From: Promethearchaeota archaeon
GTDB taxonomy: Archaea; Asgardarchaeota; Lokiarchaeia; Sigyniarchaeales; SOKP01
Assembly: GCA_048938895.1 (NCBI GenBank)
Contig: JBHLLU010000038.1
Coordinates: forward strand, 1-37,899
Direction of reading: 5' to 3'
Length of the DNA: 37,899 bases
Part shown: one piece after another, positions 1 to 37,899 of the stretch
Position numbering within the stretch: the stretch's first letter is position 1
How the letters are laid out: each line of letters begins with the position of its first letter
Made by a program: the position numbers and the translations under genes
Notes under the pieces: model-generated
The model's database searches: none
Told to the model about the DNA's origin: nothing
The model's input: only the letters and a program-made list of their open reading frames with translations

Positions 1-303
1 CCAGAGGATTTCAAGGATTGCATGAAGATTCCCAAGATGGTTGATTTCATAGATGATAGATATGCGAATTTCTGGGATGGGTATGTTGAAAACACACCTA
101 AAGCATTTGAAAAAGAACTCTTTACTTGTCCGGTTACGGAACCATGGTCGATGGCACCTGATCTTTGCGAAGTATTAATTGGTGAATCTCTTAGAAGCTT
201 TGTCAAAGCACTAAACCCGAAGTTTAAAACCGAAGGGTTCACAAAATTACTCACCAAAGGTGATAAATGCTGCCGATACAGGGTTGAGTTGGAAGAAAAT
301 TAA
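1..303 (+). CDS. 5'-truncated protein, probably L-2-amino-thiazoline-4-carboxylate hydrolase-like / V4R-like family
   Basis: Frame is open from base 1 (PEDFKDC-MKIP...). Cys pattern TCP...DLC...LTKGDKCCRY is typical of this family. Confidence 0.5.
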   Translation, partial: PEDFKDCMKIPKMVDFIDDRYANFWDGYVENTPKAFEKELFTCPVTEPWSMAPDLCEVLIGESLRSFVKALNPKFKTEGFTKLLTKGDKCCRYRVELEEN

Positions 304-332
304 TTTTTTCCCAAAAAGTCACAAGATTCCAA

Positions 333-372
333 AAAAGTGTACACTACCACTTTTCCCTAATTTTCTTTTTTC
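333..372. terminator. Inverted repeat plus T-tract between convergent genes
   Basis: AAAAGTG (333-339) pairs with CACTTTT (348-354), followed by a T-rich run. Confidence 0.35.
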
Positions 373-375
373 CAT

Positions 376-789
376 TTATTGATATTCTTCTTCTGTTACC
401 GGTCCGAACCATTCTGCCCTTCCTAAAGTAGGATTTGCAGTTATCCCAACATGAACAAACCAGCTCTCTTTTGATGCTCCATGCCAATGTTTCACATTTG
501 GTGGTATTTTCACAACATCTCCTACTTGAAGCGATTGGGCGGGTTTTTCTTCTGCTTGATAATGTCCTTTACCTCCTGTAACAAGAAGAATTTGTCCTCC
601 TGGATGTGAATGCCATTTAGTTCTTGCTTCTGGTTCAAAAGTTACATTGTAGACTTGACAATTAAATATCTCCTCCGTTACTAGCATTTGAACCCATACA
701 TTTCCTGTAAAATAATCACTTGTTGCTTTTTCTCCCTTGGGAAATATCACACTATTTTCCAAATCATTTTTTTTTTGCATTTTTAACAT
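376..789 (-). CDS. Cupin domain protein
   Basis: Cupin motifs WHSHPGGQILLVTGG and IPPNVKHWHGA. Confidence 0.85.
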   Translation of the reverse strand: MLKMQKKNDLENSVIFPKGEKATSDYFTGNVWVQMLVTEEIFNCQVYNVTFEPEARTKWHSHPGGQILLVTGGKGHYQAEEKPAQSLQVGDVVKIPPNVKHWHGASKESWFVHVGITANPTLGRAEWFGPVTEEEYQ

Positions 790-1028
790 CTTTTTTGAAA
801 AATTTGAGTATCCATTAATTATCTAGTTATGAATTGTTACTTTATATTAATTAAGTATTAATTGATAGAGAAAAAAAATTGAAGAAGCTTTTGGCATAAA
901 AAAAAGGATATTTTTGAATATATGTTTATACAACTTAGCTAGGTGTATTTTTAGGACTGATTGTTATATAATTTTGTTTCATATTCAATTTCTTCCAATT
1001 TTTTTCTTAATCTGTGATTTTTCCATCA

Positions 1029-2003
1029 TCATGATTTAATATAAGGAGACATTCTAATCAAGGCTAATTTCGCAAGAGGGGCAATAACTTTCATTCCTAA
1101 TCTTCTCATTCGGTAATCATGCTTCATTCTATTAACATATTGCTGAAATGTCACAGTTTGGAATTTTAGGACTTCTTGGGATTCCTTAGTGTCCATCCAA
1201 TCAATATAAAACCAATCTTCCTTTTTTTTGGCTACTTTAAATGCTTTCTCAGGAAGCATTTTTAACCCAAAAGCATCGAAGAATCCTTCTAAAAAATCTT
1301 TTTCTAAAAGCTGACAACTCTCACCACCTCCGATGAGAAATACCTTGTTAATTTCTTCAATCGTTACAGCATTTGCAAACGCAATTCCGCAATCATTTGA
1401 TGAGACAAATTCAATACGCTGGTCAAGTGGCATTTCGAATAAGAGAGATAAAAAAGAGTCAAATTTACGAGGAATTTTTTCAACAGATACTGCACCTAGC
1501 CGTAAAATAATCCAAGGAAGTCCACTGTCTCTTAACATTTTTTCACATTCTATTTTCGTACTTGAATAGTTATCAGAAGGATCTAAGGGACTATCTACTC
1601 TCACAGGAGGTATTAAATCAATTGTTACTCCATGAACACTTGCAGAACTTGCTATTATGAACCTTGGTTTATTTGGTAAATTTTTCGCAGCATCTATTAG
1701 ATTTCGAGTTCCATTAATATTTACTCTAAGGGCTAATTCTGGATTTTTTTCGCTTAATGGTGGGATGATAGCAGCAAGATGAATGATACATTCAATTCCC
1801 ATCAGGGCTTTATTTAAATCCTCTTTATTAAGAATATTGCCCCAGATCGTTTTAAATTGCAATTTTTTTGATAATTTAGCACTTATTTTTTTATTAGACG
1901 AATTTGGTAAATCAAAACAGGTCACCTCATGTTCACGCATGATCAGTTGTTTCACAGTATTTTGACCTACATTGCCAAAGGCACCAGTTAACAATACTTT
2001 CAA
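1029..2003 (-). CDS. NAD(P)-dependent epimerase/dehydratase (extended SDR)
   Basis: TGAFGNVG Rossmann motif, HLAAI, YSSTK (YxxxK). Start is probably TTG at 2003 after an AGGTGG SD; the track start at 2015 lies inside that SD. Confidence 0.85.
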   Translation of the reverse strand: MKVLLTGAFGNVGQNTVKQLIMREHEVTCFDLPNSSNKKISAKLSKKLQFKTIWGNILNKEDLNKALMGIECIIHLAAIIPPLSEKNPELALRVNINGTRNLIDAAKNLPNKPRFIIASSASVHGVTIDLIPPVRVDSPLDPSDNYSSTKIECEKMLRDSGLPWIILRLGAVSVEKIPRKFDSFLSLLFEMPLDQRIEFVSSNDCGIAFANAVTIEEINKVFLIGGGESCQLLEKDFLEGFFDAFGLKMLPEKAFKVAKKKEDWFYIDWMDTKESQEVLKFQTVTFQQYVNRMKHDYRMRRLGMKVIAPLAKLALIRMSPYIKS

Positions 2004-2282
2004 ATTAATTACCACCTATTTTTAATATTACAGAGAGATATATATACAGATTTGATATGTCCATAAGTTATATATCCATATTAAACATATACTAATTTTG
2101 ATATATAAATTTATTGCATTCCGAAAATATTATCAATAAACATTGCAAACTCCAATAGCATCAATATTTGACTTTTAATCTTCAAATTATGTTGTAAGAA
2201 GTTTCCCCGTAAGAAGGAGTAATTGGGATTTTAGGATGTAAAATTTGTACATATGATAATACCTTTAAGAGAATTTCTCATT

Positions 2283-3173
2283 CTAATTATTTTTGGTAGT
2301 TTTATTACTTATTGCAACAATTGCATCTAAAATACGTGGGAGGACTTCACGAGGAAAACTATGACCCATTCCTTCCAAAATCAGTAATTCTGCTCCAGGT
2401 ATCCCATCTGCAATATCCTTACCCCATTCAATAGGATGAAGTGGATCTTCACTCCCGTGAATAACGAGTGTGGGTACTGTTATGGCTTTAATTTTAGGTT
2501 TTAGATTACCAGGGACTGCCATTGCTGCTAATTGACGAGCTATCCCTTCAGGGTAATAAGAACGGTCATACTGTTTTGTCCAGTAATCTTTTGCTTGTGT
2601 TTCATTGTATGGAAAAATACCGTGAATAAAACGCCCACGTTTGACCATTTCTTCAATAAACGCTTCACGTTCAGTAGGAACGGGTGCAAAATATTGCATC
2701 ATGATTTCTGGTTTAGCTTGTGGTAATTCGGGATTTCCAGTCGTGCTCATGATTAATGTGAGAGACAATACTCGAGAAGGATGGCGATATGCTAAAACTT
2801 GAGCAATTGTACCACCCATTGAAGCACCACAAATGTGTGCTTTATCTATGTTCAGAGCATCCAAGAGACCAATAGCATCATCTGCCATATCTTCAGAAGA
2901 ATATGGTACTTTTGGTATTTCTCCTTGAGTATATGCAGCATTAATCTCCATAAAATTTGGTACACCGGCATCTTCAAATTTGGTTGACAATCCCACATCT
3001 CGGTTATCGAATCTGATAACAAAAAAACCGAGGGTTGCTAGATTTTCACAGATTTCATCCGTCCAAGAAATTAACTGCCCTCCTAATCCCGCGATCAGTA
3101 ATAACGGTTTTGAATTAAGATCTCCAATTGTTTCATATTCAATTTCAATATTATTAGCTTTCACTTTTGGCAT
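2283..3173 (-). CDS. Alpha/beta fold hydrolase
   Basis: FDNRDVGLS, GASMGG nucleophile elbow, HGSEDP, GMGH. Start is probably ATG at 3173 (MPKVKAN) after GGAGGA; the track start is 3188. Confidence 0.88.
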   Translation of the reverse strand: MPKVKANNIEIEYETIGDLNSKPLLLIAGLGGQLISWTDEICENLATLGFFVIRFDNRDVGLSTKFEDAGVPNFMEINAAYTQGEIPKVPYSSEDMADDAIGLLDALNIDKAHICGASMGGTIAQVLAYRHPSRVLSLTLIMSTTGNPELPQAKPEIMMQYFAPVPTEREAFIEEMVKRGRFIHGIFPYNETQAKDYWTKQYDRSYYPEGIARQLAAMAVPGNLKPKIKAITVPTLVIHGSEDPLHPIEWGKDIADGIPGAELLILEGMGHSFPREVLPRILDAIVAISNKTTKNN

Positions 3174-3298
3174 TTTAGAATCCTCCATTCATAATCTTAT
3201 TTCAATTTAATAAATTTGTGGAGAATTACAATTAAAGATTATAATTATACTTAATTAACAAAAATATTATAAAAATTTAAAAAATAAAACTTCAAAAA

Positions 3299-3631
3299 AT
3301 GATTGCAAGAATTTGGCATGGTTGGACTACCTTTGAAAATGCTGATACTTATGAAGATTTACTGAAAAATGAAATCTTTCCTTCTATTGAGAAAATGGGG
3401 GTAAATGGATATAGAAAAATAAGTCTTTTGAGACGTCCGTTAGAAAGCGAAGTGGAATTTATAACGATAATGTTATTTGAAAATTTGGCAGCAGTGAAGG
3501 AATTCGCTGGGGAAGATTATGAAAGATCCTATGTCCCCGAGGAGGCACAGAAAGTTCTTTTAAAACATGATTCTTATTCACAACACTATGAAATTATTAA
3601 TGAGTTTGAATATTCAAAAAAGAATCCATAG
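3299..3631 (+). CDS. Antibiotic biosynthesis monooxygenase-like (dimeric alpha-beta barrel) protein
   Basis: MIARIWHGWT...EFITIMLF...FAGEDYE pattern. Confidence 0.75.
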   Translation: MIARIWHGWTTFENADTYEDLLKNEIFPSIEKMGVNGYRKISLLRRPLESEVEFITIMLFENLAAVKEFAGEDYERSYVPEEAQKVLLKHDSYSQHYEIINEFEYSKKNP

Positions 3632-3640
3632 ATATATGAA

Positions 3641-3994
3641 CTATTTCTTTAAATTTTCTTTTACTCTAAATTCAACAATCTTTTTTACTAATTCATAAGG
3701 TATAGGATTGTCAAGTGGAAATTTTGCTGAACCTTTTGATACTTCATAAGGAGATAACTCTATTTTAAATGCTTCAATCCCAGAAGGAGTAGGATAAAAT
3801 CCAATATGTTTTTTATATGCCGCAAAATGCACTAAATTTCCATTTAGTTTGAATGTAGGGATTTTATAACTAATAGCTTCCTTAGCCTCAGGTGCAGATT
3901 CTCTAATGGCTTGCCTCAATTTTTTTAATATTTCTTGAACATTTTCCGGAAATGTACTAATATAGTCATCAATAGTTTCAATAGTTTCAAACAT
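3641..3994 (-). CDS. DUF1801/YdhG-like protein
   Basis: IDDYI...APEAKEAISYKIPTF...FAAYKKHIGFYP. ATG at 3994 (MFETIE) avoids overlap with the upstream gene. Confidence 0.85.
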   Translation of the reverse strand: MFETIETIDDYISTFPENVQEILKKLRQAIRESAPEAKEAISYKIPTFKLNGNLVHFAAYKKHIGFYPTPSGIEAFKIELSPYEVSKGSAKFPLDNPIPYELVKKIVEFRVKENLKK

Positions 3995-4010
3995 ATTTTT
4001 ACCAATTATT

Positions 4011-4955
4011 TTAATTATTAATTTTACCAAAACTATGTTTATACCCAACTACTTCTTTTAACTCTTTATTAAAATCAAATTGAATATAATGAGCCTTTGA
4101 GCGAACCATTGGTTCCAAAAAGAAAAGCTTCAAAGTAATTTGTCCGTTAAATCTATAAATTTTTGGCAATACAGTCCATTTTGCGTAATAGTAATTTTCC
4201 ATACATTTTTCTAATCCTTTCTTAAGAAACATCATTTCTTCCAAAGTCAACTTTTCGGAATTCTGATATATTATCTTGGTTTTCCAAAGGTGAGATCTTT
4301 TTTCAATCTGTAGGGATAGGGTGTTATTTTCAATTTTCTTTTCAAAAATGAAAAAAAAGAATGGTAATACTCCTGGAAAATATTTTTGATTCTCTGTTAG
4401 ATGGGAGCTCACCCAAATTCTAGTAAGAATCCGGAAAGTATAATAAACTAATAAAAAATATGTGTATGTGTTGATTGCTAGGAGAAGTAAAGCGTTATCC
4501 GGAAAAAAATTATAAACAATTAAAAAACTTGCTATAAAGATCCAAGAAGTTAGAAATGTAAACGAGCTCCCAGCTTTTTCGACAGAAAAACAATATTCCC
4601 TTCTGGATATGGGGTAGAAACATGGAATTTTTGTAGTATTTAGTAAATCAAGAGATACATGTATTCCATAGAATATAATTCCTATAATCCAAATAATGGG
4701 AAATGATTGTTTGGTTAAAATTGAATAAAAAAGGCCTATAATTGTGGATAAGATAATCCCAATAATATAAGAATGGGATGCTGAACGATGCTCAAGATAA
4801 TTTGACTTAAATTTACGCCTTAATGGAGATATAAATATATCTAAATCAGGTAAAATCGCAAAAAACATAGCATAAAGAATATATTCAAATGTTATATCCT
4901 TGAGAAAAAAGGTATACATAAGTGCTCCAAACACTAAATGTGTAAAAAAATCCAT
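4011..4955 (-). CDS. Membrane metal-dependent hydrolase (YdjM-like)
   Basis: MDFFTH, LPDLD, HRSASHS and HVSLD motifs; several TM segments. Confidence 0.8.
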   Translation of the reverse strand: MDFFTHLVFGALMYTFFLKDITFEYILYAMFFAILPDLDIFISPLRRKFKSNYLEHRSASHSYIIGIILSTIIGLFYSILTKQSFPIIWIIGIIFYGIHVSLDLLNTTKIPCFYPISRREYCFSVEKAGSSFTFLTSWIFIASFLIVYNFFPDNALLLLAINTYTYFLLVYYTFRILTRIWVSSHLTENQKYFPGVLPFFFFIFEKKIENNTLSLQIEKRSHLWKTKIIYQNSEKLTLEEMMFLKKGLEKCMENYYYAKWTVLPKIYRFNGQITLKLFFLEPMVRSKAHYIQFDFNKELKEVVGYKHSFGKINN

Positions 4956-5228
4956 AATCAATAATAAACAATAAATTTCTTCTTTTGTAAGGAAAAAAAC
5001 ACTACTTTTTTATTTTAACGTTTATAATTTTGAGCTACAGATTTTAAGTAATTTTAATAGGTAGATTTTGTGAATTTAAGAAAATTGCCTAATATCTTTT
5101 TTTTGGATGCGTTCTTCAAAAAATGAATGAGATTAAGATTTTTAATGAAATGATTTAAATATCAATTAATTAGAAGAGATATTATTAAAATACACTTTTT
5201 ATAAATCACCTATAAAAAAGTAATAAAT

Positions 5229-5933
5229 ATGGGATTTAACAATTTAGAAGAACAAGCGAAAGAAGAAGAGGAAGAAGGTGAAGTAATTTATTTAAGAACT
5301 TATTCCAAGGCTATATTTCTTTTTCCTTTATTTATCATAAATATAATCTTGTGGATTTTACAGTACGCCTTAGGAAAATCTGGAAAACCAGTTCCTTGGC
5401 TAGGATTTATATGGACATTAGTATTCTTTATAAATCTGATAACAATTGCATTTGATATATCCTCAACAAAGTTCTTTATAATTATCCTAATATTCATTAT
5501 TGCATTCTTACTTATTGTTTTTCTAATTCTTCCTCCTACATTGCACGATTTTTACAATAAAGTTCAACTCGTAGAATTTAACATTGGAATGAATGAAGAT
5601 TTCTATTTAGTGATGACATTAATTTTAGGTTTAATTTTATTAATTACCATAATTGCTCCGAGATTTAACTATTGGAAATTGGAACGTAATGAACTTTATC
5701 ATAAAAGAGGTATATTTGTTGAAGCTGATCGATATTCTACAAGGGGTTTAAGATATAAGAAAAAAATTCCCGATATTTTAGAATTTTTCATGTTAGGGGC
5801 AGGTTCTATTACGTTTCTATTGGGAGAAGATGATTCAGAACATTTAAATACTGTACCTCTAATTAATAAAAAAGCAAAGAAACTTGACTTTCTTTTAAGC
5901 GATCTAGAGGTTGAAGTTGAATCAGAAAAATAA
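5229..5933 (+). CDS. Hypothetical membrane protein (4 TM plus soluble, possibly bPH-like, C-terminus)
   Basis: 234-aa ORF with an acidic N-terminus, four hydrophobic stretches and a soluble tail. Confidence 0.7.
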   Translation: MGFNNLEEQAKEEEEEGEVIYLRTYSKAIFLFPLFIINIILWILQYALGKSGKPVPWLGFIWTLVFFINLITIAFDISSTKFFIIILIFIIAFLLIVFLILPPTLHDFYNKVQLVEFNIGMNEDFYLVMTLILGLILLITIIAPRFNYWKLERNELYHKRGIFVEADRYSTRGLRYKKKIPDILEFFMLGAGSITFLLGEDDSEHLNTVPLINKKAKKLDFLLSDLEVEVESEK

Positions 5934-5971
5934 GATAAATAAAAAAATAATATTTAAAAAAATATGGGAAT

Positions 5972-7165
5972 TCACTTCTGATATTTATTCCAGTTTTCTT
6001 CGAGATTAGGATCCTGAAGTGTATTCATTAAATACTTAGCAAATTCTTCCCCTGTAGCTCCCGTATCTCTTCCGGTCATCTTTAATTTCTTTTCATAGGT
6101 TGCGCATATATCAAGAGCCATTTCAAGTTGTTTTGCTTTATCTACAAATCCTATATGGTTTAAAAGTAATGCAGCAGCCTTTATGATGCTAGAAGGGTCA
6201 GCATATTGAGCTCTGCCTTCTTCAACCATTCGAGGAGCTGAACCATGAATAGCTTCAAACATTGCGTATTCTTTACCTATATTTGCGCTTCCAGCAGTAC
6301 CAACTCCACCCTGTAGCTGAGCAGCTTCATCAGTAATGATGTCCCCATAAAGATTAGGGGCAACAAATACTTTAAAATCCTTTTGACGTGCAGGATCAAC
6401 GAGTTTAGCGGTTGCAATGTCAATATACCAGTCATCCCATTTAACTTGAGGATATTCTTTTGCAATTTCTTCTGCCATGGAGAGAAATCTGCCATCTGTA
6501 GCTTTTACGACATTTGCTTTCGTTACCACCGATACTCGATTAATTTTGTTTTTGGCTGCATAATCAAATGCTAAACGTATAATCCTGTCTGAACCCTGTT
6601 TTGTTATTACTTTGAAATCTATTGATAAATCATCAGAAACATTAATTCCTTTCGATCCTAACACATAAGCTCCTTCCGTATTTTCTCTGAAGAACATCCA
6701 ATCAATACCTAGCTCTGGTACTTTTACTGGGCGAACATTAGCAAATAAATCTAATTCACGCCTCATTGTAACATTAGCACTTTCGATATTTGGCCATTTA
6801 TCTCCTTTACGTGGCGTAGTTGTTGGGCCTTTTAATAAAACATGACACTTCTTAATTTCTTCTAAAACATCATCAGGAATAGCCTTCATTACTTTAGCTC
6901 TGTTTTCAATTGTCAAACCTTCAATAACTCTAAGTTCTACAGCACTACTATTCGACTCATCCTTAAGTAAAAATTCCAAAATTGTTTGAGCATGCTTTGT
7001 TATATATGGTCCGATTCCATCCCCACCAACGAGTCCTATAATAATAGGTTTGAGTTTAGAATAATCAGTCCAATCCGCGGCTTTTTTCATCTGTTCAACT
7101 CGTTCCAATTGTTCTCTAACAAGAGACTCAAAATGTTTTGTTGCTTTTTCTACTAAATCAGTCAT
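5972..7165 (-). CDS. icd: Isocitrate/isopropylmalate dehydrogenase family, probably isocitrate dehydrogenase
   Basis: GDGIGP, KGPTTTP, SANVTMRRELDLFANVRP (IDH-like S/N/R substrate residues), RENTEG, NLYGDIITD, EAIHGSAP. SD GAGGT. Confidence 0.75.
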   Translation of the reverse strand: MTDLVEKATKHFESLVREQLERVEQMKKAADWTDYSKLKPIIIGLVGGDGIGPYITKHAQTILEFLLKDESNSSAVELRVIEGLTIENRAKVMKAIPDDVLEEIKKCHVLLKGPTTTPRKGDKWPNIESANVTMRRELDLFANVRPVKVPELGIDWMFFRENTEGAYVLGSKGINVSDDLSIDFKVITKQGSDRIIRLAFDYAAKNKINRVSVVTKANVVKATDGRFLSMAEEIAKEYPQVKWDDWYIDIATAKLVDPARQKDFKVFVAPNLYGDIITDEAAQLQGGVGTAGSANIGKEYAMFEAIHGSAPRMVEEGRAQYADPSSIIKAAALLLNHIGFVDKAKQLEMALDICATYEKKLKMTGRDTGATGEEFAKYLMNTLQDPNLEENWNKYQK

Positions 7166-7330
7166 TTCTCATTACCTCTAAACTTTACGTTTGAATTTTC
7201 TATTAAAATTTATACTTTAAATTATAATTTTCAAAAGTATAATAAACTTGTTGAATATTCATCAAGAACCATCTTTTCCCCCAATTTATTCCCATCAAAA
7301 AAAGTAAATGATTAAGAAAGAAAAATTCTA

Positions 7331-9682
7331 TCAAATTCGTTTATGTTTTGTTGGTGTTTTTAATCCTTCATGGATTAGTATTAAACTTAACAATAAAAGA
7401 AAGAGGAAGACTCCTGGCCACAGAGCCCAAAATTTTCCAAATGCTGATCTAGCCCAGTTACAACTAATTCCTAATTGAGGTATGGAGATATCAATTAATC
7501 CAAAAAAACCAAGTGTTTGATATAATATGATTCCAAATGCTACTTCTAAAGGAATGGATTTCAATATCATTTTAATCCGATTGATTAAGTTAGATTCACG
7601 TCTTATAGCATTAGCTATGATTCCAGCAAATACTACAGTTAAAAGAAGCCCCACAATTAATATACTAATAAATCGGGGTTTTAATGCATAAAAAAGGGTG
7701 TTTGCGACAGCGAGAAGCATTATTCCTGGAATTATCAAAAATATTATCAATGTTCCAATAATGCCATAATGGACATACCTATGATATCTACCTGCCATAT
7801 ATCCGAATATTGAACCAAATAGTAGTCCTATAATAGTAATGACGATACCAAATATAAGTGCATCTTGAATTCCATAGATGACTCGTGCAAGCACATCAAA
7901 TCCATATTTGGTTGTTCCAAAGGGATGACTATAACTTGGGGATTCGAAAGGATTATCAGGAGGAAAATCTGGTGGGACTATTTCATTTATACTATAAGAG
8001 GTAAAAAAATAAGGGAATATAGAAAGAATAATGAAAGACATCAATAGTGTCAATCCGATTATAACAAAAGGATTCTTTAATGAAGTTATTATATAATTTT
8101 TGAATTCATTTCTGAAATTCAACACTTCATTTTGTTCCATATTAATTTCTTGTTCAGAAAAATGTGATAGATTTTCATTGTTTAATTTATATTCAGTAAT
8201 TGTTAGTATTCCGCTAATTATACCCAATATACCGGCTATGATTGGAATAACAAACCCAAAACTTGGAGGATAAAACATGTTCCAATAGCTAGAAAAATAT
8301 TCCTTGAAATTTGAATAATATATAATTGGACTAATAAAAATTAGAAATCCACCAACAATACTTAATACTACACCCCCATCGTACATCTTATTATTTTTTG
8401 TTTTTAATATAGGTATTAAAAGTAAAATGATCCCTATAACCATTAATATAATTATAATAGTACCTAACATAAGGTAATTATAATCCAATGGACTAACAAA
8501 AAGTTCATTAACAAATCCAGAATCAGTTGATCCACCCCCACTACCTCGTACATAAAATCCCAAATACCAAAGAAAGGATATACCATCAGGATCTAAAAGA
8601 CCCATTGTAGGAGTTATTAACCCTATTACTGTTAGACCTATAGCTATTTTCGGTATTAAAAATTTCTTTTTATAAACAATTCTCTTAAAGTTTTTAGCTT
8701 TGTCAAAAACAAACTTCTTGAAGGAATTATATACTATAGGGATAATATTTGTTAAAAAGATGGTAAAAGAAAAAAGAATAATTATAAGATAAAGACAACC
8801 AATACTGAGAAATATATCTCCCAGATAAACAGATTGTATGAAACGGTATCCAAATCCAGTTCTATTAAAACATACTTCTAGAGTAATGACTAAGGCAAAA
8901 AATATTCCAAATAATTTAGCCGCTGTTAATGAATTTGAGACAAAAGCAGTTTCCTCTGTTTTACGTTCAATATGATTCTGAGTTTGTTTAATAACTATGG
9001 CTAATATCAAAAAGCTAAGTATAAATATCGGAAGAATTGCGTGTTCAATAATACTTCCAGCTAATTTCCAATTACCATTAATAATAGAATCAAATAACGG
9101 GAATCCTGTAATATCGGATAGTGGGTAATAATATGGATCAGCTATATACATTGCCGGGAATTCGAATCCTGGTAACAATGTACAAAATTGTATCAGCGTA
9201 GCTAAAAAAAATATAGGTATGGCAAAACCTATAATTGTAAATATCCGTATTATCAAACTTTGAGCGCTATTTCGTTTCTTTATCACACTTTTACCAAGCT
9301 TAATACCTAATAATCCAATTAATAATGGTACTATGAGTATTCCAATAGTTCTAGGAAAAGTTTTAGCTAATATATCAATCACAGGTTCCCCTTCAGCAAC
9401 AATAAAGGATTCTCCCCAGTTTCCCTTGAAAAAATTCAGAAAATATAAACCAAATTGAACATACCACGGATCATAATAACCAATTTGGCGTAAAATCTTT
9501 TCATAATATGTAGGATCATCAAATAATGCTGGGGAAACTATATTATGTGGAGCTGGGTTATGTATCCCATAGTAATAGAAAAAAAAGCCAATTACTAACC
9601 CAATAAATAAAACTACAATCCCATAAACTAAGGAATTAATTATAGTAAGACGTACTTTTCTCTGATAATCTGTGAAACTCAT
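7331..9682 (-). CDS. Fused DppB-like and DppC-like peptide/nickel ABC permease with an internal 4-TM domain
   Basis: DppB signatures (PWYVQF...GNWGES, FPRT, HAILP) and DppC signature (PSYSHPFGTTKYGFDVLARVIYG). Confidence 0.75.
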   Translation of the reverse strand: MSFTDYQRKVRLTIINSLVYGIVVLFIGLVIGFFFYYYGIHNPAPHNIVSPALFDDPTYYEKILRQIGYYDPWYVQFGLYFLNFFKGNWGESFIVAEGEPVIDILAKTFPRTIGILIVPLLIGLLGIKLGKSVIKKRNSAQSLIIRIFTIIGFAIPIFFLATLIQFCTLLPGFEFPAMYIADPYYYPLSDITGFPLFDSIINGNWKLAGSIIEHAILPIFILSFLILAIVIKQTQNHIERKTEETAFVSNSLTAAKLFGIFFALVITLEVCFNRTGFGYRFIQSVYLGDIFLSIGCLYLIIILFSFTIFLTNIIPIVYNSFKKFVFDKAKNFKRIVYKKKFLIPKIAIGLTVIGLITPTMGLLDPDGISFLWYLGFYVRGSGGGSTDSGFVNELFVSPLDYNYLMLGTIIIILMVIGIILLLIPILKTKNNKMYDGGVVLSIVGGFLIFISPIIYYSNFKEYFSSYWNMFYPPSFGFVIPIIAGILGIISGILTITEYKLNNENLSHFSEQEINMEQNEVLNFRNEFKNYIITSLKNPFVIIGLTLLMSFIILSIFPYFFTSYSINEIVPPDFPPDNPFESPSYSHPFGTTKYGFDVLARVIYGIQDALIFGIVITIIGLLFGSIFGYMAGRYHRYVHYGIIGTLIIFLIIPGIMLLAVANTLFYALKPRFISILIVGLLLTVVFAGIIANAIRRESNLINRIKMILKSIPLEVAFGIILYQTLGFFGLIDISIPQLGISCNWARSAFGKFWALWPGVFLFLLLLSLILIHEGLKTPTKHKRI

Positions 9683-9749
9683 ATCCTAACTATTATCTCT
9701 TCTGATTAGTAGGATAATAAGTTAGTATATAAATTTTATTTAGATGAAC

Positions 9750-11585
9750 TTATTCTGTAAATAAAATTTCATCATAAGGTTGTCGAAATAATCCTGCTCT
9801 TTGTCGCTTTTGGTCAAAGATATGCCCCATCATTCCGATTGATCTTCCCAAAACAAATAGGCCATTTAAAGCTTCACTATAAATTACATCCTCTATTTCC
9901 TCTTTAGTGTAGTCAAGATTTTCCAACAAATCTAAGAAGGTAATCCCAATACAACCATCAACATTCAGTATAAGATTGTTTCTCTTTGAGGTTGTTGCTT
10001 TTTCGACTTCTAATGCATAATCTAAGTGTGGATGTTTGGGAAAATTTTTTAATATGAATTCTTTTAATAGCACCACTCTCATGTCAGGATTCTGAACGGA
10101 CTTAACTCTGTGTCCGATTCCGGGAATGTTGATTTGAACAACATTTTTCATATAATTCATAAACTCTACAGGTGTCATTCCTTTTTGTACAGCTTCTCTA
10201 AAATATTTTGCTGCATCTGATACGGCTCCCCCAAATCGAGGTCCTATAGTAAGTATCCCACTAGCCAATGCCGACATTAAATCTTTTCCTGCGCGAGCCG
10301 TAATGATAGCATTATGAGCACCCGAAACAGCAGGACCATGATCTGCCGTTAATTTAATAACCATTTCGATATATTGCTGTGCAAACTCAGGTAATTCACG
10401 TTTAAACCAGAGTAACCCTATAACATAGCCAAGAGTTTTGTTCTCTCTTATTATTTTATCAAGAGGTACTTGATTATAAGTAACTATCTCCCCTCGATCA
10501 TCACTTATAGATACTATTACGTCTGTAGGACGTCTTACAACTCCTAATCTAGTTGCATCATTAAAGTTTAATGGTACTTTGGGAGGTTCAAAATCTTCAG
10601 CTGGTTTTATTTTGCCTTCCTGTACTAATTTATCAAAGGTTTTTCTAATTAATTTATCTAAATCTTCATATGAATCTGGTACAATAGCTCCTACTTTCCT
10701 TAAAGCTTCATTTTTTGCTTCGGCGGTTTCCATATCACTTCCTGCCATAGCACCGGCATGCCCGAATTGTAACCCTGCGGGTAATATCTTGGCACCTGTT
10801 CCCGCTACCCAAATAACTAAGGGTTTTGTTATTTTGCTTGATTTAATTGCATCAACAACAGCATACTCATCTTTTCCACCAATTTCTCCTAAAGCTACTA
10901 ACATTTTAATATTTGGATTAGCTTCATACCGTAATAGGTGATCGATTAATTGGGATCCTGGATATTTATCTCCCCCTATAGCAATTCCTTCATAGATCCC
11001 ATCAGTTGTTTGAGATATCATAAAATTCATTTCATTGGATAATCCACCCGATTTAGATACAAATCCTACTGATCCAGGTCGGTAAAGTTTTGATAAAACA
11101 ATATTTTCAATAGTTCCTGCGGAGTTTCCAATTTTAAATGCACCTGCTTTAATACCACCAACGGTGGCGGGACCGATAATAATTTTTTTTCTTTCATCTG
11201 CAATTTTGGTTAAATGTCTTGTTTGCCTTTCTGGCATACCCTCTGCTATGATCGCTACAGTTCTAATCGTATTAGTTTCTAGTGCTTCCTTAGTTGTAGG
11301 ATATGCTGATCGAAATGAGGCAAAATTCACCATGACATCAGCATCAGGATGGTTTTTAACAGCTAAATTGAGTGTTTTATATACTGGTACTACGATCTCA
11401 TTAGAACCCCAAAATACCTTATGGTATGCTACAGCTGCATCTTGAGTAGGTCGTATTACTGCAGCCACAGATGGTTTTTCCCTTTTGCAAATGTAGTCAA
11501 AATCAAGCATTCTTTGAATAGCATTTGCTTGAAATCCATATATTATTGCTTTTGTATTTTCATCAAATAAATCATAATCTTCCAT
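9750..11585 (-). CDS. aclA: ATP-citrate lyase alpha subunit (CoA-ligase domain plus citryl-CoA lyase domain)
   Basis: QRMLDFDY, GPATVGG, SKSGG, GGDKYPGS, phospho-His QFGHAGA, ADHGPAVSGAHN, GIGHRVKS, NLILNVDG. SD GGAGG. Confidence 0.95.
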   Translation of the reverse strand: MEDYDLFDENTKAIIYGFQANAIQRMLDFDYICKREKPSVAAVIRPTQDAAVAYHKVFWGSNEIVVPVYKTLNLAVKNHPDADVMVNFASFRSAYPTTKEALETNTIRTVAIIAEGMPERQTRHLTKIADERKKIIIGPATVGGIKAGAFKIGNSAGTIENIVLSKLYRPGSVGFVSKSGGLSNEMNFMISQTTDGIYEGIAIGGDKYPGSQLIDHLLRYEANPNIKMLVALGEIGGKDEYAVVDAIKSSKITKPLVIWVAGTGAKILPAGLQFGHAGAMAGSDMETAEAKNEALRKVGAIVPDSYEDLDKLIRKTFDKLVQEGKIKPAEDFEPPKVPLNFNDATRLGVVRRPTDVIVSISDDRGEIVTYNQVPLDKIIRENKTLGYVIGLLWFKRELPEFAQQYIEMVIKLTADHGPAVSGAHNAIITARAGKDLMSALASGILTIGPRFGGAVSDAAKYFREAVQKGMTPVEFMNYMKNVVQINIPGIGHRVKSVQNPDMRVVLLKEFILKNFPKHPHLDYALEVEKATTSKRNNLILNVDGCIGITFLDLLENLDYTKEEIEDVIYSEALNGLFVLGRSIGMMGHIFDQKRQRAGLFRQPYDEILFTE

Positions 11586-11603
11586 CTTTTTATCTCCTCC
11601 TTC

Positions 11604-12896
11604 TCAGGTTTTACCCCCTTCTGCTTTTTTTATTAATTCAACCACTCTTGTCATATGAGTATAACGATCATAAATTTCAATTGGAACTCCTGTTTCTTCA
11701 CCAACTTGTTTCATAAGTTCTAACCCCTGTTTTTCATTTGGACCTCCTCTGCGAACAAATATTTTAACATTTGCTTTCTTTAATTTGTCAACAGAATTTT
11801 TAATCGCACTTACTATTCCTGTAAATGTAGCTTTAACGTCTGTAAAATTAGCTATTCCACCTCCAATTATAAGATATTTTGGTCTCCCCTGAGGATCAGG
11901 GGTTTCTGTTATTAAATCAATAATTGTCTGAGCGTAAATTTCAGTATGCTCACGTGAAGGATTGCCACTATATTCTCCGTAATTTCCTAATTCTTTTCCA
12001 AATCCAAGATCAACGATTGTATCTGTATAAATAACAGAAGCTCCACCGCCTGCAACCATAGTCCATACACGCCCTTCTCTATTAATTATTGTTAATTTTA
12101 GAGAAGCACCAGTTTTTTCGTCTATTTCTTGAATTCTTGCTTCTTCTTCTGACATTGTTTGACCAAACCCACTTGGAAATTCTATAGGATTTTCTGGATT
12201 TCCCCAAGTATCCCCATGTAAGAACATAGCTGTGTCATCCAGACGAGCTTTCACATCCAAGGGTACAATCTCCTTTTTTTCAGTTATTGCAAAAGGATTA
12301 ATTTCCAAAAACGCAAAATCTTGATCAACAAATACTTGAAAAAGAGCTTTAATAAAAGGGATTAGTACATCTTTATATTCTCCCAAGTCTGGTAATTTTC
12401 CTTCTAGATCAAAAGAATTTATATCAGTTCCTAAAGGGAGGGGTATATGAATTACTTTGTCCCAGTTTTCCTCTACAAATATACCCCCTTCAAAACTAAA
12501 GTGAATTATATCATTTTCTCTATCAGAAGTAATAGAGACATAGTATTCCTTTTCATGAGGGATAAAAGGTTCAATGAGTAAGCGTTTCAATGCTCCTTTT
12601 ATATTTCCAATTTCACAAACCCTATCTAAATTATCAACACAAAATTGTTTCATTTCATCACAATTAGCGTCAAGTAAAAGTAAATTAGCTTTTCCTCTTT
12701 TCCCAAATAATTGGTCTGGTTTAACTACTACCTTTTCTGTCTCAATCCAAGGATTATCTTTTATTATTTTATCTAAATCTGTGTTGCAATCGGCAATAGC
12801 TAATTTATTATGGTATTTAAAATCAGGATAGTATTTTGGAAGTTCTCTTGCTAAAAGCATTTTAGCATCATATTCGTAAATATTTTTTTGCGCCAA
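11604..12896 (-). CDS. aclB: ATP-citrate lyase beta subunit (ATP-grasp plus citrate-binding domain)
   Basis: KPDQLFGKRGK, GRVWTMVAGGGASVIY, NYGEYSGNP, GGGIANFTDV, RRGGPN. TTG start. Confidence 0.95.
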   Translation of the reverse strand: MAQKNIYEYDAKMLLARELPKYYPDFKYHNKLAIADCNTDLDKIIKDNPWIETEKVVVKPDQLFGKRGKANLLLLDANCDEMKQFCVDNLDRVCEIGNIKGALKRLLIEPFIPHEKEYYVSITSDRENDIIHFSFEGGIFVEENWDKVIHIPLPLGTDINSFDLEGKLPDLGEYKDVLIPFIKALFQVFVDQDFAFLEINPFAITEKKEIVPLDVKARLDDTAMFLHGDTWGNPENPIEFPSGFGQTMSEEEARIQEIDEKTGASLKLTIINREGRVWTMVAGGGASVIYTDTIVDLGFGKELGNYGEYSGNPSREHTEIYAQTIIDLITETPDPQGRPKYLIIGGGIANFTDVKATFTGIVSAIKNSVDKLKKANVKIFVRRGGPNEKQGLELMKQVGEETGVPIEIYDRYTHMTRVVELIKKAEGGKT

Positions 12897-12990
12897 AATT
12901 CTCTAACTCTTTCTGTGATTATATCTTTGATAAAAGTATTAATATTTGTAGAATCCATTTTCATATAAATATTTCTTAGATTATTAATAT

Positions 12991-13025
12991 GGGAATAGCT
13001 TCCCCCAAAATACAATGGATTGTAT
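12991..13025. promoter_or_regulatory. Two adjacent palindromes in the divergent aclB/TPR intergenic region
   Basis: GGGAA-tagc-TTCCC (12991-13004) and ATACAAT-gg-ATTGTAT (13010-13025), upstream of a minus-strand TTTATATG box near 12962-12969. Confidence 0.4.
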
Positions 13026-13129
13026 ATGTTTTTCAAGTATGAGTACTATTGTTATTTACAAATTCTTTTAAGGAAAATATCTTTCTTAATTCTAATCCAA
13101 TAATTTTTACCTCTTAATTACAATCAAGC

Positions 13130-14878
13130 ATGCCTAGGGAAAAACCTGAAAAGTTCTTAAGTATAGAACGTCTTATAAATGAAGGGAAAACAGAGGAAGC
13201 TCTTGAAAAAATTAGGAAAATCCAGCAAAATCTCTGGAGTTCTTATACTTTTAATCCTGAAAAAGCTTTAGAAGATACTTTGCAAAACAAGAAATATATC
13301 GAAAAAATTGGAAATGATATAGATCTCGGTTATAACTTTCTCTTAACCGGATATATTTATCTTCTAAAAGAAAATTACAAAATTAGTTTAGAATTTGGGT
13401 TTCGGTGTAAAGATCTTTTTGAAAAGATAAATAACCAAAACGGCGTTGCAGCAAGTCTTACTTTAATAGGAAATAACTATTGGTTAAAAGGGGAATATAA
13501 CCAGGCAATAGAATATTGTACAAAAAGTTTGTCTATTGAAGAGATCAGTATTAGTTCAAAAGCAAGTAATTTAAGAGTATTAGCAAATGTTTTTCTTTGG
13601 AAAGGTGATCTTTATCAATCTTTAGAATATTGTGAAAAAGGACTAAAAATTGCAGAAAATGAAAACTTTTTTGGTATACAGGTCTCCTTTTTATGGTATT
13701 TAGGTATGATCTTCGTTTTTATGTATGACGTTGATAAAGCTGAAAATTATCTTACAAGATGCTGCGAGCTTGCTGGAAAATATCAGATTAACTACATTAA
13801 AGGATTCGTACTCCATACAATGATAAACATCAGAATTGAAGAAGATGATATGTATCAAGCAGAAAGATATTTAGATTATTTTAGAGAATATGCTTTTCGA
13901 GAGAATGATGAATTTACTACTAAAATATATTCGTTATCAAGAGGATTAGTGTTAATTCAAACTGGTAGGGTTCGGGATCGTGCAGAAGGAGAAACAATTT
14001 TTAGACAGATTATTAACGATGGTGTATCTCATGTTCGGGTTCAAGCATTATATACACACGCACTGTTTTATCTGACTTTTATATACGTTGAAGAGTTAAA
14101 AATGTCAAAGGATATGAAAATTCTTGATGATATAAATCCTTTGATTTCAACTATGAATACAATGGCAGATCAACTTGGATCTATTATGCTTCAAATCGAA
14201 GGAAAACTATTTCAAGCTAGGGTATCGTTAATACAAATGAAATTAAATGAAGCAAAGATACTATTAGCGGGAGCTCAACATCTTGCAGAGTCAACGAATA
14301 ATCATTATTTAGCTCGATTAATTTCAAATGAACATGACCTATTACTAGAACTTCAAGACAACCAAGAAGAATTAGAAAATATAAAAAATATTAGAGCAGA
14401 AAGCATCAAGTTAGCATCACTTAATGGGATGGTAAACATAACTCAAAAAAAAAATATAAAAGGTAAACTTGAATTAGCTAGTGACCAACCGGTCTTGCTA
14501 TTAATAATTGCTGAGGGTGGAGTTCTTTTGTTCTCTTATCCATTTACTGATGAATGGAAACATGATACTGAAATTTTTGGCAGTTTTTTATCAGCTTTTA
14601 CCTCTTTTATTGATGAATTCTTTTCAGAAGGGCTTGATCGTGCGAAATTTGGTGAAAATACTTTACTTATACAATCGATTGGTAATTATTCAATCGGTTA
14701 CTTGTATAAAGGACAGAGTTATCCAGCAAAACAAAAATTAGCCACCTTTATAAAAGAAATTCAAGATAACACCTCGATATGGCAAAATCTTGAGATTTTT
14801 TTTAAAACAAGTCAGGTAGCTGGAGCAAAAGATCTTCCTCAAATTGAGTCTTTAATTAAAGATACATTTTTAGGTTAA
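13130..14878 (+). CDS. TPR-repeat protein with C-terminal longin/roadblock-like domain
   Basis: TPR-like helices (SLTLIGNNYWLKGEYNQAIEYC, LANVFLWKGDLYQSLEYC). C-terminus LLLIIAEGGVLLFSY...FLSAFTSF resembles a longin fold. Confidence 0.75.
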   Translation: MPREKPEKFLSIERLINEGKTEEALEKIRKIQQNLWSSYTFNPEKALEDTLQNKKYIEKIGNDIDLGYNFLLTGYIYLLKENYKISLEFGFRCKDLFEKINNQNGVAASLTLIGNNYWLKGEYNQAIEYCTKSLSIEEISISSKASNLRVLANVFLWKGDLYQSLEYCEKGLKIAENENFFGIQVSFLWYLGMIFVFMYDVDKAENYLTRCCELAGKYQINYIKGFVLHTMINIRIEEDDMYQAERYLDYFREYAFRENDEFTTKIYSLSRGLVLIQTGRVRDRAEGETIFRQIINDGVSHVRVQALYTHALFYLTFIYVEELKMSKDMKILDDINPLISTMNTMADQLGSIMLQIEGKLFQARVSLIQMKLNEAKILLAGAQHLAESTNNHYLARLISNEHDLLLELQDNQEELENIKNIRAESIKLASLNGMVNITQKKNIKGKLELASDQPVLLLIIAEGGVLLFSYPFTDEWKHDTEIFGSFLSAFTSFIDEFFSEGLDRAKFGENTLLIQSIGNYSIGYLYKGQSYPAKQKLATFIKEIQDNTSIWQNLEIFFKTSQVAGAKDLPQIESLIKDTFLG

Positions 14879-14970
14879 AATAATAAACCAAAATCATGTA
14901 GAATATATTTTTAAAAGGGATTAGACTTTTTCTTTTAATAAAACGTAATTTTTAATTGTGATAAAATCAA

Positions 14971-15741
14971 ATGAAAGACAATCGAAAATTCCTGCGTTTT
15001 CTTGATAGGGAAGAATATGTTAAAATGGTCCCGGAATCTGATGAACAAAAGAATAAGCCTTTTCCTTTATTTCAAAAGGAATACGCAGAAGATACTAAAC
15101 TTATAGAATTAATCCCTCCCAAAAACTTCAAGATAGGAAATATGGCATTCAAAGATGCGGTGAATAAAAGAGTAAGTCACAGGAAATACACATCAGAATA
15201 CTTAACTCTTGAGGAATTATCATTTTTACTCTGGTGTACGCAAGGAGTGAAGGAAGTTATGAAGAGTGGTCGTGGTGTATTGAGAACTGTTCCATCTTCT
15301 GGGGCAAAAAGTCCATTTGAAACATATCTCATAGTTAATAGAGTGGAAGGGCTTGATCCTGGACTTTATCGCTATATTTCATTTACTCATCAGTTATTAT
15401 TCATAAAAAGTATCAAGAATGCTGAAAAAAAGATTGGAGAACTATCCTATGATCAAAAATTTGTTGGTAAGGGAGCAGTAATATTCTGTTGGGTGGCTAT
15501 ACCATACCGAAATGAATGGCGATATACTATACTGGCCCACAAGTTCATAGCAATTGATTTAGGTCTAGTTTGTGAGAATCTCTATTTAAGCTGTGCGGCA
15601 ATTAATATTGGAACCGTTGCTATAGGATATTACGAACAAAATAAGTTCGATTCATTGCTTGAACTGGATGGAAAGGACGAGTTTGTGGTACTGATTGCTC
15701 CTGTGGGAAAAATAAGAGAGCCTTCTCAATCTATATATTAA
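14971..15741 (+). CDS. SagB/ThcOx-family FMN dehydrogenase (nitroreductase fold)
   Basis: RVSHRKY, LEELSFLLW, RTVPSSGAKSPFE, ENLYL. Confidence 0.88.
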   Translation: MKDNRKFLRFLDREEYVKMVPESDEQKNKPFPLFQKEYAEDTKLIELIPPKNFKIGNMAFKDAVNKRVSHRKYTSEYLTLEELSFLLWCTQGVKEVMKSGRGVLRTVPSSGAKSPFETYLIVNRVEGLDPGLYRYISFTHQLLFIKSIKNAEKKIGELSYDQKFVGKGAVIFCWVAIPYRNEWRYTILAHKFIAIDLGLVCENLYLSCAAINIGTVAIGYYEQNKFDSLLELDGKDEFVVLIAPVGKIREPSQSIY

Positions 15742-15793
15742 TCTTACAAAATTTATAATCTTATTATATCAATCAAACTAATCATAGTTTATT

Positions 15794-17311
15794 ATGGCAA
15801 AAATAATAATAGATACAAAAATTGAACCTTCAAAGCAAAAAAGAATCAGTAAACATATATATGGTCATTTTGCTGAACATTTAGGACGCTGTATCTATGA
15901 CGGAATATGGGTTGGGGAAGATTCTTCAATCCCTAATACACGGGGTATAAGAAATGATATTGTCCACGCTTTGAGAAAAATTAAAATCCCTAATTTACGG
16001 TGGCCGGGGGGTTGTTTTGCAGATGAATATCATTGGAAAGACGGTATTGGTCCAAAAGAAACAAGACCTAATAGAATAAATACTCATTGGGGTGGTGTTA
16101 TTGAAAATAATCACTTTGGGACTCATGAATTTTTTGATTTATGTGAACAGCTCGATTGTGAGCCTTATATTTGTGGAAATGTAGGGAGTGGGACTATTGA
16201 AGAAATGGCTCAATGGATTGAATATATCACTTTCGATGGTAATAGTACTATTGCAGAATTAAGAAGGAAAAATGGGAGAGAAGAACCATGGCGTATAAAA
16301 TATTGGGGTGTGGGAAATGAAAATTGGGGATGTGGGGGTCACATGTCAGCAGAATTCTACTCAGATCTATTTCTCTGTTATTCAACTTATTGTAAAAACT
16401 TATCTAAGAATAGTTTATACAAGATAGCTTGTGGACCTGTAGGAGAATTTCCACTAGAATGGGTACTACATTGGGTTGAAACAATAATGGAAAAAACATC
16501 AATCCCGATTCTTTTTAATCCCTTAATTCATGGTTTATCATTACACTATTACACTCGAGCAGGCAATCAACCAGCAGCAGAAGTAAATGAAAAAAGGTGG
16601 GCAGTTGCGATGGAAAGAGCCCTTTATATGGATAAACTTCTTTCAGAAATTAGTAACGTAATGGATAAGTATGACAAATCCGAAAGGATAAAAATAATTG
16701 TTGATGAATGGGGTGCTTGGTGGGGTGTTGAGAAAGATACTAATCCAAATTTCTTATTTCAACAGAATACTCTAACTGATGCATTAATTGCTTCTTTACA
16801 CCTAGATATCTTTAATAAACATTGCACTCGAGTAGACATGGCAAACATAGCTCAAACTGTTAATGTTTTACAATCAATGATTTTAACTAAAGAGGAAAAA
16901 ATGCTTCTAACTCCAACTTACCATGTTTTTGACATGTATCAAGTCCATCAGGAAGGCATTTTATTACCTATAAAAATTAATACTGAAAATTATGTACAAG
17001 GAAGTAGAACTATTCCTGCTATAAACGGTTCAGCTTCAGTTGATTCTGAAAATCAAATGCATATATCATTAAGCAATATTAACCCAAATCAAGATATTAA
17101 TATTGAAATTTTATTTAATGATTTCGATTTAGAAAGGAGTGAGCTAACAGCTAGGATCCTTCATAGTGAGCAAATTAATGCGCATAATACATTTGAAGCA
17201 CCAGAAACTATTAAACCTGAAAAATATACAAATGATAAATTTAGCATAAAAGGGAGTAATCTTGTCTTTAAAATACCAACAAAGGCAATTCTAGTAATTG
17301 AAATAAAATAA
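15794..17311 (+). CDS. abfA: Alpha-L-arabinofuranosidase, GH51
   Basis: YGHFAEHLGRCIY, RWPGGCFAD, GNENW (acid/base Glu), DEWG (nucleophile Glu), MANIAQTVNVL. No signal peptide. Confidence 0.93.
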   Translation: MAKIIIDTKIEPSKQKRISKHIYGHFAEHLGRCIYDGIWVGEDSSIPNTRGIRNDIVHALRKIKIPNLRWPGGCFADEYHWKDGIGPKETRPNRINTHWGGVIENNHFGTHEFFDLCEQLDCEPYICGNVGSGTIEEMAQWIEYITFDGNSTIAELRRKNGREEPWRIKYWGVGNENWGCGGHMSAEFYSDLFLCYSTYCKNLSKNSLYKIACGPVGEFPLEWVLHWVETIMEKTSIPILFNPLIHGLSLHYYTRAGNQPAAEVNEKRWAVAMERALYMDKLLSEISNVMDKYDKSERIKIIVDEWGAWWGVEKDTNPNFLFQQNTLTDALIASLHLDIFNKHCTRVDMANIAQTVNVLQSMILTKEEKMLLTPTYHVFDMYQVHQEGILLPIKINTENYVQGSRTIPAINGSASVDSENQMHISLSNINPNQDINIEILFNDFDLERSELTARILHSEQINAHNTFEAPETIKPEKYTNDKFSIKGSNLVFKIPTKAILVIEIK

Positions 17312-17319
17312 AAACTCTC

Positions 17320-17523
17320 AAATTTCTCTGAAATTTCTCTGTACTTGCAGATTGAGTAACTTCACCAATGGTTGTATCTACACTAATGCTTTTTAGTCTA
17401 CTGATACACTTTTGTAAAGAACCTAAAACAGACCCTAGCGATTTCAAAATAAGAATGAATCTCTGACCAAGAAATGATTATCAGTCTAAGATTAGTCTAA
17501 GACTCCATCCAGAGTTCCCTGCC
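17320..17523. ncRNA. Candidate structured non-coding RNA, family unknown
   Basis: About 36% GC by my count over 17341-17520, higher than other intergenic regions here. Three nested stem-loops and two short direct repeats. Confidence 0.25.
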
Positions 17524-17584
17524 TTAAACTATAAATTAAACCTTATCATAATTATAATTATAAAAAAAAGAAGTGAAATGAAAA

Positions 17585-17800
17585 ATGACTCAAATAATTG
17601 AAAAAGTTATAGAAATAGAAGGTCCAAAGGCAGAAGAACTTGAGCTTGAAATTAATGAAGAAAGTAAAGTTGATGAGTTAATTGGAGATTTAAATCCAAG
17701 ATATTTTGAAGAAGTTTATTCTCTTGAGGAAGCAAAGAACAAAGCCAAAGCTTCTACTATAGTTCCAAGTTCGAATAATAGCTTTTTTGGTGGCTTTTAA
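17585..17800 (+). CDS. Small acidic hypothetical protein
   Basis: 71-aa ORF with an AAGTGA SD-like site, Glu-rich body and a downstream T-tract. Confidence 0.7.
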   Translation: MTQIIEKVIEIEGPKAEELELEINEESKVDELIGDLNPRYFEEVYSLEEAKNKAKASTIVPSSNNSFFGGF

Positions 17801-17859
17801 GAAATATAAAAAGTTTTTTTAATATTCTTATTTTAATTATTAATCTTGTTATAATTTAA

Positions 17860-18729
17860 TTAAAGTAATTCCTTGATTAATTTTGGTACTTCCCATGGAG
17901 TATCAGCAATGAAAGAACCTGCTTCTTTAAGAGCTTTAATTTTACCTTGTGCTGTACCAAATTCACCCGAAATTATTGCTCCCGCATGACCCATTCGTTT
18001 ACCCTTAGGAGCACTTTTACCTGCAATATACGAAATTATCGGTTTTGATACATATTCTTTAATATATTCTGCAGTTTTTTCTTCCTCATCACTCCCAATT
18101 TCACCTATTAATACAATTAATTTGGTATTTTGTTCATTGGAGTAATATTCTACTGCTTCGACCATAGTTGTTCCTCTAACAGGATCACCTCCAATCCCTA
18201 TATAAGCAGAAACTCCAATCTCCGCATTTCCAATGGCTTTTGTAATTTCATAAGAAAGAGTTCCACTTTTGGAGATGATCGCCACATTTCCATAATGACA
18301 CATATCTCCCGGCATTATTCCTAATTTAATTTTATCTGGAATCATCATTCCTGGACAATTTGGACCTACGATGTGAAGATTTTGTATTAAAGTTAACTCT
18401 CTTAATTTAATCATATCAAATACAGGAATATTTTCAGATATTATACAAGTCATTTTTATGCCTGAAAGTAAACTTTCCTCAACTGCACTATATGAAAAAC
18501 GAGCAGGAACAAAAACAATACTTATATCACAGTTAGTGTTTTCCACAGCTTCTTCTACAGAATCAAATACAGGAATTTTATACACTACTTCTCCTCCTTT
18601 TTTAGGAGTAACTCCTGCTACTATATTAGTCCCATAATCTAACATTAAACGAGTGTGAAATTTTCCTTGGTTTCCAGTGATTCCTTGAACAACAACTTTG
18701 GATTTTTCACTTATGTACAATTTACTCAC
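17860..18729 (-). CDS. sucD: Succinyl-CoA ligase (ADP-forming) alpha subunit
   Basis: VQGITG, GVTPKKGG, GPNCPG, SKSGTL, GIGGDP, phospho-His RMGHAGA. GTG start overlaps the sucC stop. Confidence 0.92.
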   Translation of the reverse strand: MSKLYISEKSKVVVQGITGNQGKFHTRLMLDYGTNIVAGVTPKKGGEVVYKIPVFDSVEEAVENTNCDISIVFVPARFSYSAVEESLLSGIKMTCIISENIPVFDMIKLRELTLIQNLHIVGPNCPGMMIPDKIKLGIMPGDMCHYGNVAIISKSGTLSYEITKAIGNAEIGVSAYIGIGGDPVRGTTMVEAVEYYSNEQNTKLIVLIGEIGSDEEEKTAEYIKEYVSKPIISYIAGKSAPKGKRMGHAGAIISGEFGTAQGKIKALKEAGSFIADTPWEVPKLIKELL

Positions 18730-19846
18730 CTACAACCTCCTTTACTTTTTCAACAGCTTTAATTACGTCCTGAAATGCATTCACTCCAGATTCTTCAAGG
18801 AGAGCAATTCCTTCTTTTTCTCTTGTCCCTGTAAGTCTTATTACTAATGGTGGTGTATCTTTCAGATCCTTTAATGCTTGAATTATTGCTTCAGCGACAA
18901 TATCGCATCGGGTTATACCACCGAATATATTTACAAGGACACATTTAGGTTTCATTCCAAAAAGTAGTTCTAATGCTTTATATACTCGTTCTTTACTGGC
19001 ACCACCTCCTACATCCAAGAAATTTGCAGGTTTTAAACCTAATTCAGAAAGTACATCTAATAACGCCATAGTTAAACCTGCTCCATTAGCTAGTATTCCA
19101 ATATCACCATCCAATTCTACAAAAGAAAAGCCTGATTCTTTTGCCAATCTTTCTAATGGGGTTAACTTTTTACCTTGTAGTTCTTTAACAATTGGTTGTC
19201 GAAAAGCTGAATCGTCATCCAGGATCATCTTTCCATCAACCGCTTTTAACCCTATTGGAGTGAGAACTAAAGGATTAATCTCGACTAACTGAGCTTCAAG
19301 TTTAGTTGTTATCTTCCATAAATTGTATAATAATGCCTTTGCAGAAGCAGAATTATCTCCAATAAAGCCCAAATTGTTGATAACTTTATCGATAATTTGT
19401 TCAGTTAAAGCAGTAGTATAAGAAAATTTCTCTTTGATTATAGCTTCTGGATTGGTATTTGCGACTTCTTCTATATCAATCCCTCCTTGTTTGCTTGCAA
19501 TTATATAGAACTGCCCTTCTGACGCATCTAGAGCAATTGAACAGTAGTATTCATGCTGGATCTCAACTAATTCTTCTACAAGAATAGCTTGGACTTTAAA
19601 TCCACTTACTTCCCTTTGGAAGAATTCATGACATAAAGTAATTGCTTCCTCTTTAGATTGAGCAATTTTAATAAGTCCAGCTTTTTTTCTGCTACCGATT
19701 GCTATTTGAGATTTAATAATTGCTGGAAACTCAAACTGATCTACTTTTTCTTCTATACATTCTCCCTTTTCTATTACAATATTTTTTACTAAAGGAATGT
19801 TAAATTGACTGAAAATTTTCTTACTTTCATATTCAAGTAATCTAAT
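18722..19846 (-). CDS. sucC: Succinyl-CoA ligase beta subunit, full length 374 aa, ATT start
   Basis: Frame is open for 158 codons upstream of the track start: (I)RLLEYESKKIF...KSQIAIGSRKKAG...VEE...EYY...GGIDIEE, continuing to EINPL, NGAGL, NFLDVGGG, NIFGGITRCD. Confidence 0.9.
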   Translation of the reverse strand: MRLLEYESKKIFSQFNIPLVKNIVIEKGECIEEKVDQFEFPAIIKSQIAIGSRKKAGLIKIAQSKEEAITLCHEFFQREVSGFKVQAILVEELVEIQHEYYCSIALDASEGQFYIIASKQGGIDIEEVANTNPEAIIKEKFSYTTALTEQIIDKVINNLGFIGDNSASAKALLYNLWKITTKLEAQLVEINPLVLTPIGLKAVDGKMILDDDSAFRQPIVKELQGKKLTPLERLAKESGFSFVELDGDIGILANGAGLTMALLDVLSELGLKPANFLDVGGGASKERVYKALELLFGMKPKCVLVNIFGGITRCDIVAEAIIQALKDLKDTPPLVIRLTGTREKEGIALLEESGVNAFQDVIKAVEKVKEVVGE

Positions 19847-19964
19847 TTGTTATCCCTCTTTCCTTGTCAGTATAAAATTAATGCTCTATATCTTTTTGTT
19901 GAATTTAATTATACTTTAATATATGATAATGTGAAATAAATAATTACAAGTAAAATTTATTGAA

Positions 19965-21392
19965 ATGAATAAAATGAACAAGTCAATTGAACCTCAAAAT
20001 ATAGATGAATCAAAAGGTTCTTCTATATCCAAATTAATTATGTTTTCAATGGGCTATTTTCTCAATATTTTCATAATGATGGCTTTTAATACTTATGTAT
20101 GGACTTTTTATGAAGTAGAGCTTGGATTAATAGGTTTTGTATCGTTATGGCCCTTATATATGGCAATCGCGAACATAATATTTACAGTATGGACAATGAT
20201 TACAAATCCTCTTATTGGCTATTTTACAGATAAACCTTTTAAGTGGACAAGGAAAAGAGGATTTCATACACCTTGGATTATTATCGGAGGTATCCCAACA
20301 ATAATCTTCTTTTTCCTCCTTTTCACGCCACCTAACGTCTCAGGACGAGAAAGTGCTATTCCTATTTTTGTATATTATCTATTTATCGTCTGTTTGTTTG
20401 ATATTTCTTATACTCTTCTTCAAACACATTCTTTTGGGGCTTTCGCTGCTCATTTCAGAGGGGAAAAGGAAAGAATAAGAGCAGGATTTGCTACTCAGTT
20501 TTTTACATTTCTAGCAAATTTCTTAGCAATTACAATCTGGTCACAGATTATTTTTGCAGGGAATATTGAATCATTTACATTCGCGGCATTAATAAGCATA
20601 ATACTTTTATTGATTTCTTTTATTATATTTATTCCAGGTTCTATAGAATCTGATGAGATTAAAGAGAGATTCATTTTAGGATATAAGAATGCAGAGAAAA
20701 TCTCATTTTTTAAAGCGATGAAAATTGCGATAAAACAGAAAAATTTTATGCTTGCTGTCCTTACATACGTCTTTTTCATGATAGCAATGGGGCTTGTAAG
20801 TATGAATTCATTTAATTTTGTTGATGATGTTTTAAAAGCAAAGCAGGAAATAAGAACTATTGAGTCATTCTTAATGTTTGTTGCATCTCTTTTGACGATG
20901 CCCTTATGGCTATTTTTAGCCAAAAAAATGGAAAATTCCACAATGTATTCGCTTGGTATGACTATCTTTGGGTTTATTGTGCTACTTAATTTATTCATTG
21001 TAAATGTATTCCAATTATATCTACTTGCTATCTTTAAAGGAGCTGCGATTGCGATGTTTTTAATTATGTTATCACCTATTTTTGCTGATTGTTATGATGA
21101 AATTGCTGTCAAAGCTCAGAAACACCAACAAGCTACCTTATTGGGAGTAAGAAATTTCTTTCTTAAAATATCTGTAACAATTCAAAGCTTAATTATTGCA
21201 TTTATTCACATCATTACAGTATATGAACCAATTAATCCAAGCACTAATGCGATTTTAGGTCTTCGCTTAATCCAAGGACTATTTCCATTTCTTTTTTGCT
21301 TTATTGGTGCTTTAATATTTTATAAATGGTTTGATTTGAAGGGAAGCAAAAAGAAAGAAATTATGAAAAAATTAAAAGAAATGGGCTTATAG
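19965..21392 (+). CDS. MFS transporter, glycoside-pentoside-hexuronide (MelB-like) type
   Basis: About 12 TM segments, NPLIGYFTD..., PWIIIGG, FADCYDE. Confidence 0.82.
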   Translation: MNKMNKSIEPQNIDESKGSSISKLIMFSMGYFLNIFIMMAFNTYVWTFYEVELGLIGFVSLWPLYMAIANIIFTVWTMITNPLIGYFTDKPFKWTRKRGFHTPWIIIGGIPTIIFFFLLFTPPNVSGRESAIPIFVYYLFIVCLFDISYTLLQTHSFGAFAAHFRGEKERIRAGFATQFFTFLANFLAITIWSQIIFAGNIESFTFAALISIILLLISFIIFIPGSIESDEIKERFILGYKNAEKISFFKAMKIAIKQKNFMLAVLTYVFFMIAMGLVSMNSFNFVDDVLKAKQEIRTIESFLMFVASLLTMPLWLFLAKKMENSTMYSLGMTIFGFIVLLNLFIVNVFQLYLLAIFKGAAIAMFLIMLSPIFADCYDEIAVKAQKHQQATLLGVRNFFLKISVTIQSLIIAFIHIITVYEPINPSTNAILGLRLIQGLFPFLFCFIGALIFYKWFDLKGSKKKEIMKKLKEMGL

Positions 21393-21457
21393 AATTTTAC
21401 TTTAACAACTTAATATAAATAAAGAAAAAAAAATCATGAATATCTGAACATAAGTGC

Positions 21458-22279
21458 TTAATTTCCTAATTCGTTGATTTTTAGAGGTGGGCGAGGTGTT
21501 GTTCTGAGATATTTCACAGCAGGATAACCGAGTGTAAAAGCCCCAAGTACATAACCTTTTATTCCTAAAATATTCATAATTTCTCTATTCATAGGAATTG
21601 CTATTTGAAGGCCACCTATCCAACATGTTCCAAGACCAAGAGTTTCAGCAGCGAGCATACCATAAGTTAATGCAATACCTGCATCATTACCGCGCAATCC
21701 TATCATTGTACCAATTTTTTCAACAGTTTCATAGTATAAAACAATTAAATGAGGTGCATTGAAAAAAACATTTCTTCCTCTAGATTTGAGAGATTTGAGT
21801 GCTTCATCTTCTGATTCAAAACCCCTATATCTATACATTGTTTTCACAATTGCATCACTCAATTCTTCGATTTTTTCAGGATCAGATATAATTAGATAAC
21901 GCCATAATCGGAGATTACCACCACTTGGAGCATATCTCATAGCCTTAAAGACCTTTTCTATTAATTCTTGTGGAACATTTTTAGATTTATAACGTCTAAT
22001 TGATCGTTTTGCGCGAATAAGTCTATAAAAATTGTCGTTGGTAATAATAGCTTCTGGAGAATCTATGCCTGGAAAGGATTCAACATCTTCTAAGTCCTCT
22101 GTGAGAATAGCATTTTCAGGACATATGGCTATACAATGACCACATACGTTACAAGCTGGAAGGGTTTCATTGAACACTACTTCTTTATTTTCATTGACTG
22201 AATAATAACCACTACCACACTCTTGGATACATTGCTTACAATTCGAACACTTTTCTTTATCAATACCAATAATTGACAT
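21458..22279 (-). CDS. Nitroreductase with N-terminal 2x[4Fe-4S] domain (paralog 1)
   Basis: CSNCKQCIQEC and CNVCGHCIAICP; KRSIRRY, APSGGN, LGLGTCWIG. Confidence 0.9.
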   Translation of the reverse strand: MSIIGIDKEKCSNCKQCIQECGSGYYSVNENKEVVFNETLPACNVCGHCIAICPENAILTEDLEDVESFPGIDSPEAIITNDNFYRLIRAKRSIRRYKSKNVPQELIEKVFKAMRYAPSGGNLRLWRYLIISDPEKIEELSDAIVKTMYRYRGFESEDEALKSLKSRGRNVFFNAPHLIVLYYETVEKIGTMIGLRGNDAGIALTYGMLAAETLGLGTCWIGGLQIAIPMNREIMNILGIKGYVLGAFTLGYPAVKYLRTTPRPPLKINELGN

Positions 22280-22332
22280 GGGGATTTCATTTAATTTTAT
22301 TAATATAAAATTATTCTAATGTAAATTAAGCG

Positions 22333-22356
22333 TACTTTATAAAGTATTGGTTGATA
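22333..22356 (-). promoter_or_regulatory. Archaeal BRE/TATA promoter of nitroreductase 1
   Basis: Minus strand reads TATCAACCAA-tac-TTTATAAAG, conserved upstream of paralog 2. Confidence 0.55.
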
Positions 22357-22398
22357 AATACTCATTATATAGGAGAAAAAGAGGATTAATTGCTGAGT

Positions 22399-22458
22399 GA
22401 TTTAAAGGGAAACAAAAAACAAGAAATTATGATATGATTAAAAGAAATGGGTTTACAA
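22399..22458 (+). pseudogene. Decayed copy of the MFS gene 3' end
   Basis: Translates to DLKGNKKQEIMI*LKEMGLQ versus the MFS C-terminus DLKGSKKKEIMKKLKEMGL* (21333-21392). Confidence 0.8.
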
Positions 22459-22470
22459 GAATTATTTTTA

Positions 22471-23289
22471 TTATTCAAGTCCTTTTATTTTTAATGGTGG
22501 TCTTGGGGCTGTTCTATGATATTTCACAGCAGGATAACCTAATGTGAAGGCTCCGAGCACCATTCCCTTTATTCCAATAATGTTTAAAATCTCTTTATTC
22601 ATTGGAACTGCCCCCTGAATCATTCCAATCCAACAAGTTCCAAGACCAAGACTTTCTGCTGCTAGCATTCCATAAGTTAAAGCAATTCCGGCATCATTTG
22701 CGCGTAATCCAATCATAATACTATTTTTTTCAACAACCCTATAATATAATACAATTACATGTGGGGCGTTATAAAATATACTACGTCCAATAGATTTAAA
22801 ATATTTAAGAGCTTGTTCTGCGGATTTAAAACCCATATACTGGTATTGAGTCTTTACAATTTCATTACTTAATAACTCAATTTGCTCAGGATCTGAGAGA
22901 ATTATATATCGCCATGCCCGAGCATTAGAAGCGCTTGGTGCATATCGCATTGCTTCAAAAACTTTTTGAATTATTTCTTTTGGGACTTTTTTGTTTTTAT
23001 AACGTCTTATTGATCGCTTAGCTCGAAGAAGTTTATATATCTTATCATATTCTACAATGTCTCCCGGAGAATCTATACCTGGAAAGGTTTCAACGTCATC
23101 TAAATCTTTTGTGAGAATAGCATCTTCAGGACAAATGGCTATACAGTGACCACAAATATTACAAGCTGTAAGGGTATCATTGAAGACTACTTCTTTACTT
23201 TCATTGATTAAAAAATATCCACGACCACACTCTTGGATGCACTGCCTACAATTTGAACACTTTTCTTTATCAATTCCAATAACTGACAT
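22471..23289 (-). CDS. Nitroreductase with N-terminal 2x[4Fe-4S] domain (paralog 2)
   Basis: CSNCRQCIQEC and CNICGHCIAICP; KRSIRRY, APSASN. Colinear with paralog 1. Confidence 0.9.
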   Translation of the reverse strand: MSVIGIDKEKCSNCRQCIQECGRGYFLINESKEVVFNDTLTACNICGHCIAICPEDAILTKDLDDVETFPGIDSPGDIVEYDKIYKLLRAKRSIRRYKNKKVPKEIIQKVFEAMRYAPSASNARAWRYIILSDPEQIELLSNEIVKTQYQYMGFKSAEQALKYFKSIGRSIFYNAPHVIVLYYRVVEKNSIMIGLRANDAGIALTYGMLAAESLGLGTCWIGMIQGAVPMNKEILNIIGIKGMVLGAFTLGYPAVKYHRTAPRPPLKIKGLE

Positions 23290-23345
23290 AGGTTTTAAAT
23301 CGACTATGATTAGTATATACTTTTCATATAAAAATTAAGGAGTGC

Positions 23346-23365
23346 TTATAAAAAATTGGTTGATA
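23346..23365 (-). promoter_or_regulatory. Archaeal BRE/TATA promoter of nitroreductase 2
   Basis: Minus strand reads TATCAACCAA-ttt-TTTATAA. Confidence 0.55.
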
Positions 23366-23412
23366 TAATATTTGGATAATTATGAAAGTAGAAAATAAAA
23401 GGTTTTATTTAT

Positions 23413-24855
23413 TTAGAAAATACCAAATATTCTAAGAAGTACTACTATAACTACAATTGCCAACCCTATAAGTAATACCCAGAACCTATGGATCCCTCGC
23501 TCTCCCAATCCAAAAATCACATTTTTAAATTCTATCTTATCACCATTCCTATCAATTTCATGACCTTCTTTATTAACGGTATCCATAATTTTAACTTTCC
23601 CTACAGCTAATCTGTCTTGATCATCTTTGAGAGGTCCAATATCACATCTCATAATTCGTCCATGGATATGTTTTTTCCTACGGATAAGTTTAGCCCCTGA
23701 AGTAAAATTCCCTCCTGAAAATGCTACTAATTTCCAGAGTTTAATAAGCACTCCTCCCTTTTTATAATCTGCTCTTACTTTAATTACTGGTTGCCGAACA
23801 TGTGGATGATGACCGAAAATAAGATCCCAACTTTTAATGTCATTATCGCCTATCATAAGCTTTTTAGCGCGTTTTTGTAATCGTCTTCGTACATATCTTT
23901 CATTTTCAAAATTCCAGTGTGGATAAAGTATATTGAATTTTCCATCATCATGATATGGGTTCAATTTCTTTGTTCTATATTTGGAAATGCATTTCCATGT
24001 TTTTTGATTACTCCATTCTGAAGCTGAGGCAATATTAATGTTTTTTCTCTCTACAAAAACATTTGGTACATCGTTACGCCCAAATACATCAATTTTAGGA
24101 TCTTCTTGGATTAAATTTAGTGATTCATGAAATTTCCGATTACCGTAATCGATACTATGATTGTTACTTAAACATAATAACCAACGAATATCATTACCTT
24201 CTAAAAGCTGATTCAGTTGTTTAAGGATTTTCATTGGATGTACCTGTTTTGTTAAAAAAGGATCTTTTGGAGGTTCTCTCACTATACCTTCAAGATTCCC
24301 TACAATTATATTAACTCCACTATCTTCTTCAAAAAATTCTTTTACCTGATTTTCAAACCTTAAACCGAATTTCTTCATCATCATTATATCCCCTACAAAA
24401 CCTATTTTATAAATTGTTTCTTTAATAGGATTTAATTCCAATTCATAATGAAAAACTGTAGCATTATTTTCTTCAGGTGTAATTCTCTCTACTTTATCAA
24501 CTTCTTCTTGAATTTTATGACGACTTGTTAAAATTCTATCTCTTATATAAAAAGAGATAAATATACTTGCTGTATATGTTAAGCTTGTTATTATTGTCAA
24601 TAGGATAAAATTGTCAACATCACCTGTGGTGAAGATGATTAGAAGTACAATACAAAACGCAATTATTCCTGGTAAAACTAACATTTTTAAGAAATAATTA
24701 AGAGTTTCATGGCAATTATATGGCGTATAACTCATTATACACCACCATTTGGTTTTCTTACTATTATTGCAAGGGTGTTTTACTGGAGGATTAGCATTAT
24801 AATAATCTTCTAATTTTTCTTCACTACCATCCTCCTTTCTCATCATAAGTGACAT
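23413..24855 (-). CDS. Membrane-anchored CapA/PgsA-family metallophosphatase
   Basis: GDIMM, NLEG, SNNHSIDYG, PHW, GHHPHV, SGGNF; two N-terminal TMs and one C-terminal TM. ATG at 24855 follows an AGGTGA SD. Confidence 0.78.
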   Translation of the reverse strand: MSLMMRKEDGSEEKLEDYYNANPPVKHPCNNSKKTKWWCIMSYTPYNCHETLNYFLKMLVLPGIIAFCIVLLIIFTTGDVDNFILLTIITSLTYTASIFISFYIRDRILTSRHKIQEEVDKVERITPEENNATVFHYELELNPIKETIYKIGFVGDIMMMKKFGLRFENQVKEFFEEDSGVNIIVGNLEGIVREPPKDPFLTKQVHPMKILKQLNQLLEGNDIRWLLCLSNNHSIDYGNRKFHESLNLIQEDPKIDVFGRNDVPNVFVERKNINIASASEWSNQKTWKCISKYRTKKLNPYHDDGKFNILYPHWNFENERYVRRRLQKRAKKLMIGDNDIKSWDLIFGHHPHVRQPVIKVRADYKKGGVLIKLWKLVAFSGGNFTSGAKLIRRKKHIHGRIMRCDIGPLKDDQDRLAVGKVKIMDTVNKEGHEIDRNGDKIEFKNVIFGLGERGIHRFWVLLIGLAIVVIVVLLRIFGIF

Positions 24856-25061
24856 GATTATATTCACCTTTTTTAATTGAAAAACATTGGATATTGATCA
24901 ATACTTTTAGATTCTTTATATATATTACTTTTTTGTACAACAAAATTACGAATTAGCTATCTTATCTTATTTAAACTCTGATTATAAACTATAAAAAAAG
25001 GCTTTTTAATCCAAAATATACCTCACTAATATAACTTAAAAGTTTCTATTCAAAAGAATAA

Positions 25062-26810
25062 ATGATTGTATATGGTGCATCAAAAATTAACGATATCTCA
25101 ATAGTGCTTTGTGGAGCTGCGGGTCAAGGTATTCAAACTGTTGAAGCATTATTAACAAAAACATTAAAAAGAACAGGATATCATGTATTTGCAACTCGAG
25201 AATACATGTCACGTGTTCGAGGAGGAGTCAATTCTACTGAAATTAGAGTTTCATCTAAACCTGTACGAGCATATGTCGATCGAATTGACATTTTAATCCC
25301 ACTTAACGAAGCCGCACTCCCACATTTAAAAGAAAGAATATCCCCTGATACTTTAGTCATTGGTGAAAAACGCTACTTAGAAACTATTTCAGATATTAAA
25401 TTTGAAATATTAAGTATTCCCTTTACAGAACTTTCAAATGAAGTTGGGGGTGCTATATATGCAAACATAATTGCATTAGGGGTAATATTATGCATATTAA
25501 ACGCTGAAAGGACAATACTTTTAGATTTACTTTCAGAGAATTTCAAATCAAAAGGCCAAGAAATTATTAACAATAATATTAAGGCTGTCGATAAAGGTTA
25601 TGAGGTAGTCGAACAAAAATTAGCTTCAAGAATTGTAAATAAGAAACGATTTGAAATACCGAGAAATACAGATATAATAGATAATTATATATTAGATGGA
25701 ACTCAAGCGATAGCGTTGGGTGCTATTGCAGGAGGTTGTAATTTTGCTTGTTTTTATCCAATGGCACCTTCTACTGGTATTGGCACATTTTTAGCTCAAC
25801 ATGCTCTTGAATTCGATATGATTGTTGATCAAACAGAAGACGAGATCAGTGCTATTAATAAGACTCTAGGTGCTTCATATGCAGGAGCACGTTCGTTTGT
25901 CTCCACTTCTGGTGGTGGGTTCTCTCTCATGACAGAGGGAATAAGCCTTGCAGGTATGACAGAGTTACCAATAGTAATGGTTGTGGGACAAAGACCCGGA
26001 CCCGCAACTGGAATGCCCACCAGAACGTCTCAAGAAGATATTGAACTCGTGCTATATGCTGGTGCTGGGTGGTTTCCAAGAATTATTTTCTCACCAGGTA
26101 GCCTAGAGGATGCTTTTAAATTGACCCAAAAAGCATTTAACCTTACTCAAAAATATCATGTTCCTGTATTTATTCTAACAGATCAATACCTCGTTGATTC
26201 ATATTATAATATTAGTTCATTAGATTTAGATTCCTTAGAAATTATTAAAAACATTGTTGAAACTCACAAATATTATGAGAGATACCGATTTACAGATAAT
26301 GGTATTTCTCCACGAGGAATCCCCGGTTACGGTGAAGGATTGGTTGATGCAGACAGTCATACTCATGATGAATATGGTGCTATCACAGAGGATCCAATAA
26401 TAAGAAATAAAACAGTTGAAAAACGATTTAAAAAACTCGAGGTAATTAAAAAAGAAACCATACCTCCAGAATTTTATGGAGTTAAGAAACATAAATATCT
26501 TATAGTAAGTTGGGGCAGTAATTTCTATTTGATTAAAGAAGCTTTAGAAAGATTGGACCGGGATGATATTGGTTTCTTATTTTTTAAACAGATTTATCCC
26601 ATTCATGAATCTGCTCTTGATTATCTTACGAATGCGGAAATAAGGATATCAATTGAGCAAAATCCGACTGCACAATTTGCGAAACTATTAGAAAATGAAA
26701 CTCACATAAACATGAACCATAGGATTTTAAAATACAGTGGTTATATTTTCTCTGTCGAGGAAATTTTGGAACGATTGAAAAATATAATTGGTGGTGAGAA
26801 AGATAACTAA
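25062..26810 (+). CDS. korA: 2-oxoacid:ferredoxin oxidoreductase alpha subunit (gamma-alpha fusion)
   Basis: GAAGQGI, EYMSRVRGG, FYPMAPST, QTEDEISA, TSGGGF, QRPGPATG.PT. Confidence 0.9.
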   Translation: MIVYGASKINDISIVLCGAAGQGIQTVEALLTKTLKRTGYHVFATREYMSRVRGGVNSTEIRVSSKPVRAYVDRIDILIPLNEAALPHLKERISPDTLVIGEKRYLETISDIKFEILSIPFTELSNEVGGAIYANIIALGVILCILNAERTILLDLLSENFKSKGQEIINNNIKAVDKGYEVVEQKLASRIVNKKRFEIPRNTDIIDNYILDGTQAIALGAIAGGCNFACFYPMAPSTGIGTFLAQHALEFDMIVDQTEDEISAINKTLGASYAGARSFVSTSGGGFSLMTEGISLAGMTELPIVMVVGQRPGPATGMPTRTSQEDIELVLYAGAGWFPRIIFSPGSLEDAFKLTQKAFNLTQKYHVPVFILTDQYLVDSYYNISSLDLDSLEIIKNIVETHKYYERYRFTDNGISPRGIPGYGEGLVDADSHTHDEYGAITEDPIIRNKTVEKRFKKLEVIKKETIPPEFYGVKKHKYLIVSWGSNFYLIKEALERLDRDDIGFLFFKQIYPIHESALDYLTNAEIRISIEQNPTAQFAKLLENETHINMNHRILKYSGYIFSVEEILERLKNIIGGEKDN

Positions 26811-27663
26811 TAATTCGTTTGATTTGGAAGGAATTGAAATGCATTGGTGTCCTGGATGTGGAAACTTTAGTGCGATGAAAGTAATGAAAGAAACATTGAT
26901 TGAATTAAATATAAAACCAAAAGATTTCGTATTAGTTTCTGGAATCGGACAAGCGGGAAAATTTCCTCATTTTATGAAATCACAAAGCTATAATGGACTT
27001 CACGGGAGATATTTGTCAGCAGCATTGGGTATAAAAGCAGCAAATCCAAATCTTCATGTAATTGCTGTGAGTGGTGATGGATGTACATATAGTGAAGGAG
27101 GAAATCACTTTCTCCACACCATCCGGTATAATCCAGATATTGTCAATATTGTACATAATAATATGGTCTATGGGTTAACGAAGGGTCAAGCATCTCCTAC
27201 TAGTCAGTTAGGCTTTAAAACCAAAGTTCAGGTATTTGGGGTTATAAATGAACCATTTAATGCCGTAGCGGTGGCTATAGCATTGAATGCTTCTTTTGTT
27301 GCCAGAGCATTCGTAGGTGATATAGAAAAGTCCAAAGAGATTTTAAAAAGCGCTATAAACCATAAAGGATATGCTCTTATAGATCTACTATGTCCATGTG
27401 TTAGTTTTAATCGCGTTAATACCTTTCAATGGTACAAGGCAAATAGTTATTATATAGATAGTTCTCATAATCCACATGATCAAAAAGCCGCAATGGATTT
27501 GGCATTAGATACTAGTAAGTTTGCTTTAGGAATTCTATATCTAAATCTCAATAGGAGAATCTATAGTGAAAACGTTCGTATTTATAATAATGATAAAAGA
27601 CCATTATATCAGCGTGATTTAAACAAAAAAAAAATAGAGGACTTGTTAAACACTTTTCGGTAA
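26788..27663 (+). CDS. korB: 2-oxoacid:ferredoxin oxidoreductase beta subunit (TPP-binding); start uncertain between 26788 and 26803
   Basis: WCPGCGN, SGIGQ, LHGR, GDG...EGGNH, NNMVYGLTKGQASPT, PCVSFN. Confidence 0.9.
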   Translation: MVVRKITNNSFDLEGIEMHWCPGCGNFSAMKVMKETLIELNIKPKDFVLVSGIGQAGKFPHFMKSQSYNGLHGRYLSAALGIKAANPNLHVIAVSGDGCTYSEGGNHFLHTIRYNPDIVNIVHNNMVYGLTKGQASPTSQLGFKTKVQVFGVINEPFNAVAVAIALNASFVARAFVGDIEKSKEILKSAINHKGYALIDLLCPCVSFNRVNTFQWYKANSYYIDSSHNPHDQKAAMDLALDTSKFALGILYLNLNRRIYSENVRIYNNDKRPLYQRDLNKKKIEDLLNTFR

Positions 27664-27693
27664 ATTATAATTTATAAGATTTAAAAGAGAATA

Positions 27694-29406
27694 ATGAAGA
27701 TAGAAGAATTTGATGTTGTGGTGGTTGGTGCTGGTCTCAGCGGATTAAGAGCGGGATTAGAATTATCATCAAGGTGGAATGTAGCAGTAATTAGTAAAGT
27801 CTATCCTGTTAGATCTCATTCTGGAGCAGCTCAAGGGGGTATCAATGCTGCATTAGGAAATTTAGCAGAGGCAAAAGAGGATACTCCAAAAAAGCATGCA
27901 TTTGACACAATCAAAGGTTCAGATTATCTAGCAGATCAAGACGTTGTAATGTTCATGTGTGAAGAAGCTCCTAAAATTGTGGTTGAATTTGAAAGTATGG
28001 GTGCTCCTTTTTCTCGATTAGAATCTGGATTAATTGCTCAACGTCCTTTTGGTGGTGCTGCGTTTCCACGTACTTGTTATGCGGGGGATAGAACAGGTCA
28101 TGCTTTACTTCATACGCTTAATGAACAATCAGTTCGTAAGGGTGTAACTTTCTTTGATGAATATTTTTTAATTGATCTTTTTTCAGTACAAGGAAAAATT
28201 GCAGGATTGATAGCTCTTGATATTGCCAAAGGAGAGCTTGTTTCATTTAGAGCACCTTATATCATTTTAGCAGCAGGAGGGTTTGGAAGGATATTCAAGC
28301 GTTCTACAAATGCAGTTATTAATACAGGGGATGGCGTAGGAGCTGCCTTTAGAGCGGGTGTACCTATGCAAGATGTTGAGTTTGTCCAATTTCATCCAAC
28401 AACCTTGTATGGGACTAATATTCTCATAACCGAAGGTGCTAGAGGTGAAGGTGGATATCTTTTAAATAAAAATAAAGAACGATTTATGATAAAAACTGCT
28501 CCAAAAGCCATGGAGCTTGCCCCACGAGATATGGTTGCACGAGCAATTGAAACTGAAGTTATTGAGGGTAGAGGTTTTGATAATGCTTATGTCAATCTAG
28601 ATCTTACCCATCTAGGAGCTGATAAAATAAATGAACGATTACCTGGGATCAAAGAGATTAGTATTTACTTTGCTGGGGTTGATCCCATTGAAGAACCAAT
28701 TCCTGTACAACCTGGACAACACTACTCAATGGGAGGAATTGGAACAAAATTTGATGGTGATTATGGTGAAACAGATTTAGATGGATTGTATACGATTGGT
28801 GAATGCTCTTGTTTATCAGTTCATGGTGCAAACCGATTAGGCGGAAATTCATTACTAGAAACAGCTGTATTTGGAAGATATATTGGAAGAAAATTGATAG
28901 AAAAAGGTTTGCCGTCTAAACCATCATTGAGTAAGATCCAAACTGCTGAAGAAGGTACACTCGAGAAGATCGAACAACTCCTTAAAAGTTGGGATACTAA
29001 TACGGGCAAGAAACCGGTAGAACTTAGGAATGAAATGGGTGAAACCCTAAATAAGAATGTTGGAGTCTATAGGAATGAAAAAGATCTTAAAAAAGCGAAC
29101 CAGACTCTTATCAAATTGCAGAGTGAATTTTTAAATGTTCATGTTCCAACTGAAGATAGAAAGTTTAATTTTGGATTAGTTCGCACACTAGAACTTCGGA
29201 GCATGATAGACATTGCAGAAGTCACTGCTTTCGCCTCGTTATGGAGAAAAGAGAGCAGGGGAGCTCATTTTCGCACAGATTATTCTAGCCGAAATGACAA
29301 TGATTATTTAGTACATTCAATGGTTTATAGAAGACAAAACAGGCTAGAAATTAAAACTAAACCCGTTAAATTAGGAATATTTGAAGTAAAAGAGAGGAAA
29401 TACTAA
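27694..29406 (+). CDS. sdhA: Succinate dehydrogenase/fumarate reductase flavoprotein subunit
   Basis: GAGLSG, RSHSGAAQGG (covalent FAD His), QFHPT, ELAPRD, HYSMGG, HGANRLGGNSL, ESRGAH. Confidence 0.93.
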   Translation: MKIEEFDVVVVGAGLSGLRAGLELSSRWNVAVISKVYPVRSHSGAAQGGINAALGNLAEAKEDTPKKHAFDTIKGSDYLADQDVVMFMCEEAPKIVVEFESMGAPFSRLESGLIAQRPFGGAAFPRTCYAGDRTGHALLHTLNEQSVRKGVTFFDEYFLIDLFSVQGKIAGLIALDIAKGELVSFRAPYIILAAGGFGRIFKRSTNAVINTGDGVGAAFRAGVPMQDVEFVQFHPTTLYGTNILITEGARGEGGYLLNKNKERFMIKTAPKAMELAPRDMVARAIETEVIEGRGFDNAYVNLDLTHLGADKINERLPGIKEISIYFAGVDPIEEPIPVQPGQHYSMGGIGTKFDGDYGETDLDGLYTIGECSCLSVHGANRLGGNSLLETAVFGRYIGRKLIEKGLPSKPSLSKIQTAEEGTLEKIEQLLKSWDTNTGKKPVELRNEMGETLNKNVGVYRNEKDLKKANQTLIKLQSEFLNVHVPTEDRKFNFGLVRTLELRSMIDIAEVTAFASLWRKESRGAHFRTDYSSRNDNDYLVHSMVYRRQNRLEIKTKPVKLGIFEVKERKY

Positions 29407-30173
29407 TGGTTAATATGCAGAAATTTTTGGTTTATAGAAATAATGGAGATGGAAATATTCGTTATGATAAATTTGAGGTTCCTTTAACAAAAGGTATGAG
29501 CATATTAGAAGCACTTTTTTATATACAGGATTATATCGATTCCTCTTTAGCATTTCGATACGCTTGTAGAGGTGCTATTTGTGGCTCTTGTGGGATGACA
29601 ATTGATAAAGTACCATTACTCGCATGTAGAACTCAGGTTTTAACTGTAAAGTCTTCAACGAAACCTGTTAATCTGCCTGAATTCAAATTAGGGGAATATC
29701 AAAATTGGAACTCCACAACCGAAATTTTGATTGAACCCTTACCTAATATGGCTGTATTGAAAGATCTAGTAGTCGATATGGAACCATTCTGGAAATTTTA
29801 TAGAGAAATTGAACCATTTTTCATAAAAGAATGGAATGATAAAGCTCCTGAATCTTCACAGTTTCCTAATCAAATGAAAAAAATTGAGCGCTTAGTTTAT
29901 TGTATTCTTTGTGGATTGTGTTGGGCCTGTCCAGTTAGTAAAATCAATCCAAATTATCTTGGACCAGCACAATTAGCTAAGGCTGATAGATTTGTAAGAG
30001 ATTCTAGAATTACAGACAAAAAACAGGAATCTATTCTTAGACGAGTATTAGAACATGACGCAGTTCCTGCATGTGAGAAGTATTTTGTATGTAATCGAGT
30101 TTGTCCTAAAGATGTTCTGCCCGGTATTGCAATAAAGGATATAAGAGAAAATTGGATGAGCAAAAAAGATTAA
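29406..30173 (+). CDS. sdhB: Succinate dehydrogenase/fumarate reductase Fe-S subunit
   Basis: CRGAICGSC..LAC (2Fe-2S), CILCGLCWACP, CEKYFVCNRVCP. TAATG overlap with sdhA. Confidence 0.9.
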   Translation: MVNMQKFLVYRNNGDGNIRYDKFEVPLTKGMSILEALFYIQDYIDSSLAFRYACRGAICGSCGMTIDKVPLLACRTQVLTVKSSTKPVNLPEFKLGEYQNWNSTTEILIEPLPNMAVLKDLVVDMEPFWKFYREIEPFFIKEWNDKAPESSQFPNQMKKIERLVYCILCGLCWACPVSKINPNYLGPAQLAKADRFVRDSRITDKKQESILRRVLEHDAVPACEKYFVCNRVCPKDVLPGIAIKDIRENWMSKKD

Positions 30174-30184
30174 ACAATATGATT

Positions 30185-31279
30185 TTATTTGATTTTTCTA
30201 CCAACTAGATATAGCACACAGCAACCATTACAAATTGGTAAAAGTAAACTCTGTTTCATATAATTTCTAAATCTATTAAACAATCCTCCATTCCAAATTT
30301 CATCAAGACTTTGCTCATATAAATTACCAAGAGTAAAATCAAAAAATATATGACAAGGAGCAACATCCCCTGATGCAGTTATATTTATTCCTCCCCAAGG
30401 AGCAGGACAACCATTATATCTGTCATTCATTTTATTCCAATCAGCTTTAAAATATGCATTAAAATTATTATAGGAACAAGTAGGAGGCAAAATACGAGCT
30501 TTTTTACCATGATTTGTAAGATATTTCAGAACATTGCATACTTGACGAGTTAGTTCCTTTACGTCCATTTGGTCAAAATAATTTGGAGATCTCACCATTC
30601 CATGCCAATATTTATCGCTTTTAATACCAAACTCAGATTCCATCCATATTGCATAAGCATTTCCCATTTCTTCAGTGATAAAATTTTCCATTTGGAAGGT
30701 TACATCCTCATATAAAGAGAGATTTAAATTGTTCATAAAAAAATCCTCAATTACAGTATAAGTTAAAGGAGTAATTGTATACAATATTTCGATGTGGGGT
30801 ATTTTAGAATTAGATTTAAGCTTTTCTTCTGCTAAGCACTCTATTCCATACATTGCTCTGTCATAAGAACCAAGCCCTCTTTGTAGATCATTTACTTTTC
30901 GCGTACCGTCGATTGAAAGACGGATTAAGTCAAATTTTGTTTTAACTAACATTTTTGCATCCTTGTCTAAAAGTGTGCCATTAGTAGGAGTATTTATGTG
31001 AAATTTCGCCTCTTTTACTGTTTTAATTAATTCTTCTAAGTAGGGATAAGTTAAAGGTTCACCTCCAAATAGAGAAATATATGCAGGTCCTTGATCTAAC
31101 TCGCCAATAACCCGTTTGATCAAATCAATATCTAACATCTTAGGTTTATTCTGGGAAGATTCTCTAGTAAAACAACCTTTTTCACCCCAAAAATAACACA
31201 TTTTACAACGAAGATTACAATTCTCAGTTACTTGAAGATCCAGGGAAACAGGAAGTTTAGATTTTTTGGTTTCAACCAT
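30185..31279 (-). CDS. Radical SAM protein with C-terminal SPASM/twitch domain
   Basis: CNLRCKMC, FGGEP, TNGTL, SIDG; CPAPW...GDVAPC...CNGC. Confidence 0.88.
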   Translation of the reverse strand: MVETKKSKLPVSLDLQVTENCNLRCKMCYFWGEKGCFTRESSQNKPKMLDIDLIKRVIGELDQGPAYISLFGGEPLTYPYLEELIKTVKEAKFHINTPTNGTLLDKDAKMLVKTKFDLIRLSIDGTRKVNDLQRGLGSYDRAMYGIECLAEEKLKSNSKIPHIEILYTITPLTYTVIEDFFMNNLNLSLYEDVTFQMENFITEEMGNAYAIWMESEFGIKSDKYWHGMVRSPNYFDQMDVKELTRQVCNVLKYLTNHGKKARILPPTCSYNNFNAYFKADWNKMNDRYNGCPAPWGGINITASGDVAPCHIFFDFTLGNLYEQSLDEIWNGGLFNRFRNYMKQSLLLPICNGCCVLYLVGRKIK

Positions 31280-31449
31280 AATCTACTCAAAGTTCTTTTT
31301 AGATTATTAAGTTTAAAATTTAAGAATCTACCAATAATTAATTAAGAGAAAGAGTAATTATGCTTTAATATCTTTTCCTTGTATCTAGAATCAACAAAAG
31401 AAAAAGTTTATTTAGGATTAGATTCAATTTAAAAAAAAGGTGAAAAAAT

Positions 31450-32529
31450 TTGACAATTAAAACAAAAATTACTGAAATGTTTGGAATTAAATATCCAATC
31501 GTTAGTGCCCCCATGGGCCCTTTTCGTACAGTTGAATTAGCAATAGCAGTTTCACAAGCAGGTGGGCTTGGGACGATATCCCATACAACAGTTTCTATGG
31601 ATGGTTATGAAAAGAATACCTTAGAAGCCTTAAAGAAGAACCTTGATTATGCTATCGAGCAAACAGATAAACCATTTGGATTTAATATTATAACTTCGAG
31701 AAATATAGTCGATTGCGACAATTTAATAAGTGGAGCAGCAAAACACATTATGGATAATCCTAAACTGAGAGAGCAGTGTTTATATGCCCTTTCTAGTGCT
31801 GGTTCATCTAGAAGAATGCCTGAAAATAAAGAATTTCAAAAATTAAGGAAAGCAACGGAGATCAAGCACTTTCACGTTTCTCCAGCACTTTGGTTAGCTG
31901 ACAAGAGTGTTGCTTCGGGAGTTGATGGTCTGGTAATTACTGGATTCGAAGGTGGTGGCCATCAATCCTACGAACAAGTAGGAGGGATAGTTTTACAACA
32001 ACAGATCCAGCAAAAATATCCTGATATCCCAAGGATTGCGTGTGGTGGATATGCAACAGGAGCAGGCTTGGCAGCCGCATTATCTCTAGGTGCAGATGCA
32101 ATTGCCATGGGTTCAAGATTTATTGCATCTGAGGATAGCGAATTTCATGAAAATTACAAAGCTGTTATTCCACCTGCTAAAGCCCAAGATACAATTATAA
32201 GAACAGGTGCACTCAGTATCATTAGATATTGGAGAAATAAATTTGCCTTATCAAAAGGATTAGTAAAAACTAAAGAGGAAAAAATAGCAGAGGAAAAAGC
32301 CTTAGCTGATCACCGTGCCGTAATTTCACAAGAAGATCTTGCTGAAGAATTAAGAAAAGATGCAAAGGCAGCTTTTGCAGCTTACCAAGGGGATATGGAG
32401 AATGGTGGAGTTTTAATAGGGCAGAGTATTGGAATCATAAATAAAATCGAAAAAGTTTCAGACATTATAGAAAGAATAGTTAAAGAAGCTGAAGTAGCGT
32501 TAAAAACTGCTTCGGGTTATTTTCAATAA
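31450..32529 (+). CDS. Nitronate monooxygenase / FabK-like FMN oxidoreductase
   Basis: YPIVSAPM, AVSQAGGLG, GFEGGGH, GADAIAMGSRF, GQSIGII. TTG start after AGGTGA. Confidence 0.85.
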   Translation: MTIKTKITEMFGIKYPIVSAPMGPFRTVELAIAVSQAGGLGTISHTTVSMDGYEKNTLEALKKNLDYAIEQTDKPFGFNIITSRNIVDCDNLISGAAKHIMDNPKLREQCLYALSSAGSSRRMPENKEFQKLRKATEIKHFHVSPALWLADKSVASGVDGLVITGFEGGGHQSYEQVGGIVLQQQIQQKYPDIPRIACGGYATGAGLAAALSLGADAIAMGSRFIASEDSEFHENYKAVIPPAKAQDTIIRTGALSIIRYWRNKFALSKGLVKTKEEKIAEEKALADHRAVISQEDLAEELRKDAKAAFAAYQGDMENGGVLIGQSIGIINKIEKVSDIIERIVKEAEVALKTASGYFQ

Positions 32530-32671
32530 TTTCTATTTCTAATTTATTTTTTATTTTCTCAAAAATCTGATAATATAAATTCAATATTTTTTACTTCCCA
32601 AAGGATAGTTTTAATTATTAATTCTGTATTTTTAAAAAATATTCCCTATGTAATAATGAGAGGTAATTGTA

Positions 32672-33583
32672 ATGTCAGAAGAGATTATTAAAAGAAAATT
32701 TCCTCAATTTAAAAGCGAATTTGCTGAAGTTAATAATATTAAGCTTCACTATGTTAAAGCAGGTCCGGAAAATGGAAAATTAATTATTTTCTTACATGGA
32801 TTTCCGCAATTTTGGTATATGTGGAGAGATCAACTCTTGGATTTTTCAAGAGATTATTTAGCAGTAGCTCCCGATATGAGGGGATATAATCTTTCTTCAA
32901 AACCTGAAGACTTGGAACAGTATCAACCCCATCATATGGTAGAAGATCTCAGAGCATTGGTAGAAGATCACTTTAGTAGAAAGAAATTTATTTTAGTAGG
33001 ACATGATTGGGGAGGCGTTGTTGCATATCCTTTTGCAAATCAGCACCCTAATTTAGTAGAGAAGTTAATAATAATAAATGCTCCTCATCCAAGCGTTTTT
33101 GCCGGGTTAATTTCGAAAAATAAGGATCAACAATCATCTAGTCAATACATTCTATTTTTTCGATCACAAAATGCTGAAAATTATCTAAAAGCAAATGACT
33201 TTCAAAATTTATTTAATGTGATAATCACTCCCGAGATGGAATTTGATGAAGATGATCGTCAGATATATAGAGATGCTTGGGCTCAACCTGGGGCTTTAAC
33301 TGGTGGTCTAAATTATTATCGTGCTGGAGGTTTACGTCCCCCTTCACAAGGAGAGGATATTTCAGAACTTGCAAGTGAAGGAATGCAAATTAATCGAGTC
33401 ATGATAAACATTCCCACATTAGTTATTTGGGCTGAAAAAGATACTGCTCTTACTGTTCATAACATAGAAGTTCTTGATGAATTCGTGCCTGATTTAATAA
33501 TTAAACGTATTCCCGAAGGATCTCACTGGGTTATAAATGAACAACCTGATAAAATTAACTCATTGATACGTGATTTTCTTTAA
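32672..33583 (+). CDS. Epoxide hydrolase-like alpha/beta hydrolase
   Basis: HGFP, PDMRGYNLS, GHDWGG (Asp nucleophile), NYYRA, SHWV. Confidence 0.88.
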   Translation: MSEEIIKRKFPQFKSEFAEVNNIKLHYVKAGPENGKLIIFLHGFPQFWYMWRDQLLDFSRDYLAVAPDMRGYNLSSKPEDLEQYQPHHMVEDLRALVEDHFSRKKFILVGHDWGGVVAYPFANQHPNLVEKLIIINAPHPSVFAGLISKNKDQQSSSQYILFFRSQNAENYLKANDFQNLFNVIITPEMEFDEDDRQIYRDAWAQPGALTGGLNYYRAGGLRPPSQGEDISELASEGMQINRVMINIPTLVIWAEKDTALTVHNIEVLDEFVPDLIIKRIPEGSHWVINEQPDKINSLIRDFL

Positions 33584-33688
33584 GTAGGCTTGGTTTAGTT
33601 ATAAAATCCATTTCAAATTTATTTAATATTAATATAAACTTTTTTTATTGCGGCTTTTCTAATAAGCTTATAAAATTTCATTTTAAAG

Positions 33689-35086
33689 TTGATCAAAATT
33701 TCTAAATATCGAATTGAGAAAGATATTTTAGGAGAAATTAAGGTACCTGACAGTGCATATTGGGGTATTAATACCCAACGAGCAATTGAAAACTTTCAAA
33801 TTAGTGGCATTACTTTCCCTAAAATTTTTATTTCTTCTTTAGCTGTATTAAAAAAAGCTACTACTTTAGCAAATATAGATTTGAATTTGATTGACGAGAA
33901 TATAGGGACTGCAATTATTAAAGCTGCAGAGGAAATATTTAAAGAAGGAAAATATTCTGATCAATTTCCAATTGATTTTTATCAAACTGGGAGTGGTACT
34001 CAGACGAATATGAATATGAATGAAGTGCTAGCAAATAGAGCTAATGAAATCTTAGGATTTCCTAAGGGGGAAAAAACTCCTGTACATCCAAATGATCATG
34101 TAAATAGATGTCAATCTTCTAACGATGTTATTCCAACTACTATGCATATTTCAGCACTCCTTCTCATAAATCAAAAATTATTTCCAGCTTTAAAAAGACT
34201 AGTTGAAGGATTAACATTAAAAATTGAGGAATTTAAAGAAGTTATCAAAGTAGGAAGAACTCATCTTCAAGATGCTGTTCCAATTCCCTTATCTTTAGAA
34301 TTTGAAGTATATAAAAAACAAATTATCACATGTGAAAACCGAATAAATAATGCTTGTAAAGAGCTTTATCAAATTCCTATTGGTGGAACCGCATTAGGAA
34401 CTGGATTAAATGCAAGTGACGGTTTTGCCCAATTAACTATTGATTACTTATCAAATATGACAGAATTACCTTTTGAGCATAACCCGGTTATGGCGGAAGG
34501 AATATCTTCGCATAATGTAATTTCTAACCTAAGTAGTTCTTTAAAAAATTTAGCATTATCTTTATTGAAAATGGCAAATGATATTAGATGGATGGGAAGT
34601 GGTCCAAGAGCAGGACTTATGGAATTAATTCTACCTAAAAATGAACCTGGATCCTCTATAATGCCCGGGAAAGTTAATCCTACTCAATCTGAATCATTAA
34701 TACAAGTATGCCTAAGAGTTATAGGAAATGACGCAATTATTACCTACTCAGAAGCTTATGGAAGTATTCTTGATTTAAATGTTTGTAAACCCTTGATGAT
34801 TTTCAGTCTTTTAGATTCTATAGAAATTATCAGTAATTCAATTAATTCTTTTATTGACCATTGCCTTTTAGACATAAAAGCTAACAGACAGCAAATCAAT
34901 TCTCAATTGGACAATTTGCTTATGTTAGTTACAAATCTCACTCCCATATTAGGGTATGATAAATGCTCAGCAATTGCTATTAAAGCCTATGATGAAAATA
35001 AGACAATTAAAGATGTTATTGAAGAAATGGGAATTGAGATAGGGGAAGACCTTGATGAAATTTTAGATCCAAAAAAGATGGTTTGA
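33689..35086 (+). CDS. fumC: Class II fumarate hydratase
   Basis: QTGSGTQTNMN, HPNDHVN..QSSND, GRTHLQDA, GSSIMPGKVNPTQ. Confidence 0.9.
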   Translation: MIKISKYRIEKDILGEIKVPDSAYWGINTQRAIENFQISGITFPKIFISSLAVLKKATTLANIDLNLIDENIGTAIIKAAEEIFKEGKYSDQFPIDFYQTGSGTQTNMNMNEVLANRANEILGFPKGEKTPVHPNDHVNRCQSSNDVIPTTMHISALLLINQKLFPALKRLVEGLTLKIEEFKEVIKVGRTHLQDAVPIPLSLEFEVYKKQIITCENRINNACKELYQIPIGGTALGTGLNASDGFAQLTIDYLSNMTELPFEHNPVMAEGISSHNVISNLSSSLKNLALSLLKMANDIRWMGSGPRAGLMELILPKNEPGSSIMPGKVNPTQSESLIQVCLRVIGNDAIITYSEAYGSILDLNVCKPLMIFSLLDSIEIISNSINSFIDHCLLDIKANRQQINSQLDNLLMLVTNLTPILGYDKCSAIAIKAYDENKTIKDVIEEMGIEIGEDLDEILDPKKMV

Positions 35087-35095
35087 GGTGAAAAT

Positions 35096-36163
35096 GTGAC
35101 CATAGATATAAAAACTGTAGAAGATGTTAGGAATTTAGCAAGAGAGAAATTAAAGGGTATATGTGGTGTTTATAAAGATTGTGATGGTGATCCACGAAGG
35201 TTATGTCAGGGGCAGAGTTATGGAAGAGCACTTGGAATAGGAGGTATAGGAAGTGGAACAAGTTTCAATAATAATTTTTTAGCCCTTCGTAAGTATCAAT
35301 TAAAAATGAAGTTAGTAGAACCTGATTTTGATTCTAATACCACATATGATTTCTTTGGAAATAAACTTACTATGCCCATCATGGCAGCAAGTGTTGCCGG
35401 AGTTAATAGTTTTGGCGGAGAGAAAGTTATAGCTGAGCAGGACTTTTGTCGTTCCGTAGTTTTAGGGTGTAGAGATGCGGGAACAGTAGGATGGAGAGGA
35501 GATACATATACGTATTCCCTCGAAAATTCGTATGCTCTTAATGCTATAGCAGAAGCTGGAGGATGGGGTGTTAAAATAGTAAAACCAAGAGAACAAGGAA
35601 CTATAATGCAATTTTTTAATAAGGCAGAAGAAGTTAGATGTATAGCTGTTGGTGTTGATATAGATGGTTCTGGATCGTATGCTATGGCTACTCATAATAA
35701 ACCAGTTTTTAAAAAATCTGTTAAGGAACTAGAAGAATTAATATCTGCTACAAGTCTTCCTGTTATTATAAAAGGTGTAATGTGTGTTGATGATGCTATG
35801 AAAGCCGTAGAAGCTGGAGCTGCTGCTATCGTGGTTTCTAATCATGGGGGCCGAGTTTTAGATCATACACCTGGAACTGCTGACGTTCTCCCAGATATTG
35901 TTGAAGCATTAAAAGGAAAGACAAAAATAATTGTAGATGGTGGGATTCGTACTGGTTACGATGTGTTAAAAATGCTTGCACTTGGTGCCGAATCTGTGTT
36001 AATTGGACGAGATATCATTAGAGCCGCTGTAGGTGCAGGAATTAATGGTGTAAGAATTCATATGGAATATATGCAAAAAACCTTACAGAAAGCTATGAAA
36101 ATGACAAATTGTGAGACATTAAAAGATATATCTCCTAATATTTTATATTTTGATAATAATTAG
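35096..36163 (+). CDS. FMN-dependent alpha-hydroxy-acid dehydrogenase/oxidase family
   Basis: IIKGV, VSNHGGR (catalytic His), DGGIRTG, IGR; N-terminal Cys cluster. GTG start after GAGGTGA. Confidence 0.88.
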   Translation: MTIDIKTVEDVRNLAREKLKGICGVYKDCDGDPRRLCQGQSYGRALGIGGIGSGTSFNNNFLALRKYQLKMKLVEPDFDSNTTYDFFGNKLTMPIMAASVAGVNSFGGEKVIAEQDFCRSVVLGCRDAGTVGWRGDTYTYSLENSYALNAIAEAGGWGVKIVKPREQGTIMQFFNKAEEVRCIAVGVDIDGSGSYAMATHNKPVFKKSVKELEELISATSLPVIIKGVMCVDDAMKAVEAGAAAIVVSNHGGRVLDHTPGTADVLPDIVEALKGKTKIIVDGGIRTGYDVLKMLALGAESVLIGRDIIRAAVGAGINGVRIHMEYMQKTLQKAMKMTNCETLKDISPNILYFDNN

Positions 36164-36192
36164 AGAATTAAATCTATAATACGGATCAAAAA

Positions 36193-37011
36193 ATGGAAAA
36201 AGGAGAAATTATTGGTAAGGGTCGAACTGCAGAAGTGATTTTTTGGGGAAATAACAAGGTTCTAAAACTTTTTTATAGGGACTTTTCAAGCGAATCTATA
36301 GATTATCAATATAAAGTAGATTTACTTGTTGGGAAAATTTTTCCTAATTGCCCTAAAGTATTCGATAAAATTGAAGAAAGGAGTAGGATTGGAATTATTT
36401 ATGAATATATTGAAGGAAAAGAATTAAGGGAAATCATGGGGAGAAAAATTAAAACAGTTGGGAAGGCTCTTAGGATGTTAGCAGAAGTCCATTCTGATTT
36501 GCATAAATTTGAAGTTGCTGATATCCATACTCAAAAAGAAGCATTCTCAATAGCAATTCAGAAGACAGATTTATTAGATAAGAATCAAAAGAAGAAGATT
36601 TTAGCTTATTTGGAAAAGTTATCTGATGGGAATAAAATCTGTCATGGAGATTTTCATCCAGAAAATGTTTTAGTCTCGAATGGTAAATTTTATGTGATGG
36701 ATTGGGGTATTACTTATTCAGGTAATCCAATTGGAGATGTTGCAAGAACTTTTTATATACTTAAATACGGTTTAGCCCCGTCTGATGAATATACCCTTCG
36801 AAAAAGTATCATTCATAGATTCTTTTTCAAAAGAATAAAATCACTTATAGCAAATACATACCTAAAGCGATATAAGGAACTTACTGGAATTTCCTTAAAA
36901 GAGATAAAAAAATGGGATCTTATAATATTTGCAGCACGTCTTCGTGACCCTGTGCCTTTAGAATATGATTTTCTGTTGGAAATGATTAAAAAGAAAATTA
37001 AAAGTCTTTAG
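36193..37011 (+). CDS. Aminoglycoside phosphotransferase / choline kinase-like small-molecule kinase
   Basis: IGKGRTAEV, VLKLF, CHGDFHPENV, MDW, GNP.GDVART. Confidence 0.85.
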   Translation: MEKGEIIGKGRTAEVIFWGNNKVLKLFYRDFSSESIDYQYKVDLLVGKIFPNCPKVFDKIEERSRIGIIYEYIEGKELREIMGRKIKTVGKALRMLAEVHSDLHKFEVADIHTQKEAFSIAIQKTDLLDKNQKKKILAYLEKLSDGNKICHGDFHPENVLVSNGKFYVMDWGITYSGNPIGDVARTFYILKYGLAPSDEYTLRKSIIHRFFFKRIKSLIANTYLKRYKELTGISLKEIKKWDLIIFAARLRDPVPLEYDFLLEMIKKKIKSL

Positions 37012-37159
37012 TTATGTTCAATTATCTATTTCAATCTTAATACCTTACCTTTTAAAAATAAAAATCCCTCCCAAATTAATGTTTTAAAAGACTAAGAAAT
37101 AAATAACTCTCTATTTTACTTTAAGGTAAATCTAACATTTCAAAAAATAGGTTTTATTC

Positions 37160-37899
37160 GTGAATCGAGAATCAAAAGCTTGTGAAACTCCCGATACCTT
37201 CTTGTGTGAAGATTTCGAAGAAGAAGAACCACAGCTCTGTGAAATAGATAAGTCAAAAACTTATAAAGGGCTTGTTGGAATATATGTCGATGAAAGCTTA
37301 ATAACATACATCGATGGAATGAATGGAGAATTATATTATCGAGGTTTTCCTTTACATGATTTAGTAGATAAATCTTCATTTGAAGAAGTAGTATATCTAC
37401 TTATATATGGAAAACTTCCTACTAAGTCTGAATTTAGTGATTTTAGAGATATATTAATAAAAGAACGGAATATACCAGACAATATCTTAACGATTCTGAA
37501 GAGTTATCCAAGAAATACTACAAGAATTGAATTATTGAGAACATCAATTTCTGCATTATCACTTTATGACCCTGATGACTATGATTTTTCTGAAGAAGCT
37601 AATATTAGAAAAGGCTTAAGAATTATTGCGAAAATACCGACGGTCATAGCGTTTTCTCATCGAATTCAAACTAATCAACCATTGGTAGAACCTTCAGAAG
37701 ATCTATCGCATGCATGTAATTACTATTATATGATGACAGGGGGCGTTCCTAATAATAAGTTTACGCAATATTTCGATAAGATATTGATGTGTCATATGGA
37801 CCACTCTATTAATAGCAGTACGTTTTCTTGTAGAGTAACAGTATCAACTTTATCAGACATTTATAGTGGAATTACTAGTGCAATAGGGACATTAAGAGG
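37160..37899 (+). CDS. gltA: Citrate synthase / 2-methylcitrate synthase family, 3'-truncated, absent from the ORF track
   Basis: GTG start and open to the window end: KGLVGIYVDESLITYIDG..GELYYRG, SFEEVVYLLIYGKLP, IIAKIPT, CHMDHSINSSTF, STLSDIYSGITSAIGTLR. Confidence 0.88.
   Translation, partial: MNRESKACETPDTFLCEDFEEEEPQLCEIDKSKTYKGLVGIYVDESLITYIDGMNGELYYRGFPLHDLVDKSSFEEVVYLLIYGKLPTKSEFSDFRDILIKERNIPDNILTILKSYPRNTTRIELLRTSISALSLYDPDDYDFSEEANIRKGLRIIAKIPTVIAFSHRIQTNQPLVEPSEDLSHACNYYYMMTGGVPNNKFTQYFDKILMCHMDHSINSSTFSCRVTVSTLSDIYSGITSAIGTLR

Follow-up and report, generated by a model that had tools for sequence, protein, structure and literature searches.

The finding of nearly all genes of the citric acid cycle close together in one stretch of archaeal DNA raises the question in which direction the encoded enzymes operate. 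The window, i.e. the whole stretch of 37,899 nucleotides that was analyzed, had been assigned in a preliminary description to a probable Asgard archaeon that may run either carbon fixation via the reductive cycle (rTCA) or a switchable cycle. All genes named there are present in their places, as confirmed by Pfam and NCBIfam: those for an isocitrate dehydrogenase (ICDH)-like enzyme, AclBA, SucCD, KorAB, SdhAB, FumC and citrate synthase (CS). Pfam annotation also recovered the unrelated genes that separate them, which specify a fused ABC permease, a TPR protein, nitroreductases, an arabinofuranosidase, an MFS transporter, a PGA_cap protein, a radical SAM enzyme, an NMO-like protein, hydrolases and an APH-like kinase. 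The Asgard host is borne out by AclB, which matches 76 loci, 75 of them 68-93% identical; the titles of these 75 are nearly all Promethearchaeota, Promethearchaeia, Hod-, Thor-, Hermod- or Heimdallarchaeota MAGs.

The presumed rTCA had been regarded as a departure from the usual Wood-Ljungdahl/fermentative view of Lokiarchaeia. Both the gene set and the rTCA idea have already been published for this lineage: the 2018 preprint of Bulzu et al. (bioRxiv 10.1101/385732), in the part available to us, describes Lokiarchaeia with a complete cycle including ICDH, KOR and ACL, infers an rTCA, and reports sdhCD as missing and malate dehydrogenase (MDH) as found only through COG2055. Lineage, enzyme list, lack of sdhC and sdhD and the COG2055/Ldh_2-type MDH are the same here. 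ACL has been reported across Asgard archaea in other papers as well.

Enzymes encoded in and next to the window

ATP-citrate lyase is specified by aclA (9750..11585, minus strand; Pfam CoA_binding, Ligase_CoA and Citrate_synt) and aclB (11604..12896, minus strand; Citrate_bind, 263 bits, and Citrate_synth_N, 219 bits), the latter being the sole copy in the genome. AclA comprises CoA-binding, CoA-ligase and citryl-CoA-lyase domains, and with its GHAGA histidine motif aligned the proposed lyase proved a true heteromeric AclAB. It is of the Methanosaeta concilii/eukaryotic ACLY type (6hxi, 6znw, 6hxh). The closest solved structure to AclA is ACLY-B of M. concilii (6hxi/6znw, 791 bits), to which (6hxi_B) it aligns end to end with GHAGA retained, and AclB likewise corresponds in its ATP-grasp and citrate-binding domains. 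Human ACLY follows at 745 bits, whereas the Chlorobium-type AclA (6hxj_B, 415 bits) is far more distant. Eukaryotic ACLY is one fused chain; the enzyme predicted here has two separate subunits.

The product of the icd-like gene (5972..7165, minus strand; Pfam Iso_dh, E 1e-66), a beta-decarboxylating dehydrogenase, is probably an ICDH, judged by sequence. It stays under every NCBIfam equivalog cut-off (top model NADP-ICDH, 263 bits versus 509), and its closest solved relatives are the NAD-dependent ICDHs 6lky, 6m3s and 6ltf (E ~1e-56), with which it has an S-x-N-V-x-x-R stretch in common. Succinyl-CoA synthetase is encoded by sucD (alpha; 17860..18729, minus strand; NCBIfam equivalog NF004230, 373.9 bits versus a cut-off of 336) and sucC (beta; 18722..19846, minus strand), the C-terminal 216 residues of which correspond to positions 169-385 of NF001913. 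The 375-residue stop-to-stop frame of sucC has no ATG, GTG or TTG start; at the expected site an AAGAGGG motif is followed by TAA-CAA-ATT, placing the start at ATT, and ATA, ATT or ATC occupies the same position in 24 of 28 orthologues. Of the 75 related loci with at least one match, 33 also have the conserved divergent neighbor of sucCD, an MFS_2 transporter gene (19965..21392, plus strand; E 1e-38).

The preliminary description had also pointed to a 2-oxoacid:ferredoxin oxidoreductase (OFOR) and an Sdh/Frd flavoprotein, and these lie side by side on the plus strand. KorA (25062..26810) is the fused gamma-alpha chain of a two-subunit OFOR (TIGR03710 OAFO_sf, 614 bits versus 482.75), with Sulfolobus OFOR 5b48 (252 bits) and chain 6n2n (238 bits, full length) as solved relatives. 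KorB (26788..27663), the TPP-binding beta subunit, passes TIGR02177 PorB_KorB (329.7 bits versus 261.9) and falls just under the cut-off of NF008821 (420.5 versus 438). The SdhA/FrdA flavoprotein (27694..29406; TIGR01812 sdhA_frdA_Gneg, 731.6 bits versus 567.3) is below the sdhA_forward cut-off (653 versus 727), and the iron-sulfur subunit SdhB/FrdB (29406..30173; TIGR00384 dhsB, 202.7 bits versus 88) has no CCG domain. No membrane anchor was found beside sdhB, nor Sdh_cyt anywhere in the genome. For an SdhAB without anchor, the oxidation of succinate is thermodynamically difficult if quinones and oxidases are lacking, so that fumarate reduction would be favored, at least at the SdhAB step. 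We infer both the direction of flux and, for KorAB and SdhAB, the substrate and the electron partner, respectively.

The fumC product (33689..35086, plus strand; Pfam Lyase_1 and FumaraseC_C) is probably a class II fumarase, with some residual chance of an aspartase: it scores 563.7 bits with the fumC_II model (cut-off 664.75) and 514.5 with an aspartase subfamily model (cut-off 510), and its top solved matches are fumarases (446 bits) versus aspartase (395 bits). Directly after fumC, as in 51 of 53 family genomes, comes the gene of a homologue of FMN-dependent 2-hydroxyacid dehydrogenases (35096..36163, plus strand; FMN_dh, PF01070, E 3e-62), for which the database names are only 'alpha-hydroxy-acid oxidizing protein' or '4-hydroxymandelate oxidase'. 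In the C-terminal half, K...SNHGGR can be aligned with the corresponding residues of lactate and hydroxymandelate oxidases; the lysine and, within SNHGGR, the histidine and arginine are shared with the FMN-dependent L-2-hydroxyacid oxidases/dehydrogenases (lactate, hydroxymandelate and glycolate oxidase). Unlike in these known enzymes, the gene is tied to fumC. The N-terminal half is divergent, with C23, C29, C37, C118, K160, K163 and R165 invariant; residues 1-47 hold a C-x5-C-x7-C motif without counterpart in solved PF01070 enzymes, and the strand QL(Y/C/F) of hydroxymandelate oxidase reads K-I-V-K-P-R. MDH had been placed outside the window; no canonical NAD-MDH was found in the genome, and an Ldh_2 (COG2055-type) protein is encoded elsewhere, on contig C18. 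The FMN enzyme may be the missing malate dehydrogenase, a new lead in which we infer the substrate.

CS (37160..37899, plus strand; Citrate_synt, E 1e-62, profile positions 1-210) is cut by the contig end after its N-terminal 246 residues. The last 77 bases of the window are identical to the first 77 of contig C157, on which the frame runs on (its first frame matches positions 187-368 of TIGR01800) and is followed by AcnA. A further 77-bp overlap links C157 to C15, and at the adjoining end of C15 a second aconitase is encoded (NF005558, 990 bits versus 612). The same gene order occurs on single contigs of two relatives (G194:C36 and G227:C2). Aconitase, first described as not in the window and found by the genome search in two copies, is thus part of the cluster. 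The window and the two abutting contigs may therefore encode every step of the citric acid cycle, the malate step being assigned to the candidate FMN enzyme.

Conservation of the gene neighborhood

The window makes up most of a conserved central-carbon gene neighborhood of the Lokiarchaeia type. Among the testable AclB-related loci, aclA is followed by icd in 52 of 60, 26 of 50 have sucCD upstream and 15 of 46 have fumC at a distance of at most 9 kb, and two loci (L054 and L082) carry a compact fumC-sdhBA-korBA / sucCD-aclBA-icd block. Across six genera, fumC and the FMN enzyme gene are adjacent in 51/53 cases, CS and acnA in 17/21, and korA and sdhA in 20 of the 21 relatives having korA, where they share a contig at a distance of at most 6.3 kb. 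In five genomes sdhA, fumC, the FMN enzyme gene, CS and acnA stand in pathway order (G170:C9, G171:C81, G176:C57, G163:C21 and G175:C278). The clustering is not due to chance, and the synteny check, including the order in G194 and G227, found it kept in relatives.

The cluster is flanked on one side by genes for two glutamate dehydrogenases and pyroglutamyl and M29 peptidases, and on the other by those for ornithine carbamoyltransferase, an amino-acid kinase and a class III aminotransferase. These flanks are syntenic in G194 and G227; they were seen in same-genus genomes only, so that common descent rather than selection may account for the synteny. Peptidase genes are likewise scattered among those of the minimal G189 cluster.

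Distribution among the family genomes

Among 135 family genomes, the present one included, the second aconitase was found in 106, fumC in 97, ACL in 81, the FMN enzyme in 53, CS in 37 (at an identity of at least 68%; 39 by E-value), the SdhA orthologue in 33, and KorA and AcnA in 22 each. ACL, SdhA, CS, KorA and AcnA occur together in 9 genomes, and 54 of the 81 ACL-bearing genomes lack the other four. All 22 genomes with KorA have SdhA; KorA is found with CS in 19 of 22 cases (base rate 37/135) and with ACL in 15 (base rate 81/135), counts that, coming from related and partly incomplete MAGs, single-protein queries and thresholds of our choice, are not independent tests. The preprint mentioned above, in the part available, treats presence and absence and concludes on autotrophic rTCA; the gene identities, linkage and distribution established here add that the genes form one conserved neighborhood, that the full five-marker set is accessory and that Kor-Sdh tracks CS, not ACL.

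Two layers can be proposed. A widely kept core (second aconitase, fumC, aclBA, icd and often sucCD) would convert 2-oxoglutarate into acetyl-CoA plus oxaloacetate and back, and would likewise connect oxaloacetate and fumarate in both directions. An accessory module, consisting of korAB-sdhAB, the FMN-dependent dehydrogenase gene after fumC and CS-acnA, would close the ring.

Direction of the cycle

The genome also encodes the Wood-Ljungdahl marker CdhC and gives ten POR_N matches, which make a pyruvate synthase plausible. Neither cytochrome bd nor COX1 was found in it, and neither archaeal PEPC (PEPcase_2) nor pyruvate carboxylase (PYC_OADA). Contig C125 carries a second set of the kind known from the incomplete reductive branch of methanogens with TfrAB (NF004898/NF004900), namely TfrB (516 bits versus 385), a TfrA-like protein (709 versus 718), a class I fumarase (FumAB) and a three-subunit OFOR. 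Methanogen TfrB has CCG domains, unlike the SdhB of the window.

Given the distribution of core and accessory genes, the association of KorA with CS, the amino-acid gene context, the absence of a respiratory chain, the presence of CdhC and the separate reductive-branch set on C125, we favor, with about an even chance of being right, a reversible or branched, ferredoxin-linked heterotrophic cycle by which a strict anaerobe would break down and synthesize glutamate- and aspartate-family compounds, over a dedicated autotrophic rTCA. Against this reading, no sequence feature forbids reductive flux, all three classical rTCA markers are present, and the thermodynamics described above favor fumarate reduction at the SdhAB step. 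In green sulfur bacteria and Aquificota the classical rTCA combines ACL, a ferredoxin-dependent 2-oxoacid oxidoreductase and a fumarate-reductase-type flavoprotein, and these co-occur here as well; here, however, they are accompanied by a Wood-Ljungdahl marker and by CS and two aconitases in the same cluster, and PEPC, PYC and NAD-MDH were not found. An autotrophic rTCA, which would fix CO2 by way of citrate cleavage (ACL), carboxylation of succinyl-CoA (KorAB) and reduction of fumarate (SdhAB or TfrAB), would find its remaining enzymes in the ICDH-like protein, the two aconitases, SucCD, the fumarases and the plausible pyruvate synthase. A flavoprotein that lacks a membrane anchor, in a cell that lacks a respiratory chain, is in keeping with fumarate reduction. 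It has also been proposed in print for Lokiarchaeia, in the part of the preprint at hand (bioRxiv 10.1101/385732). Yet with CdhC present it is not needed for autotrophy. The pair KorA-SdhA goes with CS more often than with ACL and in seven genomes occurs without ACL, all three of ACL, SdhA and KorA coincide in just 15 of the 135 genomes, and CS-acnA, fumC and the FMN enzyme gene are ordered as in the oxidative pathway. The preliminary proposal is supported in part: its marker enzymes stand, and we consider autotrophic carbon fixation through them unlikely.

That same gene order, and the tracking of CS by KorA and SdhA, would suit a complete oxidative cycle, in which acetyl-CoA enters via CS and is oxidized to CO2, H2 or formate carries the electrons to a syntrophic partner, and the oxidation of malate is facilitated by the FMN enzyme; FumC and AcnA are moreover iron-independent or oxygen-tolerant types. 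ACL would then be redundant, and as no terminal oxidase or Sdh anchor was found in the genome, succinate oxidation would need some high-potential acceptor or reverse electron flow, which makes this alternative rather improbable. Least credible by far is that there is no functional unit, with gene order inherited among close relatives and enzymes serving separate biosynthetic needs. The cluster is indeed interrupted by unrelated genes, and its long 75-kb synteny was seen only inside one genus, but the more distant loci L054 and L082 (AclB 69-81% identical) are tighter and without inserts, and the three gene pairs stay adjacent across six genera.

Gene content and identity of the encoded enzymes

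The window corresponds to one entire contig (G000:C55), and its genes were identified by combining a listing of open reading frames with Pfam and NCBIfam scans, and in this way every TCA gene named in the preliminary description was located. The reverse strand carries a gene for an Iso_dh protein (icd-like; 5972-7165), aclA (9750-11585) and aclB (11604-12896), which together encode ATP-citrate lyase (ACL), and sucD (17860-18729), with sucC upstream of it. On the forward strand lie the genes for a two-subunit 2-oxoacid:ferredoxin oxidoreductase (korAB; 25062-27663), sdhA and sdhB (27694-30173), a class II fumarase (fumC; 33689-35086) and the first 246 residues of citrate synthase (CS; 37160 to the contig end). 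The intervening genes are, according to Pfam, indeed of unrelated families and include a fused ABC permease, a TPR protein, three nitroreductases, an arabinofuranosidase, an MFS_2 transporter and PGA_cap, as well as a radical SAM/SPASM enzyme, an NMO-like protein, hydrolases and an APH-type kinase. The initial observation is correct and better than chance. Contamination as the origin of the contig was considered and rejected, given the GC content of around 0.32 (0.323 versus 0.311 for the genome), the links in the assembly graph and the synteny on long contigs of the same genus.

Within the gap between icd and aclA, a single frame of 783 aa (7331-9682, reverse strand) comprises two ABC permease halves, one OppB/NikB-like (residues 14-314) and one OppC/NikC-like (around residues 508-775). 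Furthermore, two tandem paralogs of 273 and 272 aa (21458-23289, reverse strand) each consist of a 4Fe-4S ferredoxin domain fused to a nitroreductase domain, and this pair occupies the same position in two genomes of the same genus (G194 and G227).

ACL is encoded in single copy in the genome and carries the corresponding Pfam and NCBIfam domains. AclA can be aligned from end to end with the solved ACLY-B of Methanosaeta concilii (791 bits) and with human ACLY (745 bits), is far more distant from the Chlorobium-type AclA (415 bits), and has conserved the GHAGA stretch. The icd-like protein scores under all NCBIfam equivalog cut-offs; among solved proteins its best matches are NAD-dependent isocitrate dehydrogenases, with which it has the stretch S-x-N-V-x-x-R in common, a motif that we take to be a marker of isocitrate specificity. 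KorAB passes the OFOR subfamily cut-offs of NCBIfam, and KorA is about equally near to the Sulfolobus 2-oxoacid:ferredoxin oxidoreductase and to chain 6n2n, the match to 8ys5 (named 2-oxoglutarate synthase) being weaker than that to other solved relatives. FumC scores 446 bits against solved fumarases and 395 bits against aspartases. An annotation as aspartase, for which the NCBIfam subfamily cut-off is just passed, was rejected in favor of fumarase on the basis of this difference of around 50 bits.

The start of sucC (19844-19860, reverse strand) shows no ATG, GTG or TTG; an AAGAGGG motif is followed by the stop codon TAA, then CAA and ATT. The aligned first codon in 28 Asgard orthologs (from loci L018-L093) is ATA in 12, ATT in 11 and ATC in 1 (24/28), and in the others ATG (3/28) or GTA (1/28), each preceded by a GGAGG-like motif. 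Judged from this alignment, the sucC start codon looks like a conserved, non-canonical one.

Conservation of the gene neighborhood

A search with AclB among species-representative genomes yielded 76 loci, 75 of which were 68-93% identical. The titles of these loci refer nearly all to MAGs of Promethearchaeota, Promethearchaeia, Hod-, Thor-, Hermod- or Heimdallarchaeota, so the contig is Asgard, as had been thought probable. To describe the neighborhood, the window proteins were compared by tblastn with the AclB loci, including 10 kb of flank per side where available, and only loci with sufficient flank were counted in the denominators. We found that aclA adjoins aclB in 72 of the 75 loci with any hit and that, among 60 testable loci, 52 have icd downstream of aclA, 42 of them in direct adjacency. 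Both sucC and sucD were found upstream in 26 of 50 testable loci, and 15 of 46 have fumC at no more than 9 kb. A compact version, free of inserts, occurs in two loci (L054 and L082; AclB 69-81% identical), with the order fumC-sdhB-sdhA-korB-korA / sucC-sucD-aclB-aclA-icd. The clustering is therefore conserved across Asgard genomes, which settles a point on which the earlier interpretation had been made to depend.

The preliminary description stated that aconitase is absent from the window. This is true of the window itself, but aconitase is nonetheless part of the cluster, in two copies located on the adjoining contigs C157 and C15. Several aconitase-family matches exist in the genome, the best being an AcnA of 899 aa on C157 (NF006757, 1365 bits versus a cut-off of 686). 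This contig starts with the C-terminal 199 residues of CS, its first 77 bases are the last 77 of the window, and the CS frame runs uninterrupted across the join, so that citrate synthase, the entry step of the oxidative cycle, is encoded by a gene split between the window (N-terminus) and C157 (C-terminus). At its far end, C157 shares 77 bases with the end of C15, and a second aconitase of 641 aa is found around 0.5 kb inside C15 (NF005558, 990 bits versus 612); the start of the window overlaps contig C109 likewise. As exact 77-base overlaps with another contig end occur at 204 of the 348 contig ends of this genome, such overlaps taken alone are mere graph links, and much of the assembly could be scaffolded from its own graph. 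The whole gene order is, however, present on single contigs in the two same-genus genomes G194 (contig C36) and G227 (contig C2), where it reads aminotransferase/OTCase/AFOR, icd-aclAB, sucCD, (korAB)-sdhAB, fumC-FMNdh-CS-acnA, second aconitase and two glutamate dehydrogenases; korAB is missing at that position in G194. FMNdh denotes the gene for a homolog of FMN-dependent 2-hydroxyacid dehydrogenases that directly follows fumC.

On C15 (L101:6010-11236), two tandem glutamate dehydrogenase genes adjoin genes for two tandem CCG-domain proteins of 423 and 456 aa, which had no NCBIfam match; a flavodoxin, a pyroglutamyl peptidase and an M29 peptidase are encoded nearby. All these genes, that for the flavodoxin included, are syntenic with the TCA neighborhood in G194. 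In four relatives (G249:C26, G247:C150, G229:C21 and G236:C56) the AcnA match falls within an open frame of around 1310-1324 aa with a single internal stop, and the CS match is found around 0.5 kb off on the same strand; CS and acnA may thus share one frame in these genomes.

Distribution among related genomes

The distribution of the individual genes was inventoried by single-protein searches of the same 135 genomes of the family, with ACL recognized by the Pfam domain Citrate_bind. As these are related and partly incomplete MAGs and the thresholds were chosen by us, the counts should be read as the description of a pattern and not as a test of it. Of 400 genomes sampled from the phylum, 122 contain ACL; in the family, with the genome of the window included, the figure is 81 of 135. 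Within the family, the second aconitase (106/135), Ldh_2 (120/135) and fumC (97/135) are widespread, and the FMN enzyme is present in 53 genomes. CS was recovered in 39 genomes by E-value, 37 of which showed at least 68% identity (G210 and G157, at 36% and 31%, were left out of the count). SdhA was likewise recovered in 39, with 33 at least 70% identical and the six others matching at only around 40%, as does a TfrA-like gene on contig C125. AcnA and KorA were each found in 22 genomes.

By set arithmetic, ACL, SdhA and KorA occur jointly in 15 family genomes, and these three together with CS and AcnA in 9, while 54 of the 81 ACL genomes have none of CS, SdhA, KorA and AcnA. Genomes with KorA invariably contain SdhA (22/22) and mostly CS (19/22) and ACL (15/22); 7 family genomes have KorA and SdhA without ACL. 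According to a comparison of the place tables by eye, korA is located on the contig of sdhA at no more than 6.3 kb in 20 of 21 relatives, an adjacency to sdhAB that supports 2-oxoglutarate as the putative substrate of KorAB. CS and AcnA are no more than 5 kb apart in 17 of 21, and in 14 genomes ACL and SdhA are found on one contig, separated by 6-22 kb. In this pattern, the second aconitase, fumC, aclBA and icd form a common core, and korAB-sdhAB and CS-acnA a ring-closing module that is rarer. The closed same-genus genome G189 possesses the core alone, with second aconitase, fumC and aclBA interspersed with peptidase genes; no CS, SdhA, KorA, AcnA or FMN enzyme was found in it, and icd is absent from the fetched stretch. 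That the cycle genes are organized as one conserved neighborhood, made up of a widely shared core and a less frequent module that closes the ring, should be useful to specialists. Also useful is the finding that ACL alone, which surveys frequently take as an rTCA marker, does not signal a complete cycle in most relatives.

The FMN-dependent enzyme downstream of fumC

The gene directly 3' of fumC (35096-36163, forward strand) encodes a member of the FMN-dependent 2-hydroxyacid dehydrogenase family (Pfam FMN_dh, PF01070; E 3e-62, 211 bits versus a gathering threshold of 24.9). In a comparison by eye, 51 of the 53 family genomes that possess the FMN enzyme have it directly after fumC on the same strand, an arrangement that holds in six genera; the distance is mostly 10-40 bases (in one case 443), and the two remaining genomes have both genes at contig edges. 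The FMN enzyme is present in 31 of 33 genomes with SdhA, 21 of 22 with KorA and 20 of 22 with AcnA. The arrangement is not universal, as only 4 of 14 testable AclB loci of wider diversity have the FMN enzyme after fumC. In five relatives (G170:C9, G171:C81, G176:C57, G163:C21 and G175:C278) the genes are arranged as sdhA-fumC-FMNdh-CS(-acnA), which is the pathway order, with the FMN enzyme in the slot of malate dehydrogenase (MDH).

The C-terminal half of the protein retains the lysine and the SNHGGR histidine and arginine of the lactate and hydroxymandelate oxidases; the corresponding residues K226, H250 and R253, which align to the KG and SNHGxR stretches, are invariant in 18 orthologs. The N-terminal half is divergent. 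Residues C23, C29 and C37 (C-x5-C-x7-C) and C118 are invariant in the 18 orthologs, and these cysteines (residues 1-47 and 118) have no counterpart in the aligned solved family members; judging from the motif, they may constitute a metal or iron-sulfur site. Residues 48-190 align weakly with hydroxymandelate oxidase (11.9 bits), and where the latter has a QL(C/F) strand the FMN enzyme has K-I-V-K-P-R, with K160, K163 and R165 invariant. In glycolate oxidase, substrate-binding tyrosines are located in the N-terminal part. Database names of the enzyme are limited to 'alpha-hydroxy-acid oxidizing protein' or '4-hydroxymandelate oxidase', and the protein atlas returned only family-level neighbors, annotated as alpha-hydroxy-acid oxidizing protein or L-lactate oxidase and mostly bacterial.

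The product of fumarase, L-malate, is an L-2-hydroxy acid and as such matches the stereochemistry of the FMN_dh family, which makes malate the predicted substrate and, considering the gene context, our best guess. We tentatively propose, as a possibility somewhat short of an even chance, that the FMN enzyme is the missing Lokiarchaeial MDH, acting as an L-malate:acceptor oxidoreductase, and, linked to this, that ACL may serve as citrate synthase in relatives that lack CS. By analogy with the bacterial malate:quinone oxidoreductase, which favors the oxidative direction, this candidate flavin-dependent MDH may do the same. In the 54 of 81 ACL relatives without CS, SdhA, KorA and AcnA, the combination of ACL, ICDH and the second aconitase would be the sole link from acetyl-CoA and oxaloacetate to 2-oxoglutarate, and ACL may work there as a citrate synthase that yields ATP. 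A phrase search, narrow and confined to open-access text, returned no paper on an FMN- or flavin-dependent malate dehydrogenase or oxidase, and the idea may be published elsewhere. An FMN enzyme bound to fumarase is a concrete and testable candidate for the missing MDH, and the one lead worth an experiment.

The genome shows no match to the Ldh_1_N malate/lactate dehydrogenases and contains one Ldh_2 protein (on C18), whose best NCBIfam match is L-sulfolactate dehydrogenase at 275 bits, below the cut-off of 500. The Ldh_2 matches listed for the family genomes lie on contigs other than those of the cluster genes, and as far as such searches tell, the distribution would speak neither for nor against the Ldh_2 protein as a candidate MDH. 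A malic enzyme is encoded on C135.

Possible operation of the cycle

The gene content of Lokiarchaeia was earlier said to point to an rTCA cycle and autotrophic CO2 assimilation in a preprint which, in its available part, also reports that sdhC and sdhD are missing and that MDH was found solely via COG2055 (10.1101/385732). The accessible portions of later work mention an rTCA gene in two Lokiarchaeota genomes (a 2019 review, PMC6646929), tabulate TCA enzymes across Asgard genomes (2022, PMC8813620), report ACL in most Asgard phyla (a 2022 preprint, 10.1101/2022.10.25.513756), discuss the relation between ACLA/B of various Asgardarchaeota and eukaryotic ACLY (2025, PMC11976288) and use AclB or aclAB as a marker of carbon fixation in surveys (PMC11216029, PMC12806544). 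Asgard metabolism informs models of eukaryote origin, and ACL belongs to the small number of central-carbon enzymes for which a contribution by the host is discussed as a possibility (PMC11976288, 10.1101/2022.10.25.513756). Both the gene content and the idea of an rTCA cycle have already been published; the main finding is ordinary for the lineage, and the window adds another genome, not a discovery. We found no discussion of the gene order or of the FMN gene in the accessible parts of the cited Asgard literature, and the supplements may hold more.

A complete ferredoxin-linked cycle is encoded, with both CS and ACL, in a genome that shows no sign of a respiratory chain and contains the Wood-Ljungdahl marker CdhC (on C28). 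Its direction, substrates and electron partners are what we infer from sequence; the sequencing runs listed comprise 11 with DNA and none with RNA. Most likely, at about an even chance, the cycle would be reversible or branched and serve a ferredoxin-linked, heterotrophic metabolism, because the core kept by most relatives joins 2-oxoglutarate to acetyl-CoA and oxaloacetate, because the neighborhood has two glutamate dehydrogenases, peptidases and arginine/ornithine genes, because the ring-closing module goes with CS more than with ACL, and because a separate reductive-branch set is present elsewhere in the genome. The autotrophic rTCA put forward in the preliminary description was reasonable. 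Genes for all of its marker enzymes are there, with KorAB as the putative 2-oxoglutarate:ferredoxin oxidoreductase, and SdhAB, which lacks an anchor and belongs to an anaerobe, would more plausibly reduce fumarate. Autotrophic rTCA is, however, neither the sole nor the best-supported reading, and we regard it as unlikely. The pyruvate synthase plus anaplerotic PEP/pyruvate carboxylase that it requires were not found together within the families searched: there are ten POR_N matches, and no match to PEPcase_2 (the archaeal PEPC family) or PYC_OADA. A full oxidative cycle would agree with the gene order but is left without an electron acceptor for succinate, as neither a membrane-anchored succinate:quinone reductase nor a respiratory acceptor was recovered (no matches to Sdh_cyt, Cyt_bd_oxida_I of cytochrome bd or COX1), and we consider it quite improbable. 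These absences rest on family searches of the genome itself (4.65 Mb, 174 contigs; completeness rated at 98.7% and contamination at 7.5%), and the families without a match are likely to be truly absent.

The reductive-branch set on which the reversible or branched reading partly draws is located on C125 (L110:5552-15928, around 67.5-77.9 kb). It comprises a three-subunit OFOR, TfrB with CCG domains (NF004898, 516 versus 385), a TfrA-like flavoprotein (709.1 versus 718), a class I fumarase FumAB (NF004885, 352.7 versus 276) and an ACD-like ligase, the same kind of gene set as in the reductive branch of methanogens. The genome thus has two sets of Sdh/Frd-type genes, SdhAB in the window and the TfrAB-type pair on C125. 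TfrA-like matches, around 40% identical to the SdhA of the window, were found in 10 of the 135 family genomes at the threshold used.

Follow-up and report, generated by a model that had tools for sequence, protein, structure and literature searches.

The aclBA locus

The window, that is, the whole 37,899-nucleotide stretch of DNA that was analyzed, contains two adjacent, full-length ORFs on the minus strand (9750-12896) that correspond to the small (AclB) and large (AclA) subunits of a heteromeric ATP-citrate lyase (ACL; Table 1). Both frames are free of internal stop codons and frameshifts. Alignment with the Methanosaeta concilii enzyme supports the TTG start of aclB, in that the first residues of the two small subunits pair with each other. 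The short spacer between the two genes, when read directly, includes a Shine-Dalgarno-like sequence, GAAGGAGGAG, 5' of the ATG of aclA, and the genes are likely to be co-transcribed as one operon. A sigma-70 promoter scan of positions 9500-13200 yielded 24 sites, compared with 16.5 +/- 3.7 in shuffled sequences, and two terminator-like sites were detected in the same interval, compared with 1.9 in the shuffles, both scans being based on bacterial models applied to an archaeal-type contig.

The aclB gene lies upstream of aclA, an order to which the initial annotation drew attention as the counterpart of the domain order in the fused animal enzyme (ACLY). The observation is correct, yet the order is uninformative because it is shared by all 72 related prokaryotic loci in which both genes are present, with no fusion in any of them.

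Table 1. Features of the aclBA locus and TCA-cycle genes in the window
Feature	Coordinates	Strand	Remarks
aclB, ACL small (beta) subunit	11604..12896	-	430 aa, TTG start; ATP-grasp and citrate-binding domains
IANFT codons, AclB residues 348-352	11841..11855	-	pairs with IANFT of M. concilii and human ACLY
Spacer, aclB stop to aclA start	11586..11603	-	18 nt, contains GAAGGAGGAG
aclA, ACL large (alpha) subunit	9750..11585	-	611 aa, ATG start
aclA domain order: CoA-binding, phospho-histidine (CoA-ligase), C-terminal citryl-CoA lyase module			PF02629, PF00549, PF00285
His276 codon in AclA FGHAGA (motif at 274)	10758..10760	-	phospho-histidine; invariant in alignment A1 (H741, Nematostella ACLY)
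His492 codon in AclA GIGHR (motif at 489)	10110..10112	-	lyase module; invariant in A1 (H956)
Asp543 codon in AclA NVDG (motif at 541)	9957..9959	-	invariant in A1 (D1007)
Isocitrate or homoisocitrate dehydrogenase family gene	5972..7165	-	Pfam Iso_dh
Succinyl-CoA synthetase alpha	17860-18729	-	NF001913, 365 bits
Succinyl-CoA synthetase beta	18722-19846	-	NF004230, 374 bits; probable ATT start
2-oxoacid:acceptor (ferredoxin) oxidoreductase alpha and beta	25062..27663	+	TIGR03710 614 bits, NF008821 420 bits
Succinate dehydrogenase/fumarate reductase flavoprotein and iron-sulfur subunits	27694..30173	+	TIGR01812 732 bits, TIGR00384 203 bits
Class II fumarate hydratase or aspartase family gene	33689..35086	+	Pfam Lyase_1, FumaraseC_C
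Citrate synthase, N-terminal 246 aa, runs off window	37160..37897	+	Pfam Citrate_synt; TIGR01800 224 bits (partial protein)

Domain architecture and proposed mechanism

The domain content of the two proteins is that of ACL. In the Pfam search, AclB matched the ATP-grasp domain of ATP-citrate synthase (PF24948, 219 bits against a cut-off of 83) and the ACL citrate-binding domain (PF16114, 263 bits against a cut-off of 26.8), and in AclA the CoA_binding and Ligase_CoA domains are followed by a C-terminal Citrate_synt domain, all fused in one protein. Both subunits align with ACLs of solved structure from end to end: residues 2-609 of AclA with residues 4-608 of M. concilii 6hxi_B (791 bits, E 5e-237) and residues 5-609 with residues 491-1093 of human ACLY (745 bits), residues 1-422 of AclB with residues 1-416 of 6hxi_A (458 bits) and residues 31-420 with residues 30-416 of human ACLY (336 bits). 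Together with the intact frames, these matches bear out the initial annotation of the pair as an intact heteromeric ACL. Matches to succinyl-CoA synthetases reach no more than about 108 bits.

All the motifs quoted in that annotation were found, namely, FGHAGA, GIGHR and NVDG in AclA and IANFT in AclB. The IANFT motif is presumably the citrate-binding loop, and the histidine of GIGHR and the aspartate of NVDG are what we take to be the catalytic residues of the lyase; the column of this aspartate is the only one in the AclA alignment in which 6znw differs from 6hxi (D to A).

The two-subunit enzyme of M. concilii (ACLY-A/B; 6hxi, 6znw) has the same B-then-A order and the same motifs and is colinear with the window proteins in full; a Methanosaeta locus from GTDB shows 56.6% identity to AclA and 53.6% to AclB. 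Human and other fused ACLYs (6hxh, 6poe) share the domain order and catalytic residues with the window enzyme but are single polypeptides in which a linker joins the two parts. AclA and AclB of Chlorobium limicola (6hxj), the classical bacterial enzyme of the reductive TCA cycle, catalyze the same reaction and have the same two-subunit layout and domains but are far more distant, with 415 and 186 bits to AclA and AclB, respectively, as opposed to 791 and 458 bits for M. concilii. [quoted passage not shown]

Homology to the solved ACLs allows a putative assignment of all mechanistic steps of ATP-citrate lyase (EC 2.3.3.8). ATP would be bound by the ATP-grasp domain of AclB, whereupon His276 of AclA would be phosphorylated and the phosphoryl group passed to citrate held in the citrate-binding domain of AclB (IANFT loop). 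Displacement of the phosphate by CoA would then yield citryl-CoA, which the citrate-synthase-like module of AclA (His492, Asp543) is predicted to cleave to acetyl-CoA and oxaloacetate.

The TCA-cycle neighborhood and the direction of flux

A role in a reductive or branched TCA cycle fits the genomic context because the 38-kb neighborhood is full of TCA-cycle genes (Table 1); no tRNA genes were found in the window. Two of these genes are assigned at the family level: for the product of 5972..7165, the best NCBIfam model is that of NADP-isocitrate dehydrogenase (263 bits, below the cut-off), and the product of 33689..35086 scores 564 bits with TIGR00979, below the cut-off of 665. [quoted passage not shown] The window is similar to the genomes described there in combining ACL with isocitrate dehydrogenase, a 2-oxoacid:ferredoxin oxidoreductase and the full TCA set, without sdhC/D. 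Judging by the neighboring genes, the most likely role of ACL is to complete a TCA cycle that runs reductively or in both directions, or else to turn citrate derived from amino acids into acetyl-CoA.

The ACL reaction is reversible in principle, and in Desulfobacter postgatei the enzyme is said to run in the citrate-synthesizing, ATP-forming direction. This reversibility speaks for a mainly synthetic role, in which acetyl-CoA and oxaloacetate would be condensed to citrate with formation of ATP, so that ACL would conserve energy while serving as the citrate synthase of an oxidative cycle; the nearby cycle enzymes, including SdhA/B and succinyl-CoA synthetase, can run both ways as well. Such a role is nevertheless unlikely: the window also encodes a conventional citrate synthase, which makes an ACL-based one unnecessary, whereas the ferredoxin-dependent 2-oxoacid oxidoreductase, together with the interpretation of Lokiarchaeia in the relevant parts of the preprint, indicates reductive use. 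Nor does the synthetic role gain anything from the sequence itself, from which the direction of flux cannot be read.

A known clade of Asgard ACLs

Among the 120 listed database matches of AclA, 117 are 79-100% identical to the query; besides the cluster of the window protein itself, 116 listed clusters contain full-length AclA with 79-92% identity. All 14 organism-named entries among the listed matches belong to Asgard metagenome-assembled genomes, under the labels with which they were deposited (Promethearchaeota, Lokiarchaeota, Thorarchaeota and Hodarchaeota), and one more named match, LCGC14_1440600 (89% identity), comes from a marine sediment metagenome. By the evidence of these AclA relatives, the attribution of the genes to an Asgard archaeon in the initial annotation is plausible. 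The Asgard clade that includes the window protein is fully supported in the phylogenetic trees, with 100/100 for 6 rows in the 64-row AclA tree and 100 for 11 rows in the FastTree reconstruction.

The presence of ACL in Lokiarchaeia and in "most Asgard phyla" has already been published, as stated in portions of three sources (Santana-Molina et al. 2025; bioRxiv 10.1101/2022.10.25.513756; Bulzu et al. preprint). The ACL in the window is thus not new but of a type known from earlier descriptions of Asgard archaea: nothing of substance sets it apart from the deposited Asgard enzymes, and about 8% of the AclA positions differ between the window protein and its nearest cluster representative. The notion that two-subunit ACL is uncommon in archaea, which accompanied the annotation, is out of date, given that the best 80 GTDB loci come mostly from Thermoplasmatota, Bathyarchaeia and Methanotrichaceae.

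Relationship to eukaryotic ACL

The proposal that prompted most interest in the initial annotation is that an Asgard copy could be the sister of the eukaryotic cytosolic enzyme. If this were the case, the archaeal host would be the source of the cytosolic acetyl-CoA supply on which lipid synthesis and histone acetylation draw. The main tree was built for the large subunit only, with 64 rows, under the LG+C20+F+G4 PMSF model; the Asgard rows in the trees all come from the clade with at least 79% identity to the window protein, and the outgroup rows are cluster representatives on long branches, the named Chlorobi, Campylobacterota and Nitrospira sequences having been left out. In the concatenated tree of AclB and AclA, the window is the sole Asgard row, and no split-type eukaryotes are included.

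In the AclA tree, the Asgard clade is separate from either eukaryotic clade and belongs to a larger clade of 47 rows (95/98). The fused ACLYs form a clade (100/99) with one sequence from Thermoplasmatales and one that bears a Chloroflexaceae label, whereas the split plant-type ACLs group, again with 100/99 support, with a sequence from Micrarchaeota (DPANN), and this assemblage is the sister to all other eukaryote-like ACLs. The row P0245 in this data set is a protist split-type ACLB. The placement of the Asgard clade within the prokaryotic group is a polytomy in the 64-row AclA tree; in the quick tree, its sister pair, L057 and L078, has an SH-aLRT support of only 88. The M. concilii ACL, for all its similarity to the window enzyme, belongs to a separate prokaryotic branch of the eukaryote-like type, and neither the AclA nor the concatenated tree recovers it as sister to the Asgard clade. 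The concatenated phylogeny of both subunits, which the initial annotation had proposed as a check and which was obtained for a partial taxon set, separates the window from the eukaryotes and places it within a prokaryotic clade of 23 rows (SH-aLRT 100). The outcome that, by the initial annotation, would refute the proposal has in substance been obtained: the window sequence lies among archaea and bacteria in one mixed clade, at a distance from the eukaryotes, although without the recent transfer that the annotation envisaged.

The approximately unbiased (AU) test rejects the grouping of the Asgard clade with fused ACLY (delta lnL 102.95, p 9.1e-06, for AclA) and that with split plant-type ACL (delta lnL 71.28, p 2.9e-04, for the large subunit only). 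Sequence identities agree with this topology. The window AclA is 54-58% identical to eukaryotic ACLs, in the fused enzymes over their C-terminal part, and the split plant and algal enzymes, which are two-subunit proteins as well, show 55% identity in the large subunit, the one that was compared (Arabidopsis ACLB, P0428). By comparison, the Thermoplasmatales AclA is 68% identical to Nematostella ACLY and the Micrarchaeota AclA is 65% identical to Arabidopsis ACLB. The identity of the Asgard AclAs to Nematostella ACLY, 54-57%, is the lowest among the eukaryote-like prokaryotic rows (maximum 68%). In a ranking of GTDB loci against Nematostella ACLY that covered up to 600 rows, the best 80 include no Asgard locus, which is weak evidence when taken alone. 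A library of representatives at 50% identity failed to separate Asgard from eukaryotic ACL, and its top matches did not exceed 55% identity, presumably an effect of cluster merging.

These results make it very improbable that the eukaryotic cytosolic enzyme came from the archaeal host and has its nearest prokaryotic relative in Asgard ACL. ACL is found across Asgard-labelled genomes; it is of the eukaryote-like type, as reflected in the AclA score of 745 bits with human ACLY versus 415 bits with Chlorobium and in the level of identity to eukaryotic ACLs; and host inheritance is raised as a speculative possibility in a passage of Santana-Molina et al. Against this stand the results of both AU tests, the other, well-supported prokaryotic partners of the two eukaryotic clades, the low identity to Nematostella ACLY and the same negative outcome for Asgard ACL in general in the trees of two earlier studies, to the extent of the portions considered here: passages and supplementary labels of Santana-Molina et al. 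2025 place the ACLA/B branch with DPANN and ACLY with Thermoplasmatota-E3, and a statement in bioRxiv 10.1101/2022.10.25.513756 has it that eukaryotic and Asgard ACLs are not monophyletic. The suggested sister relationship is, accordingly, contradicted by the tests, by the AclA and concatenated trees and by what these two papers report.

A related scenario, just as improbable, holds that Asgard ACL was inherited vertically in the host of eukaryogenesis and that one or both eukaryotic forms derive from an unsampled Asgard relative. The affinities with Thermoplasmatota, Chloroflexota and DPANN would then have to be explained by genes that early eukaryotes passed on at a later stage, or by artefacts of the model. 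If true, this scenario would imply that an ACL-based cytosolic acetyl-CoA supply, located in a TCA gene neighborhood, predates mitochondria. Within the range of the sequences compared, the Asgard ACL clade appears to be neither the sister nor the ancestor of fused ACLY or split plant-type ACL.

Implications

All things considered, the locus very probably is a functional heteromeric ACL operon of the eukaryote-like type, a type with a wide distribution among anaerobic archaea, and an ordinary member of the known Asgard clade rather than a sister or ancestor of the eukaryotic enzymes. That the pair might instead represent a diverged citryl-CoA synthetase and lyase, a paralog of succinyl-CoA synthetase or decaying pseudogenes is scarcely credible: NCBIfam, which has no ACL model, returns only sub-threshold matches to succinyl-CoA ligase and citryl-CoA lyase models, and some database relatives are named 'succinyl-CoA synthetase alpha subunit' or 'citrate/2-methylcitrate synthase', but the ACL-specific Pfam domains far exceed their cut-offs, the scores with solved ACLs are 4-8 times those with citryl-CoA synthetase (6hxq, 88 and 60 bits) and succinyl-CoA synthetase, the lyase module is fused to the large subunit as in ACL, the frames are intact with every catalytic residue retained, and a separate, genuine succinyl-CoA synthetase pair is present at 17860-19846.

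The locus provides no new lever on eukaryogenesis because, on the present evidence and that of the two earlier studies as far as quoted above, the Asgard clade is not the ancestor of the eukaryotic enzymes. The outcome is a well-supported and expected annotation, an intact aclBA operon in a compact neighborhood of TCA genes on an Asgard-type contig, and this annotation is useful for reconstructing the metabolism of Lokiarchaeia-like archaea, with a TCA cycle that is reductive or bidirectional.

Identity and integrity of the gene pair

Two adjoining minus-strand ORFs fill exactly the span assigned by the initial annotation to an intact ATP-citrate lyase (ACL), the upstream ORF encoding the small subunit AclB and the downstream one the large subunit AclA. 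In Pfam searches, AclB matches PF24948, the ATP-grasp domain specific to ACL, at 219 bits and PF16114, the citrate-binding domain of ACL, at 263 bits, whereas AclA has the CoA_binding and Ligase_CoA domains followed by a C-terminal citrate synthase-like module; NCBIfam has no ACL model and yielded only sub-threshold matches, to models of succinyl-CoA ligase and of citryl-CoA lyase. Comparison with solved structures gives end-to-end alignments with the Methanosaeta concilii enzyme 6hxi (AclA, 791 bits, residues 2-609 versus 4-608; AclB, 458 bits, residues 1-422 versus 1-416); the scores of AclA and AclB are, respectively, 745 and 336 bits for human ACLY, 415 and 186 bits for Chlorobium limicola ACL (6hxj), and at most 108 and 60 bits for succinyl-CoA and citryl-CoA synthetases. 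All the motifs quoted in the initial annotation are in place: FGHAGA, the phospho-His motif (position 274, His276), GIGHR (489, His492) and NVDG (541, Asp543) in AclA, and IANFT (348) in AclB. The His and Asp motif positions are invariant in an alignment of 15 sequences from animals, fungi, oomycetes, Asgard and distant representatives, and the NVDG aspartate is the site of a D-to-A difference between PDB entries 6hxi and 6znw. AclB and the M. concilii subunit align from the first residue of both, which makes the TTG start of aclB credible, and the ATG of aclA is preceded by an 18-nt spacer holding GAAGGAGGAG. Given the domains, structure matches, motifs and starts, the ACL assignment is confirmed and the pair is intact.

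Coordinates of the ACL genes and other features in the window
Feature	Position	Strand	Remarks
Isocitrate dehydrogenase family gene	5972-7165
Membrane protein	7331-9682	-	783 aa
aclA	9750-11585	-	611 aa, ATG start
aclB	11604-12896	-	430 aa, TTG start
Succinyl-CoA synthetase beta + alpha	17860-19846
Succinyl-CoA synthetase beta frame	18722-19849	-	375 aa, stop to stop
Paralogous neighbours	21458-22279, 22471-23289	-	273 and 272 aa
2-oxoacid:ferredoxin oxidoreductase alpha + beta	25062-27663
SdhA/B	27694-30173
Class II fumarase family gene	33689-35086
Citrate synthase, start only	37160-37897, runs off the window

Relatives and gene order

The AclA search yielded 7915 proteins at E <=1e-20 among 8000 scored candidates. 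Among the 120 matches listed, 117 show 79-100% identity along their full length (one being the window's own protein), and the remaining three are 1026-1040-aa forms with 54-56% identity. An NCBI source name is attached to 15 of these 120, of which 14 are Asgard MAGs (Promethearchaeota, Lokiarchaeota, Thorarchaeota and Hodarchaeota) and one, LCGC14_1440600, with 89% identity to AclA, is from a marine sediment metagenome. With 14 of the 15 named relatives labelled Asgard, the window (G+C about 32%) would most simply be an Asgard contig, judged from its AclA relatives alone.

Ranking of GTDB loci against Nematostella ACLY gave at least 600 pattern matches, 580 of them confirmed, and the best 80 were taken. 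Both genes are present in 72 of these 80; in all 72 aclB lies upstream, in the same orientation as aclA, and in none are the two fused. Thus, the B-then-A order is real but, being the same in all these prokaryotic-type loci, does not bear on eukaryotes. The labels of the best 80 are Thermoplasmata/Thermoplasmatales, Bathyarchaeota, Methanotrichaceae and Micrarchaeota, along with those of a number of bacterial groups; the lack of Asgard loci among these 80 of at least 600 matches is, on its own, weak evidence. Bacterial-labelled MAG loci in the eukaryote-like ACL group (L004, L013, L022, L034, L078 and others; Syntrophaceae, Syntrophomonadaceae, Trueperaceae, Desulfobacterales) are closely related to Thermoplasmatota- or Bathyarchaeota-labelled ones, which implies either that genes often passed between domains or that MAGs were wrongly binned.

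Phylogeny of the Asgard and eukaryotic enzymes

The initial annotation proposed that the Asgard copy could be the sister of the eukaryotic cytosolic enzyme, and the trees argue against this. The sequences gathered included the fused ACLY of eukaryotes (54-58% identity with the window AclA), large subunits of the split type from plants, algae and protists, and cluster representatives at 50% identity. The A-part of Nematostella ACLY is 68.1% identical to the Thermoplasmatales locus L001, 66-69% to other eukaryotic supergroups and 54-57% to Asgard rows; Arabidopsis ACLB is 65.2% identical to the Micrarchaeota locus L062 and 55-57% to Asgard rows.

In a FastTree phylogeny of 151 AclA rows, the 11 Asgard rows (support 100) belong to a prokaryotic clade of 83 rows that does not include the fused eukaryotes. 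A more careful set consisted of 84 rows hand-picked from a pool of the 151 and nine named split-type eukaryotes, minus 20 near-redundant ones, the omitted rows being mostly long-branched representatives. The resulting 64 rows (six Asgard, seven fused eukaryotes, nine split-type, seven outgroup representatives and 35 others; 609 columns) were analyzed with IQ-TREE under LG+C20+F+G4 (PMSF), with ultrafast bootstrap/SH-aLRT support. Here the Asgard clade (100/100) is one arm of a polytomy within a 47-row clade (95/98); the pair L057+L078, its sister in a quick tree (SH-aLRT 88), falls into this polytomy. The fused ACLY clade (100/99), which takes in L001, the Chloroflexaceae-labelled L032 together with protein P0241, and protein P0246, is separated by several supported nodes from the base of a group of rows labelled Thermoplasmatota and Bathyarchaeota, within which it lies, and the split-type eukaryotes join L062 (100/99) as the sister to the 47-row clade. 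For the AU test, groups were set by the sister hypothesis, not read off the tree; a clade of Asgard with fused ACLY was rejected (delta lnL 102.95, p 9.1e-06), as was one with split-type ACL (delta lnL 71.28, p 2.9e-04).

The concatenated AclB+AclA tree suggested in the initial annotation (47 rows, 1036 columns, quick search, SH-aLRT only), in which the window is the one Asgard row and split-type eukaryotes are not included, likewise keeps the window apart from fused ACLY: it falls in a prokaryotic clade of 23 rows (support 100) along with Methanotrichaceae-, Thermoplasmata- and bacterial-labelled loci, and fused ACLY joins L032 (support 99). The Asgard rows of the AclA trees all come from the clade that shares 79% identity or more with the window, and the outgroups are long-branched, without named Chlorobi, Campylobacterota or Nitrospira sequences; none of these sampling limits rescues the sister relation.

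A separate class of AclA, about 1000-1065 aa long, is tandem-duplicated, with residues ~148-609 repeated after a full AclA (P0067, P0102, P0107, P0241; L032 11317-14511, L054 11441-14578). The first copy adjoins fused eukaryotic ACLY in the AclA trees, and an AclB gene lies just upstream in both Chloroflexaceae-labelled loci, L032 and L054.

Metabolic context and predicted role

By homology to solved ACLs, the ATP-grasp domain of AclB would spend ATP to phosphorylate AclA His276, citrate held in the AclB citrate-binding domain would be converted via citryl phosphate to citryl-CoA, and the AclA C-terminal module, through His492 and Asp543, would split the latter into acetyl-CoA and oxaloacetate; the catalytic roles of His276, His492 and Asp543 are presumed from those enzymes. 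TCA-cycle genes are loosely grouped around the putative aclBA operon across the 38-kb window, a setting that suggests the role of the enzyme, and the favoured reading is that it cleaves citrate as part of a reductive or bidirectional cycle. The enzyme could also run backwards, making citrate with a yield of ATP, but this is less likely because the window carries a separate citrate synthase gene. No aconitase or malate dehydrogenase family match was found among the window ORFs scanned.

The succinyl-CoA synthetase beta frame matches the SucC model from model position 2 and lacks ATG, GTG or TTG at the expected N-terminus, the default ORF call being only 216 aa; an ATT codon in this frame (19846-19844), being downstream of AAGAGGG, is likely to be the start. 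No membrane-anchor genes are recognizable after SdhA/SdhB (27694-31279), where the next gene, which lies on the other strand, encodes a radical SAM/SPASM protein. The membrane protein between the isocitrate dehydrogenase family gene and aclA has no Pfam match; weak NCBIfam matches, with Opp/Nik permease B in the N-terminal part and Opp/Nik permease C in the C-terminal part, suggest a fused two-permease ABC transporter component. In both paralogous neighbours, a 4Fe-4S dicluster domain at the N-terminus is joined to a nitroreductase domain.

In the preprint by Bulzu et al. (10.1101/385732), the Lokiarchaeia TCA set with ACL is read as a reductive TCA cycle, which the gene set of the window matches, and sdhC/D are described as missing in Asgard genomes, which fits the absence of Sdh anchors here. 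Two other reports state that eukaryotic ACL is not monophyletic with Asgard ACL (bioRxiv 10.1101/2022.10.25.513756), and that various Asgardarchaeota carry ACL, with eukaryotic ACLA/B branching with DPANN and ACLY with Thermoplasmatota-E3 (Santana-Molina et al. 2025, PMC11976288). The present analyses reproduce what is already known, namely the enzyme, its occurrence in Asgard, its metabolic setting and the finding that it is not sister to eukaryotic ACL. The initial observation of aclBA was correct and careful, and what it describes is an ordinary gene pair.

Follow-up and report, generated by a model that had tools for sequence, protein, structure and literature searches.

The sucC gene in the stretch of DNA analysed here (the window; 37,899 nt from Promethearchaeota archaeon, a Loki-type Asgard, contig JBHLLU010000038.1) is very probably translated from an ATT codon by Shine-Dalgarno (SD)-led near-cognate AUU initiation, after a change from ATG to ATT, ATA or ATC (ATH; AUH in the mRNA) that was probably fixed once, before the Hodarchaeales-type (Hod) and Loki-type (Loki) genes diverged. 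The ATT/ATA start is an old, gene-specific trait of the Hod and Loki sucC clade and is not peculiar to this genome. The original prediction held that sucC starts at this ATT and that its ATP-grasp domain can only be made in this way; it is upheld by the lack of a canonical alternative, by purifying selection on the N-terminal region, by ATH codons at the same position in most Asgard orthologs, and by the spacing of the SD.

The initiation region of sucC

Read directly from 19860, the minus strand runs aaGAGGGA TAA CAA ATT AGA TTA CTT GAA TAT GAA; the codon string, the ATT at 19846, the TAA two codons upstream and the SD-like GAGGGA are all present as predicted. The features of the region are:

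18722..19846, minus strand: sucC coding sequence, 374 codons plus TAA (18724-18722), with ATP-grasp_2 and Ligase_CoA domains and dN/dS of about 0.1 in both halves
19844..19846, minus strand: ATT, proposed initiation codon (codon 1) of sucC, from direct reading and alignment with Met1 of the SucC profile
19850..19852, minus strand: in-frame TAA two codons 5' of the sucC ATT, from direct reading
19853..19859, minus strand: SD-like AGAGGGA, with the 5-mer AGAGG (19859-19855) 8 nt before the sucC ATT
19370..19372, minus strand: TTG, codon 159, first in-frame canonical start of sucC, from the open reading frame (ORF) list and direct reading
17860..18729, minus strand: sucD (alpha subunit), directly 3' of sucC; NF004230 373.9 bits, above the cut-off of 336
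19847..19964, no strand: intergenic region of 118 nt common to sucC and the divergent MFS_2 transporter gene
19965-21392, plus strand: MFS_2 transporter gene, divergent from sucC, identified through Pfam

The TAA at 19850..19852 rules out an upstream in-frame start for this copy of sucC, and the intergenic region contains no upstream ORF able to feed into the gene. The claim that no canonical start occurs for 158 codons is correct; because the TTG at 19372 is the first ATG, GTG or TTG in frame, the mechanical ORF list yields only 18722..19372, a product of 216 aa without most of the ATP-grasp domain. The further claim that standard callers truncate the gene to 216 aa is true of this list, but the database does include a 374-aa, M-started product of the window's gene (P0001). 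The window has a G+C content of 32%; it contains no tRNAs and no matches to Rfam families at the gathering score.

The encoded protein and the adjoining sucD

Translation from 19846 gives 374 residues, stop-free until the TAA at 18724-18722. The encoded protein is an ADP-forming succinate-CoA ligase beta subunit with both domains at full length; Pfam ATP-grasp_2 spans residues 3-194 (E = 7e-48) and Ligase_CoA residues 253-369 (E = 1e-21). The NCBIfam equivalog NF001913 scores 365.1 bits, 5 bits below the NCBI cut-off of 370; the malate-CoA ligase model is far lower, at 254 bits against a cut-off of 604. Because NF001913 aligns query residues 2-372 with profile positions 2-385 of 388, the ATT corresponds to profile position 1, and its assignment as the expected Met1 of SucC is confirmed both by this alignment and by the starts of orthologs, which fall in the same column.

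The start of sucD lies 1-7 nt from the sucC stop. In the window the candidate starts are a GTG at 18729, overlapping the end of sucC, and a TTG at 18720 at the site where most orthologs have ATG; sucD orthologs are mostly ATG-started, and weaker starts are seen in the window (TTG) and in locus L024 (ATT). The sucCD pair sits in a gene neighbourhood of the TCA or reverse-TCA cycle.

Conservation of the start column

The ortholog comparison proposed with the original prediction was carried out on 66 loci (44 Asgard species representatives and 22 bacterial loci), with the codon aligned to SucC residue 1 read in each. ATT, ATA or ATC occupies this column in 38 of the 44 Asgard loci (ATT 22, ATA 15, ATC 1), the remainder having ATG (4), CTG (1) or GTA (1); the bacterial loci have ATG (19), GTG (2) or TTG (1). 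The column of the window's ATT is exactly where the gene starts in the four Asgard loci with ATG and in all 22 bacterial loci. In 21 of the 44 Asgard loci the situation matches that of the window: codon 1 is something other than ATG, and the stretch from the upstream stop to codon 11 or later is free of ATG, GTG and TTG; the longest gap is seen in L001, where the first canonical start is codon 207. L001 is also the closest relative (83% identity), with the same ATT and the same leader. A single ATT would be meaningless alone; a non-canonical class at one column in 40 of 44 independent assemblies can be neither chance nor error.

The SD was scored as the best GGAGG-like 5-mer in 45 loci (the window and the 44 Asgard loci). 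Such a 5-mer stands exactly 8 nt upstream of the start column in 37 of the 45 and at 7-10 nt in 43; it is a perfect GGAGG in 20. Folding of the region from -60 to +60 in the window is no better than that of shuffled sequences (z = -1.19; 27/200 shuffles equal), and RNAalifold predicts no pairs over 31 upstream regions, whose alignment is poor between motif and SD. Two other candidate elements were rejected: the out-of-frame ATG within GAA-TAT-GAA opens a frame of only 13 codons and is lost where the Tyr codon is TAC, and mini-ORFs overlapping the SD (for example ATGAGG in L004, L039 and L040) are unconserved.

Constraint on the N-terminal region and restriction to one gene

Compared with L001, dN/dS is 0.108 for codons 2-158 (dS 0.92) and 0.070 for codons 159-374. 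Other pairs with an estimable dS give much the same ratios, and over all comparisons dS runs from 0.9 to saturation. Purifying selection acts on the N-terminal 157 codons of sucC as it does on the remainder.

The specificity of the trait was screened in two ways across the window and the 44 Asgard loci (332 kb; 212 stop-to-stop ORFs of at least 200 codons), both screens being blind to genes in which a canonical codon lies near the start by chance. At least 30 codons precede the first canonical start in 17 of the 212 long ORFs, and 15 of those 17 are sucC; the others are an antisense ORF in L012 and a membrane protein (L036:4166-5263) with an ATG available at codon 46. The SD-anchored codons outside sucC comprise ATG (20), TTG (4), GTG (3), ATT (4), ATA (3), CTG (1) and others (62). 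The suggested search for further genes with an SD and an ATH start thus returned no ATH excess outside sucC in the 332 kb, as judged with relaxed motifs and against the high background of 62 other codons.

A proposed route of initiation and its history

In the proposed mechanism the SD-like AGAGGGA would pair with the 3' end of 16S rRNA, at the 8-nt spacing found in the P. abyssi aEF1A model mRNA (GGAGG, 8 nt, AUG; PMC6237735, partial text). This pairing would put the AUU in the P site, where the initiator Met-tRNA may pair with the A and U while the third-base mismatch is tolerated; initiation would be by Met-tRNAi. AUU is expected to be less efficient than AUG, giving a low or factor-sensitive rate of sucC translation that would also govern the closely following sucD, and the conserved strong SD, in a lineage poor in such motifs, may be what makes the weak codon usable. 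The AUH start probably acts as a limit or gate on sucCD translation.

In the sucC tree ATG is found on the two deepest Asgard branches, above which lies a 41-row Hod and Loki clade (SH-aLRT 93) with 37 ATH, two ATG, one CTG and one GTA. The ATG-to-ATH change probably occurred once, before the Hod-type and Loki-type genes split, after which the third base would have drifted between T and A.

How the weak codon has been kept is a separate matter from where translation begins. It is plausible, if short of being the favoured account, that the start is a frozen accident, in which an ATG-to-ATH change in an AT-rich ancestor was tolerated through a strong SD and followed by neutral third-base drift at the same start site, with no tuning selected. 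The third base at codon 1 (clade plus window) is T in 23, A in 16, C in one and G in three, near the fourfold-site composition (A 0.38, C 0.10, G 0.12, T 0.39), and because of this resemblance neutral drift fits as well as selection for a weak start. ATG has been regained in just two of the 41 clade members, no oftener than mutation bias predicts, and changes to weaker starts have also arisen in sucD, in the window and in L024. Against such an accident, ATG is strongly favoured in ordinary genes, yet it did not return here over the time in which synonymous sites reached saturation; an SD that hardly varies in motif or spacing indicates selection on the initiation region, and no other gene among the 212 long ORFs has drifted likewise.

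More tentatively, the AUH codon may be a selected control point as old as the Hod and Loki clade, with sucCD output gated by the stringency of start selection (aIF1, aIF1A, aIF2) and the rare strong SD keeping the ribosome at the near-cognate codon. Archaeal aIF1 selects against non-canonical starts, as described for Sulfolobus (PMC6237735).

Other readings of the start site

SD-led initiation at the ATH codon itself has to be weighed against the unlikely alternative that the true start is a nearby canonical codon, either a TTG at codon 3 or the GTG of Hod-type loci, with the ATH being an Ile codon or untranslated and the window carrying a copy that is weakly expressed or in decay. A TTG stands at codon 3 in 13 of the 44 Asgard loci (TTA in the window), a GTG lies three codons upstream in four Hod-type loci, and ATT, ATA and ATC are synonymous Ile codons; in such relatives the neighbouring canonical codon may be the one used. 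Of the 120 closest proteins in the database, codon 3 is the called start in 44 and an upstream canonical codon in 16, the latter with Ile kept at codon 1. The window and the 21 Asgard loci with a long canonical-free stretch have no such codon, yet their N-terminal region shows dN/dS of about 0.1. Measured to codon 3, the SD spacing would be 14 nt instead of the 8 nt to the ATH, and the Hod-type GTG is itself part of an SD-like GAAGGTG. Since an in-frame stop lies 0-1 codons 5' of the start column in 14 of the 44 Asgard loci, the ATH is not an internal Ile codon in those loci, and the ATG-bearing Asgard and bacterial orthologs all start at the ATH column.

It is very unlikely that the ATH codon is used by some other mechanism, namely on a leaderless mRNA beginning at or near the ATT, or with an elongator tRNA-Ile that would give an N-terminal Ile. 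In the window and L001 a TATA-like TTTATA precedes the ATT by 25-30 nt, a placement that would suit a leaderless mRNA and conflict with use of the SD, and SDs are rare in Lokiarchaea, where SD-led genes are a minority (PMC12993045 and PMC7531240, partial texts). TATA-like strings are, however, common at 32% G+C and the position of this one is not conserved across loci; if the GGAGG-like motif were untranscribed, its fixed 8-nt spacing would lack an explanation. Leaderless archaeal mRNAs are reported to require AUG. The occurrence of all three Ile codons at the start column is compatible with tRNA-Ile, but the CTG and ATG at the same column fit near-cognates of the initiator tRNA instead.

An error of sequencing or assembly (a true ATG recorded as ATT), or a pseudogene of recent origin that no longer makes its N-terminal domain, the two cases named in advance as fatal to the original prediction, is effectively refuted: ATT is one base from ATG, the assembly is of metagenome type, and the sucC ORFs of L005 and L011 are truncated to 254 and 216 codons, but conservation across the Asgard loci, the shared ATT and leader of L001, the low dN/dS over codons 2-158 and the full-length match to the family profile all exclude it.

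Parallels in other systems

The closest parallel to sucC is bacterial infC, encoding IF3, which likewise has a conserved near-cognate AUU/AUA start with interchange of ATT and ATA, an SD ahead of it, and restriction to one gene; the start is ATT in many bacteria and ATA in Deinococcus-Thermus (PMC2830850, partial text). The two differ in that the weak codon of infC is an autoregulatory sensor, with IF3 itself rejecting AUU, whereas the sucC product is an enzyme of metabolism that is not known to take part in start selection, no feedback loop is evident, and the host uses archaeal aIF1, aIF1A and aIF2 rather than IF3.

In E. coli pcnB (AUU), Deinococcus dnaA (ATC), rpsL (CTG) and Enterococcus faecalis ebpA (ATT), a non-canonical start limits the expression of a single gene, and these cases were recognised, like sucC, by a conserved N-terminus that is lost under a canonical start (PMC2830850; PMC4447247). 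All of these belong to bacteria, each within one genus or family, and several have been proven by proteomics or genetics. The sucC start belongs to archaea, extends over a class-level clade with amino-acid identity down to ~64%, and is known from sequence comparison.

In eukaryotes near-cognate starts are mostly CUG, GUG or ACG, rather than AUU or AUA. Their use depends on eIF1/eIF5 stringency. The initiation factors of Asgard archaea include homologues of eIF1, eIF1A and eIF2, and Sulfolobus aIF1 discriminates against non-canonical starts (PMC6237735, partial text); an Asgard near-cognate start may therefore respond to a factor of this sort. Unlike eukaryotic non-AUG initiation, that of sucC would have the ribosome positioned by an SD, with no scanning.

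Annotation and significance

NCBI translation table 11 permits ATT, ATC and ATA as starts. Three relatives' GenBank records carry the same start (the NCBI-deposited P0021, P0036 and P0069 are the ORFs of L007, L015 and L038, with M at the ATT), but this is an outcome of annotation and not a description of the trait. Truncation affects 28 of the 120 closest proteins in the database, which are 282-365 aa long after losing 9-92 residues. No report of a conserved ATH start in Asgard sucC was found in a literature search that left subscription-only papers and supplements outside its scope, nor was any proteomic or ribosome-profiling study of the Asgard sucC start found in the literature searched.

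Callers restricted to ATG, GTG and TTG mis-annotate a gene of central metabolism in a much-studied lineage, and this can make SucC seem partial or absent in Asgard metabolic reconstructions. A natural, long-conserved near-cognate start behind a rare strong SD, in archaea whose initiation factors are of eukaryotic type, is also a substrate for probing the interplay of SD pairing with aIF1/aIF2 stringency; P. abyssi and S. solfataricus already offer toeprinting or cryo-EM systems. The history of sucC indicates that a start codon can stay off ATG for a very long time, and the control-point reading, if true, would give archaea an equivalent of the control of infC through IF3, or of the eIF1-dependent control of non-AUG starts in eukaryotes.

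Start Codon and Integrity of sucC

The sucC gene of the window (succinyl-CoA synthetase beta subunit) carries ATT where Met1 is expected, as the original prediction held; the codon string reads through into an open frame of 374 uninterrupted residues ending at TAA 18724-18722, and both the in-frame TAA and the Shine-Dalgarno (SD)-like GAGGGA said to precede the ATT are present.

Features of sucC in the window
from 19860, minus strand: start region, reading aaGAGGGA TAA CAA ATT AGA TTA CTT GAA TAT GAA
19859-19855, minus strand: SD-like AGAGG before the ATT
19852-19850, minus strand: in-frame TAA upstream of the ATT
19846-19844, minus strand: ATT, codon 1
18724-18722, minus strand: stop codon TAA

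The claimed lack of a canonical start (ATG, GTG or TTG) for 158 codons was confirmed, the earliest in-frame one being the TTG at 19372 (codon 159). An ORF list compiled mechanically consequently shows just a 216-aa ORF, and initiation at this TTG would lose most of the ATP-grasp domain. The truncation to 216 aa that was foreseen holds for such a list but not for the protein collection, where the window's own 374-aa product already stands; NCBI-deposited proteins for the related loci L007, L015, and L038 also carry M at the ATT, and the start is therefore "known" to annotation. The 374-aa product is full-length SucC: it contains the Pfam domains ATP-grasp_2 (residues 3-194) and Ligase_CoA (residues 253-369), and it scores 365.1 bits (curated cut-off 370) against NCBIfam NF001913, the ADP-forming succinate-CoA ligase beta subunit, with residues 2-372 aligned to profile positions 2-385 of 388.

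The region reachable only by a non-canonical start is under constraint equal to that on the rest of the gene. Against L001, the best-matching locus (83% identical), Nei-Gojobori dN/dS is 0.108 for codons 2-158 (dS 0.92) and 0.070 for codons 159-374 (dS 1.42); for eight other relatives the two halves give values of 0.045-0.112 where dS was estimable, dS being saturated in 5 of these 16 half-gene comparisons. The N-terminal half is as constrained as the remainder, so sucC is not a pseudogene, and the recent decay named beforehand as a refuting outcome is not borne out.

Codon 1 Across Asgard Relatives

A single scan of a species-representative genome collection gave 66 sucC loci (44 Asgard and 22 bacterial), and the codon matched to residue 1 of the query was read in each. 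Codon 1 is ATT in 22 Asgard loci, ATA in 15, ATC in 1, ATG in 4 (L026, L027, L035, L041), CTG in 1 (L028), and GTA in 1 (L023, with in-frame ATC and ATT directly upstream); the bacterial loci have ATG (19), GTG (2), or TTG (1). Codon 2 encodes Arg in every locus, spelled AGA, AGG, CGA, CGT, CGC, or CGG, and the frame is therefore read from codon 1 onward. In 14 loci the frame is closed by a stop 0-1 codons before codon 1. The situation of the window recurs in 21 of the 44 Asgard loci: a codon 1 other than ATG, and no canonical start from the upstream stop until codon 11 or later, with the longest gap reaching codon 207 (L001). The ortholog comparison called for earlier thus returns a non-ATG codon in 40 of 44; since these are independent assemblies, one common base-calling error is impossible, and the ATG-to-ATT misreading that would have undone the claim is removed as far as assembled sequence allows. 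The ATT at codon 1 is real and conserved. In L005 and L011 the sucC frame is shortened to 254 and 216 codons by a frameshift, assembly error, or pseudogene formation; a sucD ORF was not found in either by the rule used for that gene.

The history of codon 1 was followed on a quick maximum-likelihood gene tree of 43 Asgard SucC rows, with codon 1 excluded from the alignment, L005 and L011 omitted owing to their shortened ORFs, and a root that depends on distant bacteria (6 of the 22 loci from bacteria as outgroup). L041 and L035, the deepest two branches among the Asgard rows, carry ATG; above them is a 41-row clade (SH-aLRT 93, although such "quick" supports warrant caution) with 37 ATH (ATT, ATA, or ATC), 2 ATG, 1 CTG, and 1 GTA. 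At least five changes of state are required among the Asgard rows, and the simplest history would be a single ATG-to-ATH change predating the split of Hodarchaeales-type (Hod-type) and Loki-type sucC, with later drift between T and A and an occasional reversion to ATG. Codon 1 in this clade plus the window has as its third base T 23, A 16, C 1, and G 3, against A 0.38, C 0.10, G 0.12, and T 0.39 at fourfold sites of the same genes; ATG is therefore not favoured at all, in a comparison that is descriptive only because the rows are not independent. The absence of ATG preference is unusual for a start codon, and the spectrum is as expected if a weak start is selected or if the third base does not matter.

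The Conserved Leader and Alternative Starts

Within 30 nt upstream of codon 1, the best GGAGG-like match of the 45 sequences (the window and 44 Asgard loci) is placed at exactly 8 nt in 37 and at 7-10 nt in 43; 20 carry a perfect GGAGG. Because the tie-break of the script leaned towards 7 nt, it cannot have produced the 8-nt preference. PMC6237735 describes a model mRNA for archaeal initiation complexes, P. abyssi aEF1A, with GGAGG, 8 nt, and AUG; the layout is that of the sucC leaders except for AUG as its start. SD sequences are described as rare in Lokiarchaea in two reviews (PMC12993045, PMC7531240), and a crude scan of 332 kb found only 27 SD-plus-canonical-start sites outside sucC; the conserved, strong sucC SD thus stands out, consistent with a role in compensating for a weak start codon.

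Some relatives may instead use a nearby canonical start, namely a TTG at codon 3 (13 of 44 loci) or, in 4 Hod-type loci, a GTG three codons further upstream, and database calls are often placed at codon 3 (44 of the 120 closest proteins; 28 others are truncated further and 16 extended upstream with Ile kept at codon 1); however, neither codon is available in the window and 21 loci, and SD spacing favours the ATH. A leaderless mRNA is possible from the TTTATA 25-30 nt upstream of the ATT in the window and L001, but it offers no account of the conserved SD. An SD-led ATT is probably the real start of sucC.

Weak Starts Outside sucC

All long ORFs of the window except sucC reach a canonical start within 16 codons of the upstream stop. 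Among 212 stop-to-stop ORFs of at least 200 codons (window and 44 Asgard loci), 17 run at least 30 codons before a canonical start, and 15 of these are sucC; no non-canonical start has to be assumed for the remaining two. No ATH enrichment was found among SD-anchored codons outside sucC in the window and 44 loci (332 kb). ATH at a conserved Met1 is a sucC trait within this sample.

In most loci sucD (the alpha subunit) starts with ATG right after the sucC stop. The window has TTG at this position (18720, minus strand), with a GTG at 18729 overlapping the sucC end; L024 has ATT directly behind the sucC stop, possibly a second ATH start, and reaches its next canonical codon 8 codons further on. 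These two exceptions show that weak starts arise outside sucC too. At L020:2181 (plus strand), an ORF with an oxidoreductase-like N-terminus (IEKIERTEDIKSFRFERPEDL...) has an ATT with SD-like GAAGG 8 nt before it; its frame lacks a canonical start over the following 125 codons and the preceding 12, and the ATG 16 nt upstream is out of frame. Coverage of this contig is only 3x, which makes an indel and a second ATT start equally likely.

Window genes apparently needing TTG or GTG to keep their Pfam domains
11604-12896, minus strand
26788-27663, plus strand
31450-32529, plus strand
33689-35086, plus strand
35096-36163, plus strand

TTG is apparently needed by the ATP-citrate lyase (ACL) ATP-grasp subunit and by the fumarase (33689-35086), whose next ATG is codon 112. 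Starts other than ATG seem to be frequent in this genome.

Genomic Neighbourhood and Upstream Region

The window (G+C ~32%), whose closest proteins and loci come from Promethearchaeota (Loki-type Asgard) MAGs, is by its predicted gene content (Pfam) a TCA or reverse-TCA neighbourhood.

Neighbourhood of sucCD
5972-7165: isocitrate dehydrogenase
9750-12896: two ATP-citrate-lyase-type subunits
17860-19846, minus strand: sucCD
17860-18729, minus strand: sucD, directly after sucC (373.9 bits, cut-off 336)
19965-21392, plus strand: MFS_2/GPH-type transporter gene, divergent from sucCD
25062-27663: 2-oxoacid:ferredoxin oxidoreductase alpha/beta pair
27694-30173: succinate dehydrogenase/fumarate reductase flavoprotein and Fe-S subunits
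33689-35086, plus strand: class II fumarase

Two paralogues in tandem (21458-22279 and 22471-23289, minus strand) both have a 4Fe-4S dicluster domain at the N-terminus fused to a nitroreductase-family domain, and a third gene of nitroreductase or SagB-like type is found at 14971-15741. sucC leads its unit and shares 118 nt upstream with the divergent MFS_2 gene; no upstream ORF in the window could run or shift into it. The divergent transporter also occurs in L022 (1364-2788, minus strand) and L018, which suggests conserved synteny with succinyl-CoA synthetase.

No Rfam family matches the window, and the sucC leader has no significant fold there and no conserved structure across loci. Most Loki-type loci share a motif of ~29 nt, TTATAGATTATTAGAAnAAnTTTTATTAA, at a distance of 30-110 nt before sucC (alignment A1, columns ~65-95). 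Thirteen sucC loci have its 15-nt core without a mismatch (e.g., L010:2900-2914), and the core occurs once outside sucC (L022:327-341, minus strand), ~55 nt upstream of another gene; the window has no match at up to 3 mismatches. No RNA structure is predicted for the motif, which is likely a promoter or operator element.

Precedents and Implications

The closest precedents (PMC2830850, PMC4447247) are bacterial: infC (ATT/ATA, autoregulated through IF3), pcnB (ATT), Deinococcus dnaA (ATC) and rpsL (CTG), and E. faecalis ebpA (ATT). As these sources present them, they have their defining sequence features in common with Asgard sucC, which differs in domain of life, initiation machinery, and phylogenetic depth, and in being known from sequence alone. 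No paper describing the conserved ATH start of Asgard sucC was found in the literature searched.

Initiator Met-tRNA would read AUU despite the third-base mismatch, and initiation would be inefficient and sensitive to start-codon fidelity factors; Sulfolobus aIF1 discriminates against non-canonical starts, as cited in PMC6237735. Output of sucD would track that of sucC through the abutting sucD start. Given a real, SD-led ATT start, the chances are about even that the weak codon has been selected for control or is merely tolerated.
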